A stretch of DNA of 64,000 nt. It comes from Minisyncoccota bacterium (GTDB lineage: Bacteria; Patescibacteriota; Minisyncoccia; Phycocordibacterales; UBA9973). The notes below the pieces were generated by a model that saw only the letters and a program-made list of their open reading frames with translations, was not told where the DNA came from and did no database searches. How positions within the stretch are numbered: position 1 is the first letter of the stretch; each line of letters opens with the position of its first letter. This document shows positions 1 to 64,000 of the stretch, piece by piece. The position numbers and the translations under genes were made by a program. Where the stretch lies: positions 24,626 through 88,625 of the forward strand of contig JAQULK010000001.1 of the NCBI GenBank assembly GCA_028718635.1, in the 5' to 3' direction.

Positions 1-679
1 CAATGGTGAACAAGCGCTCGAAATAGTAGAGAGCTTGGTACGCACAGGAAAGATCGATGTCATCGTGGTAGACTCTGTCGCCGCACTTACTCCCAAAGAT
101 GAAATCGAAGGAGATATGGGGGCATATCATGTAGGCAAGCAAGCGCGCCTGATGTCGCAAGCGCTTCGTAAATTGACCGCTATTGTTTCTAGGTCCAAGA
201 CCGTTGTCATCTTTATAAATCAAATCCGCATGCAAATCGGAGTGATGTTCGGCAACCCAGAAACTACTCCCGGAGGAAAAGCATTGAAATTTTATACTTC
301 CATCCGGCTTGATATTCGAAAAATCGCCCAAATAAAAAAAGGAGAAGAAGTCGTAGGTTCCCGTACTCGAGTCAAAGTGGTTAAAAATAAAGTGGCCGCT
401 CCTTTCAAACAAACTGAATTTGACATCATTTACAATGAAGGAATTTCTAAAGAAGGTGAAATAATGGCGCTCGGAGAGAAATTTAAAATTATAGAAAAAA
501 GTGGAAATTCATATTTCTATTTACCCTCACCCCAACCCTCTCCCGAAGGGAGAGGGAGTCATGAGAAAATAAAGCTTGGCGTGGGTTATGATTCCACTCG
601 AAAATTCTTAAAAGAGGAAAAGAAAATTTCCGAACAAATTTTAAAAGAAATTAAGAAGAAGTTTACTGAAGAGGCGTAA
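1..679 (+). CDS. recA: Recombinase RecA, C-terminal part (5' end lies upstream of window); carries an in-frame 14-aa insert [14 protein letters not shown] encoded by a GC-rich palindrome
   Basis: Reading from pos 2 gives [32 protein letters not shown]...[28 protein letters not shown], the canonical RecA core; stop TAA at 677-679. Confidence 0.95.
524..558. repeat. GC-rich nested palindrome (family P), in-frame inside recA
   Basis: CCTCACCCCAACCCTCTCCCGAAGGGAGAGGG; about 70% GC in a 33% GC gene; encodes [12 protein letters not shown]. Confidence 0.8.
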
Positions 680-771
680 AGATATCTTTTGAAGGGGTTT
701 CGAGCGCGACGGCGCGAGAACTTCAGGATTTTTTATGCTTCAAAAAATCCGTACCGGAAAAAGATATCTTT
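678..771. repeat. Structured intergenic element, copy 1 (recA-efp spacer); 60-nt conserved core shared with 1404-1505
   Basis: AAGGGGUUUCGAGCGCGACGGCGCGAGAACUUCAGGAUUUUUUAUGCUUCAAAAAAUCCGUACCGG core flanked by the self-palindrome AAAGATATCTTT on both sides. Confidence 0.6.
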
Positions 772-817
772 ACGCCTGTAATTTGATTTTATCAATTAAT
801 CTGATAGTATATTACCT

Positions 818-1396
818 ATGGCTAAATTAGAATATAGCGACATTCGCGAGAAGAAAATAATTATACACGATGATGAGCCTTGTGAAGTGATAGAATCCCA
901 CGTCGCCCGCACCCAACAACGCAAACCGCAAAATCAGGTCAAATTGAGAAGCTTGATATCCGGCAAGGTCTTCCCTGCTACTTTTCATGCAGCCGAAACT
1001 GCCGATGAGGCGGACATCATCAAAAGAGACATTACTTTTCTTTATCATAACAAAGGAGAGTATTGGTTCTGTGAGCTAAATGATAAAAGTAAAAGATTCA
1101 AACTGGATGAAAACCTTATCGGAACTGCTGCTAAATTCTTCAAACAAAACGGAAACGTCACTGCGCTTGTCTGGGACAATGACGAAGAAGAAATAATCAT
1201 AAAAATAACTTTACCTATCAAGATGGAATTCAAGGTTAAAGAAGCTCCGCCTGCCGTCAGGGGTGACACCTCAAAAGGAGGCAATAAAGTCATCACTCTC
1301 GAAAACGGCACGACTCTAAACGCTCCAATGTTTATCAACGAAGGAGACACTGTCAGAATAAATACCGAAACAGGAGAATATGTAGAAAGAGTCTAG
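818..1396 (+). CDS. efp: Translation elongation factor P
   Basis: 192 aa; KOW-like N-term and OB-fold C-term organisation, conserved loop region (VARTQQRKPQNQVKLRSLISGKV) corresponds to the EF-P lysine loop, which is divergent here. Confidence 0.75.
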   Translation: MAKLEYSDIREKKIIIHDDEPCEVIESHVARTQQRKPQNQVKLRSLISGKVFPATFHAAETADEADIIKRDITFLYHNKGEYWFCELNDKSKRFKLDENLIGTAAKFFKQNGNVTALVWDNDEEEIIIKITLPIKMEFKVKEAPPAVRGDTSKGGNKVITLENGTTLNAPMFINEGDTVRINTETGEYVERV

Positions 1397-1403
1397 GTAA
1401 AAT

Positions 1404-1505
1404 AAAAAACAAAGTTTTTAAGGGGTTTTGCGAGCGACGGCGAGCAAATTTCAGGAATTTTTAAGCTTCAAAAATTCCGTACCGACAAAAATTTTGTTTT
1501 TTTAT
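1404..1505. repeat. Structured intergenic element, copy 2 (efp-rpsR convergent spacer; candidate bidirectional terminator / small RNA)
   Basis: Same core with compensatory change in the 9-bp hairpin (GGAUUUUUU...AAAAAAUCC vs GGAAUUUUU...AAAAAUUCC); outer inverted repeat AAAACAAAGTTTTT / AAAAATTTTGTTTT; overlaps rpsR stop. Confidence 0.6.
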
Positions 1506-1702
1506 TTTACCACAAACGGAAGCAAGCCCATAAATCTAGCGCGCTTGATGGCTGTTGAAAGTTCTCGTTGATTTTTAGCGGTAACTCCAGTGCGTTTATG
1601 GCTCATGATTTTACCATTGGGATTCAAAAATTTCTTTAGAATTTCAATATCCTTGTAATCTATGTATTTTATATTGTTAGTTGAAAAATAATCTTGTTTC
1701 AT
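1502..1702 (-). CDS. rpsR: 30S ribosomal protein S18
   Basis: 66 aa; motif [27 protein letters not shown] typical of S18; last gene of rpsF-ssb-rpsR arrangement. Confidence 0.9.
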
Positions 1703-1820
1703 CCCGTTAGAAGTAGGTCGTGGTCTTAATTTTTGTAAAACTCTTACCTACTATTTTTATGTTTGATAATAATTTATTTTATTTCCCGTTATTTACTACG
1801 ACCGCGACTTCTAACGGGAT
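1701..1820. repeat. Intergenic palindromic element (ATCCCGTTAGAAG ... CTTCTAACGGGAT termini, AT-rich centre), copy 1: ssb-rpsR spacer
   Basis: Left arm ATCCCGTTAGAAGTAGGTCGTGGTC abuts rpsR ATG (1700-1702); right arm GACCGCGACTTCTAACGGGAT ends 5 nt after ssb stop. Confidence 0.8.
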
Positions 1821-1827
1821 TTCATTT

Positions 1828-2286
1828 TTAAAACGGTATGTCTTCTGGGTTAATGTCTTCTTCTGGGTATTCTATAGAATCAACTTCTCCTCCTCCTTCG
1901 CTCGCTGGAGCTTTTGAGCCTGTGCTTGTGGTACTCATACTTCCGCCCCCATTTCCTCCTTTGGGTCCGAACTGAGTGCGATCAGCGACTACTTCCGTAC
2001 GATATTTTTTCTCTCCGGTTGTTTTATCTTCCCAACTCCTTGTCTGCATTCTTCCCTCGATCAATATCGAGCTTCCTTTTTTCATATATTGAGAGACCGT
2101 CTCTGCTTGGCGGCCAAAAACCACAATGTTGTGATAATCAGCTGACTCTTGGCGTGTGCCATTTTTATCTTTCCAAACACGGTTAGTGGCAATAGAAAAT
2201 GTACAAACTTTTATGCCGGAAGGCAATGAACGAAGTTCTGGATCGCGTGTAAGATTTCCTATTAATATTGCTTTATTTAAATACAT
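1828..2286 (-). CDS. ssb: Single-stranded DNA-binding protein
   Basis: 152 aa; OB-fold N-term (AILIGNLTRDPELR...YHNIVVFGRQAE), Gly-rich tail ending in acidic DIPF motif typical of SSB. Confidence 0.85.
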   Translation of the reverse strand: MYLNKAILIGNLTRDPELRSLPSGIKVCTFSIATNRVWKDKNGTRQESADYHNIVVFGRQAETVSQYMKKGSSILIEGRMQTRSWEDKTTGEKKYRTEVVADRTQFGPKGGNGGGSMSTTSTGSKAPASEGGGEVDSIEYPEEDINPEDIPF

Positions 2287-2403
2287 CCCGTACGAAATAG
2301 GACGCGTACGCTTACACTACGTAGATCCTTTTTGTTATTAGTAATAATTTTTATCTTTTTCATAATATTTTTTACTTTCTGCGTCCGCGATTTCGTTCGG
2401 GAT
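2285..2403. repeat. Intergenic palindromic element, divergent copy 2: rpsF-ssb spacer
   Basis: ATCCCGTACGAAATAGGACGCG ... CGCGTCC..GATTTCGTTCGGGAT; left arm abuts ssb ATG (2284-2286). Confidence 0.6.
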
Positions 2404-2417
2404 ACATATTTTTTTAA

Positions 2418-2927
2418 TTAAGCTGCAACCAGTGCATCTATTTCTTTATCTATTTCTTCTTTGTTTATAGGAACAACCACTTCGTCACTTTTACTCTTGT
2501 CTATCTTGGCTCTTCGGTTTATAAATTCTCCGCGGGTAAATCTTTTCGTGTTGAAGGTATTTTCTTTAACCGTTTTTATTATTAAAAATCGGACGAGATT
2601 TGGATCGAGGTCGAGCTTCTTTTTCAATTTTAGAACTTCACCCGAATCCATCGTAAACTTAATCCAACCAAAATATCCTGTTTTGAATTTATTACGCACG
2701 TTGGCTATGACTTTAGTCATCGGATAAGCAAGCGTCATCATTTTTGGCATTTCATCAGAAATGGAAACACCGCCAAACGACAAAACAAGTTCCTTCAGGT
2801 TACCAAAAGTAGCTGGAATTTCTTCTTCAGAAAGTGTAGGCACTAAAAGATAGCCAAGTTCATAAACTCTAGAATTTGCTTCTGTTGATATATCATTTTC
2901 CACTTCTTGCATCCCGTTAGAAGTCAT
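2418..2927 (-). CDS. rpsF: 30S ribosomal protein S6 with C-terminal extension (true start may be the second ATG at 2910-2912)
   Basis: YELGYLLVP motif, position upstream of ssb-rpsR; 169 aa is long for S6. Confidence 0.7.
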   Translation of the reverse strand: MTSNGMQEVENDISTEANSRVYELGYLLVPTLSEEEIPATFGNLKELVLSFGGVSISDEMPKMMTLAYPMTKVIANVRNKFKTGYFGWIKFTMDSGEVLKLKKKLDLDPNLVRFLIIKTVKENTFNTKRFTRGEFINRRAKIDKSKSDEVVVPINKEEIDKEIDALVAA

Positions 2928-3011
2928 ACCAATTTTATTAAACCTTAAATATAATTAGAAAACTTTAAGTTAATTTATAATATAATCCCGAAAGGTGACT
3001 TCTAACGGGAT
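2911..3011. repeat. Intergenic palindromic element, copy 3: upstream of rpsF
   Basis: ATCCCGTTAGAAGTCA ... TGACTTCTAACGGGAT; left arm overlaps rpsF start codons. Confidence 0.75.
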
Positions 3012-3040
3012 TGCATAGGTTTCATACTATCAAAAACTCT

Positions 3041-3080
3041 TTAAAAAGTAAACCCCCACACTTATATATAAGTGTGGGGG
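3041..3080 (-). terminator. Rho-independent terminator downstream of tatD-like gene
   Basis: Perfect 14-bp stem CCCCCACACUUAUA/UAUAAGUGUGGGGG followed on minus strand by UUUACUUUUUAA. Confidence 0.7.
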
Positions 3081-3089
3081 TGAAGACTC

Positions 3090-3926
3090 TTAAATCCCAA
3101 AGACTCGCTTGGCATTTGCGACAATAGCCTTCGCCACTTCCGGTTCTGGTAGATTTTTTATTTCAGCAATTTTTTTCACGATTTCTTTCACATAGACAGG
3201 CTCATTGCGTTTACCTCTGTGCGGTACCGGCGCTACATAAGGAGAATCAGTCTCCGACATAATCATATCAAGTGGTATGTTTCTAATAACTTCATCATAA
3301 TCATGAGTAAAAGTAATAACTCCAGTAAAAGACAGAGTAAAACCAAAATCCAGAAATGCATTGGCCTCTTTTAGAGTTCCAGCAAAAAAGTGCACATTGC
3401 CTTTTACTCCAGGAAATTCTTTCAAAATCTCTAAAACATCTTGGTACGCATTTACACTAGGATCTTTTGGATTATTCCTAATGTGTAACATAAGTGGCTT
3501 CCGAGATTCTTGCGATAAGGAAACATGTTCTCTAAAAGTTTTTTTCTGTTTTTCTATTATCTCCAAACTGCAATGAAAATAATCTAAACCACATTCTCCT
3601 ATCGCTACCACCTTTGGATCTTTTAAAAATTCTTTGTAAGCATCTCTATCAAATTTTTCGACTTTGGTTTTGAAGCCGAGACCGCCAACCTCTTCATCAT
3701 CGTGATAGGATTCTTCAAGGTGAATAGGATGCAAACCAACTATTGCAAAAACTCCTTCTTGATATTCATTAGCAATTTCAACAGCCCTTTTTGAAGTGCT
3801 AAATTGGCTTCCCACATTTATCACCCATGTGTCATTTTCTAAAGCACGTTTTATAACCTCGTCCTTATCAGACTCAAAAGCCTTAAAATTTATATGTGAA
3901 TGAATGTCGATGTATTTAGGGGTCAT
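3090..3926 (-). CDS. TatD-family metal-dependent hydrolase/DNase
   Basis: 278 aa; N-term IDIHSHINF (HxH), later conserved His/Glu/Asp positions of the TatD amidohydrolase fold. Confidence 0.8.
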   Translation of the reverse strand: MTPKYIDIHSHINFKAFESDKDEVIKRALENDTWVINVGSQFSTSKRAVEIANEYQEGVFAIVGLHPIHLEESYHDDEEVGGLGFKTKVEKFDRDAYKEFLKDPKVVAIGECGLDYFHCSLEIIEKQKKTFREHVSLSQESRKPLMLHIRNNPKDPSVNAYQDVLEILKEFPGVKGNVHFFAGTLKEANAFLDFGFTLSFTGVITFTHDYDEVIRNIPLDMIMSETDSPYVAPVPHRGKRNEPVYVKEIVKKIAEIKNLPEPEVAKAIVANAKRVFGI

Positions 3927-3949
3927 AAAATATAATTGATAAATTCAAG

Positions 3950-3983
3950 AACCTCACCCTGCCCTCTCCTTATTAAGGAGAGG
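3950..3983. repeat. Family P palindrome, left TIR of DUF559 unit
   Basis: CCTCACCCTGCCCTCTCCTTATTAAGGAGAGGG, reverse complement of the 4359-4395 copy. Confidence 0.8.
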
Positions 3984-4335
3984 GTTTAGAATCAAGTTCA
4001 GTAATAATTTTTAAAATTACTCCATCAATGTTAACATTTATTTCATTATTCCAAAAACGAATTACTTTTATACCAAACACAGACAAATAATCTGACCTCT
4101 CTGCATCATATTCTTTATTTTCAATATGTTGTGATCCATCTATCTCAATCGCCAATTTTTTAAAAGGACAATAAAAATCCAAAACATATGGGCCAACAGA
4201 ATATTGTCTTTTTACTTTAAAACCTAGTTGATTATTTCTTACTTTATTCCAAAGAATCACTTCTTGGGGAGTTTGGGAACGTCTTAATAAGATGCGCTTA
4301 GTTAAATTCTTTGATTTATTATAGAAAACCGTCAT
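3973..4335 (-). CDS. DUF559 (Vsr-like / PD-(D/E)XK endonuclease fold) protein; C-terminus SKPSP is encoded inside the flanking GC-rich palindrome
   Basis: 120 aa; ...IEIDGSQH...GIKVIRFWNNEI pattern typical of DUF559; flanked by perfect 33-bp terminal inverted repeats (3950-3983 and 4359-4395). Confidence 0.65.
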   Translation of the reverse strand: MTVFYNKSKNLTKRILLRRSQTPQEVILWNKVRNNQLGFKVKRQYSVGPYVLDFYCPFKKLAIEIDGSQHIENKEYDAERSDYLSVFGIKVIRFWNNEINVNIDGVILKIITELDSKPSP

Positions 4336-4358
4336 AAAATATATTGTGGTATTTGTAT

Positions 4359-4395
4359 CCCCCTCTCCTTAATAAGGAGAGGGCTGGGGTGAGGT
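4359..4395. repeat. Family P palindrome, right TIR of DUF559 unit
   Basis: CCCTCTCCTTAATAAGGAGAGGGCTGGGGTGAGG. Confidence 0.8.
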
Positions 4396-4397
4396 TC

Positions 4398-5855
4398 TTA
4401 ATCCCTGCGTAGGAATAATGGTTCTTCTGGCATTTTATTTTCTATAATACATTTTTGTATTTTCTTAGATGTCTCAGGTATAAAAGGTTCAAGTAAAAGA
4501 GAAATTCTGTATAATTCCTTTATTAAATTTTCACGAATCATATTTTTCCCTTCTTCTGGATTTGATTTAACTAATTTGAATGGTTGTTCTTTTTGTATAT
4601 ATTTATCAAGACCTGAGATTTTCTCCCAGATTAAATCCATTGCTTCTTTAATATTGAAAACTTCTAGGGCAGTAATAATACTTGGATAGATAGTATCATC
4701 CTCAATTTTAATATTATTTAAAAAAACAGGAGAACTTTCAAAATTTGTTTCAGCCATTTTCATTATTCTACTCACTAAATTCCCCAATCCATTCGCCAGC
4801 CCTGCATTATAAGCTTCTTTGAATCTTTCTATTGTAAAAGGACTATCTTCAAAAGAAGAAATCTCGCGTAAAAGAAAATAACGCAAAGCATCAATGCCAT
4901 ATTCTTTTACAATATCATTCGGATTAATCACATTGCCTAAAGATTTAGACATTTTAATTCCGCCTTCGCCGGTAATAAAGCCATGATAAACAATAGTATC
5001 TGTATTAGGCAGTCCTGCCGACATGAGCATCCCTTGCCACATTACTGATTGAAATTTTACCATGTCTTTGCCAGCCATTTGAATATTTATGCCATCGCGC
5101 CAAAATCTTTCGAATTTTTCTTTATCATTAGGCCATCCTAGTGTAGAAATATAATTTACTAAAGCATCAAACCACACATACATGACTTGCGTATCGTCTC
5201 CTGGTATTTCAATCCCCCAAGAAAAACGCTCTTTATTGCGAGAAATAGAAAAATCCTCCATGCCATTTTTAACAAAATCAATAGCTTCAGCCCTCCGCCA
5301 CTCTGGAATTATTGATTTTTCATTCGATAAATATTCCAAAAGCTGTTTTTTATAATTCCCCAATCTAAAAAAATAATTTTCTTCTTCAACTATCTCGGGT
5401 TCCAAGTTTGGATGAAGTTGACACCTGCCATTTACTAAATCTTTTTCAGTAATAAATTTCTCGCACCCAACACAATAAAGTCCTTTATATTTCTTTTTAT
5501 AAATATCGCCCTTTGCTTCACAAAGACGCCACATCTCTTGTGCCGCCTTGATGTGTTTTTCGCTCGTGGTTCGAATAAAATTATCGTAGGAAAGATTTAG
5601 CACGCCCTTTAAATCTAGGAACTTCTGCGCATAAAAATCAACGTAATCTTGTACATCTTTACCCTGCTTTTGGCTTGCTTCTAAAATTTTTTGACCATGT
5701 TCATCCGTGCCAGTACTAAAAAAAACGTCTCTGCCTGCTAGCCGTTGATATCGGGCAAGAGCATCCGCCTGCACGAGCTCAAGTGCAAAACCGATATGCG
5801 GATCGGCATTTACGTAAGGTATTGTCGTCGTGATGTAAAAACTATTTTTGCTCAT
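4398..5855 (-). CDS. metG: Methionyl-tRNA synthetase (short form, no C-terminal tRNA-binding domain)
   Basis: 485 aa; class I HIGH-type motif PYVNADPHIGFA and KMSKSLGNVI. Confidence 0.9.
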   Translation of the reverse strand: MSKNSFYITTTIPYVNADPHIGFALELVQADALARYQRLAGRDVFFSTGTDEHGQKILEASQKQGKDVQDYVDFYAQKFLDLKGVLNLSYDNFIRTTSEKHIKAAQEMWRLCEAKGDIYKKKYKGLYCVGCEKFITEKDLVNGRCQLHPNLEPEIVEEENYFFRLGNYKKQLLEYLSNEKSIIPEWRRAEAIDFVKNGMEDFSISRNKERFSWGIEIPGDDTQVMYVWFDALVNYISTLGWPNDKEKFERFWRDGINIQMAGKDMVKFQSVMWQGMLMSAGLPNTDTIVYHGFITGEGGIKMSKSLGNVINPNDIVKEYGIDALRYFLLREISSFEDSPFTIERFKEAYNAGLANGLGNLVSRIMKMAETNFESSPVFLNNIKIEDDTIYPSIITALEVFNIKEAMDLIWEKISGLDKYIQKEQPFKLVKSNPEEGKNMIRENLIKELYRISLLLEPFIPETSKKIQKCIIENKMPEEPLFLRRD

Positions 5856-5972
5856 CCCGTTAGAAGCAGGTCGCGGTCACTACATCACCGCTATGCTTAA
5901 TTATGCTAATAAATTTTTTATATTTCATTTTATATTTTTATTTTAAACTGCGACCGCGGCTTCTAACGGGAC
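5854..5972. repeat. Intergenic palindromic element, copy 4: between membrane transporter gene and metG
   Basis: ATCCCGTTAGAAGCAGGTCGCGGTC ... GCGACCGCGGCTTCTAACGGGA; abuts metG ATG (5853-5855) and contains the upstream gene's stop (CTA at 5963-5965 = TAG on minus). Confidence 0.8.
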
Positions 5973-7045
5973 TCATTATTTGTTTTTGCTAAGATTTTAT
6001 CTTTTTCAACGTCATTTAAAAATTCCATCAAAATCACTGCAAGTGGAATAGCCAGAATCGCTCCCCAAATTCCTCCTAATTCAAAACCAACAACCACAGC
6101 TAGGATAATAACGATCGGCGAAAGTCCGACGATCTTTTTTATTATAAGCGGAGTAAAGAGAAACACATCAAATTCATGCACAATTACATAAGCTCCTGCC
6201 ACCATAAAGGCACTGCCTAAGCCGTTTGAAAGATAAGAAAAGGCAAAGACTGGAATCATCGCTACTAGAATACCATAAGGAACCATTTCCATTATTCCAG
6301 TAATGATAGCCAAAAGTAAAGCATATTCTATGCCCAAAAGAGAAAGTATCAAATAAACGAGAACCCCGACGACGAAACCTAAAAGCATTTGTCCTCTGAC
6401 CCAAAGACCTATTTTACGGCTGGAACGTGTCCATAAATCTACAATATATTTGTCGTATTTAGCAGGAACGATAATATAGAGAAAATTTTCTATCCCTTTT
6501 TCTTGGACTGAAAGATAAAAAGAAAGAAGAACAATCAATACAAAATTGAAAAGGCCTCCAAAAGCAATGAAAAGAACTTGAACAAACCCTCCGGAGAGAT
6601 TTAGAACAAAAGCTTTTGATATAGACAAAAGCGTTGTGATCGAAAAATGCCCCGAGAGAGATCCGACAATGTCTTTAGCGCCAGAAAATGCTTCATTCCT
6701 GAAGAAATCAAAAAAAGAAACATTGGGCATATAGGTAGAAATAAAAGTGGAGAAATTGTAAATTTCTGTTATCAAAAGCGGAGCAAAAAGGTAAAACAAT
6801 CCAGCTAAAATTAGAATGGAAATAGTGTAAAAAATAACAATCCCGAAAACTCTGTTTTTAATTCCGATTTTTTTCAAATGCGGAACAGAAGAATCGATAA
6901 AAGAAGCAATCACAATTGCTGTCAAAACCACCAAAACCAGATCCCTCAAGATATATAATAAAAATATAAAAAGAGGCACTAAAAAAAATTTCACGATAGT
7001 GCTGGTAGATATAGAAATACGCGTAAAATCACCTTTTTCTTGCAT
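5963..7045 (-). CDS. Polytopic membrane protein, AI-2E (PerM/UPF0118)-like transporter family
   Basis: 360 aa, about 8 predicted TM helices, length and hydropathy pattern match AI-2E family; stop codon TAG lies inside the arm of the 5854-5972 element. Confidence 0.45.
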   Translation of the reverse strand: MQEKGDFTRISISTSTIVKFFLVPLFIFLLYILRDLVLVVLTAIVIASFIDSSVPHLKKIGIKNRVFGIVIFYTISILILAGLFYLFAPLLITEIYNFSTFISTYMPNVSFFDFFRNEAFSGAKDIVGSLSGHFSITTLLSISKAFVLNLSGGFVQVLFIAFGGLFNFVLIVLLSFYLSVQEKGIENFLYIIVPAKYDKYIVDLWTRSSRKIGLWVRGQMLLGFVVGVLVYLILSLLGIEYALLLAIITGIMEMVPYGILVAMIPVFAFSYLSNGLGSAFMVAGAYVIVHEFDVFLFTPLIIKKIVGLSPIVIILAVVVGFELGGIWGAILAIPLAVILMEFLNDVEKDKILAKTNNESR

Positions 7046-7082
7046 AAAAATATAATAACACAGAAAACGCTAAACCAAAAAG

Positions 7083-8351
7083 TTAGAATTTCAACACTTT
7101 AGAAAATTTTGCTTTATCTTTAAAAGGGCCAATGAGCGCTAGGTTGAGTTTATTGTTTTGGAAAATATCCTTGGCTAAGGATTGGATTTGGTCGGCAGTG
7201 ACTTTGCGGATTTCTTTGGCTCGTTCTTCTGCTGAAATTATTTCACGTTTTAAAAGTTCTTGTCCGCCATGAAAATTCGCAATATCATCGCTCGATTCTA
7301 GGGAAAGCTTCATATTCCCTATCAGGCACTCTTTCACTTTATTTAATTCTTCTTCGCTTACTTTTTCTTCTTTGAGTTTCTTGCATTCATCCAAAACTGC
7401 CTTGATCACTTCTTCTATTCTTTTATTGTCTACCCCGGCGGAAATTTGGAAAAATCCATGGTCCGTGTAAGAGTCGTTAAAAGCTCGGACATAATAACCC
7501 ACGCCCATCTCCTCGCGAAGTTTCTGAAAAAGTCTGGAGCTCATTCCCCCGCCGAGCACCCCGCCGAGCACTGAAATAACAGGATTTTTCTTGTTAAATA
7601 AATTTAAGCTCCGCACCCCTAAAACAAAATGCGTCTGATCCGTCTTTTTAAAAGAGACCAGCACCTTCGGTTTTGCTTGTTTTTCTTTTACTTTTATTTT
7701 ATTTATTTTCTTGCCTCGTGGCATCCCTGCAAAAACTTTTTTAACTTCACCCATTACCTGCTTCTCTGTCACTGCTCCGGACACGACTAAAACTGTGGCC
7801 TCTGGAAGATAATGCTCTTTTTTGTATTTTACAAAATTATCCCTTTTCATTTCCAAAATATTTTTTTTCTCGCCAGCGATATTCCAACCCGCTGGCTGAT
7901 CGCCGTAAAGCAATTGCATCACTAGATCTTGCACATGCTTTTGGGGTATATCTTCATACATATTTATTTCTTCTATGATCACGCCCTTCTCCCTCTCCAT
8001 TTCAACTTCTGGAAAAGTGGAATTTAAGTATATATCCGACACGATATCAAAAATCTGGCTAAAATGTTTCGCATCCGATTTTGCATAATACCCCGTGTAT
8101 TCCTGCGCGGTAAAAGCATTATACTGGCTGCCGAGGCTGTCGAGTTCTTTGGATATGTCTATGGCTTTAGGTCTTTTGCTTGTGCCTTTAAAACACATAT
8201 GTTCCAAAAAGTGTGAAATTCCATTCACCTTTTTTGTCTCATACTTGCTTCCTGCCTCCACAAGCACGAGCACGGTCGCCGTCGGGTTGTCTTTCATTGG
8301 TACTGTAATAACCCGCAGACCATTCTTTAAAACTTTTTTGGAGAATTGCAT
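7083..8351 (-). CDS. M16-family (pitrilysin/insulinase-like) zinc peptidase
   Basis: 422 aa; inverted zinc motif HFLEHMCFKGT (HxxEH) near N-terminus. Confidence 0.8.
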   Translation of the reverse strand: MQFSKKVLKNGLRVITVPMKDNPTATVLVLVEAGSKYETKKVNGISHFLEHMCFKGTSKRPKAIDISKELDSLGSQYNAFTAQEYTGYYAKSDAKHFSQIFDIVSDIYLNSTFPEVEMEREKGVIIEEINMYEDIPQKHVQDLVMQLLYGDQPAGWNIAGEKKNILEMKRDNFVKYKKEHYLPEATVLVVSGAVTEKQVMGEVKKVFAGMPRGKKINKIKVKEKQAKPKVLVSFKKTDQTHFVLGVRSLNLFNKKNPVISVLGGVLGGGMSSRLFQKLREEMGVGYYVRAFNDSYTDHGFFQISAGVDNKRIEEVIKAVLDECKKLKEEKVSEEELNKVKECLIGNMKLSLESSDDIANFHGGQELLKREIISAEERAKEIRKVTADQIQSLAKDIFQNNKLNLALIGPFKDKAKFSKVLKF

Positions 8352-8358
8352 TATTAGA

Positions 8359-9726
8359 TTAATTAATTTTCTCTTTAATATAATTTTTTAAATCTACCAC
8401 TTTTATTCTCTCTTGTTTTGCTGTATCTCGATCGCGGACAGTCACAGTGTCGTCTTCCAAAGTATCAAAATCAACCACAATACAAAATGGCGTGCCGATT
8501 TCGTCTTGTCTTCTGTATCGCTTCCCGATGTTGCCATTGTCATCCCAAGCTACTCTTCCAAATTCTTCTTTAAGTAATGCATAAACTTTTGTATTCGCAT
8601 ATTCCACAAGCTCTGGCTTATTTTTTAATAATGGCGAAACAGCACAAATAACTGGCGCAATACTTGGTTTAAGCTTCAAAAATACTCTGACGTCTTTCTC
8701 ACTTGCCCCGTCGGAAGCTTCTTGCTTTCCTTCGGGGTCTTCTGTGTAAGCCGAGACGAGCAATGCCAAGAGCGCGCGCCCCACTCCGAAAGTCGGCTCT
8801 ATGACATGAGGAATAATTTTGGCGCCTTTTTCTTCATCCAAATAATCAAGCTTGTGGTTTTTTAAATCAAAATCTGTCCTATATGCAAGCCCGAAAAGCT
8901 CGCTTCTCCCGAAAGGAAAATCAAATTCAAAATCAATCGTCCGGCTGGAGTAATGCGCTCTGTCTTTTTTGGACACTTCCAATTCGTGGACTTTGTTCAT
9001 ATCGATCCCCACCTCTTCCATCCAATCAAGCATTTCATCTTTCCAATATTCAAAATATTTTTCCCAATCTTCACTCCTAATAAAATATTCTATCTCCATT
9101 TGTTCAAATTCACGGACTCGGAAGATAAAATCGCGGGGATTAATTTCATTTCTGAATGCTTTGCCTATTTGCGCCGTACCAAAAGGAAGTTTGGGATGGA
9201 AAGCATCCACGGTATTTTTGAAATTTACAAACATTCCTTGCGCTGTCTCCGGTCGAAGATAGGAAATTGAGGAAGAATCATCAGCCGCGCCGACTTTCGT
9301 CTGAAACATCATATTGAATTTTTTTTCTTCTCCTAATTTTCCCTTACATTCGGCACATTTTATTTTGTCTTCAATTTGATCGGCTCGGAATTTTTTTCGG
9401 CATTTCTCGCACTCCACCATCGGGTCCGCAAAACCCGCCACGTGGCCAGAGGCTTGCCAGACTTCTTGACGCATCAAGATGGATGCATCAATGCCGTACA
9501 TATCACGGCGAGAATCCACAAATTTTTTCCACCAATTTTGGGTAATATTATTTTTCAAAGCCACTCCAAAATGCCCGAAGTCCCAAGTGCCTCCTAGACC
9601 GCCATAAATTTCTGAACCCTGAAAAATAAACCCTCGTCTTTTACAGAGCGAGACTATTTTTTCCATCAGATTATTCTTTTCTTCCTGCCTGCCGGCAGGC
9701 AGGTCTTTTTTGTTTTCTTCTTTCAT
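8359..9726 (-). CDS. glyQS: Glycyl-tRNA synthetase (alpha2 dimer type)
   Basis: 455 aa; class II aaRS motifs, N-term FQGSEIYGGLGGTWDFGHFG, C-terminal anticodon-binding region. Confidence 0.85.
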   Translation of the reverse strand: MKEENKKDLPAGRQEEKNNLMEKIVSLCKRRGFIFQGSEIYGGLGGTWDFGHFGVALKNNITQNWWKKFVDSRRDMYGIDASILMRQEVWQASGHVAGFADPMVECEKCRKKFRADQIEDKIKCAECKGKLGEEKKFNMMFQTKVGAADDSSSISYLRPETAQGMFVNFKNTVDAFHPKLPFGTAQIGKAFRNEINPRDFIFRVREFEQMEIEYFIRSEDWEKYFEYWKDEMLDWMEEVGIDMNKVHELEVSKKDRAHYSSRTIDFEFDFPFGRSELFGLAYRTDFDLKNHKLDYLDEEKGAKIIPHVIEPTFGVGRALLALLVSAYTEDPEGKQEASDGASEKDVRVFLKLKPSIAPVICAVSPLLKNKPELVEYANTKVYALLKEEFGRVAWDDNGNIGKRYRRQDEIGTPFCIVVDFDTLEDDTVTVRDRDTAKQERIKVVDLKNYIKEKIN

Positions 9727-9738
9727 ATATTCGATTTA

Positions 9739-11670
9739 TTACTTTACGACGACCCCCCCGCCTGCGGGAAAGGCCACATCATTATCGAGTCGGGTGTTAA
9801 GGCCGGCTTTGCTTACTTTAATATCTACATTAGCAAAATCATCATGACCCGTCAAAACTGCTTCATTTATAATGAGTGGAATTGTATCGACTTGAGAAAG
9901 CGAGGGTTTAAAAGAAACTTGGAAAGAGACGCTGCGGGCAGGTTCTGTAATTCCAGAACCTTTAGGTATTCTATCTACGTTCCAAGTAATTTCTCTTGTA
10001 GAATCATTGTATGTCAGATCCTCTCCAGTTGGAGAAATTGGTCCAACAAAAGTCGTCCATGAAGGCAGGGTGGCTTTTACCTGCGCTTTTGAAATACTAT
10101 TAGCGGTATTGGAAAGCGTCCAAACGACAGTGTAAGTAGTAGACTGTTCGGCTTTCGGAGGTATCGGACCAGTGTTGGTAAAAGGTCCCGAATAATAAAG
10201 CGCTTTTCCGGAAAAACCTACATCCGAAATAATGTGCACAACCGCTCCGCTCGAATTATCAAGTTCATTTACGGCAGAACCTTCGGTGGCTTGATTGCCG
10301 GAGATGCTTATATCTATGTTAATAGTTGGATTTGCTAATATTCCATTAGATGCAGAAAACAAAGAAAGCGGAGAAATAGAAAAGGAGACAGAACCAGAAT
10401 CTCCCGGGTTCAATTCCTTTAATTGACTTTGAGAATTTTTATCCCAAGTAATAGTATCTTTAGATGAATCATAAAAACCTCGCTGCGTATTTACAGTGCT
10501 GCGATTAAAAGCATTTCCAGAAATCTTTGCTTTTATTTGCAAGTCATTCACTTTTGTATCTAAATTATTTAAATAACGAATTTCTGCCTTGATTGGCGTC
10601 TTTGTATCTACCGCATATTCTGTCTGGGATACGCCATTAATAAAAATATTCGCTTCAATAAAGGGTTTCTTAATCATCACAATATTCTTTATAGAATTTA
10701 AAACAACATCAATGACAGATTTGTCTGTACTGGATTGCGAACCGCTTGAAATATTAAAAGTTTTCTCTTCCCCGTCGAAAACGCCGACCATTTTCCCAGT
10801 GATAGTAATATCGTGCTCTGCTCCGGGCGCAAGATCACCCAAGTCCCAAACATTGTTGCCAAAAGAGGGTGCGGGCGTAGAATTTCCAAAAACAAATCCG
10901 AAAGGATAATCAGCTTTAACGAGTATATTAGAAATTGTTTTAGTAGCGTTTAGCGTAGCTTTGACATTCAGTGTAATGTCTTGATTGGGGCTGATCGAAA
11001 GAGGAGCATCTACTCCCAGATTTATCGGAGTGGAAGTTATATTCACTTTGAAATCTTTTTCTTTTACAAAAATGGCATTGGAGCCCGCTACTCTATACTC
11101 AAGACTTATTTTTATCGGGCGAATGCTTCCCTGTTCTCCAAAAAGAACTAATTTTACATTTTCATTGCGAGCCGCTCCAGCTGGAATCTCTCCGAGCGAA
11201 GTGCGAAAATGCTCGGCATCAGAAGACAGATCAATGTCTCCTCCTTTGGGATATTCCATAACAAGATCTGCTAATTCTAGTGCAGTAGTGTTTCTGTTTA
11301 CAATTCCTACAACTAGAGAAAGTTCTTCACCCCCGGCTGTAAAATTATTTCCTAGAATGGAAATATCTATATTGTTGTTGGAAACGGTGTTCCCCCCAAC
11401 AAAAAATACATAACCGGCATAACCCAAGGTTAAAACAAAAAAAACTATTGAAAAAATAAAAAATTTCTTAAATCTGGATGTTTTCATAAAAAACTTATTT
11501 TCGTCTTCAGATTCAATTTCTTCTTTTGTTTCCCAAGAATCTGACGCTTCATTTTTATATAAGTTGGAAAACACATCTCGATGCTCTATTTTAGTCTGAT
11601 AATTCTTGCTAAAAAGCTTGCTTTTTAAGTCTTCAATCTTATTGAGCTTTTTCATGTCATCTAATGGCAT
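9739..11670 (-). CDS. Hypothetical membrane-anchored protein with large Ser/Thr/Asn-rich extracytoplasmic domain
   Basis: 643 aa; single N-terminal TM helix (FFIFSIVFFVLTLGYAGYVFFV) after an acidic cytoplasmic segment; no recognisable catalytic motif. Confidence 0.4.
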   Translation of the reverse strand: MPLDDMKKLNKIEDLKSKLFSKNYQTKIEHRDVFSNLYKNEASDSWETKEEIESEDENKFFMKTSRFKKFFIFSIVFFVLTLGYAGYVFFVGGNTVSNNNIDISILGNNFTAGGEELSLVVGIVNRNTTALELADLVMEYPKGGDIDLSSDAEHFRTSLGEIPAGAARNENVKLVLFGEQGSIRPIKISLEYRVAGSNAIFVKEKDFKVNITSTPINLGVDAPLSISPNQDITLNVKATLNATKTISNILVKADYPFGFVFGNSTPAPSFGNNVWDLGDLAPGAEHDITITGKMVGVFDGEEKTFNISSGSQSSTDKSVIDVVLNSIKNIVMIKKPFIEANIFINGVSQTEYAVDTKTPIKAEIRYLNNLDTKVNDLQIKAKISGNAFNRSTVNTQRGFYDSSKDTITWDKNSQSQLKELNPGDSGSVSFSISPLSLFSASNGILANPTINIDISISGNQATEGSAVNELDNSSGAVVHIISDVGFSGKALYYSGPFTNTGPIPPKAEQSTTYTVVWTLSNTANSISKAQVKATLPSWTTFVGPISPTGEDLTYNDSTREITWNVDRIPKGSGITEPARSVSFQVSFKPSLSQVDTIPLIINEAVLTGHDDFANVDIKVSKAGLNTRLDNDVAFPAGGGVVVK

Positions 11671-11691
11671 ATATTGGATTGTAACATTTTT

Positions 11692-12270
11692 TTACAAATG
11701 AGTCTCCTTGAGAGCTTTGTTTATTTGATGCAATACCTCAGGTCTTGATTTGGAAATTTCAAACACTAAATTTTCTTCAAATGGAGATTTGATAAGGTTT
11801 TGCAACACTTCATTTTCTCCGATGTATCCCAAATTGTTGAGGATGCGCAAAACAATAATAGCTTCGAGGTTTCTTAGGTCATTAGTTCCTGCTTTTTCTA
11901 AAACAGAAAGTCCATTTATCAAATCGGCAAACAAAGCTTCATTGGGCTCGATGCCGGCAAGCAATCTTCTTAATAAGGAAGCAATATTGGAAAAAACTTC
12001 AAAAGTTTTAGGATTTTTGGTAAGGTGTTCTAAGGCATTTGTTTTTGAAGCGCTGGTGACTCTCCAGAAATTCAACCCTTGCACAAGGTCAATTTTTACA
12101 TAAGCAAAATCTTGCAAAACGAAACGTAGTTTGGAAGATATTTTCCTCACGCCTTGAGCCGTGGCATATATCATGCCTAGATCGCGAGTAAAAATATAAT
12201 AATACCTCCCCGCTTCGCCAGAATTTTTGCTACCTAATATTATCCCCTCCGTGTGATAAATGTGATGCAT
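11692..12270 (-). CDS. recO: DNA repair protein RecO (short)
   Basis: 192 aa; N-terminal OB-fold region TEGIILGSKNSGEAGRYYYIFTRDLGMIYATAQGVRK resembles RecO N-domain. Confidence 0.5.
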   Translation of the reverse strand: MHHIYHTEGIILGSKNSGEAGRYYYIFTRDLGMIYATAQGVRKISSKLRFVLQDFAYVKIDLVQGLNFWRVTSASKTNALEHLTKNPKTFEVFSNIASLLRRLLAGIEPNEALFADLINGLSVLEKAGTNDLRNLEAIIVLRILNNLGYIGENEVLQNLIKSPFEENLVFEISKSRPEVLHQINKALKETHL

Positions 12271-12911
12271 TAAAATTCCTCTTCGTTATTTTTTTCAAAA
12301 TTTTTGAATGCTATATTGGCTACGCTTATTAAATATATTTCTGGAACTCTGTGTGAACTGCCAAAATGGTTTAGCATCCCGTCGTGCACAGGAAAACATA
12401 CTTTTGGATTTATGCTTAAAGCATAATTAACGGCATTCTTGATATTAGCCCAAGGGCCCGCCACAGGCAATGCCAAAATCTCAACCGGTTTGCCAGGATT
12501 GCAAAAAGAATCTCCGGGATAAAAGAATCTTTTATCAATAAAATATCCCGTATTTAATACCTGCCCAAAATCCTGATAAATCTCTTCGTGTTTGCAATCG
12601 CAAGCTTCTATTTCTACCCCGGAAAAATCTTTTAAGGTTTTATCTTTCAAGACTTCATATTTAATTCCCGCTTTTTTCAATAATTTTCCAACTCCGTCAT
12701 TTGTAATAATAATAACATTTGGATTATTTTTTATAATTTCTTTCAATGATTCAACATGGATGTGATCTCCATGTTCGTGAGTTATTAAAATTAAATCTAC
12801 ATTTTTCTCTTGCATGTGCTCTTTTTCGGTATAAAAACCCGGATCAGTCATTATCTTTTTGCCATTCGTCTCTACCACCAAGCAACAATGCCCAAGTTTT
12901 TTGATTTTCAT
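12270..12911 (-). CDS. MBL-fold metallo-hydrolase
   Basis: 213 aa; HEHGDHI (HxHxDH) metal-binding motif; overlaps recO start and ileS stop by 1-4 nt (operon). Confidence 0.6.
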   Translation of the reverse strand: MKIKKLGHCCLVVETNGKKIMTDPGFYTEKEHMQEKNVDLILITHEHGDHIHVESLKEIIKNNPNVIIITNDGVGKLLKKAGIKYEVLKDKTLKDFSGVEIEACDCKHEEIYQDFGQVLNTGYFIDKRFFYPGDSFCNPGKPVEILALPVAGPWANIKNAVNYALSINPKVCFPVHDGMLNHFGSSHRVPEIYLISVANIAFKNFEKNNEEEF

Positions 12912-15900
12912 TTATTTATTTTATCAATTCTTACCTTAAAATACAATTCATCGATTTTTACCTCTTCCCCGTCATTTTCTTTTAACTGAATTTCCTTTGC
13001 AATTACAGCTTTTTTCAACTTTTCCTCAAAATTTTGGATGAATTTTTTACCAATATCTGAAGTTTGAACAATAAGCCTGATAAATTCACTAGGAGTTAAT
13101 CCTTTCTTCTTTCTAAAATCTTGAATTGCTCGCACAAGCTCTCGATAATCCCCCTCTTGTTTCAACTCTGAAGTGATGTTTATATCAAGCTCTACTTCGT
13201 TCTCTATATTTTTATTTTCTATAACTTCTTTTACATTTAATTCATCCTTTATAAGTTCAACATATTCTTGGTCTAAATTAAAATCTTTAATTTCTAATTT
13301 GCTAAGCGGTTGACGAACTTTTATCCCTGCTTTTTGTCTCGCCTCCAGACCTTGAGTTACAATTCTTCTTGTAATTTGCATATTTTTTACAACTTCGGGT
13401 TGAAAACTAAGTTCAGAAACAACAGGCCACTCTGCCAAATGCACGCTTCCTCCATCGCCTTCTGTTTTTAATTTCAACCAAATATCTTCGGCTGTGAATG
13501 GCGCAAAAGGTGCTAAAATTTTAACAAGAGTTTCTAATATATAATACAAAGTTTGCCTTGCCTCTTTGTCTCCATTCTTAATTCTTTCTCGTGAACGACG
13601 CAAGTACCAAGTAGAAAGATCTCCGATAAAATCTTTAATTGCTCTCACTGGTTCGAGCAATTTGTAATCGTCCATCTTTTTTGTAGATTCACTAATCAAT
13701 TCATCCAACCGCGCCAAAATCCAAATATCAAGAACGTTAGACCTCACCCCCTCGCCCCTCTCCTTATTAAGGAGAGGGGTTGGGGAGAGGTGAATTGTCT
13801 CTAAGTCTTTATCTCTATACAGTTCATAAAACGCCAGCACATTGTAAAGCAACCCAAAAACCTGGCTGTAAAGCAGGGCAACTGTCTTCTCATCAAAGTT
13901 TTTTGATTCCCCTGGCTGGTTTACTGAATACATCCAAAGACGCAAGGTGTCCACTCCGTATTTTTCTATCATTTCCCAAGGATCAACAATATTACCGAGG
14001 GATTTAGACATTTTTTTACCAACAGCATCCATCAAATGTCCGAGACAAATTACATTTTTGTATGCCTTTCCTCTCCCCATAAGGATACCAACAGCGTGTA
14101 AAGTATAAAACCATCCGCGAGTCTGGTCTATCGCTTCTGAAATAAAATCTGCGGGGTATAAAATCTTGGTCTCCTTAAATGGGTAATTATCTTGCGCAAA
14201 TGGCATACATCCGGAATCAAACCAGACATCCATCACCTCGCGAGTGCGTATCAGTTTGCCACCACATGCTTGCCCTGAGCCCACCCGATGGGCACAAATT
14301 AAATTTACTTCATCAATATATGGCTTGTGTAAATCAAGTTCAAAGTCTGCATTGTGAGGAAATGGAACAAATGGCAGCTCGCGAACTTCGGCATTATTAA
14401 ATTGCCTAAATTCTTTCACAAATGCTTCTGTGTTTGGAAAATGATAAGGCTTGTCATCAGGAGTAAACAATCCGGCGTTTACAAATAAAAGCCATGCGGG
14501 TCCACCATGTGTCACAATTATGATATTTTTATTTTTGTATTTATTTTCAAGCTCGCATAATACTGCTCCAGTACGACACGCTACCTCCGCAAAAGATTCC
14601 CCATTTGGAATTTTATGATGGAACCATCCATTGCTAATCGAAAGAACATATTTATGATATTCACTCCATAACTTTCCATCAAAATCCCCAGGGTTAAATT
14701 CCTGCAATCTATCATCAAAAATTATTTGTTCATCCTTGAGATGAAGTTTTTCGTTCAAAATATTTACTGTTTGTCTTGTGCGAGTAAAAGGAGACGAAAT
14801 AATTAAATCAATTTTTTCACTAAGAATTTTTTTAGCAACCTCTGTTACTTGTTTCTGACCTTCTGGACTCAAACTGTCATCAATTTGGTTCTTGAAACTT
14901 ACGAGACCAGCCAAGTTAGCTTCAGTTCCACCATGCCGCATCACAAAATATTTATTCCCAGACTTTTTGGTTTTATTTTTTAAGTCTTCAATGCTTCCGA
15001 TGACATCCACTCTTTTACAGGATTCGCAAATCCAAACTGGCAGGGGTGTTCCCCAATACCGCTCGCGAGAGATCGCCCAATCTTTAATTTCACGAAGCCA
15101 TTCTCCAAAACGACCATCCCGAATATGCGCCGGTTCCCAGTTTATTTCTTTATTCTCAGCTATCATTTTTTCTTTTATTTTTGGATCAGAGACTTTTATA
15201 TACCAAGAATCCCGGGCATAATAAATAAGCGCCGTATGGCAGCGCCAACAATGCGGATAGGAATGTTCATATTTTTCTTTTTTTAATAAAAGCCCACGAT
15301 GCGCTAAATCTTTTATCACATCCACAGCCACATCTTCGTCGCGTACAAATCTGCCTTCAAATATTCCTGTACCCGGTAAAAATTTTCCGTCTAGACCGAC
15401 GAGATGGTGCTTCGGCAAACCAACCTTCGTGCCAAGTTCAAAATCATCCTGCCCATACATCACTGCCGTATGCACTACTCCAGTACCGTCTGCGGTCGTC
15501 ACAAAATCCGCTCCGTAAACCTTAAAGGCTTTTTCTAATTTAGGTTTTTCATTTTCAGAAATTGTGTCCTTTAAATATGGATATAATGACTCATATTCAA
15601 GACCAATTAAATCTTTACCTTTTATCTCCTTGAGTATCTTGTATTCTCCATCTATTACGGAAAGTCTTTCTTTGGCCAAAATTAAAAATTCTTTTTCTAT
15701 TTCTATTTTTACATAATCAATATCTTCCCCCACAGCCAAAGCCACATTCCCCGGCAAAGTCCATGGAGTAGTGGTCCAAGCGAGAATGTAGGTGTTGGCG
15801 GAAATGTTACTTTTGCGGGGTGTCTCGCAGGCTGACGAGCCGAGAGGCAGCGCTCCGTCAGCAGACGGAGACAGCGACCCTGCAGAAGTAATGTTTCCGC

Positions 15901-16546
15901 TTAACACTCTAAACTTCACATACACCGATAAATCTTTTACATCTTCATATCCCTGCGCCAGCTCGTGCGAAGACAAAGCTGTTCCACAACGCGGACACCA
16001 AGGCACAACTTTATAATCTTTATAAAGTAAATTCTGTTTATTTATTTCTTTAACAACATTCCAAACAGATTCGATATATTCATTGTGATACGTCACATAT
16101 GGATGCTCTTGATCCACCCAATATCCGATGCGATGAGTAAATTTATTCCAAACATCCAAATATTCCCAAACGCTTTCTTTGCATTCTTGATTGAATTTGG
16201 CAACTCCATATTCTTCAATCGCTTTCTTAGAATTCAACCCAAGTTTTTTTTCTACTTGAAGTTCTACTGGCAACCCGTGGGTGTCCCATCCGCCTTTTCT
16301 CCGCACATGAAAACCTTGCATAGTTTTGTATCTGGGAATTGCGTCCTTGAATGCTCTAGCTTCCAGATGATGAATGCCTGGCTTGCCATTGGCCGTCGGC
16401 GGACCTTCAAAAAAAACAAATTCTCCTTGAGGCGACTTTTTTGCCAGAGATTTCTCAAAAGTTTTATTTTCTTTCCAAAACTCCAAAATCTTCTCTTCGC
16501 GCAAAGCTGATTCGCTTTTTTTATTTTGTATATTTTTTTCTTCCAT
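12908..16546 (-). CDS. ileS: Isoleucyl-tRNA synthetase (eukaryote-like type 2) with an inserted histidine-phosphatase (PGAM-like, RHG) domain and two GC-rich in-frame insertions; likely start at ATG 16544-16546 (MEEKNIQNKK)
   Basis: GPPTANGKPGIHH (HIGH-type), editing-domain WTTTPWTLPGN, DWAISRERYWGTPLP, KMSKSLGN; between the zinc knuckle ICESC and HKPYIDE lies VMRHGGTEANLAG...IIIVTHGGPAWLL, the RHG...HG signature of histidine phosphatases. Confidence 0.9.
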   Translation of the reverse strand: MEEKNIQNKKSESALREEKILEFWKENKTFEKSLAKKSPQGEFVFFEGPPTANGKPGIHHLEARAFKDAIPRYKTMQGFHVRRKGGWDTHGLPVELQVEKKLGLNSKKAIEEYGVAKFNQECKESVWEYLDVWNKFTHRIGYWVDQEHPYVTYHNEYIESVWNVVKEINKQNLLYKDYKVVPWCPRCGTALSSHELAQGYEDVKDLSVYVKFRVLSGNITSAGSLSPSADGALPLGSSACETPRKSNISANTYILAWTTTPWTLPGNVALAVGEDIDYVKIEIEKEFLILAKERLSVIDGEYKILKEIKGKDLIGLEYESLYPYLKDTISENEKPKLEKAFKVYGADFVTTADGTGVVHTAVMYGQDDFELGTKVGLPKHHLVGLDGKFLPGTGIFEGRFVRDEDVAVDVIKDLAHRGLLLKKEKYEHSYPHCWRCHTALIYYARDSWYIKVSDPKIKEKMIAENKEINWEPAHIRDGRFGEWLREIKDWAISRERYWGTPLPVWICESCKRVDVIGSIEDLKNKTKKSGNKYFVMRHGGTEANLAGLVSFKNQIDDSLSPEGQKQVTEVAKKILSEKIDLIISSPFTRTRQTVNILNEKLHLKDEQIIFDDRLQEFNPGDFDGKLWSEYHKYVLSISNGWFHHKIPNGESFAEVACRTGAVLCELENKYKNKNIIIVTHGGPAWLLFVNAGLFTPDDKPYHFPNTEAFVKEFRQFNNAEVRELPFVPFPHNADFELDLHKPYIDEVNLICAHRVGSGQACGGKLIRTREVMDVWFDSGCMPFAQDNYPFKETKILYPADFISEAIDQTRGWFYTLHAVGILMGRGKAYKNVICLGHLMDAVGKKMSKSLGNIVDPWEMIEKYGVDTLRLWMYSVNQPGESKNFDEKTVALLYSQVFGLLYNVLAFYELYRDKDLETIHLSPTPLLNKERGEGVRSNVLDIWILARLDELISESTKKMDDYKLLEPVRAIKDFIGDLSTWYLRRSRERIKNGDKEARQTLYYILETLVKILAPFAPFTAEDIWLKLKTEGDGGSVHLAEWPVVSELSFQPEVVKNMQITRRIVTQGLEARQKAGIKVRQPLSKLEIKDFNLDQEYVELIKDELNVKEVIENKNIENEVELDINITSELKQEGDYRELVRAIQDFRKKKGLTPSEFIRLIVQTSDIGKKFIQNFEEKLKKAVIAKEIQLKENDGEEVKIDELYFKVRIDKINK
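13742..13797. repeat. Family P full-length nested palindrome, in-frame inside ileS
   Basis: CCTCACCCCCTCGCCCCTCTCCTTATTAAGGAGAGGGGTTGGGGAGAGGTGAATT; encodes ...LTSPQPLSLIRRGARG... segment of IleRS. Confidence 0.75.
15817..15888. other. Second GC-rich hairpin-containing in-frame insertion in ileS editing domain
   Basis: GCTGACGAGCCGAGAGGCAGCGCTCCGTCAGC nested in GCAGG...CCTGC; encodes SGNITSAGSLSPSADGALPLGSSACETPRKSN absent from canonical IleRS. Confidence 0.5.
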
Positions 16547-16760
16547 AATTTTGTATTTTAAAAAATAAAACCCGTCCTCATGCAAATAAAAATAATTGCA
16601 CAAGGACGGGCTTCGCCGTGGTACCACCTTGCTTTTTACCCGCCTTTGGCGGGGCTTCTCATTTAAAGGGTTCTACTTTATTGCTAGGTCTTGCCTAGCA
16701 ATATTTCTTCCCAAAGCTCCGAGGCGATACCCTCTTCAACGCTTACTATTACAATATAAC
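16547..16760 (-). promoter_or_regulatory. T-box-like riboswitch leader of ileS (T-box sequence + intrinsic terminator/antiterminator)
   Basis: Minus-strand RNA reads ...GCAAGGUGGUACCACGGCGAAG (T-box consensus AGGGUGGNACCGCGG) immediately followed by hairpin CCCGUCCUUGUGCAAUUAUUUUUAUUUGCAUGAGGACGGG + UUUUAUUUUUU, then ATG of ileS about 25 nt downstream. Confidence 0.55.
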
Positions 16761-16775
16761 ATAAAATACAAAAAT

Positions 16776-17375
16776 TTAAAGCAATTCTTCATTTATTTCA
16801 AGAAATTCTTTTTTATCTTTTTTTCTTAGAAGTTCCAATCGCTCCGGATTTATTTTCCCTTCCAAAAACCCTAGCTTATGACTTAATTCCTCTGTTTCAA
16901 AGGTTATGTTTTTACTTAAAAGATCGATATATCTACACAAAAAATTAAACTCGGTTTTAATAATTTCTTTATCTGAATCCGTCAGTTCCTTTCTCCTCTT
17001 CACCCTCTCTACCCGACCTAAAATTGTCACGTCTTGACTAAACAAAATATCTTTTACGCTACTATTTGGTATTATTTTTTTACTTCCTAATTTTTCTGTA
17101 TACGCCCATATTTTATTAGCAAGACTAACACTAGCTCCATCTTCGCCGACAGCTTCATCTATTATTTTATAATTTTCTGGAAGACTTAATTTTCCAACCA
17201 TTTCATCTAAAAATCCCATCATTTTAGATTTTTCTGTGCTATTCTCGAGCATTTCTTTATGTAATGATTTTTCAGGAGAACGATCAAGATTTCTTTGTCC
17301 GCCAAGATTAAACTCTGGATTTTTTGATTTTCCAATATGTCCGCTACTTTCTATGTTTTGTCCGAAATTTTTCAT
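16776..17375 (-). CDS. Hypothetical protein
   Basis: 199 aa ORF, no recognisable motif. Confidence 0.35.
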   Translation of the reverse strand: MKNFGQNIESSGHIGKSKNPEFNLGGQRNLDRSPEKSLHKEMLENSTEKSKMMGFLDEMVGKLSLPENYKIIDEAVGEDGASVSLANKIWAYTEKLGSKKIIPNSSVKDILFSQDVTILGRVERVKRRKELTDSDKEIIKTEFNFLCRYIDLLSKNITFETEELSHKLGFLEGKINPERLELLRKKDKKEFLEINEELL

Positions 17376-17591
17376 AAATTTTTACCACGATTTTTATTAA
17401 AAAACTTATAAAAAGTGTAGCATAAACCACCTCAACGGCTCAAGTTGCGGGAATTGAGCCGTTCCTGTTTAAATTGCCTTTATCAAAGCCTTGCTTTGGC
17501 GAAAACCTAATTACCATAGCAAAGACTTTTTTGGTAAGAATTAGAAATAAGTTTACACCAGCTCGTATCACCTTTATTTGCACCCATATTT

Positions 17592-17855
17592 CTATTTTTT
17601 AAATAAATAACTCCAAGCAATGAAACTGATAATGGCAACAAGGACTATGGGTGTTATGGCTAAGAACAACAAACCGAAGTTGACATTGAAAAAGAATCCA
17701 CTAGAGTCATCCCAAGTTAGTAACATTAAAAAAATTCCGATGGAAGCAATTATTATTAAGATTTTAATATAAAGATGACGCTTTGCTTTGTCTCTAAATA
17801 GTAAAAAAACAGATAAAAGAAATGAAATACTTGAAAAAAATATCGTTAAAACCAA
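17592..17855 (-). CDS. Small hypothetical membrane protein
   Basis: 87 aa, two hydrophobic helices. Confidence 0.3.
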   Translation of the reverse strand: MVLTIFFSSISFLLSVFLLFRDKAKRHLYIKILIIIASIGIFLMLLTWDDSSGFFFNVNFGLLFLAITPIVLVAIISFIAWSYLFKK

Positions 17856-18053
17856 GCCCCATTTTTGGTAAGGGGCAATACAACTACTAAAAGTTGAAAA
17901 GAAAAGTTTTTCGCTACATATATACCTATAAAAAAAAAGAATGTTCTAAAAAATATGTAAACAACCCAAGAATTGCAGAAATAATAGAAACTAAAGCTAT
18001 ATTCCTTGGTTTAAAACTTAGAAACTTTTCTTTTATATAAAAAAGAATGTTCA

Positions 18054-18476
18054 TCATTTACTTTCTTTACTAAGAGATTTATAAATAATTAGAATAAGAG
18101 AAAATACAAAATATGCAATAGAAATTCCAAAAGCTATAATATCTTTTTCAAAATTAAAAAATTCATCTCCCCAATACCAAGGCATAAATATTATATTTAA
18201 CAAATAAACAAATAAATAAACAAATAAAGTTTTTTTCCAAGTTTCAAACATATGCTGTCTTTTGACAAAAGACATTATTATGATAGGAATTAAAATTGTA
18301 ACTCCAACTAAAAATAACAATACAGCATATTGAGCAATATCAATACATAAAAAACAACGAGAGTCATATATGGCATAAAAAACTTTTCTTGGTACTAAAA
18401 TTGAAAATCCAATAGTTCCAACTAAACTAAAAACCAATAATTTCTTTAATGTAAACCACTCTAAAAATTTATTCAT
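18054..18476 (-). CDS. Hypothetical membrane protein
   Basis: 140 aa, 4 predicted TM segments. Confidence 0.35.
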   Translation of the reverse strand: MNKFLEWFTLKKLLVFSLVGTIGFSILVPRKVFYAIYDSRCFLCIDIAQYAVLLFLVGVTILIPIIIMSFVKRQHMFETWKKTLFVYLFVYLLNIIFMPWYWGDEFFNFEKDIIAFGISIAYFVFSLILIIYKSLSKESK

Positions 18477-18531
18477 AATTTATTTAAAAATATATTAAAA
18501 ACCTTAATACGACACATTAAGGTCATCCTCG

Positions 18532-19167
18532 CTAGTTTTTAATATTACTGCCATTTGCAGTAAATTTTCCACCGCCTGTGATGTTTTTTGCAGTTACATA
18601 AATACTGCCGCCGCTACTTGATACATTTCCATTTGCCGTGACAATTCCATTATTGGTAAAATTATCAGAAATTATTAATCTGACAGCTCCTCCGCCATTA
18701 GTCGTACCACCACTGCCAAGATCAATGGGTTTGGTAGCCGAACCATAAGTTGAATCAGAATTACCAGAGCTAATTCCGCCGTAACTCGCGCCAGGGTTTG
18801 AATAACCATTCACATCTTTTCCAGCTCCAGGCCCTTGATTGGCGCCGTAACCTTTCCCGTCAGCAGAAATAGATGAACCAGCATCAATAGTTATGTTTAC
18901 AGCATTAATTTTTACTCCTTTGAAATCATTTGATGAAAGAGGATCACCTTCGAGGGTCAATACTGCATTATTAGTGATGGTCAGATTATTAAAAACATAT
19001 TCGCCGGCAGGCAATGACACATTTGAATTCACAATAACTTCAGCTTCATCCACATCTTGAATTCCATTGCTATTTAAATCAGAAGCAAAAACCCTTGGAG
19101 TAAAAATAAAAAAAGCGCTAAGAAAAAATAAAAACGAAAATAAAATAATCGATTTTCGTAAGCGCAT
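18532..19167 (-). CDS. Secreted hypothetical protein, Gly/Ser/Asn-rich (beta-helix-like)
   Basis: 211 aa; signal peptide MRLRKSIILFSFLFFLSAFFIFTPRVFA; repetitive G/S/N/T composition. Confidence 0.45.
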   Translation of the reverse strand: MRLRKSIILFSFLFFLSAFFIFTPRVFASDLNSNGIQDVDEAEVIVNSNVSLPAGEYVFNNLTITNNAVLTLEGDPLSSNDFKGVKINAVNITIDAGSSISADGKGYGANQGPGAGKDVNGYSNPGASYGGISSGNSDSTYGSATKPIDLGSGGTTNGGGAVRLIISDNFTNNGIVTANGNVSSSGGSIYVTAKNITGGGKFTANGSNIKN

Positions 19168-19239
19168 TTAATTTAAAATTATTTATATAAATTCATTATC
19201 TCACAAGATTAAAAGATATAGTAAAGAAAGTGTGCATAA

Positions 19240-20646
19240 CTATTTTTTCTTCTCTTTCAATTTTCCACCACAAGCAACCACAAAATCATTATGCATCTTT
19301 TTTAGATCATTTTCTTTGAGTTTCCCGAAAACTTTGACCGCCTCTCTCGACTTTTTCTTAAAAGAAATATCTTTTTCTAAAACCTCCGGATGCACTTTAA
19401 ACGCATGCTCATTGATGCCAAGCAGAAAAAGACCTGAGAGCCTGCGCACTCGAGAAAGCGCCACATAGCCTTGCCCAAATTCAAACACTTGCGACAAATC
19501 CATCACTGCGGCATCCATGCTCATCCCCTGGCTCTTGTGCACTGTAATAGCCCAAGCCAGCCGAAGCGGAATCTGAGTTATTTGCGCGCGAACTTTTCCA
19601 TTTTCTTCCACTATCCAATCCGAGGGCGGAATGGTTATTTTCCTTCCATTTTTAGTTTTAATAATCGGGTACCCGCTGAATTCTTCGAAACCTCTCACCA
19701 CGCCAAGCGTGCCATTTACAAATTTTTCTTTTTGATTATTTTTTGTGCACATTACCACTGCGCCGATTTTAAGCTCCAAATTTTCCGGCGACAGGCACCC
19801 TTTCTTAAGAGCCTCTACCACTTTGTCGTTTCCGCTCCCGGACATTTTAAATAATTTTACATCCTCCTCTAATTTTGCAAGCTCTATATTGTTTACCCGA
19901 TCCACATCTATATTGTGTGAAAAAAGTTTGGTAATATTCAGGGCTTCTTTGGGCATATCATCATGATCAATCTGCCGAGCAGTTATAAATTTTCTACGCA
20001 TTTGTGAAAAATCATTAGCGCGGATGCCGGAGAGCACCGAAAGAAAGTCTTTATCGTCTTGGCGATGCTGTTCTGTCAAATAACACACGACCAATCCTGC
20101 CCTCTCCCAAGCACTAGATTCATAAGCAAAAATCCCCAGCGGTTGAACCGCTGAAATAAGTGAGCTCTGCTTGTTTTTATTCAGATTATTTTCTTTGTCA
20201 TCTTTTCTTATAATCGGAGGCAATTGAAAAAAATCGCCCACGAAAATTATTTGGATGCCACCGAACGGTTCATCATTTTGTTTTATTTCTCGGCAAACCA
20301 TATCCACCATATCAAGCATATTGGAGGAGAGCATAGAAACCTCATCAATGATCAAAATCCGCGTTCGCCTTACGCGCTTGCAGACATATTCACTGCTCGC
20401 AATTTTATCCAAATCATATTTGTCTAATTTTGTCCTGATGCCGATACCGCTCCAAGAATGAATCGTCATCCCGCCGATATGCGTCGCGGCGATCCCCGTG
20501 GAAGCGGTGATCGCAGGAGTTATATCGCGAGTGCGCAAATAATTCACAAAATTATTTATAGTGTGCGTCTTTCCCGCCCCCGGCTCGCCCGTCAAAAAAA
20601 CATTTACACCGGTTTTTAAAATATTCAAAGCTTCATTTTGAGTCAC
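19240..20646 (-). CDS. PIF1/RecD-family SF1B DNA helicase
   Basis: 468 aa; Walker A GEPGAGKTH, Walker B IIDEVSM, FVGDFFQLPPI, Pif1 signature LTEQHRQ, AITVHKSQGMSMD. Confidence 0.8.
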   Translation of the reverse strand: MTQNEALNILKTGVNVFLTGEPGAGKTHTINNFVNYLRTRDITPAITASTGIAATHIGGMTIHSWSGIGIRTKLDKYDLDKIASSEYVCKRVRRTRILIIDEVSMLSSNMLDMVDMVCREIKQNDEPFGGIQIIFVGDFFQLPPIIRKDDKENNLNKNKQSSLISAVQPLGIFAYESSAWERAGLVVCYLTEQHRQDDKDFLSVLSGIRANDFSQMRRKFITARQIDHDDMPKEALNITKLFSHNIDVDRVNNIELAKLEEDVKLFKMSGSGNDKVVEALKKGCLSPENLELKIGAVVMCTKNNQKEKFVNGTLGVVRGFEEFSGYPIIKTKNGRKITIPPSDWIVEENGKVRAQITQIPLRLAWAITVHKSQGMSMDAAVMDLSQVFEFGQGYVALSRVRRLSGLFLLGINEHAFKVHPEVLEKDISFKKKSREAVKVFGKLKENDLKKMHNDFVVACGGKLKEKKK

Positions 20647-20657
20647 GCTCTATTCTA

Positions 20658-22331
20658 CTACATTTTCTTCGGAGCCGTAATGCCGAGGAGGTACAGACCG
20701 TTTTTCATCACAAAAGAAAACGCGTACGTCAGAGAAATTTTATATCCAGAACTAGAATCTTCTTTATTTACTATTACCGTATTTCCATAAAAGCTATTAA
20801 AGGCACGGGCGACTTCTATTAAATAATTCGCAATATAGTGCGGTTCGTATTCTTTCGCGGAACGGAAAACAATTTCCGGAAATTTATATAATAATTTTTC
20901 TACTTCAAAAATTTCCTCTCCGAAAGCATGCGGGTCCGGCAAGATATTTTCTTTTTGGGCTTTTTCTAAAATTGAATTTGCCCGGGCATAAGCATATTGC
21001 AGATACGGCCCAGAATCCCCTTCAAAAGAAATTGATTTTTCGAAATCGTAAATGATATCCCCGCCGATTCCTTGCTTAAGGATGGAATATTTCAAGGCAG
21101 AAACGCTCACATCATTTGCCACTTTTTCTTCTTCCTGCGGAGAAAAATCCCTATTTGTCATTTTTTCCAAAATAGCGTCGCGAGCATCGTTCAAAAGCGA
21201 TTCGCCAGTTATCACATTCCCCTTCCTAGACCCCATCTTGCCGGTAGGAAGGCGCATCATGCCGTGAGTAATATGTTTCATCTTTTCCGCATGTTCTTTG
21301 TTGATCAAGGAAATAGCTTTCATAACAACGCGCATATAATCCTTCTGCTCGTTGGCAGTAACCATAATAGACAAATCCATATCTGGAAAAGTTTTGAATT
21401 TTTCTTCCGCCAACCCGAGATCTTTGGTTTCATAAGTGGGCAATCCAGCAGAAGTAATGAAAACTCTGGTGTGCAACTTAGAGTCGTATTTCTCTGCTTT
21501 GAAGACAATCGCTCCATCAGATTCTTCAAAAATTCCCATATTTGCATTCACAATTTCTCGCCCAATATCCGCCATCACGCTTTCTAGAAAATAAAAATCG
21601 AACTTCGTGCCTAGCATTTTATATAGATCTTCGAAGGTTTCCATCGTCACCCTGAAACCCCATTCATATATTTCCGTTATTTTTTTGTCTTTTTTGTCGT
21701 CCTCTTTTATATAAAGTTTTTTATTTATTTCATCTATCTCTTTCTTTATTTCCTCATCAATTTCATAAAGTTCCGCGCCTCTGGCGTAAGCTTTCCCTAT
21801 GTTTGACGCCTGCAGAGCATTTGACCCCGCTTTGCTTTGCAATTTTTCGTTATCCATAAGCCCATAAATAGCTTTAGCTACATGCAGGCCGAGGTCTCCT
21901 TGGAAATTAGCCCGTGCAATCTTGGCTCCGGAGAATTCAACTAAACGCGAGATTGATTCCCCGATAGCATTGCTCATCAAATGTCCAATGTGAAAAGGCT
22001 TGAAAGGATTCGGGTCCGTATATTCAACCATTATTTTTTTTCCTTCCAATGAATTATTTTTCCCAAAATCTTCCGGATTATTTAAAATTTCTTCGACTCT
22101 ATTTGCGAAAAACTTCCTCGATAAATGGAAATTTATAAATCTGCCAACCATTTCTATCTTTTCTATTTCTGGCAATTTATTTTTTTCTAATTTTTCCAAA
22201 GATTCTTTTGCATTTTCTAAAGATGAAATAAAAGTGTAATCTCCATTTTTGAGATCTTTGGGATGCGTCAAGACAAAATCGCCTTCAATCTTTAAAATTT
22301 CCTTTATCCAGTTTTTTATTTTTTGTTCCAT
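20658..22331 (-). CDS. argS: Arginyl-tRNA synthetase
   Basis: 557 aa; PNPFKPFHIGHLMSNAIGE (HIGH), C-terminal DALS-type anticodon-binding domain. Confidence 0.85.
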   Translation of the reverse strand: MEQKIKNWIKEILKIEGDFVLTHPKDLKNGDYTFISSLENAKESLEKLEKNKLPEIEKIEMVGRFINFHLSRKFFANRVEEILNNPEDFGKNNSLEGKKIMVEYTDPNPFKPFHIGHLMSNAIGESISRLVEFSGAKIARANFQGDLGLHVAKAIYGLMDNEKLQSKAGSNALQASNIGKAYARGAELYEIDEEIKKEIDEINKKLYIKEDDKKDKKITEIYEWGFRVTMETFEDLYKMLGTKFDFYFLESVMADIGREIVNANMGIFEESDGAIVFKAEKYDSKLHTRVFITSAGLPTYETKDLGLAEEKFKTFPDMDLSIMVTANEQKDYMRVVMKAISLINKEHAEKMKHITHGMMRLPTGKMGSRKGNVITGESLLNDARDAILEKMTNRDFSPQEEEKVANDVSVSALKYSILKQGIGGDIIYDFEKSISFEGDSGPYLQYAYARANSILEKAQKENILPDPHAFGEEIFEVEKLLYKFPEIVFRSAKEYEPHYIANYLIEVARAFNSFYGNTVIVNKEDSSSGYKISLTYAFSFVMKNGLYLLGITAPKKM

Positions 22332-22371
22332 AATGTTTTGTATAAATGTTCTAATAAAAATTTTAAGAAAC

Positions 22372-22407
22372 GTGTGGGTCCCCTGTCCTTATGACTCCGA
22401 GGGCGCA
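22372..22407. repeat. GTGGGTCCCCTGTCCTTATGACTCCGAGGGCG motif (family G), argS-dut spacer
   Basis: Shared 30-nt motif with 31708-31745. Confidence 0.55.
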
Positions 22408-22438
22408 GTTTCAAAAATTTTTGATTAGAACATTTTGT

Positions 22439-22864
22439 TTATTTACGTCCTGTACTCCCTTCCCTCCCTTCGCCTCGCACAGTTTCTGAAAGCTCTTCAG
22501 TCTCTACAATATCACAATATTCGAATTTTTGAATTAGCATCTGGGCGATCTTGTGATCTTTTGTCATTAAAACTTCTTTATTTGAAACATTCAAAAAATT
22601 CATGGTAATTTCGCCTCTAAAACCAGCATCTATCACTCCGCCCATGACTTTTAACCCTAAGTTAAAAGAGATGCTCGATTTGTCCCAAATAAGACCCACA
22701 TGACCTTCTGGAATTTCAATAGCCACGCCAGTGCGAACTGTCTCTTGTTTGCCGGGCAGAAAACGGACATCTTCTACGCAATAAAAATCAATCCCCGCAT
22801 CCCCGGGATGTCCATGGGTCGGCAACTTCGCATCTTCCCTAAGTTTTTTAACTTTAATTTGCAT
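22439..22864 (-). CDS. dut: dUTP diphosphatase
   Basis: 141 aa; GDAGIDFY, GVIDAGFRGEI, C-terminal RGEGREGSTG motifs of dUTPase. Confidence 0.8.
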   Translation of the reverse strand: MQIKVKKLREDAKLPTHGHPGDAGIDFYCVEDVRFLPGKQETVRTGVAIEIPEGHVGLIWDKSSISFNLGLKVMGGVIDAGFRGEITMNFLNVSNKEVLMTKDHKIAQMLIQKFEYCDIVETEELSETVRGEGREGSTGRK

Positions 22865-22869
22865 AAAAA

Positions 22870-23562
22870 TTAACGTAAAACTTTTTTAATTTTTTCATAA
22901 ATTTTTTCATGGATTATTTCACGGCTTTCCAAAATTCCATTTTCTGCGCATTCAATTTTAATCCAACCCTTTTGAGTTTTAGAGAGCCATAAAGCCGTTT
23001 TATTAGAATTGGTTAGATATGGGATATTCCCTTCCACGATATCTTTCCTCTTGCCAGTATATTTGCGTGAAGTTTTTTTATTGCGTTCTTTTATTAATTT
23101 CAAAATGATGCTCATCGGAACATTCAAATAAAACACCGCATCGGGTTTGGGAATTTTAAAAACTTTGTATTCCATCTCATCGAGCCATTTTATAAAATTA
23201 TTCCGCCTTTTGGTGTCTTTAATTTTCCCGCCTTGATGAATTTGATTGGCGCTGACATATCTATTTGATAAAACAATATATCCTTTTTTGAGCCAATCCC
23301 GTATTTTCTCGGATGATTCCCATCTGTCCGCCGCATAAGCGATGGAAGCAATTTTGGGATGAATATTTATCCAATTATAATACTGCTCAGACAAACAATG
23401 CCCGATGAATTTTCCAAAGAAATTTTTATAGTATTCTGGAAAATCTAGAAGTTTCACGGTGTACCCTTCTCTCACCAATCGCGCGCGCAAGAGCTTCACT
23501 TGCGTAGCTTTTCCGCTTCCATCCGTGCCGTCCACTACAATGAGTTTGCCTTTTTTTGCCAT
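22870..23562 (-). CDS. tmk: Thymidylate (dTMP) kinase-like P-loop kinase
   Basis: 230 aa; P-loop IVVDGTDGSGKAT, DRY-like SNRYVSANQIHQGG. Confidence 0.6.
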   Translation of the reverse strand: MAKKGKLIVVDGTDGSGKATQVKLLRARLVREGYTVKLLDFPEYYKNFFGKFIGHCLSEQYYNWINIHPKIASIAYAADRWESSEKIRDWLKKGYIVLSNRYVSANQIHQGGKIKDTKRRNNFIKWLDEMEYKVFKIPKPDAVFYLNVPMSIILKLIKERNKKTSRKYTGKRKDIVEGNIPYLTNSNKTALWLSKTQKGWIKIECAENGILESREIIHEKIYEKIKKVLR

Positions 23563-23563
23563 A

Positions 23564-24262
23564 TTATTTAGCTTCTCTCAATGATTCCATCTCAAATGAG
23601 TTTATCAATAAATCATCATCGACATCCACTAAATACGCTAAAGCCTTGGCTGGTTTTTCAACTGGCATCGCCATTCCAAAATTTTTATGAATCCCCACTT
23701 TTTCAAAAAGACCAGTATGAATAAATCCAGGATAAAATCCCACCACGCTAATGTTAAAAGGAGCGAGTTCCAGCTGAAGAGATTTCGTAAAGCCGGTCAC
23801 CGCCCATTTTGAAGCATTATAAACAGAACGTTCTGCTTTTGGATTCAGACCCGCCCTAGAACTAATATTTATAATTCTCCCGTACTTTTGTTTTTTAAGC
23901 TGAGGCACTAAAGCATTTACCACGAGCATGGTTCCGACAGTATTTATCAAAACCGCATTTTTTATTTCTTCAGGATTATTTTCTTCAATCGGACCTTCTA
24001 TCCAAACTCCCGCGCAATTTATCAAGCAGTCAATTTTTTTATATTTTTTTACAACTTGCGAAAATGCATCTTTAATTTGTTCCGCGTTTGTGACATCGCA
24101 AATAATGCCGTCGCATTCCAGCTCCTTGGAAGTTTCCTTCACTTCTTTCGCATTTTTCCCTAGAATCACGACCTCATTTTCACGAACTAAAATTTTAGCG
24201 GTAGCTTTTCCTAACCCGCTGTTTCCGCCTGTTATCACAATTACTTTTTTACCTGACTTCAT
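23564..24262 (-). CDS. SDR-family short-chain dehydrogenase/reductase
   Basis: 232 aa; TGGNSGLGKATA Rossmann motif, YNASKWAV (YxxxK). Confidence 0.8.
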   Translation of the reverse strand: MKSGKKVIVITGGNSGLGKATAKILVRENEVVILGKNAKEVKETSKELECDGIICDVTNAEQIKDAFSQVVKKYKKIDCLINCAGVWIEGPIEENNPEEIKNAVLINTVGTMLVVNALVPQLKKQKYGRIINISSRAGLNPKAERSVYNASKWAVTGFTKSLQLELAPFNISVVGFYPGFIHTGLFEKVGIHKNFGMAMPVEKPAKALAYLVDVDDDLLINSFEMESLREAK

Positions 24263-24267
24263 AAACT

Positions 24268-25458
24268 TTATTTCTTCCCCTTTAAAACCTTGTCTATTTT
24301 TCTAGCGATAGCAATCATGTCTTTTTCTTTCTTGCCCAAAGTAGTCTCCGCCGGTGTACCGATGCGGATTCCAGAAGGATCAAATGGTGAACGAGTTTCA
24401 CCCGGAATAGTATTTTTATTGCAAATGATTCCTGCTTTTTCGAGTTTCGCTTCAGCCTCCTTTCCAGAGATACCTTTTCCATTCATCCAAACATCCACCA
24501 AAATAAGATGCGATTCTGTACCACCAGAAACTACTCTCCAACCTAAGCGGACGAGTTCATTGGCTAATACTTTTGCATTCTTGATGACTTGTTTCGCATA
24601 TTTTTTAAAAGCTGGCGAATCGTCTTCCTTTAAAGCAACAGCAATGCCGGCAATCTGACCCATGTGCGGACCTCCTTGTAAACCTGGAAAGATCGCTTTA
24701 TCAATCAAAGATGATATATCTTTGTCGCCAAGTTTTTTATCTTTTCTAGAGAAAATAATTGCTCCTCTTGGACCACGTAAAGTCTTGTGAGTGGTGGTCG
24801 TAACCACATCTGCATATTTAAAAGGTGTTGGATAAGCTTCTCCTGCTACTAGTCCGGCAAAGTGTGACATATCAACCATGAGATATGCACCGCAAGCATC
24901 AGCTACTTCGCGACACTTTTTAAAATCAACAATTCTAGGGTAAGCCGTAAATCCTACAATGATTAGATTCGGCTTTTCTCTTATTGCATCCTCTTTCATT
25001 TTTTTATAATCAATGAGTTCGGTTTTTAAATCTATGCCGATGGGCACTTGTTCCCACACCTTGCCAGTGATGGAAACTTTCTGACCATGAGTCAAATGCC
25101 CGCCGGAAGAAAGAGGCAACCCCATCACCTTCCCGCCTTTTGGCACCAGCGCTAGATACACAGCCAAGTTCGCAGGAGACCCTGAAAGCGGCTGGACATT
25201 TACATGCCATAAATCTTTTTTTAATTTAAAAAGTTTTCGAGCTCGGTCTTGGCAAAGAATCTCAAGCTCATCTGTATACCTCTGCCCCCCATAATATCGA
25301 GCATGAGGATACCCCTCTGCATATTTATTGTCAAAAATAGAACCAAGCGCCGTCAAAACATCTTTGGAAACATAGTTCTCCGAGGGGATAAGATTGATTA
25401 CGCTCTTCTGCCTCCTTGTTTCATTCTTAATAAGACTCTCAATTTTTTTATCTTTCAT
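24268..25458 (-). CDS. glyA: Serine hydroxymethyltransferase
   Basis: 396 aa; LIPSENYVS, YYGG, TTTTHKTLRGPRG (PLP-lysine) motifs. Confidence 0.9.
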   Translation of the reverse strand: MKDKKIESLIKNETRRQKSVINLIPSENYVSKDVLTALGSIFDNKYAEGYPHARYYGGQRYTDELEILCQDRARKLFKLKKDLWHVNVQPLSGSPANLAVYLALVPKGGKVMGLPLSSGGHLTHGQKVSITGKVWEQVPIGIDLKTELIDYKKMKEDAIREKPNLIIVGFTAYPRIVDFKKCREVADACGAYLMVDMSHFAGLVAGEAYPTPFKYADVVTTTTHKTLRGPRGAIIFSRKDKKLGDKDISSLIDKAIFPGLQGGPHMGQIAGIAVALKEDDSPAFKKYAKQVIKNAKVLANELVRLGWRVVSGGTESHLILVDVWMNGKGISGKEAEAKLEKAGIICNKNTIPGETRSPFDPSGIRIGTPAETTLGKKEKDMIAIARKIDKVLKGKK

Positions 25459-25486
25459 AAAACGATTATATCACATTAATTTTTAT

Positions 25487-26356
25487 CTACCTGTGGAATG
25501 AAAAAATCTCATTTTGACCGTCGGATTTCACGATTATCGTACCCAACAAATCAGTCCGGAAAATTTTTGCTCCAAATTTAGTGAGTGTTTCCAAGGTCTC
25601 TGGATGAGGATGACCGTAATTATTATCTTTGCCGTCTGAGATGAGCGCATATTCCGGAGAGACGGCTTTTACATAACTTGGAGACGAAGAAGTCCGCGAG
25701 CCATGATGCCCAACCTTTAAAATAGTGCTTTTTAACCGCATTTGGGAATTTTCTGAGAGAATTATTTGTTCTGTTTTTGTTCCTGCATCACCAGTTAGCA
25801 TTATAGAAGTATTTCCATAAGAAAGCCGTGCTACTACTGAGCCATCATTCGTCGCCCACTCGGAAACATCTCTATCGGGAAATAAAATATCGATTACTGC
25901 TCCGCTTCCCATGTCTAACTTCATTCCTCTTTTAGCTAAAATATCCGGTACGTTTTGTTTTTTCATTTCTTCTCTCAAGTTTTGATAAGTTTTAGAATCT
26001 GTTAAGACGCCAGATTCGAGAACCATACCCACTTTGTAATTCTTTAAAATATCCAAAAGTCCGCCGATGTGATCTGCGTCCGGGTTGGTAATTATTAGGG
26101 CATCAATAGTTTTATCAAATGGAGAAATTACTCTTTGAAGTGGACCCAAAACTTTACGCGGTGGACCACCATCAAACATGACTTGGGTACCTGTCGGAGA
26201 TTCTATAAAAAGAGCGTCTCCCTGCCCGACATCTAGCATTGCAAAAGTAAGACCCTGGTTGGAATTTTGCCAATCTAAATAAAATAGAAAAAATGTTGTA
26301 AATAAAAGGAGAAGTACAAGAATCAACATCCAGCACTGTTTGATATTTTTATACAT
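25487..26356 (-). CDS. Stand-alone ComEC-type metallo-beta-lactamase domain protein (N-terminal TM anchor)
   Basis: 289 aa; MLDVGQGDA...ITNPDADHIGG and later HHGS motifs as in the C-terminal MBL domain of ComEC. Confidence 0.65.
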   Translation of the reverse strand: MYKNIKQCWMLILVLLLLFTTFFLFYLDWQNSNQGLTFAMLDVGQGDALFIESPTGTQVMFDGGPPRKVLGPLQRVISPFDKTIDALIITNPDADHIGGLLDILKNYKVGMVLESGVLTDSKTYQNLREEMKKQNVPDILAKRGMKLDMGSGAVIDILFPDRDVSEWATNDGSVVARLSYGNTSIMLTGDAGTKTEQIILSENSQMRLKSTILKVGHHGSRTSSSPSYVKAVSPEYALISDGKDNNYGHPHPETLETLTKFGAKIFRTDLLGTIIVKSDGQNEIFSFHR

Positions 26357-26372
26357 GTTACAATACTAACAT

Positions 26373-26981
26373 ATGAAATTTGAGGAAATAAAATTTAACC
26401 TAGGAAGTTTTAAAGGCATCTCTAGTAAAAATATTGAGGAACATTTGAAGCTTTATGCTGGGTATGTAAAAAACACAAATTTAATTATTGAAAAACTTGA
26501 AGAATACGAAAAAATATCTGAAACCAGAGAGCTAGCCCCGGAAGTTGTTTATTTAGTGGGAGAACTACATAGAAGATTCGGCTTTGAATTCAATGGAATG
26601 AGAAACCACGAATATTATTTCAAGTCTCTAGAAGGCGAAGCCAAACCCCTACCTGAAAATTTTCAATTAAAAATTACGATTGAAAAACAAGGACAATCGT
26701 TTGATCTATGGCTCAGGGATTTTAAAAATCTGGCGATGACCCGCGGAGTCGGCTGGGCAGTGCTTTACTACGACAAACAAACAAAAAATCTCATATCTGC
26801 TTGGGTAGACGAGCACCACTTGGGACAATTAAATGGACTTCAGTGGATTCTTGGTATTGATATGTGGGAACATGCTTTCGTTTATGATTATCCGACCTCC
26901 GAAAAGAAAAAATACGTGGAAGCATTCTTTGAAAATTTAAATTGGGAGGTCATAGAAGAAAATTTCAAAAAGGCTCAGTAA
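26373..26981 (+). CDS. sod: Fe/Mn superoxide dismutase family protein
   Basis: 202 aa; FNGMRNHEYYF and DMWEHAFVYDY metal-ligand motifs. Confidence 0.7.
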   Translation: MKFEEIKFNLGSFKGISSKNIEEHLKLYAGYVKNTNLIIEKLEEYEKISETRELAPEVVYLVGELHRRFGFEFNGMRNHEYYFKSLEGEAKPLPENFQLKITIEKQGQSFDLWLRDFKNLAMTRGVGWAVLYYDKQTKNLISAWVDEHHLGQLNGLQWILGIDMWEHAFVYDYPTSEKKKYVEAFFENLNWEVIEENFKKAQ

Positions 26982-28551
26982 AGAATTTATTTATATTTCT
27001 GCCAAAAAGTTTATAAATAAAATAGGCATAAATAATCAGCGTAAGTAAAAATGGAAAATCTGGAAAAGTAAAAGCTGAAAATGGCAGGTTTGAAAAAAAA
27101 TTTATTACTCCAAGCTCGTAATGCAGAAATAAATACGAAAGAAAACCTGCCGGTATTGCCAGCACATAATAAATAAGCCCAAGAAAACCAGTGATGAAAC
27201 CGAGCATCATTGTAAAAGGAATAAAAGGTAAAATTAAAACATTGGCTGGCAGAGCCACCAGAGAAAAATTGCCCATTTTATAAAGAATAAAAGGAAAAAC
27301 AAAAACATAAGCAGCACAGGTGACGGACACAATGTCTCGCAATTCGAAAGTTTTTGGTACCCATAAAAAATATTTTTCAATTCTCGGAGCGAGAAAAATC
27401 ACCGCGACCGTCGCCAAAAATGAAAGCTGAAAAGAAACATCAAAAACTAGAAGAAAAGGATTGAGTAGAATCATCAACACTCCAGCCAACAATAACGCCC
27501 GCGCGACATCATAATTGCGGCCGGTCGCGCGGGCTACCAATGCCAGAGTCGCCATTATCCCCGCTCGGACTGCAGTCGAACTCCCGCCAGTCATTATGAT
27601 AAATAGAATTACTGTTAATATTCCCATTCCAATACCAAAATTTTTGGGAGCATAAGGTACTTTCGCCAAAAATTTCATAATCCATTCAGCCACAATCGTC
27701 ACATTGTATCCTGACAGCGCCACGATATGGATCGTACCGGTATTCACAAAACTCTGTCTTAAATCTTGACTAAAAGAAGATTTTTCACCCAAAATAAGCC
27801 CACCCAAAAGCAGATTCTCAGGAGCATTAATAGCAAAATTTATTTTTTCTAAAAATTTATCTTTAATTTGGAAAAGAGCACTTTGAATTACATTGCCATT
27901 TCCGCGGGCCTCGCCCGTCTGGCTACGGCCAAGGGAGACAATTTCAATTCTGGGATAACCCATCACATACAAAATCCCGTCTTTGCGCAAATAATTTACA
28001 TAGTCAAAAACTTTACCTTGGTCGGTAATAAAATTCTCCGGCTTTTCTAATTTCCCAAAAAAATTTATTTTGTCTCCATATTTATAATCTGTATCTAGAC
28101 TGGTAGACAATAAAATTTTAGTGGTGGGAAGAGGTTGGACATCAGGGGGACCCGATGTCCAACCTCTAGAAGTTACAAGCACCGTCAATTGCTGGTTATT
28201 TTCTTTTATACTAGGTTCATCAGTTATAACTCCATCGAGAGTTACTTTTTGCCCTACTTGCGACTCAAAAATATTTGGTGCTAAAACATCTACCATGTTA
28301 AATCTAAAAATTCCAAAACAAAAAGTCAGAAGAAAAATCGAAGCTAATATACCCCACTTGTTTTTTGCCTCGCCCGTAGGGCTATGGCCGAGGGAAATTA
28401 AAGTAAAAAACAAAAACAAAGCGAGAGCAATTAAGCCGAATAAAATTACCAAATAAAAATCTACCAAAAAGAAAGAGCGCAACAGCACTCCAAATAAAAA
28501 CCCAAAACAAGTTGTATAAAAAACTCTATCCCGCATAAAATAATTGGCCAA
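26965..28551 (-). CDS. comEC: ComEC/Rec2-family competence membrane channel (lacks MBL domain, which is encoded separately at 25487-26356); probable ATG start at about 28534-28536
   Basis: 528 aa; DUF4131-like N-terminal TM region followed by the competence channel domain; carries 3 in-frame palindrome insertions. Confidence 0.65.
   Translation of the reverse strand: MANYFMRDRVFYTTCFGFLFGVLLRSFFLVDFYLVILFGLIALALFLFFTLISLGHSPTGEAKNKWGILASIFLLTFCFGIFRFNMVDVLAPNIFESQVGQKVTLDGVITDEPSIKENNQQLTVLVTSRGWTSGPPDVQPLPTTKILLSTSLDTDYKYGDKINFFGKLEKPENFITDQGKVFDYVNYLRKDGILYVMGYPRIEIVSLGRSQTGEARGNGNVIQSALFQIKDKFLEKINFAINAPENLLLGGLILGEKSSFSQDLRQSFVNTGTIHIVALSGYNVTIVAEWIMKFLAKVPYAPKNFGIGMGILTVILFIIMTGGSSTAVRAGIMATLALVARATGRNYDVARALLLAGVLMILLNPFLLVFDVSFQLSFLATVAVIFLAPRIEKYFLWVPKTFELRDIVSVTCAAYVFVFPFILYKMGNFSLVALPANVLILPFIPFTMMLGFITGFLGLIYYVLAIPAGFLSYLFLHYELGVINFFSNLPFSAFTFPDFPFLLTLIIYAYFIYKLFGRNINKFFTEPF
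27908..27942. repeat. GCCTCGCCCGT..GGCTAYGGCCRAGGGA repeat (family S), in-frame in comEC
   Basis: Encodes SLGRSQTGEARG; GC-rich island. Confidence 0.65.
28131..28168. repeat. 13-bp-stem GC hairpin in-frame in comEC
   Basis: GAGGTTGGACATC AGGGGGACCC GATGTCCAACCTC; encodes RGWTSGPPDVQPL. Confidence 0.55.
28366..28397. repeat. Family S repeat, in-frame in comEC N-terminal region
   Basis: GCCTCGCCCGTAGGGCTATGGCCGAGGGAAA; encodes ISLGHSPTGEAK. Confidence 0.65.
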
Positions 28552-28571
28552 CCTGCCAGGTCAGCCATTGT
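28545..28571. repeat. REP-like palindrome, degenerate copy (comEC-GNAT spacer)
   Basis: TTGGCCAACCTGCCAGGTCAGCCATTG. Confidence 0.65.
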
Positions 28572-29142
28572 GTTCTTTGTTAATTAAATCCAATTCCATT
28601 ATTTGGTATTCAGAAAGATACTTCGGGTCATTTCCAATAATTGGCAACGCCCTCTCTTCATCAAGTTTTTCAAAACCGAATTTTTCATAAAGTTTAATCG
28701 CTGCTCCTCTGCTAACTAACACCCAAAGTCTAACTTTTTCAGCGCCTTTCCTTTTTTCCTCGTCTAATATTGTTTTGAGCATTCTTTCTGCAATGTTTTC
28801 CCCAATAACACTTTTCCTAAAATTTGGTTTAAGGAAAACAGAATTTATTCTCCATACCCGAAGCTCATCTGAATTCGGACTTTTTACTCCTTTTATAATT
28901 CCTATTACCTCTGACCCATTTCTTGCCAAAACTATAATAGATTTTCCTAAATCTTCTTTCCATTCATTATCAGTTTGATTTCTTTCCACCCGAGCTTCAT
29001 CTTTAAAATATTTACCAGAGCCTTCGGGGTCTGTATCAATAGCTTCACATCTAATTTTTTTATATTCCTCCCAATCTTTTTCTGTAGCTATTTCTATTTT
29101 TAAAGCTAATTTTTCTTTATTCTTTAAAGGATTTTCTTCCAT
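28561..29142 (-). CDS. GNAT-family N-acetyltransferase
   Basis: 193 aa; acetyl-CoA-binding-like segment LWVLVSRGAAIKLYEKFGFE; sandwiched between two REP-like palindromes. Confidence 0.6.
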   Translation of the reverse strand: MEENPLKNKEKLALKIEIATEKDWEEYKKIRCEAIDTDPEGSGKYFKDEARVERNQTDNEWKEDLGKSIIVLARNGSEVIGIIKGVKSPNSDELRVWRINSVFLKPNFRKSVIGENIAERMLKTILDEEKRKGAEKVRLWVLVSRGAAIKLYEKFGFEKLDEERALPIIGNDPKYLSEYQIMELDLINKEHNG

Positions 29143-29186
29143 AAGTTTATGATATCAAAAAGTATCCGTTAAACATACACCCACTA

Positions 29187-29852
29187 TCAAATTGACCAAC
29201 CTGCCACGTCAGCCAATGGATTTTCAAGAAAATCTTCTAATTCTTTCATGTACTCTCTCGCGTTAGTATCAAATAAATCATAGAAAAGATCCACATTAGA
29301 AACATTTTCAAATTCACTTTTTGTAAAACAATCTCTAAAACTTGACCAACGATATGATTTCAAAAAATTTAGAATTTTCTTTGAATCATTTTTGGGGGTA
29401 TTTTTCCAATTTGGACATATAAGATCGGAACAATTAAGGTCAATATAAATTGGCATATATAAAAAATGATTATTTTTCAAAATAGGAATTATTTTTGCGC
29501 TATTCTGAAAAAGATACCCTCTTCTCCCTTTATTTTTAGTATTAAAATATTTTGTATATGCATTACCTAAACGTTTCGTAAATTCAAGAATTCCTCCTTC
29601 TGAAACTTCGTAAAGTAAAAGATGATAATGATTTGGCAACAAACTCCATTTTAAAATCTCCACTAACTTTTTTCTTCCAAACAAAATTTCTTTAATATCA
29701 TAAAGCGGATCCTTTCTGCGTATTCTAATTTTCCCATCTTGGTTATTTAAAAAAAGTAAGTTTTGCACAAATCTAAGATAATCAGATTCATCAATAAAAA
29801 TTTTTCTTTTTTCAACTCCCCTATTGCATATATGTGCTAAGTCACCAATCAT
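29187..29852 (-). CDS. IS200/IS605-like HUH (Y1) transposase, REP-associated tyrosine transposase (RAYT)-like
   Basis: 221 aa; HUH motif LLPNHYHLLLYE, downstream Tyr-containing helix (GNAYTKYFN); flanked by 27-bp palindromic REP-like repeats. Confidence 0.55.
   Translation of the reverse strand: MIGDLAHICNRGVEKRKIFIDESDYLRFVQNLLFLNNQDGKIRIRRKDPLYDIKEILFGRKKLVEILKWSLLPNHYHLLLYEVSEGGILEFTKRLGNAYTKYFNTKNKGRRGYLFQNSAKIIPILKNNHFLYMPIYIDLNCSDLICPNWKNTPKNDSKKILNFLKSYRWSSFRDCFTKSEFENVSNVDLFYDLFDTNAREYMKELEDFLENPLADVAGWSI
29191..29218. repeat. REP-like palindrome, degenerate copy (GNAT-RAYT spacer)
   Basis: TTGACCAACCTGCCACGTCAGCCAATGG. Confidence 0.65.
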
Positions 29853-29876
29853 GTTTAAAGTATAAACCTTTTCCCA

Positions 29877-29905
29877 GATTGGTCAACCTGCCAGGTTGAC
29901 CAATC
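29877..29905. repeat. REP-like palindrome, perfect 13-bp arms (RAYT-rnhA spacer)
   Basis: ATTGGTCAACCTG C CAGGTTGACCAAT. Confidence 0.75.
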
Positions 29906-30436
29906 TTATTTTTTCAATTTTATCGGCGCCTCTTCCGCAAAACTAGTCGCTATTTCGTCCGCTCTTTCGTTATGCTTGTCTCCATTGTGTCCTTTCACAT
30001 AAGTCCATTTTATTTTCTCCCTGTTTGGCAATTTTGCAAACTCTTCAGTAAGTTTATGTAGTTCTTCCCAAAGAGCGCGATTTAAAACTGGCTCTTTTTT
30101 GGCATTACGCCATCCATTCTTTTGCCAATTAAAAATCCATTCCGTAATTCCCAAAATCACATATTTAGAATCAGAAACAATTTCCACATCATCCCCAACC
30201 AAGCCTTGCTTAAATAAAAACTTCAACGCTTCAATTGGCGCAGTCAATTCCATTTGATTGTTTGTCGCGTGTTCCACTCCTCCCCCGATTTCAAAGACCC
30301 CCTCCTCACTCCTCCCCCTTAACAAGGGGGAGGTTGGGTAGGGGTGAATTATAAAAACAGCCCCCCAGCCAGCTTTCCCCGGGTTCCCTTTCGCCGCTCC
30401 ATCCGTATAAATTTTCATACTATATTCTTTTTGCAT
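29906..30436 (-). CDS. rnhA: Ribonuclease HI with in-frame palindrome-encoded insert
   Basis: 176 aa; IYTDGAAKGNPGKAGWGAV...TNNQMELTAPIEAL...HNGDKHNERAD matches the RNase H fold; about 20 extra residues (HPYPTSPLLRGRSEEGVFE) between beta-strands. Confidence 0.8.
   Translation of the reverse strand: MQKEYSMKIYTDGAAKGNPGKAGWGAVFIIHPYPTSPLLRGRSEEGVFEIGGGVEHATNNQMELTAPIEALKFLFKQGLVGDDVEIVSDSKYVILGITEWIFNWQKNGWRNAKKEPVLNRALWEELHKLTEEFAKLPNREKIKWTYVKGHNGDKHNERADEIATSFAEEAPIKLKK
30296..30350. repeat. Family P palindrome, in-frame inside rnhA
   Basis: CCTCACTCCTCCCCCTTAACAAGGGGGAGGTTGGGTAGGGGTGAATT. Confidence 0.75.
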
Positions 30437-30438
30437 TT

Positions 30439-32232
30439 TTATAATATATTCTCTACCCTTAATCTTAACTCAACTCTCCCTCTAAATCTAGATAAATCAA
30501 AAGTGGCTAGAAGATTGACTGTTTTGTTCTCCGCAATAGGTATATCAAAAGAATCATAATCAGAGAAAAATGAAATAGCCGTGGCTTTGCCGGATAAGTC
30601 AGAAAAAACAATTTCCAAATGTTCTCCAGATCCATTTTTACCAAATTTTTTTATTTTTTCTATCTTGATGTCAGGAAAAAGGAAAACGGGTTTAGGATTT
30701 CCTATTCCAAAAGGTGCGAGCTTTTCCAGTTCTTTCCAATTTTTCATGTTGACGTCAGAAAGAGATAATTTCATATCTTTGATGTTTTTCCCCTCCTTAA
30801 TTAAGGAGGGGTGCTCCGATTCAGATCGGAGCGGGGTGGTAATTTTTTTAAAAGAAACAGACAGCGCTTCCTCTAAAAAATGAATTTTATCATCACAAAC
30901 GGTAAATCCTCCTGCGAGTTCGTGTCCGCCAAAGTCCACAAATGATTCGCTGTTCTCGCTCATAAGCTCCACAACAGAGACCGACCCATCGCTCCGACAA
31001 GAACCTTTAATGCAATTATTTTCATCTTTCGCCCACACAAAAACAGATTTTTTATATTTATCTGATATTTTCCCTGCCACTAATCCTAAAACTCCCACTT
31101 TCCACTCTGGGTTACCTATCACTATCACGTCCGTTTCTATTCCATTCTCGAATTTTTTATCAATATGCTTATTTACATCACGCATAATATTTTTTACTAT
31201 GTTTTTCCTTTCATCATTTATCTTCGACAAATGATCTGAGAGCAGACCTGCTTTCGCCTCATCTCTTGTGGAAAGAATTTCATAAGCTCGCATAGGGTCA
31301 TCCATTCTCGAGGCTGCGTTTAATCTGGGCGTTACCATAAAACCAATATCGTCCACTGATAAATATCCTTGCTCGATTTTCATTTTCGCTAAAAGTTTCT
31401 GCAAACCCGGTCGGGCAGATTTCTTCAGAACTTTCATTCCGAAATAAGCGATAGCTCTGTTTTCACCGGTAAGGGGAACCATGTCAGAAAGGGTCGCCAA
31501 ACCTGCCATATCCAACATCCATTTTTCCTGACCATTTTTTATCCCAAAATTCTCATTCTCTTTGCCGTATTTATGAATAAAACCTTGCATAAATTTAAAA
31601 ACAACGCCTGCTCCGCAAAGCATTTTTTCCGGATACTCATCCACTTTTGGATTCAAAATTGCATAGGCGCGAGGCAGTAAAAATTCAGACTGTAAAAAAT
31701 TAAGGAGTCGTGGGTCCCCTGTCTTTTCGACTCCGAGGGCGAAGGCGGGAGAATTTTTTATGGGCTGAATTTTTTGTTTTGGCAAGTGGTGATCAATGAT
31801 TATTACATCGATGCCGTCTGCTTCCGCCTGAGCCACTTCAGCCACCGCAGTGATTCCAAGATCGACCGTAATCAACAATTTCACTCCGTTTTCTGAAAAT
31901 TGTTTTATGGCAACGAGGTTGAGCCCATACCCTTCAGAATTTCTCAGGGGTATATAAATTTCATAATTTTCATATCCAACCAGTTTAAATAAGTCGTTAA
32001 AAATTACCGCCCCTGGAATTCCATCACAATCATAATCTGCATAAATGATTATTTTTTCCTTATTCTCTATGGCCTCATATAGCCTTACGCAAGCCTTCTC
32101 CATATCCCGCATTAAAAAAGGATCATAAAAATCGCGCTCATAACTTGGATTTAGAAAAATTTCTGCTTGCTCCGCATCGGCAACTCCTCTTTTTTCCAGA
32201 AGCGTCCTCAATAATTCGCTATACTTTTGCAT
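30439..32232 (-). CDS. recJ: Single-stranded-DNA-specific exonuclease RecJ
   Basis: 597 aa; DHH motifs (DYDCDG, ITVDLGITA, IIDHH), DHHA1 domain; two in-frame repeat insertions. Confidence 0.8.
   Translation of the reverse strand: MQKYSELLRTLLEKRGVADAEQAEIFLNPSYERDFYDPFLMRDMEKACVRLYEAIENKEKIIIYADYDCDGIPGAVIFNDLFKLVGYENYEIYIPLRNSEGYGLNLVAIKQFSENGVKLLITVDLGITAVAEVAQAEADGIDVIIIDHHLPKQKIQPIKNSPAFALGVEKTGDPRLLNFLQSEFLLPRAYAILNPKVDEYPEKMLCGAGVVFKFMQGFIHKYGKENENFGIKNGQEKWMLDMAGLATLSDMVPLTGENRAIAYFGMKVLKKSARPGLQKLLAKMKIEQGYLSVDDIGFMVTPRLNAASRMDDPMRAYEILSTRDEAKAGLLSDHLSKINDERKNIVKNIMRDVNKHIDKKFENGIETDVIVIGNPEWKVGVLGLVAGKISDKYKKSVFVWAKDENNCIKGSCRSDGSVSVVELMSENSESFVDFGGHELAGGFTVCDDKIHFLEEALSVSFKKITTPLRSESEHPSLIKEGKNIKDMKLSLSDVNMKNWKELEKLAPFGIGNPKPVFLFPDIKIEKIKKFGKNGSGEHLEIVFSDLSGKATAISFFSDYDSFDIPIAENKTVNLLATFDLSRFRGRVELRLRVENIL
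30790..30839. repeat. Family P-like double hairpin, in-frame inside recJ
   Basis: CCCCTCCTTAATTAAGGAGGGG + GCTCCGATTCAGATCGGAGC; encodes TTPLRSESEHPSLIKEG. Confidence 0.7.
31708..31745. repeat. Family G motif copy, in-frame inside recJ (encodes ALGVEKTGDPR)
   Basis: GAGTCGTGGGTCCCCTGTCTTTTCGACTCCGAGGGCG with GAGTCG/CGACTC stem. Confidence 0.55.
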
Positions 32233-32271
32233 GAATTGAATTTTAACACAGATGGTATAGAATATATAAAT

Positions 32272-32664
32272 ATGGAGAACTGCATTTTTGATAAAATAAT
32301 TAAGGGAGAAATTCCTTGCACAAAAGTTTATGAAGATGAAAACTTCTTAGCATTTTTAGATATTCAGCCGGTCGCGGATGGGCATCTTTTATTAATTCCC
32401 AAAAAGCACATGGTCTGGATGCAAGACGCAGATGATGAAACAATCTGCGGAATTTTTAAATTAGCTAAAAAATTAATGCTCGCTATCAAAAAAGGAATCG
32501 GGTGCGATTATGTGCAGCTTTCCATAGTCGGTAAAGATGTCCCCCATTTTCATATACATTTAATCCCTAGATTTCTTAATGACAATTTGCCAATGTTTCG
32601 AACAAAAATCTACAAAGACAAAGAATCAGCCGAAGCTGCTGAAAAAATTATCGCAGCGCTTTGA
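32272..32664 (+). CDS. HIT-family (histidine triad) nucleotide hydrolase
   Basis: MENCIFDKIIKGEIP N-term, histidine triad HFHIHLIP; ORF track extends to 32227 but the internal ATG fits HIT N-terminus. Confidence 0.75.
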   Translation: MENCIFDKIIKGEIPCTKVYEDENFLAFLDIQPVADGHLLLIPKKHMVWMQDADDETICGIFKLAKKLMLAIKKGIGCDYVQLSIVGKDVPHFHIHLIPRFLNDNLPMFRTKIYKDKESAEAAEKIIAAL

Positions 32665-33718
32665 TTCCCGGCAAGGTTCCATTTGCTAAAAAATCAAGCA
32701 TGGCACCGCCACCGGTAGATACAAAAGAAAATTTATTTTCCATATTCAGTTCTCTTATTAGGGCTACCGTGTCTCCTCCGCCAATGACACTTTCGGCTTT
32801 AGAGCTTGCAACTAATTTAAATACTTTTTTAGTAGCTTCTGCTCCGCCGTCTTCATATCTACCAAGCGGACCATTCCAAAGTATAAGCTTTGATTTCTTT
32901 ATCAGTGGCGCTAAATTTTTTATTGTTTCTTCTCCTATGTCTACAATAATTCCATCCTTCATGACAAAATCGACGGGTAAAATTAATTTTTTATTTTTTA
33001 GCAATTTTTCAATTCCATAATTGTTGTTATCAATTAGAGATCTACCGACTTCACAGCCTTTTGCCTTTAAAAAATTATGAGCCAACGCCCCACCAACGAA
33101 TACATAATCTGCCAATTTTAAGTATTTTTTAATAAGAGGCATTTTGGTAGAAAACTTAGCCCCGCCTAAAATAAACAAAAATGGATGCTTGGGATTTTTG
33201 AAAGCATGAGCTAAGTTTTTTATTTCAGCTTCTAATTGGAAACCGGCATAAGCAGGCAATAGCTTGGGCAATAGAACAATCGAAGAAACTTTTCGATGAG
33301 ATTCAGGGAATGCCTCATTTACATAAATATCTGAAAATTTTGCCAAGTTTTCGGCGAAATTTTTATTACATAGCTGTTCGCCTTTGTTGTTTCTTAAGTT
33401 TTCTAATAAAATAATTTCCCCATTTTTCATTTCGAAACATGCCTTAGAAACTTTTGAGCCAATAATTTCAGGAATAAATTTCACTTTAATAAATTTATTT
33501 AAAGCTTTAGCAATAGGCACAAGCGTCTCTCCCCCTTCTCCGAGATGAGTAATTAAAATTATTTTTGCTCCTTTTTTAATTAAAAACTTAATAGTTGGTA
33601 AAGCTTTTTTTATGCGAAAATCATCTTCGACTTTGCCATTTTTAATGGGCACATTAAAATCTACTCGCACGAGCGCTGTTTTCCCTTTTAAATTTTTTTT
33701 TTCTCTAATGCTTCGCAT
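32648..33718 (-). CDS. pgk: Phosphoglycerate kinase
   Basis: 356 aa; RVDFNVP N-term motif, conserved C-terminal nucleotide-binding region. Confidence 0.85.
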   Translation of the reverse strand: MRSIREKKNLKGKTALVRVDFNVPIKNGKVEDDFRIKKALPTIKFLIKKGAKIILITHLGEGGETLVPIAKALNKFIKVKFIPEIIGSKVSKACFEMKNGEIILLENLRNNKGEQLCNKNFAENLAKFSDIYVNEAFPESHRKVSSIVLLPKLLPAYAGFQLEAEIKNLAHAFKNPKHPFLFILGGAKFSTKMPLIKKYLKLADYVFVGGALAHNFLKAKGCEVGRSLIDNNNYGIEKLLKNKKLILPVDFVMKDGIIVDIGEETIKNLAPLIKKSKLILWNGPLGRYEDGGAEATKKVFKLVASSKAESVIGGGDTVALIRELNMENKFSFVSTGGGAMLDFLANGTLPGIKALR

Positions 33719-34476
33719 ATTTTTACAATCTCTGAAAACTTTTTTGCATTCAAACTAGCACGGCCGGGAAGCAATCCGTCCACTCCTCCGTTTTTAAGAA
33801 AATCTTCTGCATCTTTTTCATTAGCAGAACCGCCATAAATAATCCTGGCACCAGATGCATCTTTACCGAATTTATCAGAAAGTATTTTACGTATAAAAAT
33901 AGCCATTTCTCTGGAGTCATCTGCTGTCGCATCTCGACGATTAAGCGTGCTAGAGAGTGCCCAGACTGGTTCATAAGCTATAATTATTTTTGAAATTGAA
34001 TTTTTAGAAACTCCCGCCAGACATTCTTCGATTTGTGTTTTGACTAAATTAAAATAACTATGGCTTTCATCGCGAACATTTTCACCCACGCAAAGTATCG
34101 GTACTAGACCAGCCGAAAGGGATGATTTTATTTTTTTATTTATTTCACTATTGTTTTCTCCGAGAGCTCGTCTTTCAGAATGTCCCAAAATTGCATACTT
34201 CACGCCGATATTGGAAAACATTTCTCCGGACACTTCTCCCGTAAAAGCTCCGAGGTCGCCATAAAAAGCATTTTGCGCTCCAAGTTTTATTTTATTGGTT
34301 CTAATTTTTTTTAATCTTTCTAAATAAATGCTAGGCGGGCAGATCACGATTTCCGTCTTCTTGGCTTCAGAAACTTCTTTTACCACATCAGAAAATAATT
34401 TCTCCGCTTCTTTCAGAGTGCGCGGATTCATTTTCCAATTACCGCATATTATTTTCTTTGTGATCTTTTTCAGCAT
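33688..34476 (-). CDS. tpiA: Triosephosphate isomerase
   Basis: 262 aa; ICGNWKMN, AYEPVWA, GHSERR motifs; overlaps pgk by 31 nt. Confidence 0.85.
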   Translation of the reverse strand: MLKKITKKIICGNWKMNPRTLKEAEKLFSDVVKEVSEAKKTEIVICPPSIYLERLKKIRTNKIKLGAQNAFYGDLGAFTGEVSGEMFSNIGVKYAILGHSERRALGENNSEINKKIKSSLSAGLVPILCVGENVRDESHSYFNLVKTQIEECLAGVSKNSISKIIIAYEPVWALSSTLNRRDATADDSREMAIFIRKILSDKFGKDASGARIIYGGSANEKDAEDFLKNGGVDGLLPGRASLNAKKFSEIVKICEALEKKKI

Positions 34477-34504
34477 AGAGAAATTGTATCATATTTAAAA
34501 AAAA

Positions 34505-35773
34505 TTATTGAACTTCTTTCCAATTTTTAATGTCCCAACCGCCGGTCGGTCCGGAAGTAAAATTTTGATTTGCCAAACCTGAAAGGTACCAAATCTCCGC
34601 GCTGTTGTCTATGTCAATAGTTTTTCCTACCACCTCATTCAGCTCTACGCCATTATTAAGATGTACTGTGCCATTTTGAGCATTCACAAGTATCGCCCCC
34701 ACATTATTTAAAATTTCAATGGCATTCAATCCAGAACATCCTAAAGGACAAGCACTGGTTGTGACTAACAAAACATATGTGTTGGGGCCTCCTGATCCAA
34801 AAAACTTTACATTATTTGACAACGTAACTCGACCGTCAGTAACAATAATTCCCCCGGTGGAACCATAAGAGCTGCTCAAGGTAATGTGAGCGCCATTATT
34901 AGTAGTTATATTACCCATAACATAAATAGTCCCAGTAACAGTAATATCAGCATTAATCGCCAAATTTCCGGTAATTTTTACCGGTCCCAAATTTTGAGAG
35001 GATGTAATAGTTAAATCACCGATAATAATATTATTTTCTGCCTCAGCATCTTGTTTCCATTTACTTATCATCACTTCTGTTATCGGCATATCCACAGCTA
35101 CTGGATCCGGCTCGGAGATATTGCAAGATTTATTATTATGCGATCCGCTTTGGCAATAGAGATTGCCCAAAACAGTGGAATTGTTCACAGTATGCGCCCT
35201 AGCATCTCCCTCACCATTTTCCCCAACATCAATATTATCGATAACCCCAGATGCCCCTGCAGCAAATGCTGAACCAGTAATCCTAGCACCATTTGCTCCG
35301 GTTATATTTCCATTTGAATAAACATTTCCATGCACGATTGCATTTCCAATAACAAATCCACCTACTCCGGATTGAATACCATAACTGAAAGAGACTCCAT
35401 CACCTGCCAATAAAACCATTTCACTGTTTCTTTGCCTAGAAGAAACATCTCCGAGAGAAATAATAGTTTTTTCATTATAACCTGAGTCAGTTATTGTCGT
35501 TACCGAAGTATTTCCACCTAAATTTATAGAAATTGGAGAATTAATTGTTGTTGAATTTTTTAATCTAAAATAAGCGTCCTCTATTCCTGACTCAGATAAA
35601 AATAAACTTTGCTTAGATTTAACTAGATCACTAGATATTTTAAATTCCTGTACAGTTGGACCCACAAGCCCAGCAATTATCGCCAAAGAAATAAAAAGAA
35701 AAAAGATAACCGATATCAGCATCGCTGCTCCGGATTGTGAATTTCTTTTTGTATTTTTTCGCAGTCTTCGCAT
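34505..35773 (-). CDS. Hypothetical pilus-associated protein (N-terminal TM anchor, beta-rich Gly/Asn repeats)
   Basis: 422 aa; N-term MRRLRKNTKRN...AMLISVIFFLF similar to the leader of adjacent pilin-like gene; position in pilus locus. Confidence 0.35.
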   Translation of the reverse strand: MRRLRKNTKRNSQSGAAMLISVIFFLFISLAIIAGLVGPTVQEFKISSDLVKSKQSLFLSESGIEDAYFRLKNSTTINSPISINLGGNTSVTTITDSGYNEKTIISLGDVSSRQRNSEMVLLAGDGVSFSYGIQSGVGGFVIGNAIVHGNVYSNGNITGANGARITGSAFAAGASGVIDNIDVGENGEGDARAHTVNNSTVLGNLYCQSGSHNNKSCNISEPDPVAVDMPITEVMISKWKQDAEAENNIIIGDLTITSSQNLGPVKITGNLAINADITVTGTIYVMGNITTNNGAHITLSSSYGSTGGIIVTDGRVTLSNNVKFFGSGGPNTYVLLVTTSACPLGCSGLNAIEILNNVGAILVNAQNGTVHLNNGVELNEVVGKTIDIDNSAEIWYLSGLANQNFTSGPTGGWDIKNWKEVQ

Positions 35774-35784
35774 AATTTTTGTAT

Positions 35785-36324
35785 TTAATAACTCCCTCTT
35801 AAAACAATCGTATCATAAAAATCTTGAGTATTGCCTGATGTATCATTGGCAGACTTAAGAGTTAAAACTATTTTAACTGCTTTTCCTTTGGTCGTATTTA
35901 TTTGAGTAAAAGCGAGAGCGGTCACTGTAGTATTGGGTGAATTTAGGTTTCCAATATTACTACCGGTATCCCAAAGTTGAATATTCGGACTAATAAATTT
36001 AAATTCAGTGGTTTTGCCACTTCCAGCATCAAGCACTAAATCATTTGTGCCGATGGAGATGATTCCGTTCGCTTGCCTGATTTCTCTCGACATCCTTTCC
36101 ATGATACTTCCACTTTGTACTAGTTCTGCCTGTATAGTAGTTTCCTTAAACGATCTTGCCATTGTTATCATGGCATTGATCACCAATGAAGAAAGAACCG
36201 AAAAAAAGGCAATATAAAAGAGAAGTTCTAAAACACCATATCCACCAGACAGCGCCTTAGGCGCTGTCTGAGCGCCTAAGGCGCTGTCTGGTTTTGTTTT
36301 CGCAGTTTTTCGCAGTGTTCGCAT
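35785..36324 (-). CDS. Type IV pilin-like (prepilin-type) protein; N-terminal region extended by two palindromic repeat copies
   Basis: 179 aa; class III signal SGG|YGVLELLFYIAFF with Glu at +5. Confidence 0.5.
   Translation of the reverse strand: MRTLRKTAKTKPDSALGAQTAPKALSGGYGVLELLFYIAFFSVLSSLVINAMITMARSFKETTIQAELVQSGSIMERMSREIRQANGIISIGTNDLVLDAGSGKTTEFKFISPNIQLWDTGSNIGNLNSPNTTVTALAFTQINTTKGKAVKIVLTLKSANDTSGNTQDFYDTIVLRGSY
36244..36290. repeat. CCAGACAGCGCCTAAGGCGCTGTCTGG palindrome, tandem 1.5 copies, inside the 5' coding region of pilin-like gene
   Basis: Encodes KPDSALGAQTAPKALSGG just before the prepilin cleavage motif. Confidence 0.6.
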
Positions 36325-36338
36325 AATTTTTGTATGTT

Positions 36339-36764
36339 TTATGAAAAAATATCTGTTATATAAAATTGCAATGTCTTAGTAAGAGTGGCGCCTCCCTCCG
36401 GCCAAGAAACTGTGACTGTAATTAATTTTGTTCCAGGATCAAGAGTGCCTCCGGAACCGACTATGTTTTTAGTGTCGTTGTCTCGGTTCACATCCGAAGC
36501 GACGACTGTTCTGTTGAAAATACCTACTTGCTCCGAAGTACTGAGGGTGGACACATTGCTCCAAGCATTATCTCGGGCGATTCGCGCATTTTCCGCTCCT
36601 TCCTCCAACAAGAATGACGCTTGAGTCATATGAAAAGCTTGGCGAGAAACATATATTGATTTTTGAGCGACCGTCATCGCAGCTAAAATAGAAACAGTAA
36701 TAATGGAAACGGCTACAAGTACTTCAACCACCATGAACCCTCTATTTTGAAATATTTTAGTCAT
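36339..36764 (-). CDS. Type IV pilin-like / pseudopilin
   Basis: 141 aa; prepilin signal NRG|FMVVEVLVAVSII (Glu +5). Confidence 0.6.
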   Translation of the reverse strand: MTKIFQNRGFMVVEVLVAVSIITVSILAAMTVAQKSIYVSRQAFHMTQASFLLEEGAENARIARDNAWSNVSTLSTSEQVGIFNRTVVASDVNRDNDTKNIVGSGGTLDPGTKLITVTVSWPEGGATLTKTLQFYITDIFS

Positions 36765-36767
36765 TTT

Positions 36768-37226
36768 TTAATCCACACTAGCCACTCCCGTAGCAGAAAT
36801 TGTAATAATTTTTGAATAGACAGGAGTGGAAATAGTTATTGTGCCAGTCTTACTCGGACTTCCAGAAAGACGATTAAAATAAATATCCACGGGTAGGGTA
36901 AGTGTACCACTAGATATAATAGCAGGTGTTGCAATACTTATTGTTTCATCTTTTGTTGTATCCCGAGTGGAAAAATCTGTGCCTTTAAAAATTATAACTT
37001 TGTCAGATTGGAAATGCACTCCATAAGAAGAAGAATTCAAAGATGCAAGCGTTTCCCCGCGCGCTTTATCTATAGACGATAACGTATCGGAAACTCCGCT
37101 TTTCAACACTTGATTCTCTCTCATTTTAGAAAATTGCGGAATAACAACTGAAAAAATAATACCGAGCACTGCTAATACTACCAATAACTCTATAATTGTT
37201 ATTCCTTTTTTGTATAAATTTTTCAT
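36768..37226 (-). CDS. Type IV pilin-like / pseudopilin
   Basis: 152 aa; prepilin signal KKG|ITIIELLVVLAVLGI (Glu +5). Confidence 0.6.
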   Translation of the reverse strand: MKNLYKKGITIIELLVVLAVLGIIFSVVIPQFSKMRENQVLKSGVSDTLSSIDKARGETLASLNSSSYGVHFQSDKVIIFKGTDFSTRDTTKDETISIATPAIISSGTLTLPVDIYFNRLSGSPSKTGTITISTPVYSKIITISATGVASVD

Positions 37227-37236
37227 TATTATTCTT

Positions 37237-37638
37237 TTAGGTTAACCTTCTTGTCTCTTTGTCTGATTGTTTTAAAGCAATAATTAGAATACTGATTACA
37301 ACATACATAATACTTACCCATTTGAATATCTGTTCAGGGTATGGAGAAAAATAATCACCGGAACTAGGGTTTGGGTAAAAAATAAAAAGCAGGGTGGCAA
37401 GAGGAATAAACCAAATGGCAAACTTTTTCCAGGCGGAAAAGGCTTGCTGTGCAAAAATTAGTATAAAGAATACAAGTGCTAGTGCAGACATGCCATAGAA
37501 AAGCGCCTTGGATGTATTTATTAAGTTGTAGCAGAAAATACTATACCCGCATTCATAAAACTTCAATAAAAAAAAACCTATCCCCAAACCAAACAAAGAA
37601 AGTAATAGTAAACCAAAAGTAATTTTTTTTGTATTCAT
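37237..37638 (-). CDS. Small hypothetical membrane protein
   Basis: 133 aa, 4 hydrophobic helices. Confidence 0.35.
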   Translation of the reverse strand: MNTKKITFGLLLLSLFGLGIGFFLLKFYECGYSIFCYNLINTSKALFYGMSALALVFFILIFAQQAFSAWKKFAIWFIPLATLLFIFYPNPSSGDYFSPYPEQIFKWVSIMYVVISILIIALKQSDKETRRLT

Positions 37639-37644
37639 ATTTTT

Positions 37645-40548
37645 TTATTTTATAAGATTTTCAATCTGACTCAAAAGATTAATAAGTGTCTGCGCATCAG
37701 TATCAGATATTTTATCTTTCCCAGCTTCTCTCAATATACTGCTTGCTAAATTAGATGGGACTCTAACTAACGTTCTCTTTTTTTCAAGATTGGATATTTT
37801 TCTCAAGAGACTTTGTTTGAACTTGTCGCTAATAACTATCATAGATATTTCTTCTTTAAGAAGCGCAATAAGTCCATTAAGAGAAAGACCTTCGTCTGGG
37901 GGAATTATTTTAATTACTCCTTCTCCATTCACATCAAGTTTTATGGTCGTATTTTCTGGTGTAGCACTTTGCACAGTGAAAGTCGCAGCAGTCGAACTTG
38001 TTGTTGGAATATCTGTATATGAAACTATTGGCGTTGCCACATCGGCAGTAAAATTTTCAATCGCAACAGTGGTTGGTCCATTGCCATCTCCTTTGTAGAT
38101 GAAGTTGTAATTACCCACCTTGGGTAGAAATATATTTTGACTTCCACTCGTGTAAAGAAACGTGCTTCCTGGAATATTTTCTTTAATAGAGAGTACATTA
38201 GCAGAAAGGTCTTGATTTGGATCAATACCAGTAAAATTTCCAAGTTGATCATATACACCAAGAATGACGGGAGAGTGAGTACTGACAATAAGTTGGTCAC
38301 TAAGGTTTGCTACTAGTGGTTTCGTGGTTGATAGAAAATCTATATTTGTAATATCTTCTTTTTTAGTTACTGATTGTATTAAGTTCTGTAATGTATTTGT
38401 GCTGAGTAAGTCTCGATGTTGAGCATTAGAATTAAACGCTTTGTTGTAATCTATAATGTTGAAAAAATATGTTTCATCAGCAACCAACGAAACTGCACTT
38501 GGAAAAACAACCGTTCCATCACCCTCGATAGTAAATTTTGTATCATAGTTTGGATATCCATGATCCATTTTATATTCAATAGATTTTGTTGTCGGACTAC
38601 CCCAACCTGCAACCTGAACAACGCGAATATGATCTGGAAATTGATAATTGTCGTATGTACTATGAAAATTGGCAGCATTTGTCATAAACTCAGGTCGCAG
38701 TACTTCCGGGTCCTGTAGGTTTTGTTCTATTGGTTTGGTGCGTATTATTCCTGTCCCAGTCACAAATGATAGAAAACCAGAGTAGGTATTGATAGCTGTT
38801 CCCCAGAAATCTCTCCATACTTGAGTAAATGGAGCATCTGTATTGAATGTGATAACTGGATTCGATATCTTAGTAAAATATTGAGGAGAAGGAAGTAAAT
38901 TATAGGCACTAGGCATATTTTGAGCTATTCTACGTATACCTATAGGGTTAGTTATTAACCCAGCCACAATTCCTTCATCGTCTCCATGAAGTATCGAAGC
39001 TACCGCTTGCGGTGTTCCAAGCTGGGGTGTACCTACCATCACAAAAGAATCAATTATATTATCTTTCCCTTCGTCTTGAAGTTTTTTTATTATTGTCTTT
39101 CCTAGAAAACCCCCCATAGAATGAGCAATGATTGTAACTTTTCCTGTTTTTGATTGCGATGCAAGGGTTTCTATTTCTTGCATGACATCAACTGTTCCAT
39201 TGGCTGTTTTTACACCATTTTGAAGTATTGTTTCCGGCGAGAATCTCCAATCATACGCAAATGGTATCCATTCCTTCATTGTTCCATTGGCAACCAAACC
39301 ATTCATGAAATTTGAAAAGGGAGCATATATTGGAGTGCCGTAAAATGTATTCAAAACACCATCAGTATGAACATCATTCACACTTTCACCGCTAGTTGTA
39401 AGCGCTAGTTGGGATACATCGTTAAAACTAAATATTGTCGGTGGCCAAAGTGTATCTGAACCAGTTTTCAAAACACTTCCTTTAATTCCTGGTAGAAAAA
39501 GAACACTTGAACAACACGGATGCTGCACAGGTTCACCAATTGAAATTTTACTGATAATATTAGAATTAGGATTAGTTACCCACACAGAATTTGTGACACC
39601 CTCAAAGGCGATATCATATGGTTTTGTCGCAACCGCATAATCAATTTTTGCGCCAGTGTAAATATCTACTTTGCTAATAGTATTAGAACTATAATTTGTT
39701 ACCCATATTGAATTGGTTGTGTTGTCAAAAGTAGCATTAAATGAATCCGCCCCCACCGCATAATCGGCCATAGCACCAGTAAAGATATTTACTTTAATGA
39801 TGGTGTCAGCAAGGTAACTTACCGCCCAGACAGAGTTGGTGATATTATCAAATGCAAGGCCATATAATTGCTCATTGCCCAATCCTGTTGAATAATCAGT
39901 TCTTACTCCCGTATAAATGTTTACTTTACTAATGAAGGGAGAATAATTTCCTATCCATATAGAGTTTGTAACATTATCGAAAACAATACCTCGAGGATAA
40001 TACCAGTCAAAATAATCTGTTCTAGCACCAGTAAAGATATTTACTTTGCTAAGTATACCGGTAGTCTCGTCAGTGGTTACCCACACAGAATTTGTGACAC
40101 CCTCAAAGGCGATATCATATGGTTTTGTCGCAACCGCATAATCAATTTTTGCGCCAGTGTAAATATCTACTTTGCTAATAGTATTAGAACTATAATTTGT
40201 TACCCACACAGAATTGGTCACATTGTCGAACGCTACCGCCCGAGGGTTTATTCCAACCGCATAATCAATTTTTGCGCCAGTGTAAATATCTACCTTACTG
40301 ACAGTGTTAGAATGATAATTTGCAACCCACATTGAATTGGTTATTTTATCAAAAGCAACTCCAATGGGATAATCCCCTACTGGATAATCAACCTTAGTGT
40401 CTGTTGGAAGAGTCACGATTTGTGCGGAAGTGACACTAACCAAAGAAAAAAACGAAAAAATAACAAGCGAGACTAGTACAAAATTACACCAGTGTTTTAT
40501 TTTAATCATTAAGGTAATTATATAACTTTGCTTAAGATACACAAACAA
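37645..40548 (-). CDS. Large surface protein: N-terminal YVTN-type beta-propeller repeats + C-terminal alpha/beta-hydrolase (lipase/PGAP1-like, GHSMGG) domain
   Basis: 967 aa; signal/TM at N-term; about 7 repeats of VDIYTGAKIDYAVATKPYDIAFEGVTNSVWVTNYSSNTISK; lipase nucleophile elbow IIAHSMGGFLG. Confidence 0.55.
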   Translation of the reverse strand: MFVYLKQSYIITLMIKIKHWCNFVLVSLVIFSFFSLVSVTSAQIVTLPTDTKVDYPVGDYPIGVAFDKITNSMWVANYHSNTVSKVDIYTGAKIDYAVGINPRAVAFDNVTNSVWVTNYSSNTISKVDIYTGAKIDYAVATKPYDIAFEGVTNSVWVTTDETTGILSKVNIFTGARTDYFDWYYPRGIVFDNVTNSIWIGNYSPFISKVNIYTGVRTDYSTGLGNEQLYGLAFDNITNSVWAVSYLADTIIKVNIFTGAMADYAVGADSFNATFDNTTNSIWVTNYSSNTISKVDIYTGAKIDYAVATKPYDIAFEGVTNSVWVTNPNSNIISKISIGEPVQHPCCSSVLFLPGIKGSVLKTGSDTLWPPTIFSFNDVSQLALTTSGESVNDVHTDGVLNTFYGTPIYAPFSNFMNGLVANGTMKEWIPFAYDWRFSPETILQNGVKTANGTVDVMQEIETLASQSKTGKVTIIAHSMGGFLGKTIIKKLQDEGKDNIIDSFVMVGTPQLGTPQAVASILHGDDEGIVAGLITNPIGIRRIAQNMPSAYNLLPSPQYFTKISNPVITFNTDAPFTQVWRDFWGTAINTYSGFLSFVTGTGIIRTKPIEQNLQDPEVLRPEFMTNAANFHSTYDNYQFPDHIRVVQVAGWGSPTTKSIEYKMDHGYPNYDTKFTIEGDGTVVFPSAVSLVADETYFFNIIDYNKAFNSNAQHRDLLSTNTLQNLIQSVTKKEDITNIDFLSTTKPLVANLSDQLIVSTHSPVILGVYDQLGNFTGIDPNQDLSANVLSIKENIPGSTFLYTSGSQNIFLPKVGNYNFIYKGDGNGPTTVAIENFTADVATPIVSYTDIPTTSSTAATFTVQSATPENTTIKLDVNGEGVIKIIPPDEGLSLNGLIALLKEEISMIVISDKFKQSLLRKISNLEKKRTLVRVPSNLASSILREAGKDKISDTDAQTLINLLSQIENLIK
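39579..39715. repeat. About 137-bp exact intragenic duplication (copy A) in beta-propeller gene
   Basis: Identical to 40075-40212; a third partial copy near 40258-40300. Confidence 0.75.
40075..40212. repeat. About 137-bp exact intragenic duplication (copy B)
   Basis: CCCACACAGAATTTGTGACACCCTCAAAGGCGATATCATATGG... Confidence 0.75.
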
Positions 40549-40567
40549 ACTGATGTGAATAAGTAAC

Positions 40568-41785
40568 TTAATTTATGCTTCCTAAAATTGAATAAAGCGG
40601 GGAAATCATCGAGATTGCAAAAAAACCGACTCCAGCCCCGATAACGATCATTAGTAATGGCTCAATAATTGTGGAGAGATTTTTGGTTTTATTTTCAACC
40701 TCTTCTTCATAAAACAAAGCAATCTCGAGCAGCATATCAGATAATTTTCCTGTCTCTTCTCCGACTTGAATCATTTCTGACATCATTACAGGATATAAAT
40801 TCTGGTGAGCCTCAAAGGCTTTAGAAAAAGGTTCTCCCTTTTCTATCGCTAATTTTGCTTCATTTAAAACTTTTTTATAATAAATATTTTGCACCACGTC
40901 TTGCGTGATTTCAATTGCTCTTGTGATAGAAACACCAGAAGACAAAAGAGAAGAAACAGTACGTGCAGTACGCGCAGTGTTTAATTCTCTTGTTAAATTA
41001 TTAACAATTGGGATCTTTAAAACAATAAAATCAATATATGGAGCCATAAATTTGGCTCGAAAAAGAGAAAAAATGCCAAAAGCTGCCCCAAAAATAATTA
41101 CAAAGGTCAATATCAAATTATTGGAAAAAAAATTACCAACAAAAACAAGTATTTGAGTGGAAAGAGGCAATTTCACTCCGAGTTCTTTAAAGGTGCCTGC
41201 TAAAGTGGGAACCACGAAAGCAAACATTAAAACACCGATAATAACCATCGCCGACATAATAACGCTAGGATAAATGAGCGCACCTTTTATTTTTTTAGTC
41301 AAGGAACTTGATTTTTCAAGATTTAATCCAATATCAGAGAGCGCTCCGGCAAGATTCCCAGATTCTTCCCCGGCGCGAACCATTGAAACGAAAAGTTTTG
41401 AAAAAACATCAGGAAATTTTGCAAGAGCGGAAGAAAAAGTTTCTCCGGAATCTATATCATTTACCAAAGATGTTAAAATTCTACTAAGTTTAGGATTTTT
41501 TGTTTGCTTTTTTAAAACCGATAAAGCTCTGGAAAGCGAAAGGCCCGCTTTTATCATTCCGCTTAAATTTTTAGTAAAGATAATCTGTTCTCCGATTTTT
41601 ATTTTTGTAAAAACACCGGATAATGCCAAGAATTTATTAACAAAATTTTCTTTTTTTTCTGTAATTGATAACGGAATGTATCCGCGCGAACGCAATTCAC
41701 GAGCAAGAGCATAGCGATCAGTGGCGTCTAAAATACTTTCCAAAATTTCCCCTGTTTTTGATTTTGCGCTGTAAGAAAAAAGCAT
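40568..41785 (-). CDS. pilC: Type II secretion / type IV pilus platform protein (GspF/PilC family)
   Basis: 405 aa; two T2SSF repeats, 3 TM segments, characteristic length. Confidence 0.75.
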   Translation of the reverse strand: MLFSYSAKSKTGEILESILDATDRYALARELRSRGYIPLSITEKKENFVNKFLALSGVFTKIKIGEQIIFTKNLSGMIKAGLSLSRALSVLKKQTKNPKLSRILTSLVNDIDSGETFSSALAKFPDVFSKLFVSMVRAGEESGNLAGALSDIGLNLEKSSSLTKKIKGALIYPSVIMSAMVIIGVLMFAFVVPTLAGTFKELGVKLPLSTQILVFVGNFFSNNLILTFVIIFGAAFGIFSLFRAKFMAPYIDFIVLKIPIVNNLTRELNTARTARTVSSLLSSGVSITRAIEITQDVVQNIYYKKVLNEAKLAIEKGEPFSKAFEAHQNLYPVMMSEMIQVGEETGKLSDMLLEIALFYEEEVENKTKNLSTIIEPLLMIVIGAGVGFFAISMISPLYSILGSIN

Positions 41786-41905
41786 CCCGTTAGAAGCAGA
41801 TCGCGATCAATTCACGCGTCTGACTTTTTTTGTTACAAATATTTCTAATATTTAATTTCATATTTTTATTTAGTTTTAAATTGCGATCGCGGCTTCTAAC
41901 GGGAT
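41784..41905. repeat. Intergenic palindromic element, copy 5: pilB-pilC spacer
   Basis: ATCCCGTTAGAAGCAGATCGCGATC ... GCGATCGCGGCTTCTAACGGGAT; inner stem co-varies with copy 4 (GGTC/GACC -> GATC/GATC); abuts pilC ATG; partial arm duplication GGGATTACTCTGGGATTACTCC before pilB stop. Confidence 0.8.
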
Positions 41906-41915
41906 TACTCTGGGA

Positions 41916-43718
41916 TTACTCCGAAACCACTCGAAACACTTCTTCTAGAGAAGTAATACCCAAGACCGCCTGAAAGACTCCATCCTCGATCATGGTCATC
42001 ATTCCCTCTTTTTTGGCTTGCGCTTCAATGTCATCCTGAGAACCTCCCTTGAGGATCATTTCCCTGATGGTAGGAGTTACTTTTAGCACTTCATGCATTC
42101 CGATACGATCTGAATATCCATCTTCAAATTCAGCGCTCTTTACTGCTTTATAAAAAGGAATTTCATCCCAAGTATCTTTTTCCTTTATAATATTTTCATT
42201 TTTTAAAAAATCTAGCACCCTATCTAAATCAACTATCTTTCCCAGATTTTTTATCTCATCAGGAGACAAAAAATATTTTTCTTTATTCGACGTAAGCCTG
42301 CGCACTAGTCTTTGAGCAATGATTGTCTTTACGGTGGCAGTTATTAAAAAAGGCTCCACTCCCATATCTATAAGTCTTGGAATCGCGCCAGAGGCAGAAT
42401 TGGTATGAATCGTAGAAAGAACCAAGTGTCCAGTAAGGGAAGCATTGACGGCCAATCCTGCCGTCTCTCCATCGCGAATTTCTCCCACCATCACAATGTC
42501 CGGATCTTGACGCAACAGCGAACGAAGCCCATTTGCAAAAGTTAAGCCGATCTCCGGTTTGACTTGTGTTTGATTTACTCTCGGCATTTGATATTCGATA
42601 GGATCTTCCACTGTAGAAATATTAACTTCCGGTCTATTTAAAAGATCAAGCATGGTATACAGAGTAGTAGTCTTTCCGCTTCCAGTCGGGCCAGTGGCGA
42701 GCACCATCCCGGTTTTTTGTTTCAATGAATTATGGATTCGTTCCAATCCCTCGCCGTGGAAACCTAGCACCTCCAAAGAAAAACCGTGCGCATTTTCTTT
42801 TAAAATTCTAATCACCGTCTTTTCTCCAAAGAAAGTCGGTAAAGTGGAAACACGGAAAGAAATTTTTTCTCCATTTTGCTCTATTTTAAATCTGCCGTCT
42901 TGAGGTAATCTTTTTTCATCCAATTTTAAATTGGACAATACTTTGATGCGCGCAGTTATCCCGGAGCCGGCGTTTTTTTCCAAGACCATCGCGTCATGCA
43001 GGATGCCGTCTATTCGATAACGCACGGTAAGCTCGCTCTCTCCGGGCTCAATATGAATATCAGAAGCATTTTGCAAGATTGCGTGAAAAATCAGGGAATC
43101 CACTATCTTAACCACTGGTAAGTCCTCCGCCATTTCTTTCAATTCCAATTCAGACTTTTCGCCGGTTTTTTCTGTAAAATTTTCACTATCCTCTCCTACT
43201 GAAGCATTCAAGTTAGCAGTTTCTTTTTGGATGATATCTTGAAACTCGGATTTCAAACTCTGCCGATATTGAACCAAGACAGATTTTATAGAAGTCGTGT
43301 CAGTGAGTCTAGGCAAGATTTTTAACCCCGAACGTTTTTTAATAAAATCAATAACCGGAAGGTCATCCACATCAAGCATTGCCACCTCCAAGCCATTCTC
43401 GCTTTTTTTATAGGCAACAATATTATAATTGCGCGCAATCGGTTCAGGAACAAAAGAAAGTACCGAGAAATCTATTTTTTGATCATTTAAATTAACGAAT
43501 GGTATTCCTAAAACAAAAGCTTCTATTCGTTTTAAATCTGTTTCGGATATTTTTCCTTCAGAAAGTAAAATGTCGCCTACTTTTTGTTTTTTAGTTTCGG
43601 CTTTTTTAAACGCATCGTCAAGATCTGCTTTAGACACCAGTCCCTCATCTAAAATAAATTTCTTCAACTGTTCTTCGTCGATTTGCATGTAGATATAGTA
43701 TAGCAAAAATTTATACAA
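41916..43718 (-). CDS. pilB: Type IV pilus assembly ATPase (GspE/PilB family) with N-terminal GSPII_E_N domain
   Basis: 600 aa; Walker A GPTGSGKTTTLY, Asp box, His box, N-terminal MshEN-like domain. Confidence 0.8.
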   Translation of the reverse strand: MYKFLLYYIYMQIDEEQLKKFILDEGLVSKADLDDAFKKAETKKQKVGDILLSEGKISETDLKRIEAFVLGIPFVNLNDQKIDFSVLSFVPEPIARNYNIVAYKKSENGLEVAMLDVDDLPVIDFIKKRSGLKILPRLTDTTSIKSVLVQYRQSLKSEFQDIIQKETANLNASVGEDSENFTEKTGEKSELELKEMAEDLPVVKIVDSLIFHAILQNASDIHIEPGESELTVRYRIDGILHDAMVLEKNAGSGITARIKVLSNLKLDEKRLPQDGRFKIEQNGEKISFRVSTLPTFFGEKTVIRILKENAHGFSLEVLGFHGEGLERIHNSLKQKTGMVLATGPTGSGKTTTLYTMLDLLNRPEVNISTVEDPIEYQMPRVNQTQVKPEIGLTFANGLRSLLRQDPDIVMVGEIRDGETAGLAVNASLTGHLVLSTIHTNSASGAIPRLIDMGVEPFLITATVKTIIAQRLVRRLTSNKEKYFLSPDEIKNLGKIVDLDRVLDFLKNENIIKEKDTWDEIPFYKAVKSAEFEDGYSDRIGMHEVLKVTPTIREMILKGGSQDDIEAQAKKEGMMTMIEDGVFQAVLGITSLEEVFRVVSE

Positions 43719-43866
43719 CCCCCTAAATCCCCCTTGTCAGGGGGACTACCTCACCCCTTGCTTTCCCCCTCTCCTTAATAAGGAGAGGGGCTGGGGAGAG
43801 GTGAATTCCTCCCCTGACAAGGGGAGGGCAGGAGGGGTTGGGAGGGGGTCAGGAGGGGTTGAATTT
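43719..43866. repeat. Composite of three tandem family-P palindromes in the pilB upstream intergenic region
   Basis: CCCCCTTGTCAGGGGG ... CCCCTCTCCTTAATAAGGAGAGGGGCTGGGGAGAGGTGAATT ... CCTCCCCTGACAAGGGGAGG ... GGGAGGGGGTCAGGAGGGG. Confidence 0.8.
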
Positions 43867-43867
43867 G

Positions 43868-45349
43868 TTATTCTTCTATATACCCTGGAATTTTCTTTTG
43901 TGAACAAGAATCAGATCCACAAGTCCAAGTCCACTTAGTGGGACTACTTATTCTATTTGTACCAGAATCACAAGTATGATCAGCCGAACCAAGAGGACAA
44001 ACAGCAGGATCACCGTCACATTTGTAATGTTTCATTGGAAGAATATTACAGCCACCAGAAATACAAGATCCACCAGTACATGATTGAGAAGAATTTCCCA
44101 AACAATTAGCTCCGCCATTTGCTGGGCTTGGATTTGTACAAGAACGAGATTGGTTACAAGAAGCATCACAAGTACTCCAATCGCTCCACCCACCATCAAC
44201 AGGAGTAAGTATCACTGCACATTTCGCCCCATCCCAACCGGTTCCTCCTGCGCAAGTTGCAGTAGCTGTAGTAGTGGCAAGTAATTTTGAATTATTATAA
44301 AGATAAAAATTTCTGGTGCCTTTTGGAGAGCCACCGGTTACAGAATAAGTTGCTGAACCTGACAATCCAGTTGCCACAATGATATTTGTAGGAGTTGTGA
44401 CTGAAGAAGAAGTCCACTCAGGATTAGTTGTAGTCCAAGCTAGGTTTGTAATGCAACTACTTGCTCCGGATGCAATAGTACAATTAGAAGCAGTTAAGGT
44501 GCCATACATGCCTGTGCTTGCTACTGTGAAGGTAGCAGAGGCAGTCAGACCACTGTATGTAGCTCGAATAGAAGTAGAACCACCACTTACTGCAGTGGCT
44601 AAACCAGAAGAGTTAACAGTGGCAATAGCAGTATTGAGTGAAGACCAGGTAGCTGAGCTAGTCACAGTCTGACTAGCTTGAGGACCGGAACCGTCTGGAT
44701 CGTAAGTAGCTACGAACTGCTGAGTTTCTCCGACATTCTTGGTAGCAGAAGAAGGGGTGACGACAAGGGTAGGGGTAGGAGCCGCTGAAACAGCAACACC
44801 ACTAAAATCAATCCAACCCACGACTTCACTCCCCCAACCACATTCAGTCGAAGGACAGCTAGATGGTGTAGAACTAGTACTATCCAAAGTTACCCCATAT
44901 CCTGTACCAGAAAGAGCAATCCAACCATCCCAACCACTACTGCCATCTCCTCCAGAAACTGCTTTTGCCCAACCAGTTAAATTACTACCTGTAATTTTCG
45001 CGTTATCAGCGGTGGTTCCACTACCAGTCGGCCAACCAGAAAGTCCGCCGAACTTTATCCATCCGATATTGGGTGACCAAGCGTAACCTGTAAGATAACC
45101 GCTCGCATCTTTATTGACGCCATAGCTCGAAGTCGCGCAATTATTACCAGTGTTCGTGCAGTTGAAACTAATCCAACCGATATTTGATGACCAAGCATAA
45201 CCGGAAATATTGTCCGTAGTGCTTGCTGAGGCTAAAAAAGGTAAAAAACAAAAAACTCCAAACACTAAAACAAAAATAACTTTTAAGAAAGATTCCGAAA
45301 AAAAATTCGGAAAAAACTTCGAGGGAAACTTTGGGAAATAAATTTTCAT
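43868..45349 (-). CDS. Secreted repeat protein with G(Y)AWSxNIGWIxF repeats, Big_2-like Ig domain and Cys-rich C-terminus
   Basis: 493 aa; TM/signal near N-term; repeated GYAWSSNIGWISF / GYAWSPNIGWIKF / VVGWIDFSG motifs; Ig-like segment ATKNVGETQQFVATY...SIRATYSGL. Confidence 0.45.
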   Translation of the reverse strand: MKIYFPKFPSKFFPNFFSESFLKVIFVLVFGVFCFLPFLASASTTDNISGYAWSSNIGWISFNCTNTGNNCATSSYGVNKDASGYLTGYAWSPNIGWIKFGGLSGWPTGSGTTADNAKITGSNLTGWAKAVSGGDGSSGWDGWIALSGTGYGVTLDSTSSTPSSCPSTECGWGSEVVGWIDFSGVAVSAAPTPTLVVTPSSATKNVGETQQFVATYDPDGSGPQASQTVTSSATWSSLNTAIATVNSSGLATAVSGGSTSIRATYSGLTASATFTVASTGMYGTLTASNCTIASGASSCITNLAWTTTNPEWTSSSVTTPTNIIVATGLSGSATYSVTGGSPKGTRNFYLYNNSKLLATTTATATCAGGTGWDGAKCAVILTPVDGGWSDWSTCDASCNQSRSCTNPSPANGGANCLGNSSQSCTGGSCISGGCNILPMKHYKCDGDPAVCPLGSADHTCDSGTNRISSPTKWTWTCGSDSCSQKKIPGYIEE

Positions 45350-45429
45350 AATTTTATTATTATACTCCCTACGCTATAAAAAATACACAATGAGTTATCC
45401 ACAGAAACACAGAAATACAACCTTACATC

Positions 45430-45452
45430 CTAGCAAGAACTGTTCTTGCTAG
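45430..45452. repeat. Hairpin CTAGCAAGAAC TG TTCTTGCTAG downstream of DUF4143 ATPase gene
   Basis: Perfect 10-bp stem; partner copy at 46632-46654. Confidence 0.6.
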
Positions 45453-46585
45453 AAATAGTCTATAATATTCTCAGTATTTACAGACATAAAAATCGATTTT
45501 GGATATGTTTCCAACCAGGCCTTTGGCGCGCTTGCTTTTTCTTTCCATTTACATTCAAAAGCTTCAACTTGACCATCTGAAATTTCTATAAAATCCACTT
45601 CCGCCCCATTTCTGTTTTTCCAAAAATGAATTTCACTTGTTCTCCCTGAATATTCTCGTTGTTTTATCTTTTCCGCAATAAAAAAATTTTCAAAGATTGC
45701 TCCTTTGTCCAATCGAAATTCTATGGGATCGTTGTTGTTGATAATAGCGTTTCTAATACCTATATCATAAAAATAAATTTTGTGGCTTTTGTTTATTTCC
45801 TTATTTTTATTTGTATAAAAGGGAGTAAGTCGAAAGACAATAAACGCTTGTTCAAGCAAATTCACATAGTTTAAGACCGTGCTCCTAGTTATGCCGGCTT
45901 CCTTGGCCAGTTCTGAATAAGATATCTCGCTTCCAATGCGCAAAGCTAAAAGCTTTATTAGCTTTTCAAAAGCAAAAGAATTTCTAATATCTCCAAACAT
46001 AAATAAATCCTTGAACAAATAATCTCCAGCCAATTCTTTTACCAGAAGCGCCTTTTCTTCTCTTGATTCGACGGAAACTATCTTTGGGTACATGCCGAAT
46101 GTCATATACGTCTCAAGTTCTTTTTGTATTTTTATTTTCCCGTGCGCTGAAACCAATTCTTTTATTGATAAAGGATAAAGATAAAATTTTCTATTCCTGC
46201 CGGTCAGAGGTTCATTCAGTTTGTTGGCTAACTCGAAAGAGGAAGAACCAGAGGCTATCACTTTTGCGCCTTCAACATTGTCGGCAATCAATTTGAGTGA
46301 TATACCGATGTCTTTTATTCTCTGGGCTTCATCAATGACCACAAGATCATACCCTGACACTAACTGAGAAAGCTCGTCTGATGACCTATGTTCCAAGAGG
46401 AGAGCATCTTTTGGATCATCTCCCTGCAAGTAAAGTGTTTTTGTAAAATTCTTCAATATTACCTTGATAAGAGTGGTTTTCCCAACCTGCCTTGCTCCGT
46501 AGAGTATTATTATAGGCTTTTTGCCTAAGTTTTTTATCAAAGTATCATATATTGTTCTAACATAATTCATAGATATAGTATACAA
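45449..46585 (-). CDS. AAA+ superfamily ATPase with DUF4143-type C-terminal domain
   Basis: 378 aa; P-loop GARQVGKTT, Walker B VVIDEAQ; flanked on both sides by the same 23-bp hairpin. Confidence 0.65.
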   Translation of the reverse strand: MYTISMNYVRTIYDTLIKNLGKKPIIILYGARQVGKTTLIKVILKNFTKTLYLQGDDPKDALLLEHRSSDELSQLVSGYDLVVIDEAQRIKDIGISLKLIADNVEGAKVIASGSSSFELANKLNEPLTGRNRKFYLYPLSIKELVSAHGKIKIQKELETYMTFGMYPKIVSVESREEKALLVKELAGDYLFKDLFMFGDIRNSFAFEKLIKLLALRIGSEISYSELAKEAGITRSTVLNYVNLLEQAFIVFRLTPFYTNKNKEINKSHKIYFYDIGIRNAIINNNDPIEFRLDKGAIFENFFIAEKIKQREYSGRTSEIHFWKNRNGAEVDFIEISDGQVEAFECKWKEKASAPKAWLETYPKSIFMSVNTENIIDYF

Positions 46586-46631
46586 TATACATACCTAAAA
46601 TAGCAAGTATGAAACTATTTTAAGTAATCCC

Positions 46632-46654
46632 CTAGTAAGAACTGTTCTTACTAG
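46632..46654. repeat. Hairpin CTAGTAAGAAC TG TTCTTACTAG upstream of DUF4143 ATPase gene
   Basis: Same hairpin with a compensated C/T-G/A change. Confidence 0.6.
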
Positions 46655-46656
46655 TT

Positions 46657-47418
46657 CTATGATTTATAACAATAATAAGCAGTTGCCTTGGATCCATCTC
46701 CACCAGTACAATCGCCATTAACTGAACATTGAGTCACAACAATTCTTTGTGATGTATATCCATTCGGACAAGAACAAGCACCTGTAGCGGGATTCGTCAG
46801 TGCGCAAGCAGCACTACTACTTGGTCCTGTCATTGTATAAATTCCGCCAAAAGACAATGCACCACCATTTAGCTGACTCGCCCATTTGCCAACGCTGTTT
46901 ATCCAATAGTCATTGGCAGTAATATTACCAGTAGTGCCAAGATCAAGTTTTTGAGTAGGGTTAGGTGTGCCAATACCGACGTTGCCGTTACTGATATATA
47001 CAGTTTCTTTTCCATTTGCTTTTAATACTAATGATCCACCAACGGCACCTCCAGCGCCCACAACAGCATTATTTCCGTTATATCCTAAAAATCCTTTACC
47101 ACTCACATCTCCCCAATAAGTAACTCCTAATATATCTAATTTCTGTGTTGGACTTGTTGTTCCGATGCCGACGTTGCCATTTTCAACTATAAGACCATAA
47201 GCAGCAGCACCCCCGGAAGTAGTAAGACCCTTTATCCATAAATTACCTTGTTTGATTTGACCGATATTTCCAACGTTGATTGGTGTATCAGTGTTATTAT
47301 TAGGAGCAGTAGCTGTAGGACCAACCCACGTACTAGAAGCAAAAACATAACTACCCCCAATCACCAATATTAGTGCTAAGACGATGGATTTTATATTTTG
47401 TATTATTTTAGTTTTCAT
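46657..47418 (-). CDS. Secreted hypothetical protein with GNVGIGTxxPTQKLD repeats and Cys-rich C-terminus
   Basis: 253 aa; N-terminal signal/TM; two copies of NGNVGIGT(T/P)(S/N)PTQKLD. Confidence 0.4.
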   Translation of the reverse strand: MKTKIIQNIKSIVLALILVIGGSYVFASSTWVGPTATAPNNNTDTPINVGNIGQIKQGNLWIKGLTTSGGAAAYGLIVENGNVGIGTTSPTQKLDILGVTYWGDVSGKGFLGYNGNNAVVGAGGAVGGSLVLKANGKETVYISNGNVGIGTPNPTQKLDLGTTGNITANDYWINSVGKWASQLNGGALSFGGIYTMTGPSSSAACALTNPATGACSCPNGYTSQRIVVTQCSVNGDCTGGDGSKATAYYCYKS

Positions 47419-47740
47419 TGAATTTAATATTTTTTATTTTTGTAATGGGAGATGCTTCGGATGGTTGACTCAGAATTTTGAGTCGCTCTTCATCAGTCAT
47501 GTTTGGATTTGCTGGAGGAATATTTGATGGTTTTTGTAATATTTCTAGCCGCTGTTCATCTGTAAGAGACGGGGGAGATTTCGGCCGAGAAATAAAGTAA
47601 AAAATAAGAAGACCAAAAAGAATAATAATTAAAATAGCAATCGCTATTTTTTGATATCTAATTAAATGACTTTTAATCATGGATTCAATTATAAAGCAAA
47701 AGAAAGATGATGTGAAATAGGGGGTGTGGATAACCCCCAC
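47408..47740 (-). CDS. Small hypothetical membrane-anchored protein
   Basis: 110 aa; one TM helix; repeated TDE(Q/E)RL(E/K)IL motif; overlaps downstream gene by 11 nt. Confidence 0.35.
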   Translation of the reverse strand: MGVIHTPYFTSSFFCFIIESMIKSHLIRYQKIAIAILIIILFGLLIFYFISRPKSPPSLTDEQRLEILQKPSNIPPANPNMTDEERLKILSQPSEASPITKIKNIKFNEN

Positions 47741-48235
47741 ACCTTTCTTGGTATCGCTTTTTTTCTGCTAATAAAAATAGTTAATAATAATATTTATTTT
47801 AATATAAATTGTAATCGTAGTGGTACTTCTAATGAAAAAGCAGAATAATACCAAGAAAGGTGTGGGGGATAACCCTTTCACTATACTTTTGCTCAAAAGG
47901 TGTGGAGGTCATATAATAATTATTATGTATTATGTTTATATTCTTAAGAGTTTAAAAGATGGAAAACTATATGTTGGATCAACCAATGATCTGAAGCGAA
48001 GACTTTCGGAACACAATAACGGACTTAATCGTTCAACAAAAGCTAGACGTCCTTTTGAGCTTCGATATTATGAAGCTTGTGCTAGTGAAAGTGATGCCCG
48101 AACTAGAGAATATAATCTAAAGAAAGATGGAAAAGCACTTGGGCAACTTAAAAGAAGAATTTCCGAAAGTCTTAAATAAATCCCCACAACCTATTTGGAT
48201 AGGTGTGGGGATAAAATGAAAGGTGTGGATAACTA
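47715..48235. repeat. Cluster of GAAAGGTGTGG(G)GATAAC repeats (two contain perfect DnaA-box 9-mers TGTGGATAA) flanking the GIY-YIG gene
   Basis: Copies at about 47716-47745 (inverted pair), 47857-47875, 48185-48200 (inverted), 48204-48214, 48221-48235; AT-rich stretch 47760-47830. Confidence 0.5.
47925..48179 (+). CDS. Stand-alone GIY-YIG nuclease-domain protein (YhbQ-like)
   Basis: YYVYILKSLKDGKLYVGSTNDLKRRLSEHN = GIY-YIG signature; ORF track starts at 47820 but the internal ATG gives the typical 85-aa protein. Confidence 0.7.
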   Translation: MYYVYILKSLKDGKLYVGSTNDLKRRLSEHNNGLNRSTKARRPFELRYYEACASESDARTREYNLKKDGKALGQLKRRISESLK

Positions 48236-48416
48236 TGCGACTCAGCTTGCTATTTCTGTAGAAATGTGGTATGGTACCTAAAGAAAACAATGTCAGTTCT
48301 CTGACAACTAAAAAAGTCAACCTGACCTTTTGGGTTGGGTTTAAAATAAAAGTGAAAAAATGCACGCGGACGGCCAGTTAGCGCGTCGGTGCAAAGAAAG
48401 AAAGGTAGGTAGAAAG

Positions 48417-49988
48417 ATGAAAAAAGCAATTTCTATTCTCGTAGTACTGTTGTCGTTTATTTTTACGACAACAGTTTATGCGGGAAATGTTCCCGCCGTT
48501 TCAGTGCAGGCAATCGACGTACCGTCGATTGCCAAAACGGGAAGTAATTTCACGATCGTTGTTACGATCGTGGGTAGTGGAACAAAGACAAAGATAGTAA
48601 AAGCCACCGTCAAATTTTATTTGACGAGTGGCAAGAAAAAGATATCTATTGGGAGCAAGAAAGTGACCATGGACGAAAGTACATGGTCGGGGGGTATTGT
48701 TCGCAAGATCCCAAAGAAAACAAAAGAGGGTACATATTACCTCTTGGTATGCGTAGGGAAAGTCTGTGTCGCTTCTACGACACAGATTCAGGTGGTAAAG
48801 GTATTACCGCCTCCACCGCCTCCACCACTGTCACCGCCTGTTCAGATGTGCACAGATTACACGTACACCGAATGGTCTGCTTGTGACCCAAGCGGACACC
48901 AAAACCGTACGACGATTGGCTACTTGCCAGCTGGTTGTACAGGTGCGCCGTCAACGGCGCCGGTATTAACACAGTCATGCACGCCACCTTCGCCACCATC
49001 GCCACTTTTCAAAATGGATGGAGAGACTAAGAGAACTGCTGTTGACGAGACAGGCAACCTGTTCACTATCATCACCACAACGTCAGGCCTAGATTCTTTG
49101 GTAAAGTCTGACAAAAATGGAGAAACATTTTGGGAAACGTCAATGGGGTGCAATCGTAGTAACATTGCACTCCTAGGAACGAATGCTTACGTTATCTGTA
49201 AAAAGGGAACAGGGGTATTCGTTGAGGTCGTTGACCAAAGTACTGGTCAACCAAAAACTGAACTGGAAACAAAAATCGCCAGCAACGGCGAACCGTTTAC
49301 AATCATTGCTGATCCATCCGCATCAAGTCTGTATTTAATGTGGGTTGATTATAACAGTGGTTCGACGATGCCCTGGATGGCCAGAGCAAATTCAGACGTC
49401 AACCAAACGTCAGGTTTTGTAAACGGTCCCTTTGACGGAAACATCGCCGTCGGGGCAACCGGTGTTTACATATCAAGATACACCGGTGAATGGGATGTCG
49501 TGGTAGACAGGCATGCGAAAGACCTGTCTGCAAAAACCAACATTGTGAGTTTGATCAATGTTGGTGAGCTAAGCGGTATAACACTTAGCGGTGATGAAAA
49601 AGAACTTTTTATCACCGACAGGGGAAATTTTATGGCAAGAGCTGTAGGAGACCCCCCTACTAGGAACGCGTTGTTTGTGGTTGACATCACTAGTGGTGGT
49701 ATCAACACGATAGACGCTGGCCTAGCTTATGGCAACGGGCCAAGCGACTTGTCATATGATCCCTTTGGATTATACAGTATAGTCCAGACGGCAGATGGGT
49801 ATTCTATTATCAAAATAGACCCAGCTACTGGCAAAATTACCCCAATTGTAACTAATATCAGCGGAGGTGGTGGTGACCACCGCCCTTTATTAACAACAGA
49901 CACTGCCAGCGGGAGATTCTATGTCTCCCATCTGGCAAATCAACCAGACACTGTTTGTGTCTGGGACCTGGGTGGCAATCCACTCTAA
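48417..49988 (+). CDS. Secreted hypothetical protein (signal peptide, Ig-like N-domain, poly-Pro linker, beta-rich C-domain); locally elevated GC
   Basis: Start at MKKAISILVVLLSFIFTTTVYAG; PPPPPPLSPP linker; followed by a strong rho-independent terminator. Confidence 0.5.
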   Translation: MKKAISILVVLLSFIFTTTVYAGNVPAVSVQAIDVPSIAKTGSNFTIVVTIVGSGTKTKIVKATVKFYLTSGKKKISIGSKKVTMDESTWSGGIVRKIPKKTKEGTYYLLVCVGKVCVASTTQIQVVKVLPPPPPPPLSPPVQMCTDYTYTEWSACDPSGHQNRTTIGYLPAGCTGAPSTAPVLTQSCTPPSPPSPLFKMDGETKRTAVDETGNLFTIITTTSGLDSLVKSDKNGETFWETSMGCNRSNIALLGTNAYVICKKGTGVFVEVVDQSTGQPKTELETKIASNGEPFTIIADPSASSLYLMWVDYNSGSTMPWMARANSDVNQTSGFVNGPFDGNIAVGATGVYISRYTGEWDVVVDRHAKDLSAKTNIVSLINVGELSGITLSGDEKELFITDRGNFMARAVGDPPTRNALFVVDITSGGINTIDAGLAYGNGPSDLSYDPFGLYSIVQTADGYSIIKIDPATGKITPIVTNISGGGGDHRPLLTTDTASGRFYVSHLANQPDTVCVWDLGGNPL

Positions 49989-49998
49989 GGTCGATCTC

Positions 49999-50045
49999 AA
50001 ATGGGCTCCCTTCAGCATGAAGGGAGCCCATTATTACTTTAATTT
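49999..50045 (+). terminator. Rho-independent terminator after secreted-protein gene
   Basis: 15-bp stem AAUGGGCUCCCUUCA / UGAAGGGAGCCCAUU, loop GCA, U-rich tail. Confidence 0.7.
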
Positions 50046-50131
50046 GAAATAAAAAGGAGTGTTGACTAACTTTTTATAATAAAATACAATGAAACTGTGA
50101 GTAATTATCAGTTCGGTCAAACATTATCAAT

Positions 50132-50716
50132 ATGGACAGTTTAATAGCAAAATTATATCAATCACCAAAAACAATCCTATCTAACAAGGATTTGGCTTTG
50201 ATTTGGCAGGAAAATAACGAAGAAAGTTTATACGCCAAAACTGCCTACTATGTAAAACAAAAAGCTCTAATCAGATTGACTCGGGGAGTTTTTGCTAAAA
50301 AAAAAGATTACAATCCAAAAGAATTGGCAACCAGTATTTACACTCCGTCTTATATCAGCTTCGAAACAGTTTTGAGAGAGGCCGGTGTCATTTTCCAACA
50401 CTACGATACAATATTTGTAGCTTCTAAATGGCCTAAAACAATGACTATAGATAAAAATACTTTTACCTTCAGAAAATTGAAAGATGCTATCCTGTTTAAT
50501 TCCACTGGTGTTGTCAATAAAGATAACTACAGCGTGGCCACCGCAGAAAGGGCATTCTTGGATATGATTTATTTATTTCCGAATTATTACTTTGATAATT
50601 TGAAATCGATCGACTGGGGTAAATGCAATGAATTAGTAAAAATTTACAACAACAAAGAATTAATAAAACGATTGAATAAATATCGCAAAAATTATCAAGA
50701 AAAAAATGTTGAATAG
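50132..50716 (+). CDS. abiEi: AbiEi-like antitoxin/transcriptional regulator (type IV TA, abortive-infection system)
   Basis: 194 aa; N-terminal wHTH-like segment with LIRLTRGVF resembling the AbiEi_4 RGxY motif; immediately upstream of and overlapping the AbiEii-like gene. Confidence 0.5.
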   Translation: MDSLIAKLYQSPKTILSNKDLALIWQENNEESLYAKTAYYVKQKALIRLTRGVFAKKKDYNPKELATSIYTPSYISFETVLREAGVIFQHYDTIFVASKWPKTMTIDKNTFTFRKLKDAILFNSTGVVNKDNYSVATAERAFLDMIYLFPNYYFDNLKSIDWGKCNELVKIYNNKELIKRLNKYRKNYQEKNVE

Positions 50717-51419
50717 GCAAAAACATCAATTAATAATGAGTCGGATTTTGAAGGACATCTATACCGATATTACGATCAGTCCGCTCTTGGGATTCAAGGG
50801 TGGCACTTGCGCCTATTTTTTCTATAATCTGCCAAGGTTCTCGGTGGACTTGGATTTTGATTTGTTGGTGGTGAATGACGAAAATCAAAAAATAGTATTT
50901 GAAAAAATTGTTGCTATCTTAAAAAGATACGGAGAAGTCAAAGATCAATACATCAAGAGATTTACTGTCTTTGCTCTGCTCTCCTACGGTGATGACGACC
51001 ATAATATCAAGGTTGAAATTAATGTTAGAAAATTGATAGAAAACATTCAAGACCACTATGAGATGAAGGAATATCTTGGCATCTCCATGTTTGTCGCCAA
51101 AAAAGATTATTTGTTTGCGAGCAAACTCTCGGCTTTGACCTTGAGAAGCGAAACCGCAATGAGAGACATTTATGATATTCACTTTTTTGCCAAAAATAGT
51201 TGGGATATTAATGCTGAAGTTATCAAAGAAAGAACCGGCAAAACCACCAAGGAATACTTGGCTGCTTGCATAGCATTTATAGAAAAAGTAAAGGGCAATC
51301 AAATTTTGCAGGGATTGGGGGAACTTGTTGATAGTGAAAAAGAAAAAGCGTGGATTAGAAATCATTTGAAATCCGACTCTATCTTCATGCTGAAAAATTA
51401 TATGTCGGTAATAAAATAA
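50706..51419 (+). CDS. abiEii: AbiEii/AbiGii-family nucleotidyltransferase toxin (DUF1814)
   Basis: 237 aa; LLGFKGGTCAYFFYNLPRFSVDLDFDL matches the GGTAL...RFSEDLDF nucleotidyltransferase motif of DUF1814. Confidence 0.65.
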   Translation: MLNRQKHQLIMSRILKDIYTDITISPLLGFKGGTCAYFFYNLPRFSVDLDFDLLVVNDENQKIVFEKIVAILKRYGEVKDQYIKRFTVFALLSYGDDDHNIKVEINVRKLIENIQDHYEMKEYLGISMFVAKKDYLFASKLSALTLRSETAMRDIYDIHFFAKNSWDINAEVIKERTGKTTKEYLAACIAFIEKVKGNQILQGLGELVDSEKEKAWIRNHLKSDSIFMLKNYMSVIK

Positions 51420-51465
51420 TTTTTAGGTTGCAAAAAAATACCATCTATGATATTATTCTAGTGTG

Positions 51466-51500
51466 TAAGTCCTGTCGCAACAGGGCTTTTATTTTTAAAA
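51466..51500 (+). terminator. Rho-independent terminator after abiEii-like gene
   Basis: 9-bp stem AAGUCCUGU/ACAGGGCUU with CGCA loop then UUUAUUUUUAAAA. Confidence 0.55.
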
Positions 51501-51509
51501 ACTTAATAG

Positions 51510-51536
51510 CCAGACAGCGCCTAAGGTGCTGTCTGG
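51510..51536. repeat. Second copy of CCAGACAGCGCCTAAGGTGCTGTCTGG palindrome, immediately upstream of nusA start
   Basis: Near-identical to 36244-36290. Confidence 0.6.
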
Positions 51537-52743
51537 TGCAAAAAAATTTATGTTAGACATAAAAACATTCAGGTCAGCGTTGGAACAATTGGAGGAAGAG
51601 AGGAAAATCCCAAAAGAAAAAATACTGGAAGCTATAGAGCAAGCGATGGCCGCTGCTTATAAAAAAGATTATGGCAAGAAAGGACAAATCATCCGAGCAA
51701 AGTTCGATATGGAAACTGGTAAAACAGATTTTTTCCAAGTAAAAATCGTGGTAGACGAAAGTATCGCCATTATGGATGACGAAAGACCCCTACCCAACCT
51801 CCCCCTTAATAAGGGGGAGGAGCAAGGAGGGGGTGCAGACGAGCGCGTGCATTTTAATTCCGAACATCACATTCTTCTCGAAGACGCAAAAAAAATTACA
51901 AAGGGAGCCGAGCTAAATGACGAAATAATTTTTCCACTAGAACAAAAAGACAATTATGGACGCATCGCCGCACAGACCGCCAAGCAAGTCATCATCCAGA
52001 AGATCCGCGAGGCAGAACGCACTTCTATTATAGATGAATATGGCACCAAAGAGGGCGAGGTTATTTCCGGCATAGTGCAAAAAGTAGAAAGAGGAAACGT
52101 CTATGTCGATTTCAACAGAGCTACCGGAATATTGCCTACCGAAGAACAAATCCCAGGAGAATATTGGACTCGCGGACAAAGAATCCGAGCTTATCTTTAT
52201 AGCGTGGAAGACACTCATCGAGGCATCAACTTGCGCCTTTCTCGAACTCATCCCAAATTTGTAGAAAAACTTTTTGCCATAGAAGCGCCAGAGATAGAAA
52301 ACGGCATAGTAGAGATTAAATCTATTGCGCGTGAAGCAGGCGCTCGTTCAAAAATTGCGGTTTATTCAAACGACGAGCACATCGATCCAGTCGGCTCTTG
52401 CGTCGGCCAAAAAGGAACCAGAGTAAACACTATCACCACCGAACTTTCCGGAGAAAAAATCGACATCATTCCTTGGTCCTCTGATCCTTCTCAATTCATT
52501 TCTAATTCTCTTTCTCCAGCCAAAGTTATTTCGATTGTTATAGACGAGAAAGAACACAAGGCCATCGTGGAAGTGGCCAACGATCAGCTGTCGCTCGCCA
52601 TCGGCAAAGGCGGACAAAATGTGCGCCTCGCCGCCAAACTGACCGGCTGGAGGATAGACATAAAAGGCGATGATTTGTCTGCGCAAACAGAAAAAGAAGT
52701 TGTTAAAAATGAAGAAGACGTTAAGGAAGATGAATCCCGTTAG
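51526..52743 (+). CDS. nusA: Transcription termination/antitermination factor NusA (probable true start ATG about 51551); contains in-frame palindrome-encoded insert RPLPNLPLNKGEEQGGG
   Basis: NusA N-domain, S1 domain (GEVISGIVQKVERGNVYVDF), two KH domains (GSCVGQKGTRV, LAIGKGGQNVRLAAKLTGW); stop TAG inside repeat arm. Confidence 0.85.
   Translation: MLSGAKKFMLDIKTFRSALEQLEEERKIPKEKILEAIEQAMAAAYKKDYGKKGQIIRAKFDMETGKTDFFQVKIVVDESIAIMDDERPLPNLPLNKGEEQGGGADERVHFNSEHHILLEDAKKITKGAELNDEIIFPLEQKDNYGRIAAQTAKQVIIQKIREAERTSIIDEYGTKEGEVISGIVQKVERGNVYVDFNRATGILPTEEQIPGEYWTRGQRIRAYLYSVEDTHRGINLRLSRTHPKFVEKLFAIEAPEIENGIVEIKSIAREAGARSKIAVYSNDEHIDPVGSCVGQKGTRVNTITTELSGEKIDIIPWSSDPSQFISNSLSPAKVISIVIDEKEHKAIVEVANDQLSLAIGKGGQNVRLAAKLTGWRIDIKGDDLSAQTEKEVVKNEEDVKEDESR
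51787..51836. repeat. Family P palindrome, in-frame inside nusA
   Basis: CCCCTACCCAACCTCCCCCTTAATAAGGGGGAGGAGCAAGGAGGGGGTG. Confidence 0.75.
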
Positions 52744-52887
52744 AAGTCATTTTATTGGGATGAATCCCGTTAGAGATCAGTTGGTTAATATAAAAATTAA
52801 AAATGTTTTGTTATAATAAATTTAGTCGACATTAATAAGTTAATTTATGGTACGGGAATGCAAAGCATTCCCTATCTCTAACGGGAT
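52734..52887. repeat. Intergenic palindromic element, copy 6: nusA-hppA spacer, with duplicated left arm
   Basis: nusA stop TAG lies in ATCCCGTTAGAAG; second arm ATCCCGTTAGAGATCAG pairs with CTATCTCTAACGGGAT whose last G starts hppA ATG; tandem in-frame stops. Confidence 0.8.
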
Positions 52888-54910
52888 GAATCAATTTTTA
52901 TCGTTTGCGATCATTAGTTCGTTTGTCGCTATTGTTTACGGTTTGTTTTTGGCTAAATCAATATTAAAAAAGAGTCCTGGAAATACTCGCATGCAGGAAA
53001 TTGCGAAAGCAATTCAAGAAGGGGCTAGCGCATATTTAAATAAACAATATAAAACTATCAGCATTATTGCGGTGATCCTTTTCTTTATCATCGGTTTGGT
53101 GCCAAAACTCGGATGGACTATGGCTTTTGGATTTTTAGTCGGAGCTATTTTTTCTGGTCTTGCAGGCTATATAGGTATGAACGTATCTGTCAGAGCAAAT
53201 GTCCGCACGACCGAAGCTGCTAAGAGTGGCATAAATGAAGCGCTTTCCCTGGCCTTTAAGGGCGGTACAGTTACCGGACTTTTAGTAGTCGGCTTGGCTC
53301 TCTTGGGCGTAACAGCTTTTTATGCAATTACAAAAGATGTCCCTGCGCTTGTAGGGCTTGGTTTCGGCGCTTCCCTTATTTCAATCTTTGCAAGATTGGG
53401 CGGAGGAATTTTTACAAAAGCAGCCGATGTCGGCGCTGACCTTGTAGGCAAGCTTGAAGCAGGCATTCCAGAAGACGATCCAAGAAACCCCGGAGTTATC
53501 GCAGACAATGTCGGGGACAATGTCGGGGATTGCGCTGGCATGGCAGCTGATTTATTTGAAACTTATGCTGTCACCTCAGTCGCTACGATGTTGCTCGGCT
53601 CGCTTCTTTTTGTCGGTTTTGAAAATGCAGTCATCTACCCTCTCGTAATAGGCGGTATGGCAATATTCGCATCTATTATCGGTACTTGGTTTGTGCGCTT
53701 AGGCAAAAGCAAGGAGGGTCAAGAAAATATAATGGGCGCCTTATACAAAGGCCTCATCGCCTCTGGTGTCATCGCAGCTGTTTTATTTTATCCTGTTACC
53801 AATATTCTTATGGCAGGAAATGGAAAATATGCAGTAATAGATTTATTCATTTGCTCTTTGGTTGGTCTCTTTGTTACTGGAGCGCTTGTCGTCATTACAG
53901 AATATTTCACTTCTACAAAATACTATCCCGTAAAATCTATCGCGGAAGCATCGGCTTCCGGTCATGGCACAAATGTTATTCAAGGTTTGGCTATTTCCAT
54001 GAAAGCTACTGCCTTGCCTTTGATCACAATCGTTTTAGGAATATTGATTAGTTATAGTTTTGGCGGACTTTATGGAATCGCCGTAGCTGCGATGTCTATG
54101 CTTTCAATGACAGGGATAATTGTGGCGATAGATGCCTATGGTCCTATCACCGACAACGCGGGAGGTATTGCAGAAATGGCAGAACTTCCAGAATCAGTTC
54201 GAAACATCACTGATCCTTTAGATGCAGTTGGAAACACTACCAAGGCTGTTACAAAAGGTTATGCTATCGGTTCTGCTGGACTTGCCGCACTGGTTCTTTT
54301 TGCCTCTTATACAGAAGAAATTATAAAAGCTGGAAAAAGTATCAATTTTGATCTAAGTAATCCATTTGTAATTATGGGACTCTTTTTAGGAGGACTTCTT
54401 CCCTACTATTTCGGAGCGCTTTGCATGGAAGCAGTGGGAAAAACTGCCGGAAAAGTGGTAGAAGAAATCCGAAGACAATTCAGAGAAATAAAAGGAATTA
54501 TGGAAGGCACTGCAAAACCGGATTACGCAAAAGCTGTTTCAATCATTACGGGTGCCGCTATCAAGCAAATGATCTTGCCCGCCCTTATACCAGTCCTTGC
54601 TCCAATTTTAGTGATTGTTCTTTTTGGAAAAGAAAAAGGGTTTGTTGTTTTAGGCGGTCTTCTTGTCGGCTCCATCGTTACAGGACTTTTCGTTGCCATT
54701 TCGATGACCTCAGGCGGAGGCGCATGGGACAATGCTAAAAAACACATAGAACAAGGCAATCACGGAGGCAAAGGAAGTGAGGCTCATAAAGCTGCAGTTA
54801 CTGGTGATACTGTCGGAGATCCTTACAAAGACACAGCCGGCCCTGCCATCAACCCTATGATAAAAATCCTAAACATAGTTGCCTTGCTTTTAGTTATTTT
54901 ATTGATGTAA
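52886..54910 (+). CDS. hppA: Membrane-bound proton/sodium-translocating pyrophosphatase
   Basis: About 675 aa, 15-16 TM; [35 protein letters not shown] signature; start placed at ATG directly after TCTAACGGG (MNQFLSF). Confidence 0.9.
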
Positions 54911-55020
54911 TCCCGTTAGAGGCCGCGGTCGCATATGGGAAGAAGAATTAGAAAATTATTATTAATTTAATTTAGGCAGTATGTAAGTTCAATGCGAACG
55001 CGACCTGCCTCTAACGGGAT
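54910..55020. repeat. Intergenic palindromic element, copy 7: hppA-tig spacer
   Basis: hppA TAA overlaps ATCCCGTTAGAGGCCGCGGTCGC ... GCGACCTGCCTCTAACGGGAT directly followed by tig ATG; arm change AGAAG->AGAGG compensated by CTTCT->CCTCT. Confidence 0.8.
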
Positions 55021-56131
55021 GAAAATTACTGTAAACAAATTACCAAAAAGCGAAGTAGAAATCGAAGGTGAAATAGACGCTGAGATTTTTGAATCTTATT
55101 ACGAGAAAGCGCTCAAGAAAATCGGCGAGAATTTTGAGACGGACGGATTCCGCAAGGGCAAAGTGCCGGAAAATATTTTACTTTCCAAAATTCCAGAAAT
55201 CAGCATCTTGGAAGAAATGGCAGAGATGGCTTTGAGCGAACATTATCCTAAAATAATTGAGAGTGAAAAAATAGATGCCATAAGTCGCCCAGAAATTTCA
55301 ATTATAAAATTAGCGCGCAAGAATCCTTTAGGATTTAAAATAAAAACCGCCATCTTGCCGGAGATGAAACTTCCTGACTATAAAAATATCTCTAAGAAAA
55401 TAACTTCTGAAATTACTGATGCTGAAAAAAATATCGTCGTCTCTGATGAAGATTTAGAAGCCACCATTATGGACATCCGTAAATCTCGCGCACCCAAGGT
55501 GCATATGGCAACCCCTCCCCAACCCCTCCCCGAAGGGGAGGGGGGAATTTCTTCCTCCCCTTCGGGGAGGACTGAGGAGGGGTCGGAGAAGGCGGGGGAT
55601 GAGGTGGAACCCGAACTCCCTGCATTTGATGATGAATTTGTAAAAGGTCTTGGTCCTTTCAAAGATGTGGAGGATTTCAAAACAAAACTAAAAGAAAATA
55701 TAAAACTAGAAAAAGAAAACCAACAAAAAGAAAAGACCAGATTGAAAATTATAGAAAAAATAGTCGAGGATAGCGTTATGGATTTGCCTGAGATTTTGGT
55801 TGAAGTTGAACTAGATAAAATTCTATACCGCATGGAATCCGACATTACTCAAATGGGATTGAAATTTGAAGACTATTTGAAACATTTAAATAAAACCAAA
55901 GAGGATTTGAGAAAAGAATTCAGAACGGATGCCGAGAAGAAAGCCAAGCTTGCTCTTATCTTAAATGAGATAGCTAAAGTTGAAAAAATAGTCGCCGACC
56001 CCGAGCAAGTCGCCAACGAAGTCGCAGCTATTTTGGAACACTATAAAGACGCCGACCCCGAGCGCGCTCGCATGCACGCCGAAAACGTCCTCACCAACGA
56101 AAAAATATTTCAGTTTCTAGAAAACCAGTAA
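55019..56131 (+). CDS. tig: Trigger factor (ribosome-associated chaperone); contains about 30-aa in-frame GC-rich insert
   Basis: MKITVNKLPKSEVEIEGEI... trigger-factor N-domain; start at ATG directly after TCTAACGGG; insert TPPQPLPEGEGGISSSPSGRTEEGSEKAGDE. Confidence 0.8.
   Translation: MKITVNKLPKSEVEIEGEIDAEIFESYYEKALKKIGENFETDGFRKGKVPENILLSKIPEISILEEMAEMALSEHYPKIIESEKIDAISRPEISIIKLARKNPLGFKIKTAILPEMKLPDYKNISKKITSEITDAEKNIVVSDEDLEATIMDIRKSRAPKVHMATPPQPLPEGEGGISSSPSGRTEEGSEKAGDEVEPELPAFDDEFVKGLGPFKDVEDFKTKLKENIKLEKENQQKEKTRLKIIEKIVEDSVMDLPEILVEVELDKILYRMESDITQMGLKFEDYLKHLNKTKEDLRKEFRTDAEKKAKLALILNEIAKVEKIVADPEQVANEVAAILEHYKDADPERARMHAENVLTNEKIFQFLENQ
55511..55600. repeat. Two tandem family-P palindromes, in-frame inside tig
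   Basis: CCCCTCCCCAACCCCTCCCCGAAGGGGAGGGG and CCTCCCCTTCGGGGAGG ... GGAGGGGTCGGAG. Confidence 0.75.
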
Positions 56132-56178
56132 AAACTATGCAACAAAAGATATTGTAAAATAATTAATTTTATAAATTT

Positions 56179-56412
56179 ATGGAATCTAGTAATAATTTTA
56201 AAAAATCATCGCCAGAAGATCTAAGTATAAAACCTGAGAAGAAAGACCGTAAAGAAATTGAAATGGAAATAAAAAAATTGGAAAAACAATTATCAGAATG
56301 TTCATATTTGGAACAACAAAAAATTAAAGAGAAGATAGAAAAATTGATTCAGGAATTAGGAGATGACGATAGACTTAAAAGATTGTTTCAAAATGGATTG
56401 GTGGATAATTAA
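56179..56412 (+). CDS. Small hypothetical coiled-coil protein
   Basis: 77 aa, Lys/Glu-rich heptad pattern. Confidence 0.3.
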   Translation: MESSNNFKKSSPEDLSIKPEKKDRKEIEMEIKKLEKQLSECSYLEQQKIKEKIEKLIQELGDDDRLKRLFQNGLVDN

Positions 56413-56487
56413 TCCGATAATCTGTCTTCAGACTACAAGAAATTGTAAAAAAAAGTTATACGCTTATTATATTCACACCAAAGAATT

Positions 56488-57450
56488 TCAGTCCTTTCTT
56501 CCCAAAATTTTAAATCCATCCATAATCGCATCACAAAGAAAATCCTCCAGCTGGCTTTGATCTTCTTTGGTTTGAGCTTTATAAAGATAAGTATAATACA
56601 ATCTCTTGTTTTCTTGCTTGATAATAGCAGGCGCAAGATTAGACTTCAGGAGCATGGCAGATATTAAAATCCGTCCGATACGCCCATTTCCATCAGAGAA
56701 AGGGTGAATCTGCTCAAAACGGCTATGCACTTCCGTGATTAAGGCAACTATGTCTTTAGTTTTTTTATTCATTTCTTTAATAATACTTGGAATTAAATCG
56801 GGTATTTTCATGTAATTGGCAACCGGCAAATTAACCCCCAAAATTCTCACTGCGTGGTTGCGATATGTCCCCGCATCAGAAAGAATGCCATTCATTAAAA
56901 TACTGTGCAGCCTCAATATTAATTTTTCATCCAACTTCCCGCCCTTTGAAATATATTCAAAAAGATAAATAAGAGCTGTTTGATGGTTCTTGGCCTCCAA
57001 TTGTTCAGTCAAACTTTTATTTGGCAAAGAAACATTATCAAAAAGGATAGACGCAGTATCTGGTTCGGTTAAGGTGCTCCCTTCTATTTTATTGCTATTG
57101 TATGTAAGTTTTAATAGAAATGTATCTCTAATATCCGGATTGTTTAGTATGGTGGCAATAATGTTTTTATGTTCTTGAGACTTTTTATTTAGGATTTGTT
57201 TTTTAGCCACCAGCTGATCTATCGGAATTATTTTTTCCCCTGTCACTTCTAAAAATAACTCATCAATCAAAATCTGTATTTTAGGTCGAGGAATTGATTT
57301 GCCCGTCCACCAGCTATTAAAGGCCACAAAAGAAACGCCGATCCGTTCAGCTAATTTAGTCTGGGTTAATCCAGTGGCTTGTTTAATAACTTGTAATTTT
57401 TTTACTATATCCATGCAGGATATGATATCAAACTTTATAAAGTTTGTCAA
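56488..57450 (-). CDS. fic: Fic-family protein (AMPylase-like) with N-terminal XRE-type HTH
   Basis: 320 aa; Fic motif HPFSDGNGRIGR; putative inhibitory SNKIEGS (SxxxEG) segment; HTH LTQTKLAERIGVS. Confidence 0.8.
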   Translation of the reverse strand: MTNFIKFDIISCMDIVKKLQVIKQATGLTQTKLAERIGVSFVAFNSWWTGKSIPRPKIQILIDELFLEVTGEKIIPIDQLVAKKQILNKKSQEHKNIIATILNNPDIRDTFLLKLTYNSNKIEGSTLTEPDTASILFDNVSLPNKSLTEQLEAKNHQTALIYLFEYISKGGKLDEKLILRLHSILMNGILSDAGTYRNHAVRILGVNLPVANYMKIPDLIPSIIKEMNKKTKDIVALITEVHSRFEQIHPFSDGNGRIGRILISAMLLKSNLAPAIIKQENKRLYYTYLYKAQTKEDQSQLEDFLCDAIMDGFKILGRKD

Positions 57451-57481
57451 AATTAAGAAAGTTTATAAAGTTACAGTAAAT

Positions 57482-58399
57482 CTACAATCCTAAAGCATAA
57501 CAAAGAAGCGCCATGCGGACATACAGGCCATTTTGGGCTTGGCGAAAATAAACTGCGCGAGAGTCGGCATCAACTTCCGACTCTATTTCATTTACTTTTG
57601 GCAAGGCATGCATAATGATCGCATCATTTTTCATTTTTTTGAGATGGTCTTTTCTTAGAATAAATAGATCTTTTACTTTTTCATAATCGGCGACATTGGC
57701 AAAGCGCTCTTTTTGCACTCGTGTCATATAAAGTATATCTAATTTTGGCAAAGCTTCTTCTAAACTTCGCAGTTCTTCAAAAACCACACCAGCATCTTTT
57801 AATTCTTTAATATATTCTCTCGGCAATTCCAATTCTTTGGGTGAAATAAAATAGAACTTATTTCCGTTATATTGTCGCAAAAACGGTACCAAAGATTTCA
57901 CCGTCCTGCTATTTAATAAATCTCCTCCAAACCCAATAGTAAGATTATCAATTCTTTTATGTTCCTTTTTAATAGTATACACATCAAGCAATCCTTGTGT
58001 TGGATGCAGTATCGCGCCATCCCCAGCATTAATAATTGGCTTAGTGGTAACAAGAGCTGCTTTTTCCAATGTCCCCGCAATAGGATGACGAATAACAATA
58101 ACATCCGCATAAGAACAAAGTACCTTGGTTGTATCTTCAATTTTTTCCCCTTTATACGCAGAAGAATTTTCCATTGCATTTTCCGAGGAAATAACTTTTG
58201 CTCCTAACCTAAGTGCTGCCGTTTCAAAAGACAACCGAGTTCTAGTCGATGGCTCAAAAAAAATACAAGCTACAATTTTGTCTTTTAATATTTGTTCTAC
58301 AGTTCCCTTGCGCAAATCCTCTTCCATCTTTTCTGCGCGAGCTAAAATTTTCTCAACTTCTTCTTTTTTTAACTGATTGGATGAGATTATATTAATCAT
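57482..58399 (-). CDS. pyrB: Aspartate carbamoyltransferase catalytic subunit
   Basis: 305 aa; FFEPSTRTRLSFE carbamoyl-phosphate-binding motif, HALP motif. Confidence 0.9.
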   Translation of the reverse strand: MINIISSNQLKKEEVEKILARAEKMEEDLRKGTVEQILKDKIVACIFFEPSTRTRLSFETAALRLGAKVISSENAMENSSAYKGEKIEDTTKVLCSYADVIVIRHPIAGTLEKAALVTTKPIINAGDGAILHPTQGLLDVYTIKKEHKRIDNLTIGFGGDLLNSRTVKSLVPFLRQYNGNKFYFISPKELELPREYIKELKDAGVVFEELRSLEEALPKLDILYMTRVQKERFANVADYEKVKDLFILRKDHLKKMKNDAIIMHALPKVNEIESEVDADSRAVYFRQAQNGLYVRMALLCYALGL

Positions 58400-58406
58400 A
58401 GGATTT

Positions 58407-61400
58407 TTAATTATTTAAATATTCTTTATAAGATTTTATTTCCAAATCATCAATCGAGTATCGCGCCAAGGCCTTGATAAATGCGCGCGCTAGGTGTAGA
58501 TCGATAAACAAAGGAATTTGATTGTCGACCGTGGCACGACGCACCTGAAAACCATCGGCGAGCATACGTTTTATTTCTTTTTCTTTCATCACTTCGATTT
58601 CCTCAGTCTTGCTTAAATTTACCACAAAAGAAACCTGTTTGTCTTCAATTATGTCGATAATGTTCGGCGACCTCTGATATGCCTTGCGAGCCACAGTGCA
58701 TTCAATATTTTGGTTTTTAAGAAATTTGGCGGTAGTATCTGTCGCAAAAATTTTGTAGCCTAAGGAGATCAATATCCTCGCTGTCTCAAAAAATTTAACC
58801 TTGTTCAAATCTCCACCCAAGGAAAGAAAGACATTTTTATTTTTAAAATCAAATTTATTCGTACTTAAAATCGATTTTAAAAGCGCTTCGTCGTAATCCC
58901 TGCCGAAACAAGCAGCTTCTCCAGTAGAAGACATCTCTACCCGTAACACTGGATCCGCGCCGAGCAGTCTCGCAAAAGAGAACTGCGCGGATTTTACAAC
59001 CACGCTTTTTGGATATACGAAATCATGTATTTTGGCTTTATTGAAAAAACTGTCCACCGCTATTTCTGGGAAATTAGCATCCATCGCTTTAGACAAAAGT
59101 GGAAAAGTCCGGCTAGCGCGCAAATTTATCTCTATCACAAACGGTCTGTTGTTCTTCACTAAAAATTGAATATTGAATGGCCCAGTCACAGAGAGAGAGC
59201 GCGCAATCTTTTTTGAAATCTCGCGAATTTGAAACTCAGTCGAAGCATATACGCGCTGAGTGGGAAAAACAATGGTGGCATCCCCGGAATGCACTCCGGC
59301 ATTTTCTACATGTTCGGATATGCCATAAATCATGAGCTCTCCTTTTTGGGCCACTCCGTCAAATTCTAATTCTCTGGCATTTTCCACATATTTAGAAATA
59401 GTGACCGGATGTTTTGGAGACAACACTGTTGCTTTCGTAACAAAATCCAATAATTGTTTTTCGTTATAACACACCCTCATCGCCGCCCCAGAGAGCACAT
59501 AGGATGGGCGAACAAGCACTGGAAAACTTTCTTCATCGGTGAACTTGAGAGCTTCTTTCATGCTGGTAAAGCTGGTCCATTTGGGCTGTAAAATATCGAG
59601 ACTGTCGAGCAGTTCCGAGAATTTATTGCGATCCTCCGCCCGATCGATGTTTTCCGCGCTCGTACCTAAAATACGAAAATCGGCTTCCTCCAAGCTCTGG
59701 GCCAAATTATTTGGTCTTTGTCCCCCGACTGAGATTATTATTCCGAAAGCATTTTCAAATTCAAAAATATCCGCGACCGTCTCAAAAGATAAGTCTTCAA
59801 AATACAATCTATCCGACATATCATAATCCGTAGAAACAGTTTCTGGATTGCAATTTACAATAATAGATTTTTTATGATATTTTTTCAAAGCCAAAGAAGC
59901 ATTCACACAAGACCAATCAAACTCCACAGAAGATCCGATGTGATAGGGTCCGCTGCCTAGCACCACTACCGCGTTTTTATTAAAAGGAGATACATCATAA
60001 TGGTTTCCGTGATACGTAAGATATAGATAATTTGTTTTTGCAGGCACTTCCCCTGCCAAGGTATCAATGGAAAATATTGCTGGGATAATTTTCATGCTTT
60101 TTCGCAAATTTCGGATATGCAATTCATCTTTCCCGCATAAATCACCGATTTTTTTATCTGAAAAACCATTTTGCTTTAAAAGCAACACGCTTTCTTTATC
60201 GAGTTTTTTATTTTTTAGAAAATTTTTCTCAGTTTCCACTATATTTTTTATTCGGTGCAAAAACCACAAATCAATTCCGGTTATTTTGTGAATTTTTTCT
60301 AAACTAATTCCCTTTTTTATGCCGGCTGCTATAGCAAACATCCGCCTTGGCGTCGAAGTGTTTAAAAATTTTTCCACTTCTTTTCCATTTTTAAAACCAT
60401 TGTCAGTGACGCTTTCCACACAGCCGGAATTCATGCGTACCGCTTTTTGCAACGCTTCTTCAAAACTGCGGCCGATAGCCATCACTTCCCCTACAGACTT
60501 CATAGCACTGCCTATCTGTTCGTGCGCCCCGATAAATTTTTCCAAATCCCAGCGCGGCATTTTTACCACCACATAATCAAGCGCCGGCTCAAAAAAACTT
60601 TGAGTGACTTTTGTAATTTTATTTTCTATTTCAAGCAAATTCTTGCCAAGAGATAATTTAGCTGCCACATATGCCAGAGGATACCCAGTGGCCTTGCTCG
60701 CGAGCGCGCTGGATCTAGAAAGCCGAGCATTTACCTCTATGACAAAATAGTCTAATGTGCCGTTTTTAGGATTTGGGTTGAGAGCGTACTGCACATTGCA
60801 CTCGCCGATTATTCCCAAACTTTGAACAATTTTTATGCTGGCTTCTCGCAACCCGTGATATTCGTCGTTGTTCAAGGTCTGGCTAGGAGCAACTACGACA
60901 GAGTCTCCAGTATGAATTCCAAGCGGATCAAAATTCTCCATATTGCAGACTGTGATAGTATTGCCGAGGTTGTCGCGCACGACTTCGTATTCAATTTCTT
61001 TAAAATGATGCAGATATTTCTCTATTAAAACCTGCGAAGACACTGCCAGCGCCCCTTTTACAATTTCTTCTAGCTCTTCTCCATCATTAGCAATGCCGGA
61101 TTTCTGCCCGCCTAAAGCAAAAGCTGCTCGCACCATTACTGGAAAACCAATTCTTCCCGCAATGTTTTTTGCCTCCTTGAGATTTACGGCAGTACCAGAA
61201 GGCGGAACAGGAATATTCATATTTCTCAAATGTTTCGCGAATTTTTCTCTGTCTTCTGTCAGCTCAATAGATGAAGTCGGCGTACCTAAAACTCTTACTT
61301 TGTATTTTTCAAAAACACCCTTTTTCTCCAAAGCTAATCCGCAGTTGAGTGCTGTCTGTCCGCCGAAGGAAAGCATAATTCCATCAGGCCGTTCTTTTTC

Positions 61401-61640
61401 AATCACTTTCTCCACGAAATAATCATCAACCGGCAAAAAATAAACTTCATCTGCTAAAGTTTTAGAAGTTTGGAAGGTGGCAATATTCGGATTGACTAAA
61501 ATAACCTTGATTTTTTCTTCTTTCAGAGCCTTAATTGCCTGACTACCAGAATAATCAAATTCACCCGCTTCGCCTATTTTTAGCGCGCCGCTTCCGAGCA
61601 CCAATACTTTTTTCATTAATTTTACTTTTTTGTTTTTCAT
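58407..61640 (-). CDS. carB: Carbamoyl-phosphate synthase large subunit
   Basis: 1077 aa; duplicated ATP-grasp modules, N-term VLVLGSGALKIGEAGEFDYSGSQA, MGS-like C-terminal domain. Confidence 0.95.
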   Translation of the reverse strand: MKNKKVKLMKKVLVLGSGALKIGEAGEFDYSGSQAIKALKEEKIKVILVNPNIATFQTSKTLADEVYFLPVDDYFVEKVIEKERPDGIMLSFGGQTALNCGLALEKKGVFEKYKVRVLGTPTSSIELTEDREKFAKHLRNMNIPVPPSGTAVNLKEAKNIAGRIGFPVMVRAAFALGGQKSGIANDGEELEEIVKGALAVSSQVLIEKYLHHFKEIEYEVVRDNLGNTITVCNMENFDPLGIHTGDSVVVAPSQTLNNDEYHGLREASIKIVQSLGIIGECNVQYALNPNPKNGTLDYFVIEVNARLSRSSALASKATGYPLAYVAAKLSLGKNLLEIENKITKVTQSFFEPALDYVVVKMPRWDLEKFIGAHEQIGSAMKSVGEVMAIGRSFEEALQKAVRMNSGCVESVTDNGFKNGKEVEKFLNTSTPRRMFAIAAGIKKGISLEKIHKITGIDLWFLHRIKNIVETEKNFLKNKKLDKESVLLLKQNGFSDKKIGDLCGKDELHIRNLRKSMKIIPAIFSIDTLAGEVPAKTNYLYLTYHGNHYDVSPFNKNAVVVLGSGPYHIGSSVEFDWSCVNASLALKKYHKKSIIVNCNPETVSTDYDMSDRLYFEDLSFETVADIFEFENAFGIIISVGGQRPNNLAQSLEEADFRILGTSAENIDRAEDRNKFSELLDSLDILQPKWTSFTSMKEALKFTDEESFPVLVRPSYVLSGAAMRVCYNEKQLLDFVTKATVLSPKHPVTISKYVENARELEFDGVAQKGELMIYGISEHVENAGVHSGDATIVFPTQRVYASTEFQIREISKKIARSLSVTGPFNIQFLVKNNRPFVIEINLRASRTFPLLSKAMDANFPEIAVDSFFNKAKIHDFVYPKSVVVKSAQFSFARLLGADPVLRVEMSSTGEAACFGRDYDEALLKSILSTNKFDFKNKNVFLSLGGDLNKVKFFETARILISLGYKIFATDTTAKFLKNQNIECTVARKAYQRSPNIIDIIEDKQVSFVVNLSKTEEIEVMKEKEIKRMLADGFQVRRATVDNQIPLFIDLHLARAFIKALARYSIDDLEIKSYKEYLNN

Positions 61641-61653
61641 TAATTTTACTTTG

Positions 61654-62742
61654 CTATTTTTTATGATTTTTTATTTTTGATTTTATGACTCCAGCTTTTT
61701 CTAAAAAGAAATCAAATATCCAATCAGTATCAAGCGGTCCGGGAGAACTCTCTGGATGAAATTGCACAGACATAAAAGGCAAACTCTCGTGAATAATCCC
61801 TTCATTGGTGTTGTCATTAGCATTATAAAACCATTCCTTGAATCCTTTGGGAATTTTTTTAACTGCAAAACCATGATTTTGGGTCGTTAAATAACACTTA
61901 TTTGTTCCCTGTTCCACCACAGGTTGATTTTGACTACGATGGCCGAATTTCATCTTGTAGGTAGTTCCGCCCAAAGCCAGCGTCAAAATCTGATTTCCTA
62001 AACAAATACCAAATGTAGGGATTTTTTGAGCAATAATTTTTTTGACATTGTTTATAGTAGTTTTTACTTTTTTAGGGTCTCCAGGACCGTTAGAAATAAT
62101 TACCGCATCCAAGGGAAATTTCAGTTTCGTAATATCAGTATCCCAAGGAACAACCACCACTTTAAATTTGCGCGCTATCAGTCTTCTAATAATATTTTGT
62201 TTTTGTCCGCAATCTATCAGTACAATAGTTTTTTCTCCGGTGCCAAACGATAAAATTTCTTTTGTACTAACTTCAGAAACTAAATTATTTAAATTGGTAT
62301 CATTAAAAGAAATATCTTTTCCTGCTAGAACTATCTTTCCCAAGGAAACCCCTTCATCTCGTAATTTTTGCGTCAACTTTCTCGTGTCTTTAATTTCAAT
62401 TAACGGAACTCCTTCTTTTTTAAACCATTCTCCTAATGTCATTCGCATTGCGTGATGCGATGGAGTATCTATATAATTACAGACAACCAAACCAGAAACT
62501 TGAATTTTTTCCGATTCCCAAAATCCTTTTTTAGGAACACCATAATTTCCGATAATTGGATATGTCAAAACCAAAATTTGCCCCTTAAACGAGGGGTCGG
62601 TCAGCGCTTCTGGATACCCCACCATACCTGTAGCAAAAACAACCTCTCCAGAAATGGATTCGTCTCCTCCAAAACTTTCACCAATAAATTCGGAGCCGTC
62701 TTTAAATATTAATTTTGCAGTTTTACTGTTTTTATTTGGCAT
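61654..62742 (-). CDS. carA: Carbamoyl-phosphate synthase small (glutaminase) subunit
   Basis: 362 aa; CPSase_sm N-domain, GATase catalytic Cys GICLGNQ and HPE motif. Confidence 0.9.
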   Translation of the reverse strand: MPNKNSKTAKLIFKDGSEFIGESFGGDESISGEVVFATGMVGYPEALTDPSFKGQILVLTYPIIGNYGVPKKGFWESEKIQVSGLVVCNYIDTPSHHAMRMTLGEWFKKEGVPLIEIKDTRKLTQKLRDEGVSLGKIVLAGKDISFNDTNLNNLVSEVSTKEILSFGTGEKTIVLIDCGQKQNIIRRLIARKFKVVVVPWDTDITKLKFPLDAVIISNGPGDPKKVKTTINNVKKIIAQKIPTFGICLGNQILTLALGGTTYKMKFGHRSQNQPVVEQGTNKCYLTTQNHGFAVKKIPKGFKEWFYNANDNTNEGIIHESLPFMSVQFHPESSPGPLDTDWIFDFFLEKAGVIKSKIKNHKK

Positions 62743-63991
62743 AAATTTTACCTTTTATTATTGTCATCGCCACACTGCCTGGAAAAGTAATTCCTTCAAA
62801 AGGCGACCACCCGCATTTTGTTTTCAATTTATCTTTAGTAATGGTAATTTGTTTATTTAAATTGAGAATTGTCAGCGACCCCACATACCCCTTTTCTATT
62901 TTTCCGTATTTATCTGAAATAAAATTATTTATAAAATTCGCAGGATTATAACTGCAAACTCTTTCAATCTCTTTTGCTGTGAAATTATGTTCTTGCATCA
63001 ACCAAGCAGTAAACGGGCCATAAGTATCCAAGTGCGTTAGCCCAGAAATTCCTTTTCCTTTTTCCTCTATAGTATGAGGGGCATGATCAGTCGCCAAATA
63101 ATCTATGTCGCCGTTTTTCAAAAATGCTATGAGCCCTAGGCGATTTTCTTTGCTTTGGCGAATCGGTGGATTAACCTGCAACATATTTGTTTCGTCCCTG
63201 TCCGCCAAAGCTTTAGCGTCGGCGGAAAAATACAAATGATGCGGAGTGACTTCTACTGTCACATTTATTCCACGTTTTTTTGCATCTATAATTTTATTTA
63301 TTCCGAGAACTGTAGAACAGTGGCAAATTTTTCCTACAAGATTATATTTCTCAATGAGTTTTAAAGCAAAATCTACGGCAGAAATCTCAGCTTCAGGCGG
63401 ACGTTTTGCTTCGTGGGTATTTTTATTTGCATTTTCTTCTAGAATTTTTGGGTCTTCGCAATGAAAACTCACACATTGATTTTCGTATTTTTCCAATGCT
63501 TTTTCCAATTCTTCATTTGAAGTAAAAAACAAATCTCCCACTGACGGACCCATAAAAGCTTTGTAAGGAACTTTTTTAGCCTCGCCTGTATGGCTATGGC
63601 CGAGGGAAAGAGGTTTTGTATTAGGACCAATACCGGCATAAAGCACCACAGTGATGGAAGATTTTTTCGCTAAATTATTCTTCTTTTCAAAACTATCGTC
63701 ATCTACTGGTGGCACTGGATTATTTGGCATCTCTCCTATCGCTACTACTCCGCCATTTATGGCGGCCTCTCCCGCAGTAACAAAATCTTCTTTATAATCT
63801 TGTTTATGGCTCGCATCTTCCCGTGCATGCACATGCAGATCTATGAAACCAGGGAAAATAATTTCATCTTTTAAAACAACGTCGGCTATTCCCGAAGGTT
63901 CTGTGATGTTTGAAATTAATCCAGTTTGAGTGTCTATTTCGATACGTTTTTTTTCTCCAATATTTGCGATAATTCCTTCGACGCTAAGCAT
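62732..63991 (-). CDS. pyrC: Dihydroorotase
   Basis: 419 aa; FIDLHVHARE metal-binding motif, carboxylated-Lys region; contains one in-frame SLGHSHTGEAK repeat. Confidence 0.85.
   Translation of the reverse strand: MLSVEGIIANIGEKKRIEIDTQTGLISNITEPSGIADVVLKDEIIFPGFIDLHVHAREDASHKQDYKEDFVTAGEAAINGGVVAIGEMPNNPVPPVDDDSFEKKNNLAKKSSITVVLYAGIGPNTKPLSLGHSHTGEAKKVPYKAFMGPSVGDLFFTSNEELEKALEKYENQCVSFHCEDPKILEENANKNTHEAKRPPEAEISAVDFALKLIEKYNLVGKICHCSTVLGINKIIDAKKRGINVTVEVTPHHLYFSADAKALADRDETNMLQVNPPIRQSKENRLGLIAFLKNGDIDYLATDHAPHTIEEKGKGISGLTHLDTYGPFTAWLMQEHNFTAKEIERVCSYNPANFINNFISDKYGKIEKGYVGSLTILNLNKQITITKDKLKTKCGWSPFEGITFPGSVAMTIIKGKIYAK
63578..63610. repeat. Family S repeat, in-frame in pyrC
   Basis: GCCTCGCCTGTATGGCTATGGCCGAGGGAAA; encodes LSLGHSHTGEAK. 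Confidence 0.65.
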
Positions 63992-64000
63992 AAATTTTGG

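Follow-up and report, generated by a model that had tools for sequence, protein, structure and literature searches.

The window analyzed here, a 64,000-nucleotide stretch of DNA, raises the question of how GC-rich palindromes come to lie in frame within unrelated core genes and what might spread them. A sequence-only reading of the window had described such palindromes at six sites, assigned the host to a CPR-like lineage, and likened the elements to Rickettsia palindromic elements (RPEs). The host is indeed a CPR bacterium (Paceibacterota/Nomurabacteria), and GC-rich hairpins are present at all six sites, at the positions first given. The window GC content is 37.7%, not the 33% given earlier, and the GC fraction of the elements, over the intervals as first delimited, is 0.59 to 0.69, which overlaps the reported 65 to 70% but extends below it.

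Hairpins were identified with a detector that required a 5' arm composed solely of C and T (five or more C), a stem of at least 7 bp without mismatches, and a loop of 3 to 11 nt. This detector returned 13 hairpins in the 64-kb window and none in each of 20 shuffles; seven of the 13 lie in frame inside ORFs (recA, ileS, rnhA, recJ, nusA, and tig). The family comprises GC-rich nested palindromes of ∼20 to 60 bp (the tig pair spans 90 bp), with pyrimidines throughout the 5' arm and purines throughout the 3' arm (Y/R arms). The core is CCCTCTCC-loop-GGAGAGGG, often nested in CCTCACCC...GGGGTGAGG. The consensus first quoted fits the ileS copy and the intergenic copy at 43751 to 43803; the remaining copies are variants, with stems of CCTCCCCC or CCCCTCC and loops of GAA, TTAACAA, or TTAATTAA. 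The right outer arm is missing from the recA copy, the recJ copy carries an additional hairpin next to the first (CCCCTCC-TTAATTAA-GGAGGGG, followed by GCTCCGA-TTCAGA-TCGGAGC and then GGGGTGG), and tig holds two inverted copies. Predicted folding energies of the window copies ranged from −18 to −62 kcal/mol (−37 kcal/mol with a z-score of −8.2 for ileS; −61.8 kcal/mol for the tig pair), and folding z-scores of the intragenic copies ranged from −4.4 to −8.8. The intergenic copies at 3953 to 3985, 4361 to 4395, and 43728 to 43861 and the link to a DUF559 gene did not appear in the first list. The last of these intervals consists of a small hairpin (43728 to 43745), a full nested element (43751 to 43803), and a hairpin with a G-rich tail (43806 to 43861).

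Table 1. Palindromic elements and the DUF559 gene in the 64-kb window
Feature	Position	Strand	Description
recA copy	524-558		C-terminal domain; in frame, 14-residue peptide; left outer arm CCTCACCCC and hairpin CCCTCTCCC-GAA-GGGAGAGGG
Half-element	3953-3985		3' end of DUF559 gene; outer arm CCTCACCC and hairpin CCCTCTCC-TTATTAA-GGAGAGGG
DUF559 gene	3973-4335	-	YcjD-like, Vsr-fold PD-(D/E)xK nuclease, 120 aa; between two inverted half-elements
Half-element	4361-4395		Upstream of DUF559 gene; hairpin CCCTCTCC-TTAATAA-GGAGAGGG and outer arm GGGGTGAGG
ileS copy	13742-13797		Full nested element; in frame, peptide SPTPLLNKERGEGV; immediately before anticodon-binding domain
rnhA copy	30296-30350		In frame, peptide HPYPTSPLLRGRSEEG; beta2-beta3 hairpin tip
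recJ copy	30790-30839		DHHA1-OB interdomain linker; in frame, peptide TTPLRSESEHPSLIKEGK
Intergenic cluster	43728-43861		Three copies; between T2SSE ATPase gene and Big_2 protein gene
nusA copy	51787-51836		N-terminal domain; in frame, peptide RPLPNLPLNKGEEQGGG
tig copies	55511-55600		Two inverted hairpins; in frame, peptide TPPQPLPEGEGGISSSPSGRTEEGSE; linker at usual PPIase domain place

The intragenic segments were compared with relatives and with solved structures. Pfam searches confirmed the identity of each host (RecA, IleRS, RNase H, RecJ, NusA, and trigger factor), the domain matches lying to either side of the insert. The six nearest relatives of the RNase H (distance, 0.07 to 0.125 with the insert masked) carry no GC-hairpin insert; the position is a tight 3-residue turn in five of them and holds a different insert in the sixth, and on a neighbor-joining tree the insert state changes at least 30 times. 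The nearest RecJ relatives are likewise without the insert. A RecA that is 78% identical (L013) shows an exact 14-residue gap where the insert lies, and a different insert occupies this position in another relative (L002). The window RecA has 14 residues more than the solved RecA chains, the solved RecA, RNase HI, and NusA structures contain none of the segments, and the alignment of NusA to solved chains breaks across query residues 83 to 103. These results support the conclusion that the segments are insertions made in an RPE-like manner and not ancestral linkers, in agreement with the lineage specificity first proposed. The pattern of presence and absence refutes an origin as ancestral linkers or assembly artifacts, to which we assign a negligible probability. 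The window probably derives from a metagenome assembly, and nothing else speaks for such an origin; against it, inserts occur at the same sites in independent NCBI, JGI, and ENA assemblies, the host frames are open, and orthologs from unrelated bacteria, as well as the nearest relatives, lack the inserts.

Every element had been said to be a multiple of three in length. As first delimited, the elements measure 35, 56, 55, 50, 50, and 90 nt, of which one is such a multiple; what holds is that the host ORFs stay open and that the net gain relative to relatives or solved structures is in whole codons (rnhA, +13; recJ, +10; recA, +14). At rnhA, the three turn codons of the empty site are replaced in the filled one, which is not a clean insertion, and inspection by eye found no direct repeats indicative of target-site duplication at the ileS, rnhA, nusA, recJ, and 43751 copies. 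Copies have been gained and lost between close relatives and are found both in intergenic DNA and in frame within genes. In this Paceibacteria genome the palindromes behave as a family of selfish repeats that is dispersed over many sites.

The genic copies occupy surface loops or interdomain linkers. In an AlphaFold model of RNase H (pTM, 0.84), residues 30 to 44 are coil and the block from 31 to 40 has a mean pLDDT of 57, with the rest confident; the insert is accordingly modeled as a low-confidence loop at the tip of a beta-hairpin. The composition of the elements suggests why coding regions tolerate them. An arm made of C and T alone, or of A and G alone, cannot contain TAA, TAG, or TGA in any reading frame of either strand, which leaves the loop as the sole place where translation can end; at positions where TTAATAA would introduce a stop, the loop is GAA or a similar sequence. 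The arms can encode only Pro, Ser, Leu, or Phe, followed by Gly, Glu, Arg, or Lys, which yields flexible, largely hydrophilic loops. Because of the stop-free arms and this type of peptide, a frame-keeping insertion in a permissive loop would be nearly neutral and would survive, and in a gene-dense genome most landing sites would be genic. Long ORFs contain 50 of the 97 such hairpins counted in relatives, with 14, 16, and 20 copies in the three codon phases, and 76% of the encoded residues are P, G, S, L, R, or E; translation of the inserts is deduced from the open frames.

We consider it very improbable that the intragenic hairpins owe their retention to a useful role, whether by pausing ribosomes at domain boundaries through mRNA structure or by supplying the protein with functional flexible loops. 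The copies at the interdomain linkers of RecJ, IleRS, and trigger factor would suit such a role, as would the peptide HPYP[TA]SPL.RGRS.EG, which recurs in many RNase H lineages. However, the closest relatives do without the inserts, the family is also intergenic, all three codon phases are in use, and the RNase H insert is predicted to be a low-confidence loop. In addition, the RNase H turn of other lineages holds several insert subfamilies and unrelated AT-rich repeats, and the latter argue for tolerance rather than function. The RecJ linker shows inserts of several subfamilies and unrelated repeat types across relatives. The sharing of the RNase H turn and the RecJ linker by such diverse inserts counts against the reading of the repeats as selfish elements served by DUF559; selection on permissive sites may explain it, but so may site preference or gene conversion.

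RPEs are palindromic repeats of one family that occur between genes and in frame in unrelated housekeeping genes, with an added peptide compatible with the host fold (PMC10969869). The window repeats, also palindromic, are likewise intergenic and in frame inside unrelated housekeeping genes, and to this extent the proposed parallel with RPEs stands. Membership in the RPE family was rejected: RPEs are ∼100 to 150 bp, are found in Rickettsia, and have a conserved peptide per family, whereas the elements here are 20 to 60 bp (tig pair, 90 bp), have Y/R arms, use three phases, and reside in Paceibacteria, another phylum. We know of no partner gene for RPEs; the window repeats flank a DUF559 gene. 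MITEs (Correia/NEMIS, ERIC, and cyanobacterial) are small, noncoding, dispersed elements with inverted-repeat ends and occasional in-frame host fusions (PMC10969869). The window elements share with them terminal inverted repeats (the CCTCACCC and GGGGTGAGG outer arms) and the lack of coding capacity of their own, but they are much shorter and have no visible target-site duplication, and the 64-kb window yielded neither an insertion sequence that could be their parent nor, among its ∼58 ORFs, any hit to a transposase, an integrase, or a Y1 transposase (Y1_Tnp). The AT-rich mitochondrial genomes of yeast contain mobile, palindromic GC clusters, and some of these lie in frame in the protein gene var1; the clusters differ in being organellar, in having no sequence relation to the window elements, and in having no known associated nuclease gene of the DUF559 type. 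The hairpins that flank the DUF559 gene point to a possible partner enzyme.

The DUF559 protein matched Pfam PF04480 (E = 4.5e-33; 113.8 bits versus a cutoff of 20.6) over positions 9 to 108 of 109 and PDB entry 3HRL (E = 6e-19); a full-length match to the NCBIfam YcjD model NF007294 (E = 7e-23) was under the curated cutoff. By direct reading, 3953 to 3985 is the reverse complement of 4361 to 4395, and these inverted copies bracket the gene, the final codons (KPSP) and stop codon of which fall within the hairpin of the former.

The generality of this arrangement was assessed at 80 DUF559 loci from several phyla, represented by contig fragments rather than whole genomes; the loci were retrieved by peptide patterns that have no overlap with the hairpins. 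Hairpins were located within 150 bp of DUF559 upstream in 57 loci, downstream in 61, and on both sides in 51, against a background of 0.109 per kb; 29 of the 80 loci have no perfect hairpins on both sides, which counts against a cognate link. A flanking inverted-repeat score of at least 36 was reached by 57% of DUF559 genes versus 1.5% of 610 control ORFs. Exactly matching loops on the flanks were reverse complements of each other at 17 loci, versus 3 loci with a shared orientation. Six secondary DUF559 copies, which had not been selected for, all had hairpins within 200 bp, five of them on both sides. Among 63 cases of dispersed hairpins, 14 had a core identical to that of the hairpin flanking DUF559 at their own locus (1.1 expected by permutation). 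Hairpin type tracks DUF559 identity, and paralogs within one genome carry different types. DUF559 genes of Patescibacteria, Alphaproteobacteria, Bacteroidota, Melainabacteria, and E. coli are accompanied by a conserved CCCTCTCC/GGAGAGGG stem and outer GGGTGAGG motif. Bracketing of a small DUF559 (YcjD-like) nuclease gene by inverted copies of such hairpins occurs both here and in many phyla.

We regard it as probable that the palindromes are selfish, REP/RAYT-like repeats with stop-free arms and that DUF559 is their likely cognate enzyme, a step that we infer by analogy with the RAYT transposase of REP/REPIN elements. No competing enzyme was evident among the ∼58 window ORFs, which favors this reading. 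In such a scheme the spread of the hairpins would be driven or sustained by DUF559 through binding or nicking, with single-stranded DNA or a cruciform as the substrate; copy-paste, cut-paste, and gene conversion are candidate modes. To our knowledge, PD-(D/E)xK nucleases do not perform strand transfer on their own, which counts against this role. The pattern of a resident gene flanked by its own repeat type is reportedly that of REP/RAYT systems, as described by Nunvar in 2010, Bertels and Rainey in 2011, and Ton-Hoang in 2012. Both systems have short, imperfect, dispersed palindromes and a single resident, vertically inherited gene with inverted flanks of its own type, and several gene/repeat-type pairs per genome are possible. 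The window system differs in that the flanked gene encodes a DUF559 Vsr-fold nuclease and not a Y1 HUH transposase (RAYT), in that its elements have no GTAG-type REP head, and in that they are not confined to extragenic sites (7 of 13 hairpins in the window and 50 of 97 overall are inside ORFs).

The order metG-DUF559-tatD is conserved across lineages, with DUF559 identities of 46 to 86%, and DUF559 is as conserved as its neighbors. The gene itself is therefore not hopping, which fits a RAYT-like resident gene and also a plain housekeeping gene. A homing endonuclease gene, for which the nuclease ORF should be present at some sites and absent from others or should lie within an intron or intein, was considered and rejected; DUF559 is kept between metG and tatD with no empty site among the sampled loci.

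It is unlikely that host processes alone (template switching at hairpins, slippage, and inter-copy gene conversion) spread and keep the palindromes, with DUF559 a mere frequent neighbor. DUF559 would then be either a selfish or homing-type nuclease gene that landed beside palindromes or a gene that uses them as transcript-end, insulator, or stabilizer hairpins. The lack of visible target-site duplications and of a transposase in the window is consistent with host processes, as are the stability of DUF559 between metG and tatD in many lineages and the two different architectures of its flanks; moreover, in 30 of 78 loci the stop codon of DUF559 is followed by a hairpin that begins within 40 nt, and in 9 the loop contains the stop, as a 3'-end structure predicts. 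On the other hand, the hairpins have no T-run, control ORFs of the same loci are not so flanked, hairpin types are paralog specific within one genome, and conservation of the stem and outer motif from Patescibacteria to E. coli would not be expected of generic terminators.

Extended beyond this genome, the cognate-enzyme proposal states that DUF559/YcjD-family Vsr-fold nucleases serve pan-bacterial Y/R-arm palindromic repeats, including the repeat adjacent to E. coli ycjD (probably BoxC), and that gene-dense CPR coding regions were colonized because the repeat arms cannot encode stop codons. We advance this broader version tentatively, at somewhat less than an even chance; if true, the REP/RAYT partnership would have a second counterpart, one that works by a distinct mechanism. 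E. coli ycjD ends inside a degenerate copy, and CCCCTCGCCCCTCTGGGGAGAGGGTTAGGGTGAGGGG lies 170 bp downstream. The motif CCCTC(T/G)CCCC-loop-GGGGAGAGGG followed by GGGTGAGGG is common to the E. coli and window repeats, but ycjD has a single clear copy nearby, and the repeat upstream of it is another sequence. Judged by consensus, the E. coli repeat is probably BoxC. Published BoxC elements are 56 bp and number about 32 copies (PMC2267715). CCCCTCGCCCCTCTGGGGAGAGGGTTAGGGTGAGGGG is dispersed in all 5426 complete E. coli genomes, at a median of 18 places per genome.

The window is 37.7% GC, and its genes (by Pfam) form the housekeeping set of a Paceibacterota/Nomurabacteria (CPR) bacterium, a placement taken from the names of the best RNase H relatives. 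GC-rich hairpins were confirmed at all six places for which the sequence-only reading had described palindromes inserted in frame into genes. A detector requiring a 5' arm of C and T only with at least five C, a perfect stem of at least 7 bp, and a loop of 3 to 11 nt gave 13 matches in the window versus 0 in 20 shuffles. Seven of the 13 were intragenic, in six genes (one each in recA, ileS, rnhA, recJ, and nusA and two in tig), and five were intergenic copies of the family. The match at 50006-50026 (hairpin 49995-50040) has the appearance of an ordinary terminator and was set outside the family. For most elements, the nested hairpin, outer arms included, had folding energies of -18 to -62 kcal/mol. 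The consensus proposed earlier was exact in ileS and in the intergenic copy at 43751-43803, while the remaining copies were variants; variant stems (CCCTCTCC/GGAGAGGG, CCTCCCCC/GGGGGAGG, and CCCCTCC/GGAGGGG) carried changes compensated on both arms. An Rfam scan of the window returned no family at the gathering score, and Rfam has no model for this family of palindromes with a pyrimidine 5' arm and a purine 3' arm (Y/R).

Comparison with relatives identified the intragenic palindromes as insertions. The six RNase H proteins closest to that of the window (distance with the insert masked, 0.07 to 0.125) were without the GC-hairpin insert, which ruled out one ancient insertion; five had a 3-residue turn (MDK, GDK, or MNK), and the remaining one, P0001, had a different insert. 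A near-identical segment, HPYP[TA]SPL.RGRS.EG, was present at the same turn in dozens of more distant relatives, and the insert state required at least 30 changes on a neighbor-joining tree. The RecJ insert was absent from the nearest relatives (loci L081 to L083), and the RecJ linker of other lineages carried different hairpin subfamilies at the same position. RecA of related locus L013 (78% identical) had an exact 14-residue gap at the insert, and RecA of locus L002 (89% identical) had a different GC-rich insert at the same place. Solved RecA, RNase HI, and NusA chains were without the inserted segments. In trigger factor, the pair of hairpin copies lay within a short linker in place of the missing PPIase domain. 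The fold of the window RNase H was kept in an AlphaFold model (pTM, 0.84); residues 30 to 44 formed a coil at the beta2-beta3 hairpin tip, and the mean pLDDT for the block from 31 to 40 was 57. By eye, no target-site duplications were seen at the ileS, rnhA, recJ, and nusA inserts or at the intergenic copy at 43751. Both the RNase H turn and the RecJ linker were occupied repeatedly by several insert types, unrelated AT-rich repeats included; possible reasons are tolerance of inserts there, a preference for these sites, or gene conversion.

Unrelated inserts of other lineages (loci L081 to L160) were also observed at the RNase H beta2-beta3 turn, equivalent to 30296-30350 in the window. These included KLKVESEKLKV, encoded by AAGTTGAAAGT-type repeats; NYELGITNYK, encoded by AATTACGAATTA repeats; and SQNSGEPRV-type segments. 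Loci L127 and L132 had a second hairpin insertion site further into RNase H.

The arms, stop-free and loop-coding, offer a simple reason for the tolerance of the inserts. On direct reading, a stop codon is impossible in any frame of an arm made only of C and T or only of A and G; both strands are stop-free in the arms because the element is a palindrome, and a translation stop would be possible only in the loop. The TTAATAA loop contains a stop in one phase of three, and the recA copy and the tig pair, which are in precisely this phase, had short stop-free loops (GAA in recA and in the first of the tig hairpins, TTC in the other). By the same direct reading, the arms could encode only Pro, Ser, Leu, or Phe, followed by Gly, Glu, Arg, or Lys, and P, G, S, L, R, and E made up 76% of hairpin-encoded residues. 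The encoded segments, whose translation is putative, are flexible, largely hydrophilic loops. Of 97 hairpins not adjoining DUF559 genes in the window and 160 related loci, 50 lay within long ORFs, versus 76% of random sites, and these intragenic hairpins used all three codon phases (14, 16, and 20). The claim that every insert length is a multiple of three was false for the coordinates given with it; a whole-codon length follows in any case from the intact host genes.

The sequence-only reading missed a small nuclease gene, DUF559, with a half-element on one side and the reverse complement of that half-element on the other. Judged from its sequence, a solo element looks like both half-element ends joined via one hairpin. 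Rfam gave only chance-level matches around this cassette, and PADLOC gave only weak partial matches to restriction-type nuclease domains, which implied no defense system. No transposase, integrase, or Y1 transposase was found in the window.

Positions of the DUF559 gene, its half-elements, and the intergenic hairpins in the window
Feature	Position	Strand	Remarks
DUF559 protein gene, 120 aa	3973-4335	minus	Pfam E 4.5e-33; full-length match to E. coli YcjD model; resembles PDB 3HRL
Half-element CCTCACCC-TG-CCCTCTCC-TTATTAA-GGAGAGGG	3953-3985		flanks DUF559 gene
Half-element CCCTCTCC-TTAATAA-GGAGAGGG-CT-GGGGTGAGG	4361-4395		flanks DUF559 gene
Intergenic family hairpin	3962-3984		detector
Intergenic family hairpin	4361-4383		detector
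Three intergenic family hairpins	between 43728 and 43827		detector

DUF559 genes were associated with hairpins well beyond the window. The sample comprised 80 loci encoding relatives of the window DUF559 protein, from species-representative genomes, and the peptide patterns used for retrieval had no overlap with the hairpins. Of the 80 loci, 57 had a same-type hairpin within 150 bp upstream of DUF559, 61 had one within 150 bp downstream, and 51 had both; hairpin density elsewhere in these loci was 0.109 per kb. Loop sequences varied from locus to locus. The two flanking loops matched exactly in 20 loci, in 17 of them as reverse complements. Because exact loop comparison caught only 17 of 51 loci, an alignment-based flank test was needed: 57% of DUF559 genes had a flanking inverted-repeat score of at least 36 (local alignment), versus 1.5% of 610 same-locus control ORFs. 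Direct repeats of whole composite units outscored inverted ones in 20 of 79 loci (e.g., L047 and L048). The stem CCCTCTCC(C)/(G)GGAGAGGG and the outer GGGTGAGG recurred around DUF559 in Patescibacteria, Alphaproteobacteria, Bacteroidota, Melainabacteria, and Elusimicrobia. Secondary DUF559 copies, which had not been selected for, had hairpins within 200 bp in six of six cases and on both sides in five.

Hairpin type also followed the gene. DUF559 paralogues within one genome had different hairpin types, and orthologues across genomes had the same type. A core identical to that of the same-locus DUF559-flanking hairpin was found in 14 of 63 dispersed hairpins, versus 1.1 expected by permutation. 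A hairpin core was shared by 50% of DUF559 pairs at 70% identity or more and by less than 1% below 70%, a figure that for orthologous loci partly reflects plain relatedness. The flanks were of two architectures: the window and loci closely related to it have the gene inside one element, between duplicated hairpins, and in most other loci it lies between two elements. A stop codon of DUF559 always in the hairpin loop was rejected as a rule; this was true in 9 of 78 loci, the closest relatives of the window included, and in 30 further loci the hairpin started within 40 nt past the stop.

If extruded, a subset of DUF559-flanking hairpins (L023, L035, L038, L064, L068, L072, L079, and E. coli locus L161 at 7219) would contain a G·A mispair, CCCTCGCC opposite GGAGAGGG. 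It occupied the same stem position in several phyla, with the mirror form on the other flank, and is of interest because the DUF559 fold is like that of the mismatch-nicking Vsr.

The E. coli DUF559 gene, ycjD, ends in ...SPSP-stop within a degenerate hairpin copy, and CCCCTCGCCCCTCTGGGGAGAGGGTTAGGGTGAGGGG is located 170 bp downstream. This sequence was present in 5,426 of 5,426 complete E. coli genomes, at up to 32 places per genome (median, 18). The repeat is probably BoxC, which is 56 bp long and has about 32 copies (PMC2267715). In E. coli K-12, a partial duplicate of the ycjD 3' end (GAGACGGTGCTGGAGAATATTC...) followed the gene and preceded the downstream repeat copy (L161, 7300-7420), and a separate inverted repeat of 17 bp, TCACCTCATTCTGACAA...TTGTCAGAATGAGGTGA, had the ycjD start codon in its right arm.

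The order metG-DUF559-tatD was kept in the window and in related loci L001, L002, L005, L013, and L032 and, for second copies, in L006 and L007, and DUF559 identity at these loci (46 to 86%) was equal to or higher than that of the neighbor genes. Therefore, the gene stays in place under selection, and mobility belongs to the repeats. RAYT transposases and their REPINs have been described as such a combination of resident gene and mobile repeats. In REP/RAYT systems, the repeats flank their own enzyme gene; the gene flanked here belongs to a different protein superfamily. We propose that the hairpins are a family of selfish palindromic repeats, made compatible with ORFs by their arms, and that the DUF559 nuclease, with a putative activity on the hairpins, is their probable cognate protein. 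To our knowledge, little has been established on what DUF559/YcjD proteins do or on how BoxC-like repeats arose; the flanked DUF559 genes, from Patescibacteria to E. coli, provide a candidate answer for both, and the link is testable in E. coli. Interest would be higher if DUF559 were the cognate enzyme across bacteria. Full-text literature searches, DUF559 alone included, found no report linking DUF559 to palindromes and no description of such elements in CPR bacteria. In-frame palindromic repeats are already known in Rickettsia (PMC10969869), but the element family here is different, much shorter, and in a different phylum; the phenomenon in core genes is thus not a Rickettsia oddity. For annotation, the inserts inflate CPR protein lengths and risk being confused with lineage-specific linkers.

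Other features of the window were noted. A second small nuclease gene, GIY-YIG (ORF 47820-48179; likely start, 47925; region 47720-48235), has palindromes of a different family, based on CCCCCACAC/GTGTGGGGG, on either side. This family has a solo copy at 3052-3081, a hairpin placed outside the Y/R family, and a 9-mer of the GIY-YIG-flanking family occurred 4 times versus 0.15 expected. This suggests that the combination of a small nuclease gene and cognate palindromes recurs in this genome. Trigger factor (tig, 54992-56131) lacks the PPIase domain and retains the N- and C-terminal ones; in the PPIase position is a linker of ~58 residues, which holds both hairpin copies. IleRS (ileS, 12908-16627; 1,239 aa) has a His_Phos_1 (histidine-phosphatase) domain inserted at residues 561 to 719. 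Another GC-rich patch in ileS (15813-15880; at least 70% GC), with its own hairpin CTCCGTC-AGCA-GACGGAG, is not a member of the Y/R-arm family and may represent an inserted element of another kind. GC-rich patches in the ComEC gene (27893-27939 and 28365-28396) share the motif GCCTCGCCCGT..GGCTA.GGCC.AGGGA and may represent a further repeat within genes or a repeat internal to the protein. Genes for an AbiEii-type toxin (50706-51419), a Fic-domain protein (56488-57450), and a PIF1-like helicase (19240-20646) lie among the housekeeping genes.

Follow-up and report, generated by a model that had tools for sequence, protein, structure and literature searches.

The seven palindromic spacers described here are, in our judgement, probably non-autonomous, non-coding miniature derivatives of a mobile element that targets start codons and whose parent encodes a GIY-YIG nuclease. 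They lie in a stretch of 64,000 nucleotides that was analysed as a whole and is referred to below as the window. The same arms occur in at least 120 DNA stretches from species-representative genomes, mostly of Patescibacteria with a few of Planctomycetota or Omnitrophota, and the family, which we read as a selfish mobile element, is common among ultra-small (CPR) bacteria. All sequences used are metagenome assemblies. We found no published description of it.

Elements in the window

The initial annotation described seven intergenic elements with conserved inverted termini, and these are real. The window holds seven palindromic elements of 101–124 bp each and one remnant (Table 1), with the inverted arms ATCCCGTTAGA/TCTAACGGGAT. 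Allowing at most one mismatch, ATCCCGTTAGA matches the 64,000-nt window 13 times, against 0.87 expected. There are six inverted arm pairs, at 1701/1810, 2911/3001, 5854/5962 (GTCCCG being one arm of this pair), 41784/41895, 52764/52877 and 54910/55010, together with copy 2, which has the variant arms ATCCCGTACGAAAT / ATTTCGTTCGGGAT. An extra, unpaired arm at 52734 belongs to the remnant, an eighth copy that is internally deleted. All copies end in perfect inverted repeats of 11–14 bp, as is characteristic of a MITE. The right arms of all seven run ...CGGG-ATG into a real gene, the terminal G standing directly before the start codon as first reported. The opposite flank mostly carries a second ATG, giving a direct repeat ATGN...ATGN that the initial annotation did not mention.

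Table 1. Features of the window; the left-flank ATG is that on the side away from the host gene.
Feature	Position	Strand	Host ATG	Left-flank ATG	Duplicated bases	Other
Copy 1, before rpsR	1701..1820	-	1702-1700	1825-1823	GAA, 1823-1821 and 1700-1698	Long-hairpin type (P1 + P1b); no ATG-started uORF
Copy 2, before ssb	2285..2403	-	2286-2284	2407-2405	GT	Variant-arm subfamily, CCCGAACGAAAT / ATTTCGTACGGG
Copy 3, before rpsF	2911..3011	-	2912-2910	3016-3014	GCA	Upstream, -10-like TAGTAT + 7 nt (leaderless-type promoter); P1 of 16 bp
Copy 4, before metG	5854..5972	-	5855-5853			Internal 22-codon uORF, 5928-5860, MKYKKFISIIKHSGDVVTATCF and stop
Copy 5, before T2SSF (pilC-like) gene	41784..41905	-	41785-41783	Decayed to GAGTA		23-codon uORF, 41861-41790, MKLNIRNICNKKSQTRELIAICF and stop (arm TAA)
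Remnant of older copy	52734..52763	+				Left arm ATCCCGTTAGAAGTCA; degenerate right end TGGGAT
Copy 6, before hppA	52764..52887	+	52886-52888	52760-52762	GA	Type B: local hairpin P3 (52854-52861 / 52865-52872), then bulged T at 52873 and P1 3' strand
Copy 7, before tig	54910..55020	+	55019-55021	54905-54907		
Stand-alone 84-aa GIY-YIG gene	47925..48179	+				58% identical to full-length-element nuclease

Upstream stop codons had been placed inside the opposite arm in three cases. This holds for copy 4, where the left-arm TAG (5965-5963) now terminates the upstream ORF. The nusA TAG lies in the remnant, not in the intact hppA element, and the hppA TAA (54908-54910), made from the mutated target duplicate of copy 7, touches only the first base of the tig element. 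The idea that the element supplies stop signals by design is not supported; upstream stops inside the arm arise incidentally where it has inserted into gene ends that overlap, as at metG, where an upstream product ending ...NNEQK now ends ...NNESR.

Empty and filled sites

Orthologous spacers were compared in related genomes in order to distinguish mobility from conservation. In L121 and L122, whose Ssb is 95% identical, the rpsF-ssb gap is 11 nt and the ssb-rpsR gap 36 nt; in L124 (Ssb 88% identical) the gaps are 4 and 11 nt. The rpsF, ssb and rpsR sites are thus empty in all three genomes, and the empty rpsR site in L121 and L124 reads aaaaaaATGAAACAAG. Absence from the operon in relatives with 95% identical Ssb means that the element is not a conserved cassette that punctuates rpsF-ssb-rpsR or is processed by RNase III, as had been proposed. 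At the same rpsR position L123 carries an insertion of a different arm subfamily, the variant seen in copy 2. The tig site is empty in another relative, L115. The hppA site is filled in both L115 and the window, where it holds the old remnant and a second, tandem insertion; the arm of the remnant is identical to that of the intact orthologous hppA element of L115.

The duplications listed for rpsF, ssb and rpsR in Table 1 are those obtained by comparison with the empty sites of L121 and L124. The target duplication measures 2 bp in 97 of 141 copies; another 8 copies have 3 bp and 7 have 1 bp. Its sequence is GN(N), beginning with the G of the start codon. The target-site duplications between empty and filled sites and the insertion polymorphism among close relatives are both as expected of a MITE. 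Together with a coding parent that has the same arms (see below), they bear out the earlier suggestion of a MITE with a strict target preference.

Target site and gene context

Start-codon abutment extends well beyond the window: an ATG is abutted on one side in 141 of 145 copies from 121 sources, and an ORF of at least 60 aa follows this ATG in 127 of the 141. The genes that follow cover 151 Pfam families, none represented more than four times, and the orientation of the element relative to the gene is 81:8. The insertion target is the sequence AT-GN-A(A/T) of the start codon, often that of a leaderless gene directly 3' of its -10 box, and a TANNNT peak is found 6–9 nt upstream of the left ATG. 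Since the element terminates in ...CGGGAT, the host ATG is rebuilt at its 3' end, the original ATG being kept at the 5' end; this left ATG is missing in 24 of the 141 miniature copies. Copies are mostly single rather than tandem, and there is a size floor of about 80 bp.

Hairpin fold and covariation

The RNA of each of the seven window copies folds into a long hairpin (z-scores -3.9 to -6.4). RNAalifold gave 20 pairs for the seven, 8 of them with double compensatory changes, in agreement with the compensatory stems first noted. The helices P1, P1b and P3 covary in more than 140 copies: P1 positions 10–12 are over 93% Watson-Crick with three to four pair types at each, and there are 36 distinct stems for P3 and 26 for P1b. 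P3 covaries even within the coding sequence of the parent, where its 9-nt complement, with at most one mismatch, is present in 63 of 75 full-length copies and includes compensatory variants. This pattern of covariation supports selection on the hairpin.

A conserved cis-regulatory RNA, meaning a leader or punctuation signal selected by the host (RNase III site, thermosensor or start-codon sequestrator) and passed on by vertical descent only, would account for the strong sense-strand folds, the compensatory stems, the fixed orientation relative to the gene and the placing of the start-codon AU within the helix. It would also fit the finding that G.U pairs slightly outnumber A.C on the sense strand (38:20, p=0.025). 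Empty orthologous sites largely refute this explanation: genomes with 88–95% identical Ssb lack the element at the rpsF, ssb and rpsR start codons. Nor does it sit well with 151 unrelated gene families downstream, target duplication, tandem and remnant copies, a coding parent, or the absence of any match to the Rfam 15 covariance models at gathering score in the whole window. We regard it as very improbable.

The fold also invites comparison with recombination sites. The joined ends ...TCTAACGGG-ATGAAT-CCCGTTAGA... could be read as a lox/dif/attC-like core, so that a tyrosine recombinase would insert the folded or circular element and the ATGRA repeat would be a crossover region, not a duplication. 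Inverted arms of 11–13 bp around a 5–7 bp asymmetric core do look like a recombinase site, the target resembles the element junction (ATGRAW), and the element is never smaller than about 80 bp. Like the hairpins of attC and of CTX-phage attP, which act as folded single strands, the elements are imperfect palindromes (57–141 nt in those systems) with conserved outer boxes, a variable centre, covarying inner stems and extrahelical bases; TCTAAC/GTTAGA is similar to the attC R boxes, RYYYAAC/GTTRRRY. However, the order of the boxes is reversed (GTTAGA...TCTAAC here, R''(RYYYAAC)...R'(GTTRRRY) in attC), the junctions are at the base of the hairpin, and the elements are flanked by housekeeping genes rather than standing at cassette ends, which rules out an integron attC. 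There are no arm-like half-sites in the target flanks, the full ATGRAT occurs in only 28% of targets, and it is a nuclease, not an integrase, that is linked to the element. We consider such site-specific recombination improbable.

The full-length form encodes a GIY-YIG nuclease

The full-length form, approximately 280 bp long, is a gene for an 84-aa GIY-YIG nuclease bounded by 13-bp inverted ends; L073, for example, has a 276-bp copy with a GIY-YIG ORF (PF01541, E=3.6e-16). Both arms surround the ORF in 69 of 80 metagenome loci encoding relatives of the nuclease. Full-length copies have a median length of 281 bp and abut an ATG in 48 of 74 cases. Since versions of about 280 bp with the same arms encode the nuclease, the window copies are miniature, MITE-like derivatives: as for a MITE, the ends are shared with a longer element that encodes a protein, although this enzyme is of no known transposase type.

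The nuclease gene has two stop layouts. One is the TAA of the right end, as UAA-CGGG-AUG; in the other, a UGA shares bases with the host AUG, as AUGA. By frame, 33 copies use the overlapping TGA and 25 the arm TAA, and 2 are in-frame fusions. Of 60 intact copies, 18 (about a third) have an ORF that runs uninterrupted from the host ATG they captured. Judged by sequence, the protein is a stand-alone GIY-YIG nuclease of the UPF0213/YhbQ/Slx1-like kind, matching the UPF0213 proteins of PDB entries 1zg2 and 1ywl (E=4.5e-10).

Several observations count against our preferred explanation. The protein is only 84 aa long and has no obvious DNA-binding domain, and no GIY-YIG protein is known to be a transposase. 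The window has no full-length copy, and its own stand-alone GIY-YIG gene (Table 1) has no arms around it. Nor can the miniature interiors be aligned to the nuclease gene; what does align is the ends and the 3' strand of P3. The stand-alone gene of the window is a candidate for a nuclease acting in trans.

It is unlikely, in our view, that the elements are ordinary MITEs of a DDE (IS-type) transposon, with an unseen transposase and the GIY-YIG gene as cargo or a nested insertion. Inverted ends and variable 1–3 bp duplications are classic transposase signatures, and some GIY-YIG mini-genes (L004, L012) have flanks of quite another kind. Against this, the arms frame the nuclease ORF exactly in those 69 of 80 independent loci, and roughly 0.9 Mb of flanking sequence showed no long arm pair around any other gene. 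Furthermore, the nuclease ORF has its stop within the right arm and its conserved DLRKRL codons contain the P3 5' strand, which indicates integration rather than chance nesting. The hairpin MITEs (Neisseria Correia, ERIC/IRU, RUP) are likewise 100–150 bp long with terminal inverted repeats, a short target duplication, intergenic dispersal, co-transcription with neighbours and hairpin folding. Theirs is a TA/AT-rich duplication that is not tied to start codons, and they descend from DDE insertion sequences, whereas here the target is the start codon itself; the GN(N) duplication and the GIY-YIG parent rule out a Correia/ERIC-type MITE. REP/REPIN elements with RAYT can also be set aside, as the 0.9 Mb covered contained neither a GTAG-type doublet nor an HUH (RAYT) gene beside the arms.

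Free-standing GIY-YIG homing endonuclease genes (T4 Seg, I-TevI family) are similarly selfish, have a GIY-YIG nuclease as sole product and insert between or at the edges of host genes. They differ in having a DNA-binding domain, one cognate site and homologous repair, without inverted ends or target duplications. The present protein is a bare catalytic domain, and scores 19.6–30.4 bits against TIGR01453 (group I intron endonuclease family), whose cut-off is 56; its element has inverted ends, duplications, hundreds of target genes and miniature derivatives. An I-TevI/Seg-type enzyme was rejected on the length and the sub-cut-off score, and single-site homing without duplication is contradicted by the duplications and the 151 host gene families.

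Short ORFs and possible translational coupling

Short ORFs in the sense of the gene are enriched three to five times at both stops. uORFs of at least 20 codons end at the arm TAA in 46 of 141 copies, compared with 9.0±3.0 in shuffles and 5 on the antisense strand, as in copy 4, where this TAA is 4 nt ahead of the metG ATG; a further 20 end at the overlapping TGA (7.5±2.8 in shuffles). In-frame fusions are depleted, at 2 against 7.9 expected, and 26 copies are open for 38–39 codons from the left ATG, compared with 5.8±2.3 in composition-matched shuffles. The enriched short ORFs and the depleted fusions point to translational coupling of the element ORF and the host gene. The initial annotation had suggested translational control by the hairpin. 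The elements may plausibly act on translation, though by way of short ORFs and termination-reinitiation and not by simply sequestering the start codon.

We give a smaller but appreciable chance to the short ORFs of miniature copies being functionless relics of the parent nuclease ORF, host genes then depending on internal promoters or direct initiation for their translation. Both enriched frames coincide exactly with those of the parent ORF, from which part of the excess may have been inherited rather than selected; 40 of 141 miniature copies, including the rpsR copy of the window, lack an ATG-started uORF; and in the rpsF, hppA and tig copies a -10-like box is followed instead by a short in-frame upstream ATG. 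The possible inheritance of the excess, the copies with no uORF and the 24 copies with no left ATG also weigh against our preferred explanation. On the other hand, the AT-rich interiors cannot be aligned to the parent and yet 26 copies remain open over those 38–39 codons, in-frame fusions are depleted, and there is no antisense excess.

We suggest the following route of movement for the GIY-YIG element. The long end-to-end helix (P1 + P1b/P3, with a bulged U or ACCU) would be the substrate of the structure-specific nuclease, which would make a short staggered cut. Short staggered cuts are typical of the GIY-YIG fold. Once inserted, the element would borrow the promoter and start signal of its host: ribosomes would initiate at an AUG inside it or at the captured one at its 5' end, read across it to a stop beside the host AUG and re-initiate there, and this hand-over would make insertion nearly harmless. 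Miniature copies would keep the same coupling logic through short ORFs in the same two frames, and in the mRNA the helix may also tie host translation to the passage of the upstream ribosome.

Comparison with translated repeats

According to the review PMC12548453 (citing Supply et al. 1997), MIRUs (mycobacterial interspersed repetitive units) insert at start codons with a coupled ORF. They are described there as short mobile repeats whose ORF is coupled to the host gene through a -4 overlap, ATGA, in hosts also rich in leaderless mRNAs. The present elements likewise insert at start codons and contain an ORF with its stop next to or overlapping the host ATG. The analogy is functional only; there is no sequence relationship. 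MIRUs are direct or tandem units of 46–101 bp that lack long inverted ends, and no coding parent of theirs is known. This family has 13-bp inverted ends, a helix of about 25 bp and a 2–3 bp duplication, its full-length form encodes a GIY-YIG nuclease, and it is spread across phyla. Membership of the MIRUs is ruled out by sequence class, architecture, Patescibacteria hosts and mostly single copies.

Rickettsia palindromic elements are also palindromic selfish repeats that are tolerated in expressed regions through compatibility with translation. They lie in frame inside ORFs and are translated within the protein, whereas the present family avoids in-frame fusion and stops its ORF beside the host ATG.

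Elements in the window

The arm sequence ATCCCGTTAGA occurs 13 times in the AT-rich window (G+C 38%) with no more than one mismatch, compared with 0.87 occurrences expected. These matches make up six inverted pairs of 101–124 bp and a solo arm; a seventh element has variant arms (see table). Every window element has a long hairpin fold (z −3.9 to −6.4 relative to dinucleotide shuffles), and RNAalifold applied to the seven window copies gave 20 pairs, of which 8 carry double compensatory changes. In all seven, the right arm, ...TCTAACGGG-ATG, leads into a real gene, namely rpsR, ssb, rpsF, metG, the T2SSF/pilC gene, hppA and tig. On these grounds the arms, hairpins, compensatory stems and ATG abutment described in the initial annotation are correct. 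One feature was overlooked there: a second ATG is usual at the opposite flank (the left ATG), so that direct repeats, ATGN...ATGN, enclose the element. At the hppA start, a deleted older copy is accompanied by a second, tandem insertion. An Rfam scan of the window matched no family, and no published description of the element was found in the full-text literature, including by search with the arm sequences themselves.

Features of the window and of comparison stretches (L-numbers, from other genomes or metagenomes)
Feature	Position	Description
Seventh element	2285-2403	Variant arms, still mutually complementary
Solo arm	52734	Match to ATCCCGTTAGA
Leaderless-type −10 boxes, examples	9727-9745, 25459-25475, 34477-34492	
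Stand-alone GIY-YIG gene	47925-48179	84 aa, 58% identical to parent nuclease, no arms; TATAAT box 7 nt before ATG
27-nt inverted duplication	47728-47754 / 47848-47874	GGATAACCCCCACACCTTTCTTGGTAT; across two divergent GTG starts
GGTGTGGGG-type motifs	near 47925-48179; 3048-3085	
19-bp inverted repeat	672-690 / 759-777	Perfect, arms 68 nt apart, between two + strand ORFs
Copy of 19-bp repeat region	L110:7830-7912	81% identical, other Nomurabacteria genome
24-nt inverted repeat	1396-1419 / 1488-1511	AT-rich, 83% complementary; between ends of ORF 818..1396 and rpsR
Short palindrome CCAGACAGCGCCTAAGGCGCTGTCTGG	36245-36291, 51510-51536	Repeated
GC-rich palindromes CCTCCCCGAAGGGGAGG / CCTCCCCTTCGGGGAGG	55511-55583	In tig coding sequence
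Tandem arrays	L012:5898-6280, L062:5472-5712, L014:7673-7895	Two or three elements
Miniature with nuclease gene start	L113:3930	
Small GIY-YIG genes	L004:4454-4645, L012:2229-2462	Other surroundings

Insertion at start codons

A set of 145 copies was recovered from 121 sources. The start-codon abutment holds beyond the window: in 141 of the 145 copies one end directly meets an ATG, and an ORF of 60 aa or longer begins at 127 of these ATGs. Sorted by Pfam, the downstream proteins represent 151 families with at most four members each in this set, and no gene-family specificity of the targets was found. In gene orientation, the flanks read ATG-N-AT/CCCG on the left and CGGG/AT-G-N on the right. 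Among the 141 copies, 97 have a 2-bp duplication, 8 a 3-bp and 7 a 1-bp duplication; 24 lack the left ATG.

Filled sites could be compared with empty ones in relatives. The rpsF-ssb-rpsR gaps are only 4–36 nt long in L121 and L122 (Ssb 95% identical) and in L124 (88%), and these insertion sites are therefore empty. Between empty and filled sites, gatagtATGAAACCTATGCAAGAAG becomes ...ATGCA[element]GCAAGAAG at rpsF, ATGTATTTA becomes ATGT[element]GTATTTA at ssb, and ATGAAACAAG becomes ATGAA[element]GAAACAAG at rpsR. The variant-arm subfamily has inserted independently at the rpsR start of L123, and L115 has an empty tig site, while hppA is filled both there and in the window. Comparison of these orthologous spacers thus shows the insertions to be polymorphic between close relatives. 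At metG, the upstream ORF once overlapped the start (...NNEQK-stop) and now stops within the arm (...NNESR-stop), which identifies the stop codons inside the arm as by-products of insertion, and not as signals supplied by the element as had been proposed.

The preferred target is ATG-R-A, with a purine after the ATG in 90% of copies against approximately 57% of all window gene starts. In most window genes a −10-like TAnnnT box precedes the ATG by 6–9 nt and there is no Shine-Dalgarno sequence; this architecture is leaderless. The frequency of TANNNT likewise peaks 6–9 nt before the left ATG, in keeping with many insertions having struck the transcription starts of leaderless genes. Taken at the level of sequence, the copies and their flanks show a widely distributed family that targets the start codon and makes target duplications. 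The empty and filled sites bear out the earlier suggestion of a MITE with strict target preference, and a regulatory or processing role, also suggested then, is not supported.

Tandem arrays occur in three stretches with only a duplicated GA between the elements, an arrangement expected if every insertion recreates its own target.

Distribution

The exact two-arm pattern, scanned in one genome per species, was found in at least 120 stretches, nearly all from Patescibacteria. The matches listed include Saccharibacteria, many Parcubacteria lineages, Levyibacteria and Kerfeldbacteria, together with a few carriers outside the group, from Sedimentisphaerales/Planctomycetes, Omnitrophota and WOR-3. 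Viral contigs scanned with the same pattern gave 0 matches, and hence no sign of a phage vector. The closest of the relatives compared with the window is Candidatus Nomurabacteria RIFOXYD2_FULL_35_12, which is syntenic at 76% nucleotide identity; an Ssb 100% identical to that of the window is present on a 672-kb ‘Pacebacteria’ contig.

The Sedimentisphaerales/Planctomycetes and Omnitrophota copies (L063, L078, L079, L083, L089) have their own arm-extension subfamily, AGACCT/AGGTCT, and likewise sit on ATGAA starts. These copies imply transfer between phyla.

Architecture of the hairpin

The P1 stem consists of AU, CCCGUUAGA and three covarying pairs, each more than 93% Watson-Crick and represented by 3–4 pair types. 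In type A (44 copies) four bulged nucleotides on the 3' side (ACCU, AUCU or UCCU) separate P1 from a second stem, P1b, of 7–9 bp, which occurs as 26 different stem pairs; the apical loop is formed by the AT-rich variable part. Type B (37 copies) has the variable part first, then ‘AC’ and the 7-bp local hairpin P3 (36 different stems), after which a single bulged U leads into the P1 3' strand. The orientation relative to the gene is 81:8. The pair substitutions in these stems show that the structure covaries.

At non-Watson-Crick stem positions the sense strand has 38 G.U against 20 A.C (p=0.025), a modest excess; hence it is the sense strand that folds, as RNA or as single-stranded DNA. We dropped this asymmetry as a test of RNA versus DNA folding, since it is modest and RNA and sense-strand DNA are inseparable by it. 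An internal CGGGAT decoy or fixed internal promoter was rejected as a general feature, being present in only approximately one third of copies and at a fuzzy position. Resemblances to Xer/dif and attC, and of the ends to piggyBac, were judged superficial.

A full-length copy encoding a GIY-YIG nuclease

Scanning the 120 genome loci for arms paired over a long range, as in an autonomous copy, gave nothing convincing. The sole route to the parent was an odd arm cluster in L073, which is a 276-bp copy with the same arms around an 84-aa ORF. This ORF encodes a GIY-YIG catalytic domain (PF01541, E=3.6e-16) and ends ...GASYL, its stop being the right-arm TAA. A metagenome scan with the L073 protein returned more than 471 loci encoding relatives, and in 69 of the best 80, which were inspected for arms, the ORF is framed by both arms.

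The full-length copies have a median length of 281 bp. Of 74 distinct ones, 48 lie directly against an ATG and are flanked by the ATGN repeats already described; some full-length copies have AC...GT ends, which rebuild GTG in place of ATG. The stop of the nuclease ORF is a TGA that overlaps the ATG of the host gene in 33 copies and the arm TAA in 25; in-frame fusion is seen in only 2. In 18 of the 60 intact copies the reading frame runs uninterrupted from the host-derived left ATG across the left arm (MNPVRD...MFYTY...); some others have a 6-codon mini-ORF that stops 6–8 nt before the nuclease ATG. In the full-length element P3 is a long-range pairing of the DLRKRL codons with the C-terminal codons; 63 of 75 copies have a 9-nt complement with no more than one mismatch, and compensatory variants occur.

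Miniature and parent copies share their ends and the 3' strand of P3, where one miniature (L033) is near-identical to the parent, and another (L113) retains the start of the nuclease gene. Miniature interiors gave no alignment with the parent, MAFFT aligning only the ends. A GIY-YIG-coding parent is shown to have the same ends as the miniature copies.

The parent protein lies in the UPF0213/YhbQ branch (matches to PDB 1zg2 and 1ywl), and its score against the group I intron endonuclease family falls short of the threshold. The UPF0213/YhbQ family has been grouped with the structure-selective nuclease Slx1 (PMC7017083).

The window itself has an arm-less homologue of the parent nuclease, adjoined by a 27-nt inverted duplication; GGTGTGGGG-type motifs recur near this gene and elsewhere. 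Two other small GIY-YIG genes were seen, in L004 and L012, one directly behind a tRNA-like half sequence and the other between direct repeats of approximately 40 nt, TATTCCGCAGTAGCTCTCCGCCAGCTGGCGGAGG. Their surroundings suggest further mobile GIY-YIG cassettes.

Translation signals

Short ORFs within the element (uORFs) were counted in the gene sense of 141 miniature copies and compared with shuffles and the antisense strand. Of the 141 copies, 46 have an ORF that begins with ATG, spans 20 or more codons and stops at the TAA of the arm, compared with 9.0±3.0 in shuffles (maximum 18) and 5 in antisense. ORFs whose stop is a TGA that overlaps the ATG of the host are found in 20 copies (7.5±2.8 expected), and ORFs in frame with the host gene are depleted (2 against 7.9). 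In 26 copies the frame stays open over the 38–39 codons between the left ATG and the TAA of the arm (5.8±2.3), and 90 of 141 have some coupled uORF of 2 or more codons (46.8±5.2). These counts show the ORF frames of the element to be statistically non-random. The window copies differ in this respect: the metG and pilC uORFs (22 and 23 codons) stop at the arm TAA, upstream ATGs that are in frame and open only a short stretch are present in the rpsF, hppA and tig copies, and the rpsR copy has neither.

The two enriched miniature frames are the two frames of the parent ORFs; the coupling design therefore looks built in, with translation that enters the element ending beside the host AUG. Ribosomes would then presumably re-initiate at the host AUG, and part of the uORF signal appears to be selected rather than inherited. 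Translational bypassing, a hop from AUG1 to AUG2, is unnecessary given the open frames and stops. The element matches a recent review's account of mycobacterial MIRUs, in which these are mobile, have start codons as insertion sites and contain a coupled ORF (PMC12548453).

Proposed mechanism and implications

The window elements are a new family of MITEs with MIRU-like coupling, and the parent may be a new class of transposon. Cuts with a 2-nt stagger are typical of the GIY-YIG fold. We infer that mobility is driven by the GIY-YIG protein and that the helix is its substrate. As a tentative proposal, possible but short of probable, the parent would be an unrecognized class of prokaryotic transposon whose sole protein is a bare Slx1/YhbQ-like structure-specific nuclease that cuts the base of the cruciform or hairpin made by the element's own ends. 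It would parasitize the start codons of leaderless genes, expressing itself from the host promoter and 5'-terminal AUG that it captures and handing the ribosome back to the host by termination-reinitiation. It has spread across Patescibacteria and into Planctomycetota and Omnitrophota, spawning miniature derivatives such as the seven in the window.

If true, this would be a novel mode of existence for selfish DNA in streamlined genomes: Patescibacteria have almost no spare DNA, and an element that sits on a start codon and rebuilds it would be rendered harmless by translational coupling. It would also link the widespread, functionally obscure stand-alone UPF0213/YhbQ nucleases to a mobile-element life style, make GIY-YIG a candidate transposition enzyme, and provide a sequence-defined natural test system for leaderless initiation and Shine-Dalgarno-independent re-initiation in uncultured bacteria. 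For annotation, the elements shift predicted starts, because gene callers choose ATGs within them, and cause spurious N-terminal or C-terminal extensions. They also mark recent strain-level insertion polymorphisms that are usable in population tracking.

Other repeats in the window

The tig stretch with GC-rich palindromes is not alignable with the L115 tig gene. A separate 24-nt inverted repeat lies near the end of rpsR. The short palindrome CCAGACAGCGCCTAAGGCGCTGTCTGG, a REP-like element, has 5 arm matches against 0 expected, and one copy lies just before the nusA GTG start. The 19-bp inverted repeat, whose region has a copy in another Nomurabacteria genome, probably represents a second MITE-like family.

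Follow-up and report, generated by a model that had tools for sequence, protein, structure and literature searches.

Few bacterial domains without a known function are as common as DUF559. The window (the 64-kb stretch of DNA analysed here, from a member of the Minisyncoccota) encodes a DUF559 protein whose gene is bracketed by inverted copies of a GC-rich palindrome, and gene-less palindromes are found elsewhere in the same stretch. This raises the question of whether the gene and its two repeats constitute a mobile unit and, if so, how the gene-less palindromes are related to it. The original prediction took the unit for a minimal autonomous element and the solo palindromes for its derivatives; its observation is real but was overstated, and its interpretation is partly supported.

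The gene (positions 3973..4335, minus strand) indeed encodes a 120-aa DUF559 protein, a predicted endonuclease of the Vsr-fold PD-(D/E)XK type that has the full length seen in its homologs and matches the Pfam domain PF04480 over profile positions 9–108 of 109 (E = 4.5e-33, 113.8 bits versus a cutoff of 20.6). Its residues 22–114 match the PDB entry 3HRL (E = 6.1e-19), and the protein also matches NCBIfam NF007294 (E = 7e-23) with a score of 80.9 bits, which is below the equivalog cutoff of that model (218 bits). The putative active-site residues D53, E64, D66 and H70 show no variation across 29 homologous sequences. We found 844 homologs with identity of up to 92%. Viral matches were only 25, weak (32–47% identity) and mostly located on short viral contigs, near contig ends. 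A tblastn search revealed no further DUF559 copies in the 64-kb window. The literature search found no paper that connects the DUF559 family with these repeats or treats DUF559 as a mobility enzyme, in line with the original prediction.

The unit is a 453-bp discrete insert (3947–4399) between the stop codon of metG (4398..5855, minus strand), which adjoins it on the upstream side of the junction, and the start of a gene for a tatD-family hydrolase (3090..3926, minus strand) on the downstream side. It had been described as a 446-bp element (3950–4395) bounded by perfect 33-bp repeats, exact reverse complements of each other. Both quoted flank sequences are present in the window, but the repeats reach 5 nt further out than reported and the quoted arms, 33 and 34 nt long, are distinguished by a single substitution and an indel, with an inter-block spacer of TG in one and CTG in the other. 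The near-perfect inverted repeats that bracket the gene measure 38 nt (3947–3984) and 39 nt (4361–4399); a repeat search of the window returned a 28-nt pair at 96% identity and a separate perfect 13-nt pair, AAGAACCTCACCC/GGGTGAGGTTCTT.

The left repeat, on the 3' side of the gene, consists of an AAGAA tail (3947–3951), the outer C-block CCTCACCC (3952–3959), the spacer TG and a 23-nt hairpin, CCCTCTCC-TTATTAA-GGAGAGGG (3962–3984), with a computed folding energy of -10.5 kcal/mol (z = -3.2). The right repeat, on the 5' side, starts with the hairpin CCCTCTCC-TTAATAA-GGAGAGGG (4361–4383), followed by the spacer CTG, the outer G-block GGGTGAGG (4387–4394) and a TTCTT tail, and its end shares two bases with the metG stop codon (4398–4400). 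The layout is one of three blocks (C-block, loop, G-block, spacer, G-block): read on the plus strand, the right repeat is a three-block motif of the BoxC/PIT type, to which the left repeat is complementary. Each flank of the unit is a complete hairpin plus one outer block, whereas a solo palindrome comprises one hairpin between two outer blocks. The 23-nt core CCCTCTCCTTAWTAAGGAGAGGG occurs four times in the 64-kb window, with none expected from 100 shuffles. The left hairpin encodes the residues P-S-P and the stop codon of the DUF559 gene (3973–3975), the latter in the hairpin loop; of the C-terminal SKPSP previously placed within the repeat, the first S and the K are encoded outside the palindrome.

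A 25-nt leader (4336..4360, minus strand) separates the upstream hairpin from the ATG. A promoter search of this leader found none that was convincing, so the DUF559 gene is probably transcribed by read-through from metG. A role of the hairpins as terminators was rejected, as they lack T-tract terminators. DUF559 is the sole gene of the unit, and no match to a transposase of any known class (DDE, HUH, serine or tyrosine) was found in it. As a candidate target-site duplication, the tetranucleotide TTAA is present on both sides of the unit at two related loci (L114 and L001); in the window and at L083 and L002 it is imperfect, and it is indistinguishable from an extension of the repeat.

Related loci show that the repeats are the ends of what comes and goes. 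Empty sites, which the original prediction proposed to seek in relatives, were found: a census of the metG–tatD junction yielded 41 empty loci, including that of the nearest relative (L092), along with 17 loci carrying DUF559 units and three carrying gene-less palindrome remnants. In the empty loci, the tatD ATG overlaps the metG stop codon or lies 0–15 nt away. The occupied junctions, which are scattered across the tatD tree, hold DUF559 units from at least three repeat families. A second case is provided by the Nomurabacteria contig MFWB01000011 (L083), where the junction between a class-II aminoacyl-tRNA synthetase gene and an M16 peptidase gene holds a second repeat-bounded DUF559 unit of ~450 bp, with the indel bounded by the repeats; in the window, the same junction (8352..8358) consists of the 7 nt from the synthetase stop codon to the peptidase start. 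In each of the two L083 units, A and B, the repeats form an inverted pair whose members correspond to one another rather than to the remaining palindromes of that genome. Thus, repeat, gene and repeat form one presence/absence unit, which is itself the indel; terminal inverted repeats delimit this mobile unit, and units of different repeat families have landed at metG–tatD.

Comparison between hosts points to horizontal spread. Unit DNA is 76–90% identical between hosts and the flanking genes are 40–70% identical, with the drop falling at the repeat ends. Identities for DUF559, metG and tatD are 84, 54 and 54% at L002 and 85, 52 and 62% at L003, in contrast to 57, 73 and 59% at L013. Repeat family A goes with proteins that are 78–100% identical and family C with proteins at 50–59%. 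The repeat family follows the DUF559 clade and not the host, and the spread of the unit is independent of host phylogeny. Triplex motif (TM)-type hairpins are 4.5-fold denser around DUF559-occupied junctions (p = 0.007), which supports in part the expected co-distribution of palindromes and DUF559; the window has at least six palindrome core families for one DUF559 gene, and palindrome families far outnumber DUF559 genes in L083 as well.

On a shorter time scale the unit looks sedentary. Three sets of identical DUF559 proteins (P0014, P0104 and P0075, for which 24, 24 and 15 contigs were examined) always occur in one context each, so these three look-ups give no sign of near-identical copies at different sites or of recent transposition to new ones; a look-up of the window protein returned only a 2.1-kb contig with an unchanged context. 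Since the close subfamily is almost always found at metG–tatD, it behaves as a site-bound resident and not as a promiscuous transposon. The notion of a minimal autonomous element thus holds as far as a repeat-bounded presence/absence unit is concerned and falls short in that neither a transposase class nor near-identical copies at multiple sites were seen.

The association between DUF559 and such palindromes extends well beyond this lineage. GC-rich hairpins flank both sides of 47 of 77 DUF559 genes and of three of 187 other ORFs taken as controls from the same loci (odds ratio 96, Fisher p = 8e-28). A flank inverted-repeat score of at least 14 was reached by 42 of 80 DUF559 loci compared with one of 416 shifted controls. 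The two flanking motifs form an inverted pair in 34 loci and point the same way in seven, and the hairpin encodes the C-terminus of at least 82 of 120 DUF559 homologs. Enrichment of DUF559 among genes with inverted-repeat flanks has been noted before (Milman et al.). The proposal that further DUF559 copies would be flanked by such repeats was therefore upheld, with inverted palindromes consistently flanking DUF559 genes in this lineage and many other phyla; the palindrome bracket is a cross-phylum property of DUF559 that includes E. coli ycjD and BoxC.

In E. coli, the C-terminal SPSP and stop codon of ycjD are encoded inside a degenerate BoxC motif, and a catalogued BoxC copy (TMECO no. 9 of Holder et al., 2015) lies 170 bp downstream of the gene. 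[quoted passage not shown] Like the window unit, ycjD is a presence/absence allele at a fixed locus, sapF–fabI. BoxC, with a median of 19 copies per genome, is kept in all 5426 E. coli genomes, 38% of which lack ycjD. Holder et al. (2015; PMC4666352), whose account also covers the earlier work on BoxC/PIT (Bergler, 1992; Hoyne, 2000), detected neither a transposase nor an integrase close to any BoxC site and no mobility gene, and reported that the copies are always intergenic and have neither promoter nor terminator activity. Recurrence of the pairing across phyla, including ycjD and BoxC, suggests that DUF559 may be the missing partner of these repeats.

The reading that we favour, with a probability of roughly one half, is that the unit is a mobile, horizontally spreading cassette of a nuclease and BoxC/PIT-type palindromes, akin to REP/RAYT systems or to a free-standing homing gene, with the nuclease acting on its own ends. 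The DUF559 protein, probably a homodimer like I-Bth0305I, would recognize and nick or cut the palindromic core of its own flanks, and host replication or repair would then copy or relocate the cassette. It could also act in trans on gene-less copies, such as four-block solos and inverted pairs, and some gene-less copies might be formed in situ through a deletion between the two identical hairpins. Precedents are I-Bth0305I, a Vsr-fold homing endonuclease, and the DUF559 protein VsrA, which causes DNA damage in vivo; the passenger genes inside the repeats, described below, also speak for this reading. We know of no strand-transfer chemistry in the PD-(D/E)XK nuclease fold, and 'autonomous transposon' is therefore used of the unit only as an analogy. 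Also counting against the reading are the unchanging context of identical proteins, the lack of co-conversion tracts in the flanks, the excess of palindrome families over DUF559 genes, the persistence of BoxC in E. coli genomes devoid of ycjD and the RAYT units and other genes that gather at the junction. A broader version, which we put forward tentatively and consider less probable than the local one, is that DUF559 proteins create and mobilize the BoxC/PIT-type palindromes of Bacteria in general, in a REP/RAYT-like division between a bracketed 'master' gene and numerous copies without a gene.

Of the alternatives, the one that fares best, while still rather unlikely in our view, reverses the roles: the palindromes would be targets that spread by other means, and DUF559 a selfish gene of the homing type whose product cuts BoxC-type palindromes already in place, with repair copying the gene in. 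The unit does correspond to a solo with a gene and one extra hairpin inside, and in its proximal-block architecture it matches an inverted motif pair of the E. coli type whose spacer holds the gene. The junction that the units occupy also harbours solo remnants, and there is precedent for homing by a Vsr-fold enzyme as well as a sporadic, host-incongruent distribution. However, the unoccupied junctions are mostly free of palindromes (41 empty versus three with remnants) and the second junction of the window is clean, so that either insertion does not need a resident palindrome or the intermediates are short-lived. In addition, the great majority of palindromes never gain a gene, and no homing-type co-conversion tracts were seen in the metG and tatD flanks, where identity is at background level from the repeat ends.

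It is unlikely, and somewhat more so, that DUF559 is a host or domesticated nuclease of repair or defence (a VSP-repair-like enzyme or a processor of hairpins or triplexes) and that the palindromes are regulatory, stabilize mRNA or simply accumulate in permissive intergenic spots of a compact genome. The DUF559 protein VsrA is from Caulobacter, where it has a functional link to a cytosine methyltransferase and has been interpreted in terms of VSP repair, and PADLOC returned matches to restriction-type nucleases, all of them weak and marginal. Every one of the 17 junction units has the orientation of metG and tatD, as would suit a gene read from the operon without its own promoter; for the same reason there is no evidence of flipping, as in the inversion switch envisaged by Milman et al. 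The position is stable in the close subfamily, and the junction may simply be a permissive hotspot, since four relatives (L102, L104, L110 and L113) have RAYT units there, with RAYT-like genes matching PF01797, and unrelated genes also collect at it. A resident host nuclease is nevertheless difficult to reconcile with the gene and both repeats coming and going together, with repeats that are mutually inverted and resemble each other more than other palindromes of the genome (units A and B of L083), with a much higher similarity between hosts for unit DNA than for the flanking genes and with the rarity of both-side hairpins around other ORFs in the same loci (2%), and the hairpins are not terminator-like, just as E. 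coli BoxC lacks promoter and terminator activity.

We consider it very unlikely that an unlinked transposase moves a repeat-bounded cassette in which DUF559 is only the commonest passenger. Other passengers do occur within the repeats, namely genes for a glyoxalase, an APH-like kinase and a nucleotidyltransferase-like protein (the last by a weak, sub-threshold Pfam match), some repeat ends lack DUF559 altogether (L129 and L140), and a nuclease fold without strand-transfer chemistry would fit such a role; yet DUF559 alone recurs with palindromes across phyla, its clade co-varies with the repeat sequence, and the BoxC survey saw neither transposase nor integrase near its sites. Finally, a chance neighbourhood of the gene and generic GC-rich intergenic hairpins, common as these are in this genome, is effectively refuted by the Fisher test over 77 loci, the shifted controls, the coincidence of indel boundaries with repeats and the independent replication of the pairing in E. 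coli.

Among known systems, the favoured cassette is functionally reminiscent of REP/RAYT or of a free-standing homing gene, on a different enzyme fold. It shares with REP/RAYT (Nunvar, 2010, PMC2817692; Ton-Hoang, 2012, PMC3333891) a low-copy enzyme gene between inverted flanking copies of a short GC-rich palindrome that is also scattered in many gene-less copies, and the RAYT units of relatives use the same metG–tatD junction. Unlike RAYTs, which are HUH Y1 transposases (PF01797), the window protein is a PD-(D/E)XK Vsr-fold nuclease that matches DUF559 only; the unit also lacks the GTAG/CGTC heads, its presence/absence distribution is host-incongruent and its palindromes are tolerated inside ORFs. 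With I-Bth0305I and other EDxHD homing endonucleases it has in common the Vsr-like catalytic fold and the habit of a selfish gene found sporadically at conserved gene positions (Taylor et al., 2011; PMC3239194). I-Bth0305I is a homodimer that cuts a pseudopalindromic site, but it is a multidomain protein with a footprint of ~60 bp from a phage group I intron, whereas the window protein is no more than a free-standing domain of 120 aa, flanked by inverted repeats, which homing genes lack. Homing genes in general resemble the unit in their patchy, host-incongruent occurrence at a single conserved position that also has empty alleles and differ in the co-conversion of flanking host sequence. YcjD and 3HRL, both of unknown function, belong to the same family as the window protein, and ycjD shares with its gene the C-terminus inside a palindrome.

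Rickettsia palindromic elements and bacterial MITEs (such as Correia/NEMIS) are likewise short palindromic repeats without their own enzyme, the former also inserting in frame into protein-coding genes, but they are longer (100–150 bp) and show no evident sequence relationship to the palindromes described here. MITEs derive from DDE-transposase IS elements and have clear target duplications.

Should the broader version be correct, DUF559 and its palindromes would represent a new class of mobile elements, in which a minimal Vsr-fold nuclease acts on hairpin- or triplex-forming ends and some gene-less copies are tolerated in frame within essential proteins. Catalogues of BoxC/PIT/triplex-motif repeats, which cover E. 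coli and thousands of genomes, go back to the 1990s, and in 30 years no partner has become known for them. If DUF559 and BoxC belong together, two puzzles merge into one testable hypothesis in the best-studied bacterium, that YcjD acts on BoxC. The pairing would then be a second, enzymatically unrelated case of a REP/RAYT-type genome-structuring system and could help explain how ultra-small Patescibacteria come to have GC-rich palindromes in frame in their housekeeping proteins.

The palindromes of the window, seen here as blocks and computed hairpins, belong to this BoxC/PIT/triplex-motif class, which the original prediction did not recognize. The three-block pattern CCCTCTCC-TTAATAA-GGAGAGGG-CTG-GGGTGAGG resembles the BoxC/TMECO consensus CCCTCNCCC-N3-6-GGGNGAGGG-N3-GGGNGAGGG (PMC4666352), and BoxC/PIT repeats are similarly dispersed, multi-copy, arranged in inverted pairs and located at variable loci, with no known function or mobilizing enzyme. 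The window blocks (8 nt) and loop (7 nt) are just outside the E. coli consensus, many of the window copies are full palindromes with four blocks, essential genes carry copies in frame whereas those of E. coli are always intergenic, and the inverted pair here brackets a DUF559 gene, an arrangement unreported for BoxC.

In-frame copies are found in recA, ileS, rnhA, recJ, nusA and tig, all of which had been assigned to the repeat family of the unit. This is true of the ileS core; the other five share the architecture of the unit's repeats and have different cores. The exact core of the unit is present in only two solos, both gene-less four-block copies: one in frame in ileS (13741..13796; ...HLSPTPLLNKERGEGVRS...), with a computed folding energy of -19.6 kcal/mol (z = -5.1), and one intergenic (43748..43808). 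Their outer arms have a common asymmetry, CCTCACCCC/GGGGAGAGG, that is not found in the unit, and their direct derivation from this unit, as originally proposed, was therefore rejected. Altogether, the 64 kb contain at least 12 hairpins of the BoxC type, with inverted pairs that include 43720–43840 and 55505–55583, and the intergenic solo at 43748..43808 is nested inside an inverted pair of three-block motifs from another family.

The DUF559 gene between metG and tatD forms part of a cassette, delimited by repeats, that hosts acquire and lose whole and that spreads from host to host, and members of the DUF559 family in different phyla lie between inverted motifs of the BoxC type, a reading to which we assign a probability of about 0.9. 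In the window, the gene (3973–4335, minus strand) encodes a 120-aa protein that matches Pfam DUF559 (E=4.5e-33, 113.8 bits; cutoff 20.6) and the solved DUF559 structure 3HRL (E=6e-19). It is flanked by metG (4398–5855) and a tatD-family gene (3090–3926), both on the same strand. Repeat search and reading of the sequence placed the left repeat arm (38 nt) at 3947–3984 and the right arm (39 nt) at 4361–4399; the search returned a 28-nt pair at 96% identity and, apart from it, a 13-nt pair without mismatches, AAGAACCTCACCC/GGGTGAGGTTCTT. Both flank sequences quoted in the original prediction are present but, instead of being exact reverse complements, the arms are near-perfect, differing by one substitution and one indel in the spacer. 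Likewise, only P-S-P and the DUF559 stop codon, which sits in the hairpin loop, are encoded by the repeat, the remaining residues of the proposed SKPSP terminus lying outside it. The 453-bp unit shares its final two bases with the metG stop codon. Each flank comprises a complete 23-nt hairpin (CCCTCTCC, a 7-nt loop and GGAGAGGG) plus one outer block on its gene-distal side (CCTCACCC left, GGGTGAGG right). Four instances of the 23-nt core are present in the window, compared with none in 100 shuffles; the 64-kb window holds no second DUF559 gene.

The gene order in the window (ileS, lactamase_B, recO, x, class II aaRS, M16 peptidase, AI-2E, metG, DUF559, tatD, S6, SSB) is the same in the Nomurabacteria contig MFWB01000011 (locus L083), which carries a second DUF559 unit at the aaRS/M16 junction, bounded by AGCACCCCCTCC.../...GGGGTGGGGTGCT; the same junction in the window consists of 7 nt without a palindrome. 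A metagenome scan with the window tatD yielded 80 loci, which were pooled with the synteny loci for a census; the census excluded 12 further loci that do not cover both metG and tatD. The metG–tatD junction was empty in 41 loci, including the nearest relative, L092 (stop and ATG 0–15 nt apart or overlapping), and held a DUF559 unit in 17. Three loci had a palindrome remnant exactly there (a four-block solo, i.e. a gene-less outer block–hairpin–outer block copy, of repeat family C in L124; only a hairpin in L142 and L158), three had a short AT-rich spacer of 44–121 nt with no palindrome (L152, L153, L164) and 12 had another insert. Empty sites had been proposed as a check, and these junctions, together with the reciprocal empty aaRS/M16 site, provide them. 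Every junction unit begins 0–5 nt past the metG stop and is co-oriented with the operon. At least three repeat families are represented among these units (A, GAACCTCACC...; C, ATACCCCCACC...; and the L096/L154 type), and occupied junctions are dispersed across the tatD tree. A family-A repeat without DUF559 is found on the metG side in L129 and L140. Some repeat-bounded units carry passenger genes (L083, 9570–10390; L120, 1057–2494; L160, 1368–2494), which encode a glyoxalase, a kinase resembling APH and, on a weak Pfam match below threshold, a nucleotidyltransferase-like protein; in L083 the glyoxalase gene is assigned to the unit because the metG-side repeat lies upstream of it. In L159, a GNAT acetyltransferase gene adjoins DUF559 and no downstream repeat was found there.

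Judged from sequence divergence, the unit travels independently of its host. Identities to the window for DUF559, metG and tatD are, respectively, 86%, 70% and 67% in L001, 84%, 54% and 54% in L002, 85%, 52% and 62% in L003, 59%, 68% and 63% in L011, and 57%, 73% and 59% in L013. Unit DNA in the window is 76–90% identical to the units of L001, L002, L083 and L114, the identity drops to 40–70% at the repeat ends and these comparisons revealed no extended co-conversion tract beyond them. The repeat family follows the protein clade (A with 78–100% identical proteins, C with 50–59%), and in L083 the two ends of each unit match one another, not the ends of the other unit.

At E≤1e-3 the window protein retrieves 844 homologs; those nearest to it, from Parcubacteria/Paceibacterota assemblies, are 92% identical. 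Among the top 120 homologs, at least 82 have hairpin-encoded C-terminal peptides (...PSP-stop, ...PLLNKERxG and others), and a few homologs have N-terminal extensions that are likewise hairpin-derived. A one-genome-per-species scan yielded 596 relatives, the best 80 of which were analysed; these span Patescibacteria, Nitrospirota, Desulfobacterota, Proteobacteria, Chloroflexota, Bacteroidota, Verrucomicrobiota and other phyla. A flank-to-flank inverted repeat score of at least 14 was reached in 42/80 loci versus 1/416 position-shifted controls. GC-rich pyrimidine/purine hairpins on both sides, anticipated for other DUF559 copies, accompany 47 of 77 DUF559 genes versus 3 of 187 other ORFs (≥150 aa, same loci; odds ratio 96, p=8e-28). 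Among loci whose gene-nearest hairpin on each side carries a third block, 34 have the two motifs inverted relative to each other and 7 have them in one orientation; the architecture comes in two mirror forms, with the outer block distal in 8 loci (as in the window) and proximal in 26.

There is an even chance of a functional link in which the nuclease acts on its palindromes. DUF559 would recognise the palindromic core of the ends that flank it, and a nick or cut there could lead host replication or repair to copy the cassette or move it elsewhere; copies lacking the gene might be acted on in trans, and some may form in place by deletion between the two identical hairpins. Each hairpin of the unit repeats the other in direct as well as in inverted orientation, and removing the gene and one hairpin from a family-C unit would give the L124 solo. 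Among Vsr-fold homing enzymes, I-Bth0305I acts as a homodimer and cleaves a 14-bp pseudopalindrome (PMC3239194), and a Caulobacter DUF559 protein causes DNA damage in vivo. The cassette would work similarly to REP palindromes with their RAYT transposases and to free-standing homing genes, but it belongs to neither family proper, having no HUH transposase and no flank co-conversion. Among the alternatives, it is possible, though unlikely, that the palindromes are homing targets of the nuclease and not its products; somewhat less probable still is that DUF559 serves its host in repair or defence and resides in a permissive hotspot. It is improbable that an unlinked transposase moves the cassette with DUF559 as a passenger, and chance can be dismissed almost entirely.

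Two four-block solos share the core of the DUF559 repeats, one in frame in ileS (13741–13796) and one intergenic (43748–43808). The single repeat family originally proposed for the solos thus includes the ileS copy, whereas the in-frame copies in recA, rnhA, recJ, nusA and tig share the architecture of the unit repeats but have different cores. Both same-core solos display an outer-arm asymmetry, CCTCACCCC/GGGGAGAGG, that is missing from the unit; they are therefore not copies of its ends, and the suggestion that the window solos derive from this unit had to be abandoned. A correlation between palindromes and DUF559 was upheld in part: the density of TM-type hairpins (E. coli 'intrastrand triplex motif' type) outside the junction is 0.172/kb in loci with DUF559 (n=7) versus 0.038/kb in empty ones (n=34), a 4.5-fold contrast in a small sample (one-sided Mann–Whitney p=0.007), but core families outnumber the genes, with at least six versus one in the window, and L083 has ∼ 14 palindromes versus two DUF559 genes in 20 kb.

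The close subfamily is almost always positioned between metG and tatD, and identical DUF559 proteins (P0014, P0104 and P0075, on 15–24 contigs each) always have the same context. Of the predicted 'minimal autonomous element', the repeat-bounded unit gained and lost whole survives, but this constancy of context speaks against autonomy. In L114 and L001 the unit is flanked on both sides by TTAA, a possible target duplication but itself a palindrome.

Among the other inserts at the junction are RAYT-like Y1 transposase genes accompanied by REP-like hairpins of their own, confirmed by Pfam Y1_Tnp in L102 (645–1319, E=3e-11) and L110 (1807–2481, E=7e-09); L104 and L113 are called RAYT-like on the basis of similar flanking hairpins and related sequence. 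In related Paceibacteria this junction is a landing site common to two unrelated enzyme-plus-palindrome systems.

The right repeat of the window, CCCTCTCC-TTAATAA-GGAGAGGG-CTG-GGGTGAGG, has the three-block architecture of the BoxC/PIT ('intrastrand triplex motif') family, whose consensus is CCCTCNCCC-N3-6-GGGNGAGGG-N3-GGGNGAGGG (Holder et al., 2015, PMC4666352). In E. coli K-12 the DUF559 gene ycjD terminates with ...SPSP-stop within a degenerate motif, and a family member, TMECO no. 9 of their Table 1 (CCCTCGCCCCTCTGGGGAGAGGGTTAGGGTGAGGGG), lies 170 bp downstream, toward fabI. The family is widespread in bacteria, with 23 copies in K-12, five as inverted pairs (PMC4666352); by blastn, the median is 19 copies per E. 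coli genome. For 23 copies in 4.64 Mb, the probability of finding one no more than 170 bp from a particular gene end would be ∼ 0.002. Of 5426 complete E. coli genomes, 3378 have one copy of ycjD, a presence/absence allele, and the others (38%) carry the eefRABCD efflux operon at the sapF–fabI locus instead (PMC12817139). Since BoxC is retained in all 5426, its maintenance does not require ycjD. In L172 (K-12, 1,351,040–1,351,830) and L216, a partial duplicate of the ycjD 3' end lies downstream of the gene, ahead of this BoxC copy.

The BoxC-type repeat class and the DUF559 protein family are each already known separately. Full-text literature searches found no paper linking DUF559/YcjD/COG2852 with BoxC-type or other palindromic repeats; the nearest published hint is a 14-fold enrichment of 'DUF559 domain-containing protein' among predicted inversion targets (genes associated with inverted repeats). 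As far as the literature searched shows, what is new is that the two are paired, that they behave as a cassette and that copies lie in frame in essential genes, and we rate this as a nuclease-associated palindromic repeat system.

Several other features of the window deserve mention. At 43720–43875, the intergenic four-block solo is nested within an inverted pair of three-block repeats (hairpin plus one outer block) of another core family (CCCCCTTGTCAGGGGGA / CCTCCCCTGACAAGGGGAGG), a bracket built like the DUF559 unit in which the 'cargo' is a palindrome. Within the trigger factor gene tig (54971–56131), an inverted three-block pair at 55505–55583, 9 nt apart and in frame, resembles two unit ends with no gene between them and can be compared with the five inverted TMECO pairs of K-12. 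A separate palindrome family (CCAGACAGCGCCTTAGGCGCTGTCTGG; 36244–36292 and 51509–51543) is not of the pyrimidine/purine block type. In ileS (12908–16627), as in relatives, a His_Phos_1 histidine-phosphatase domain (aa 561–719) interrupts the catalytic domain. The C-terminal 225 aa of RecA (window 2–679, L083 13268–14305) are ∼ 95% identical, versus 52% for metG and 62% for tatD, and the recA insert occupies one shared position, as a clear palindrome in the window and a degenerate stretch in L083.
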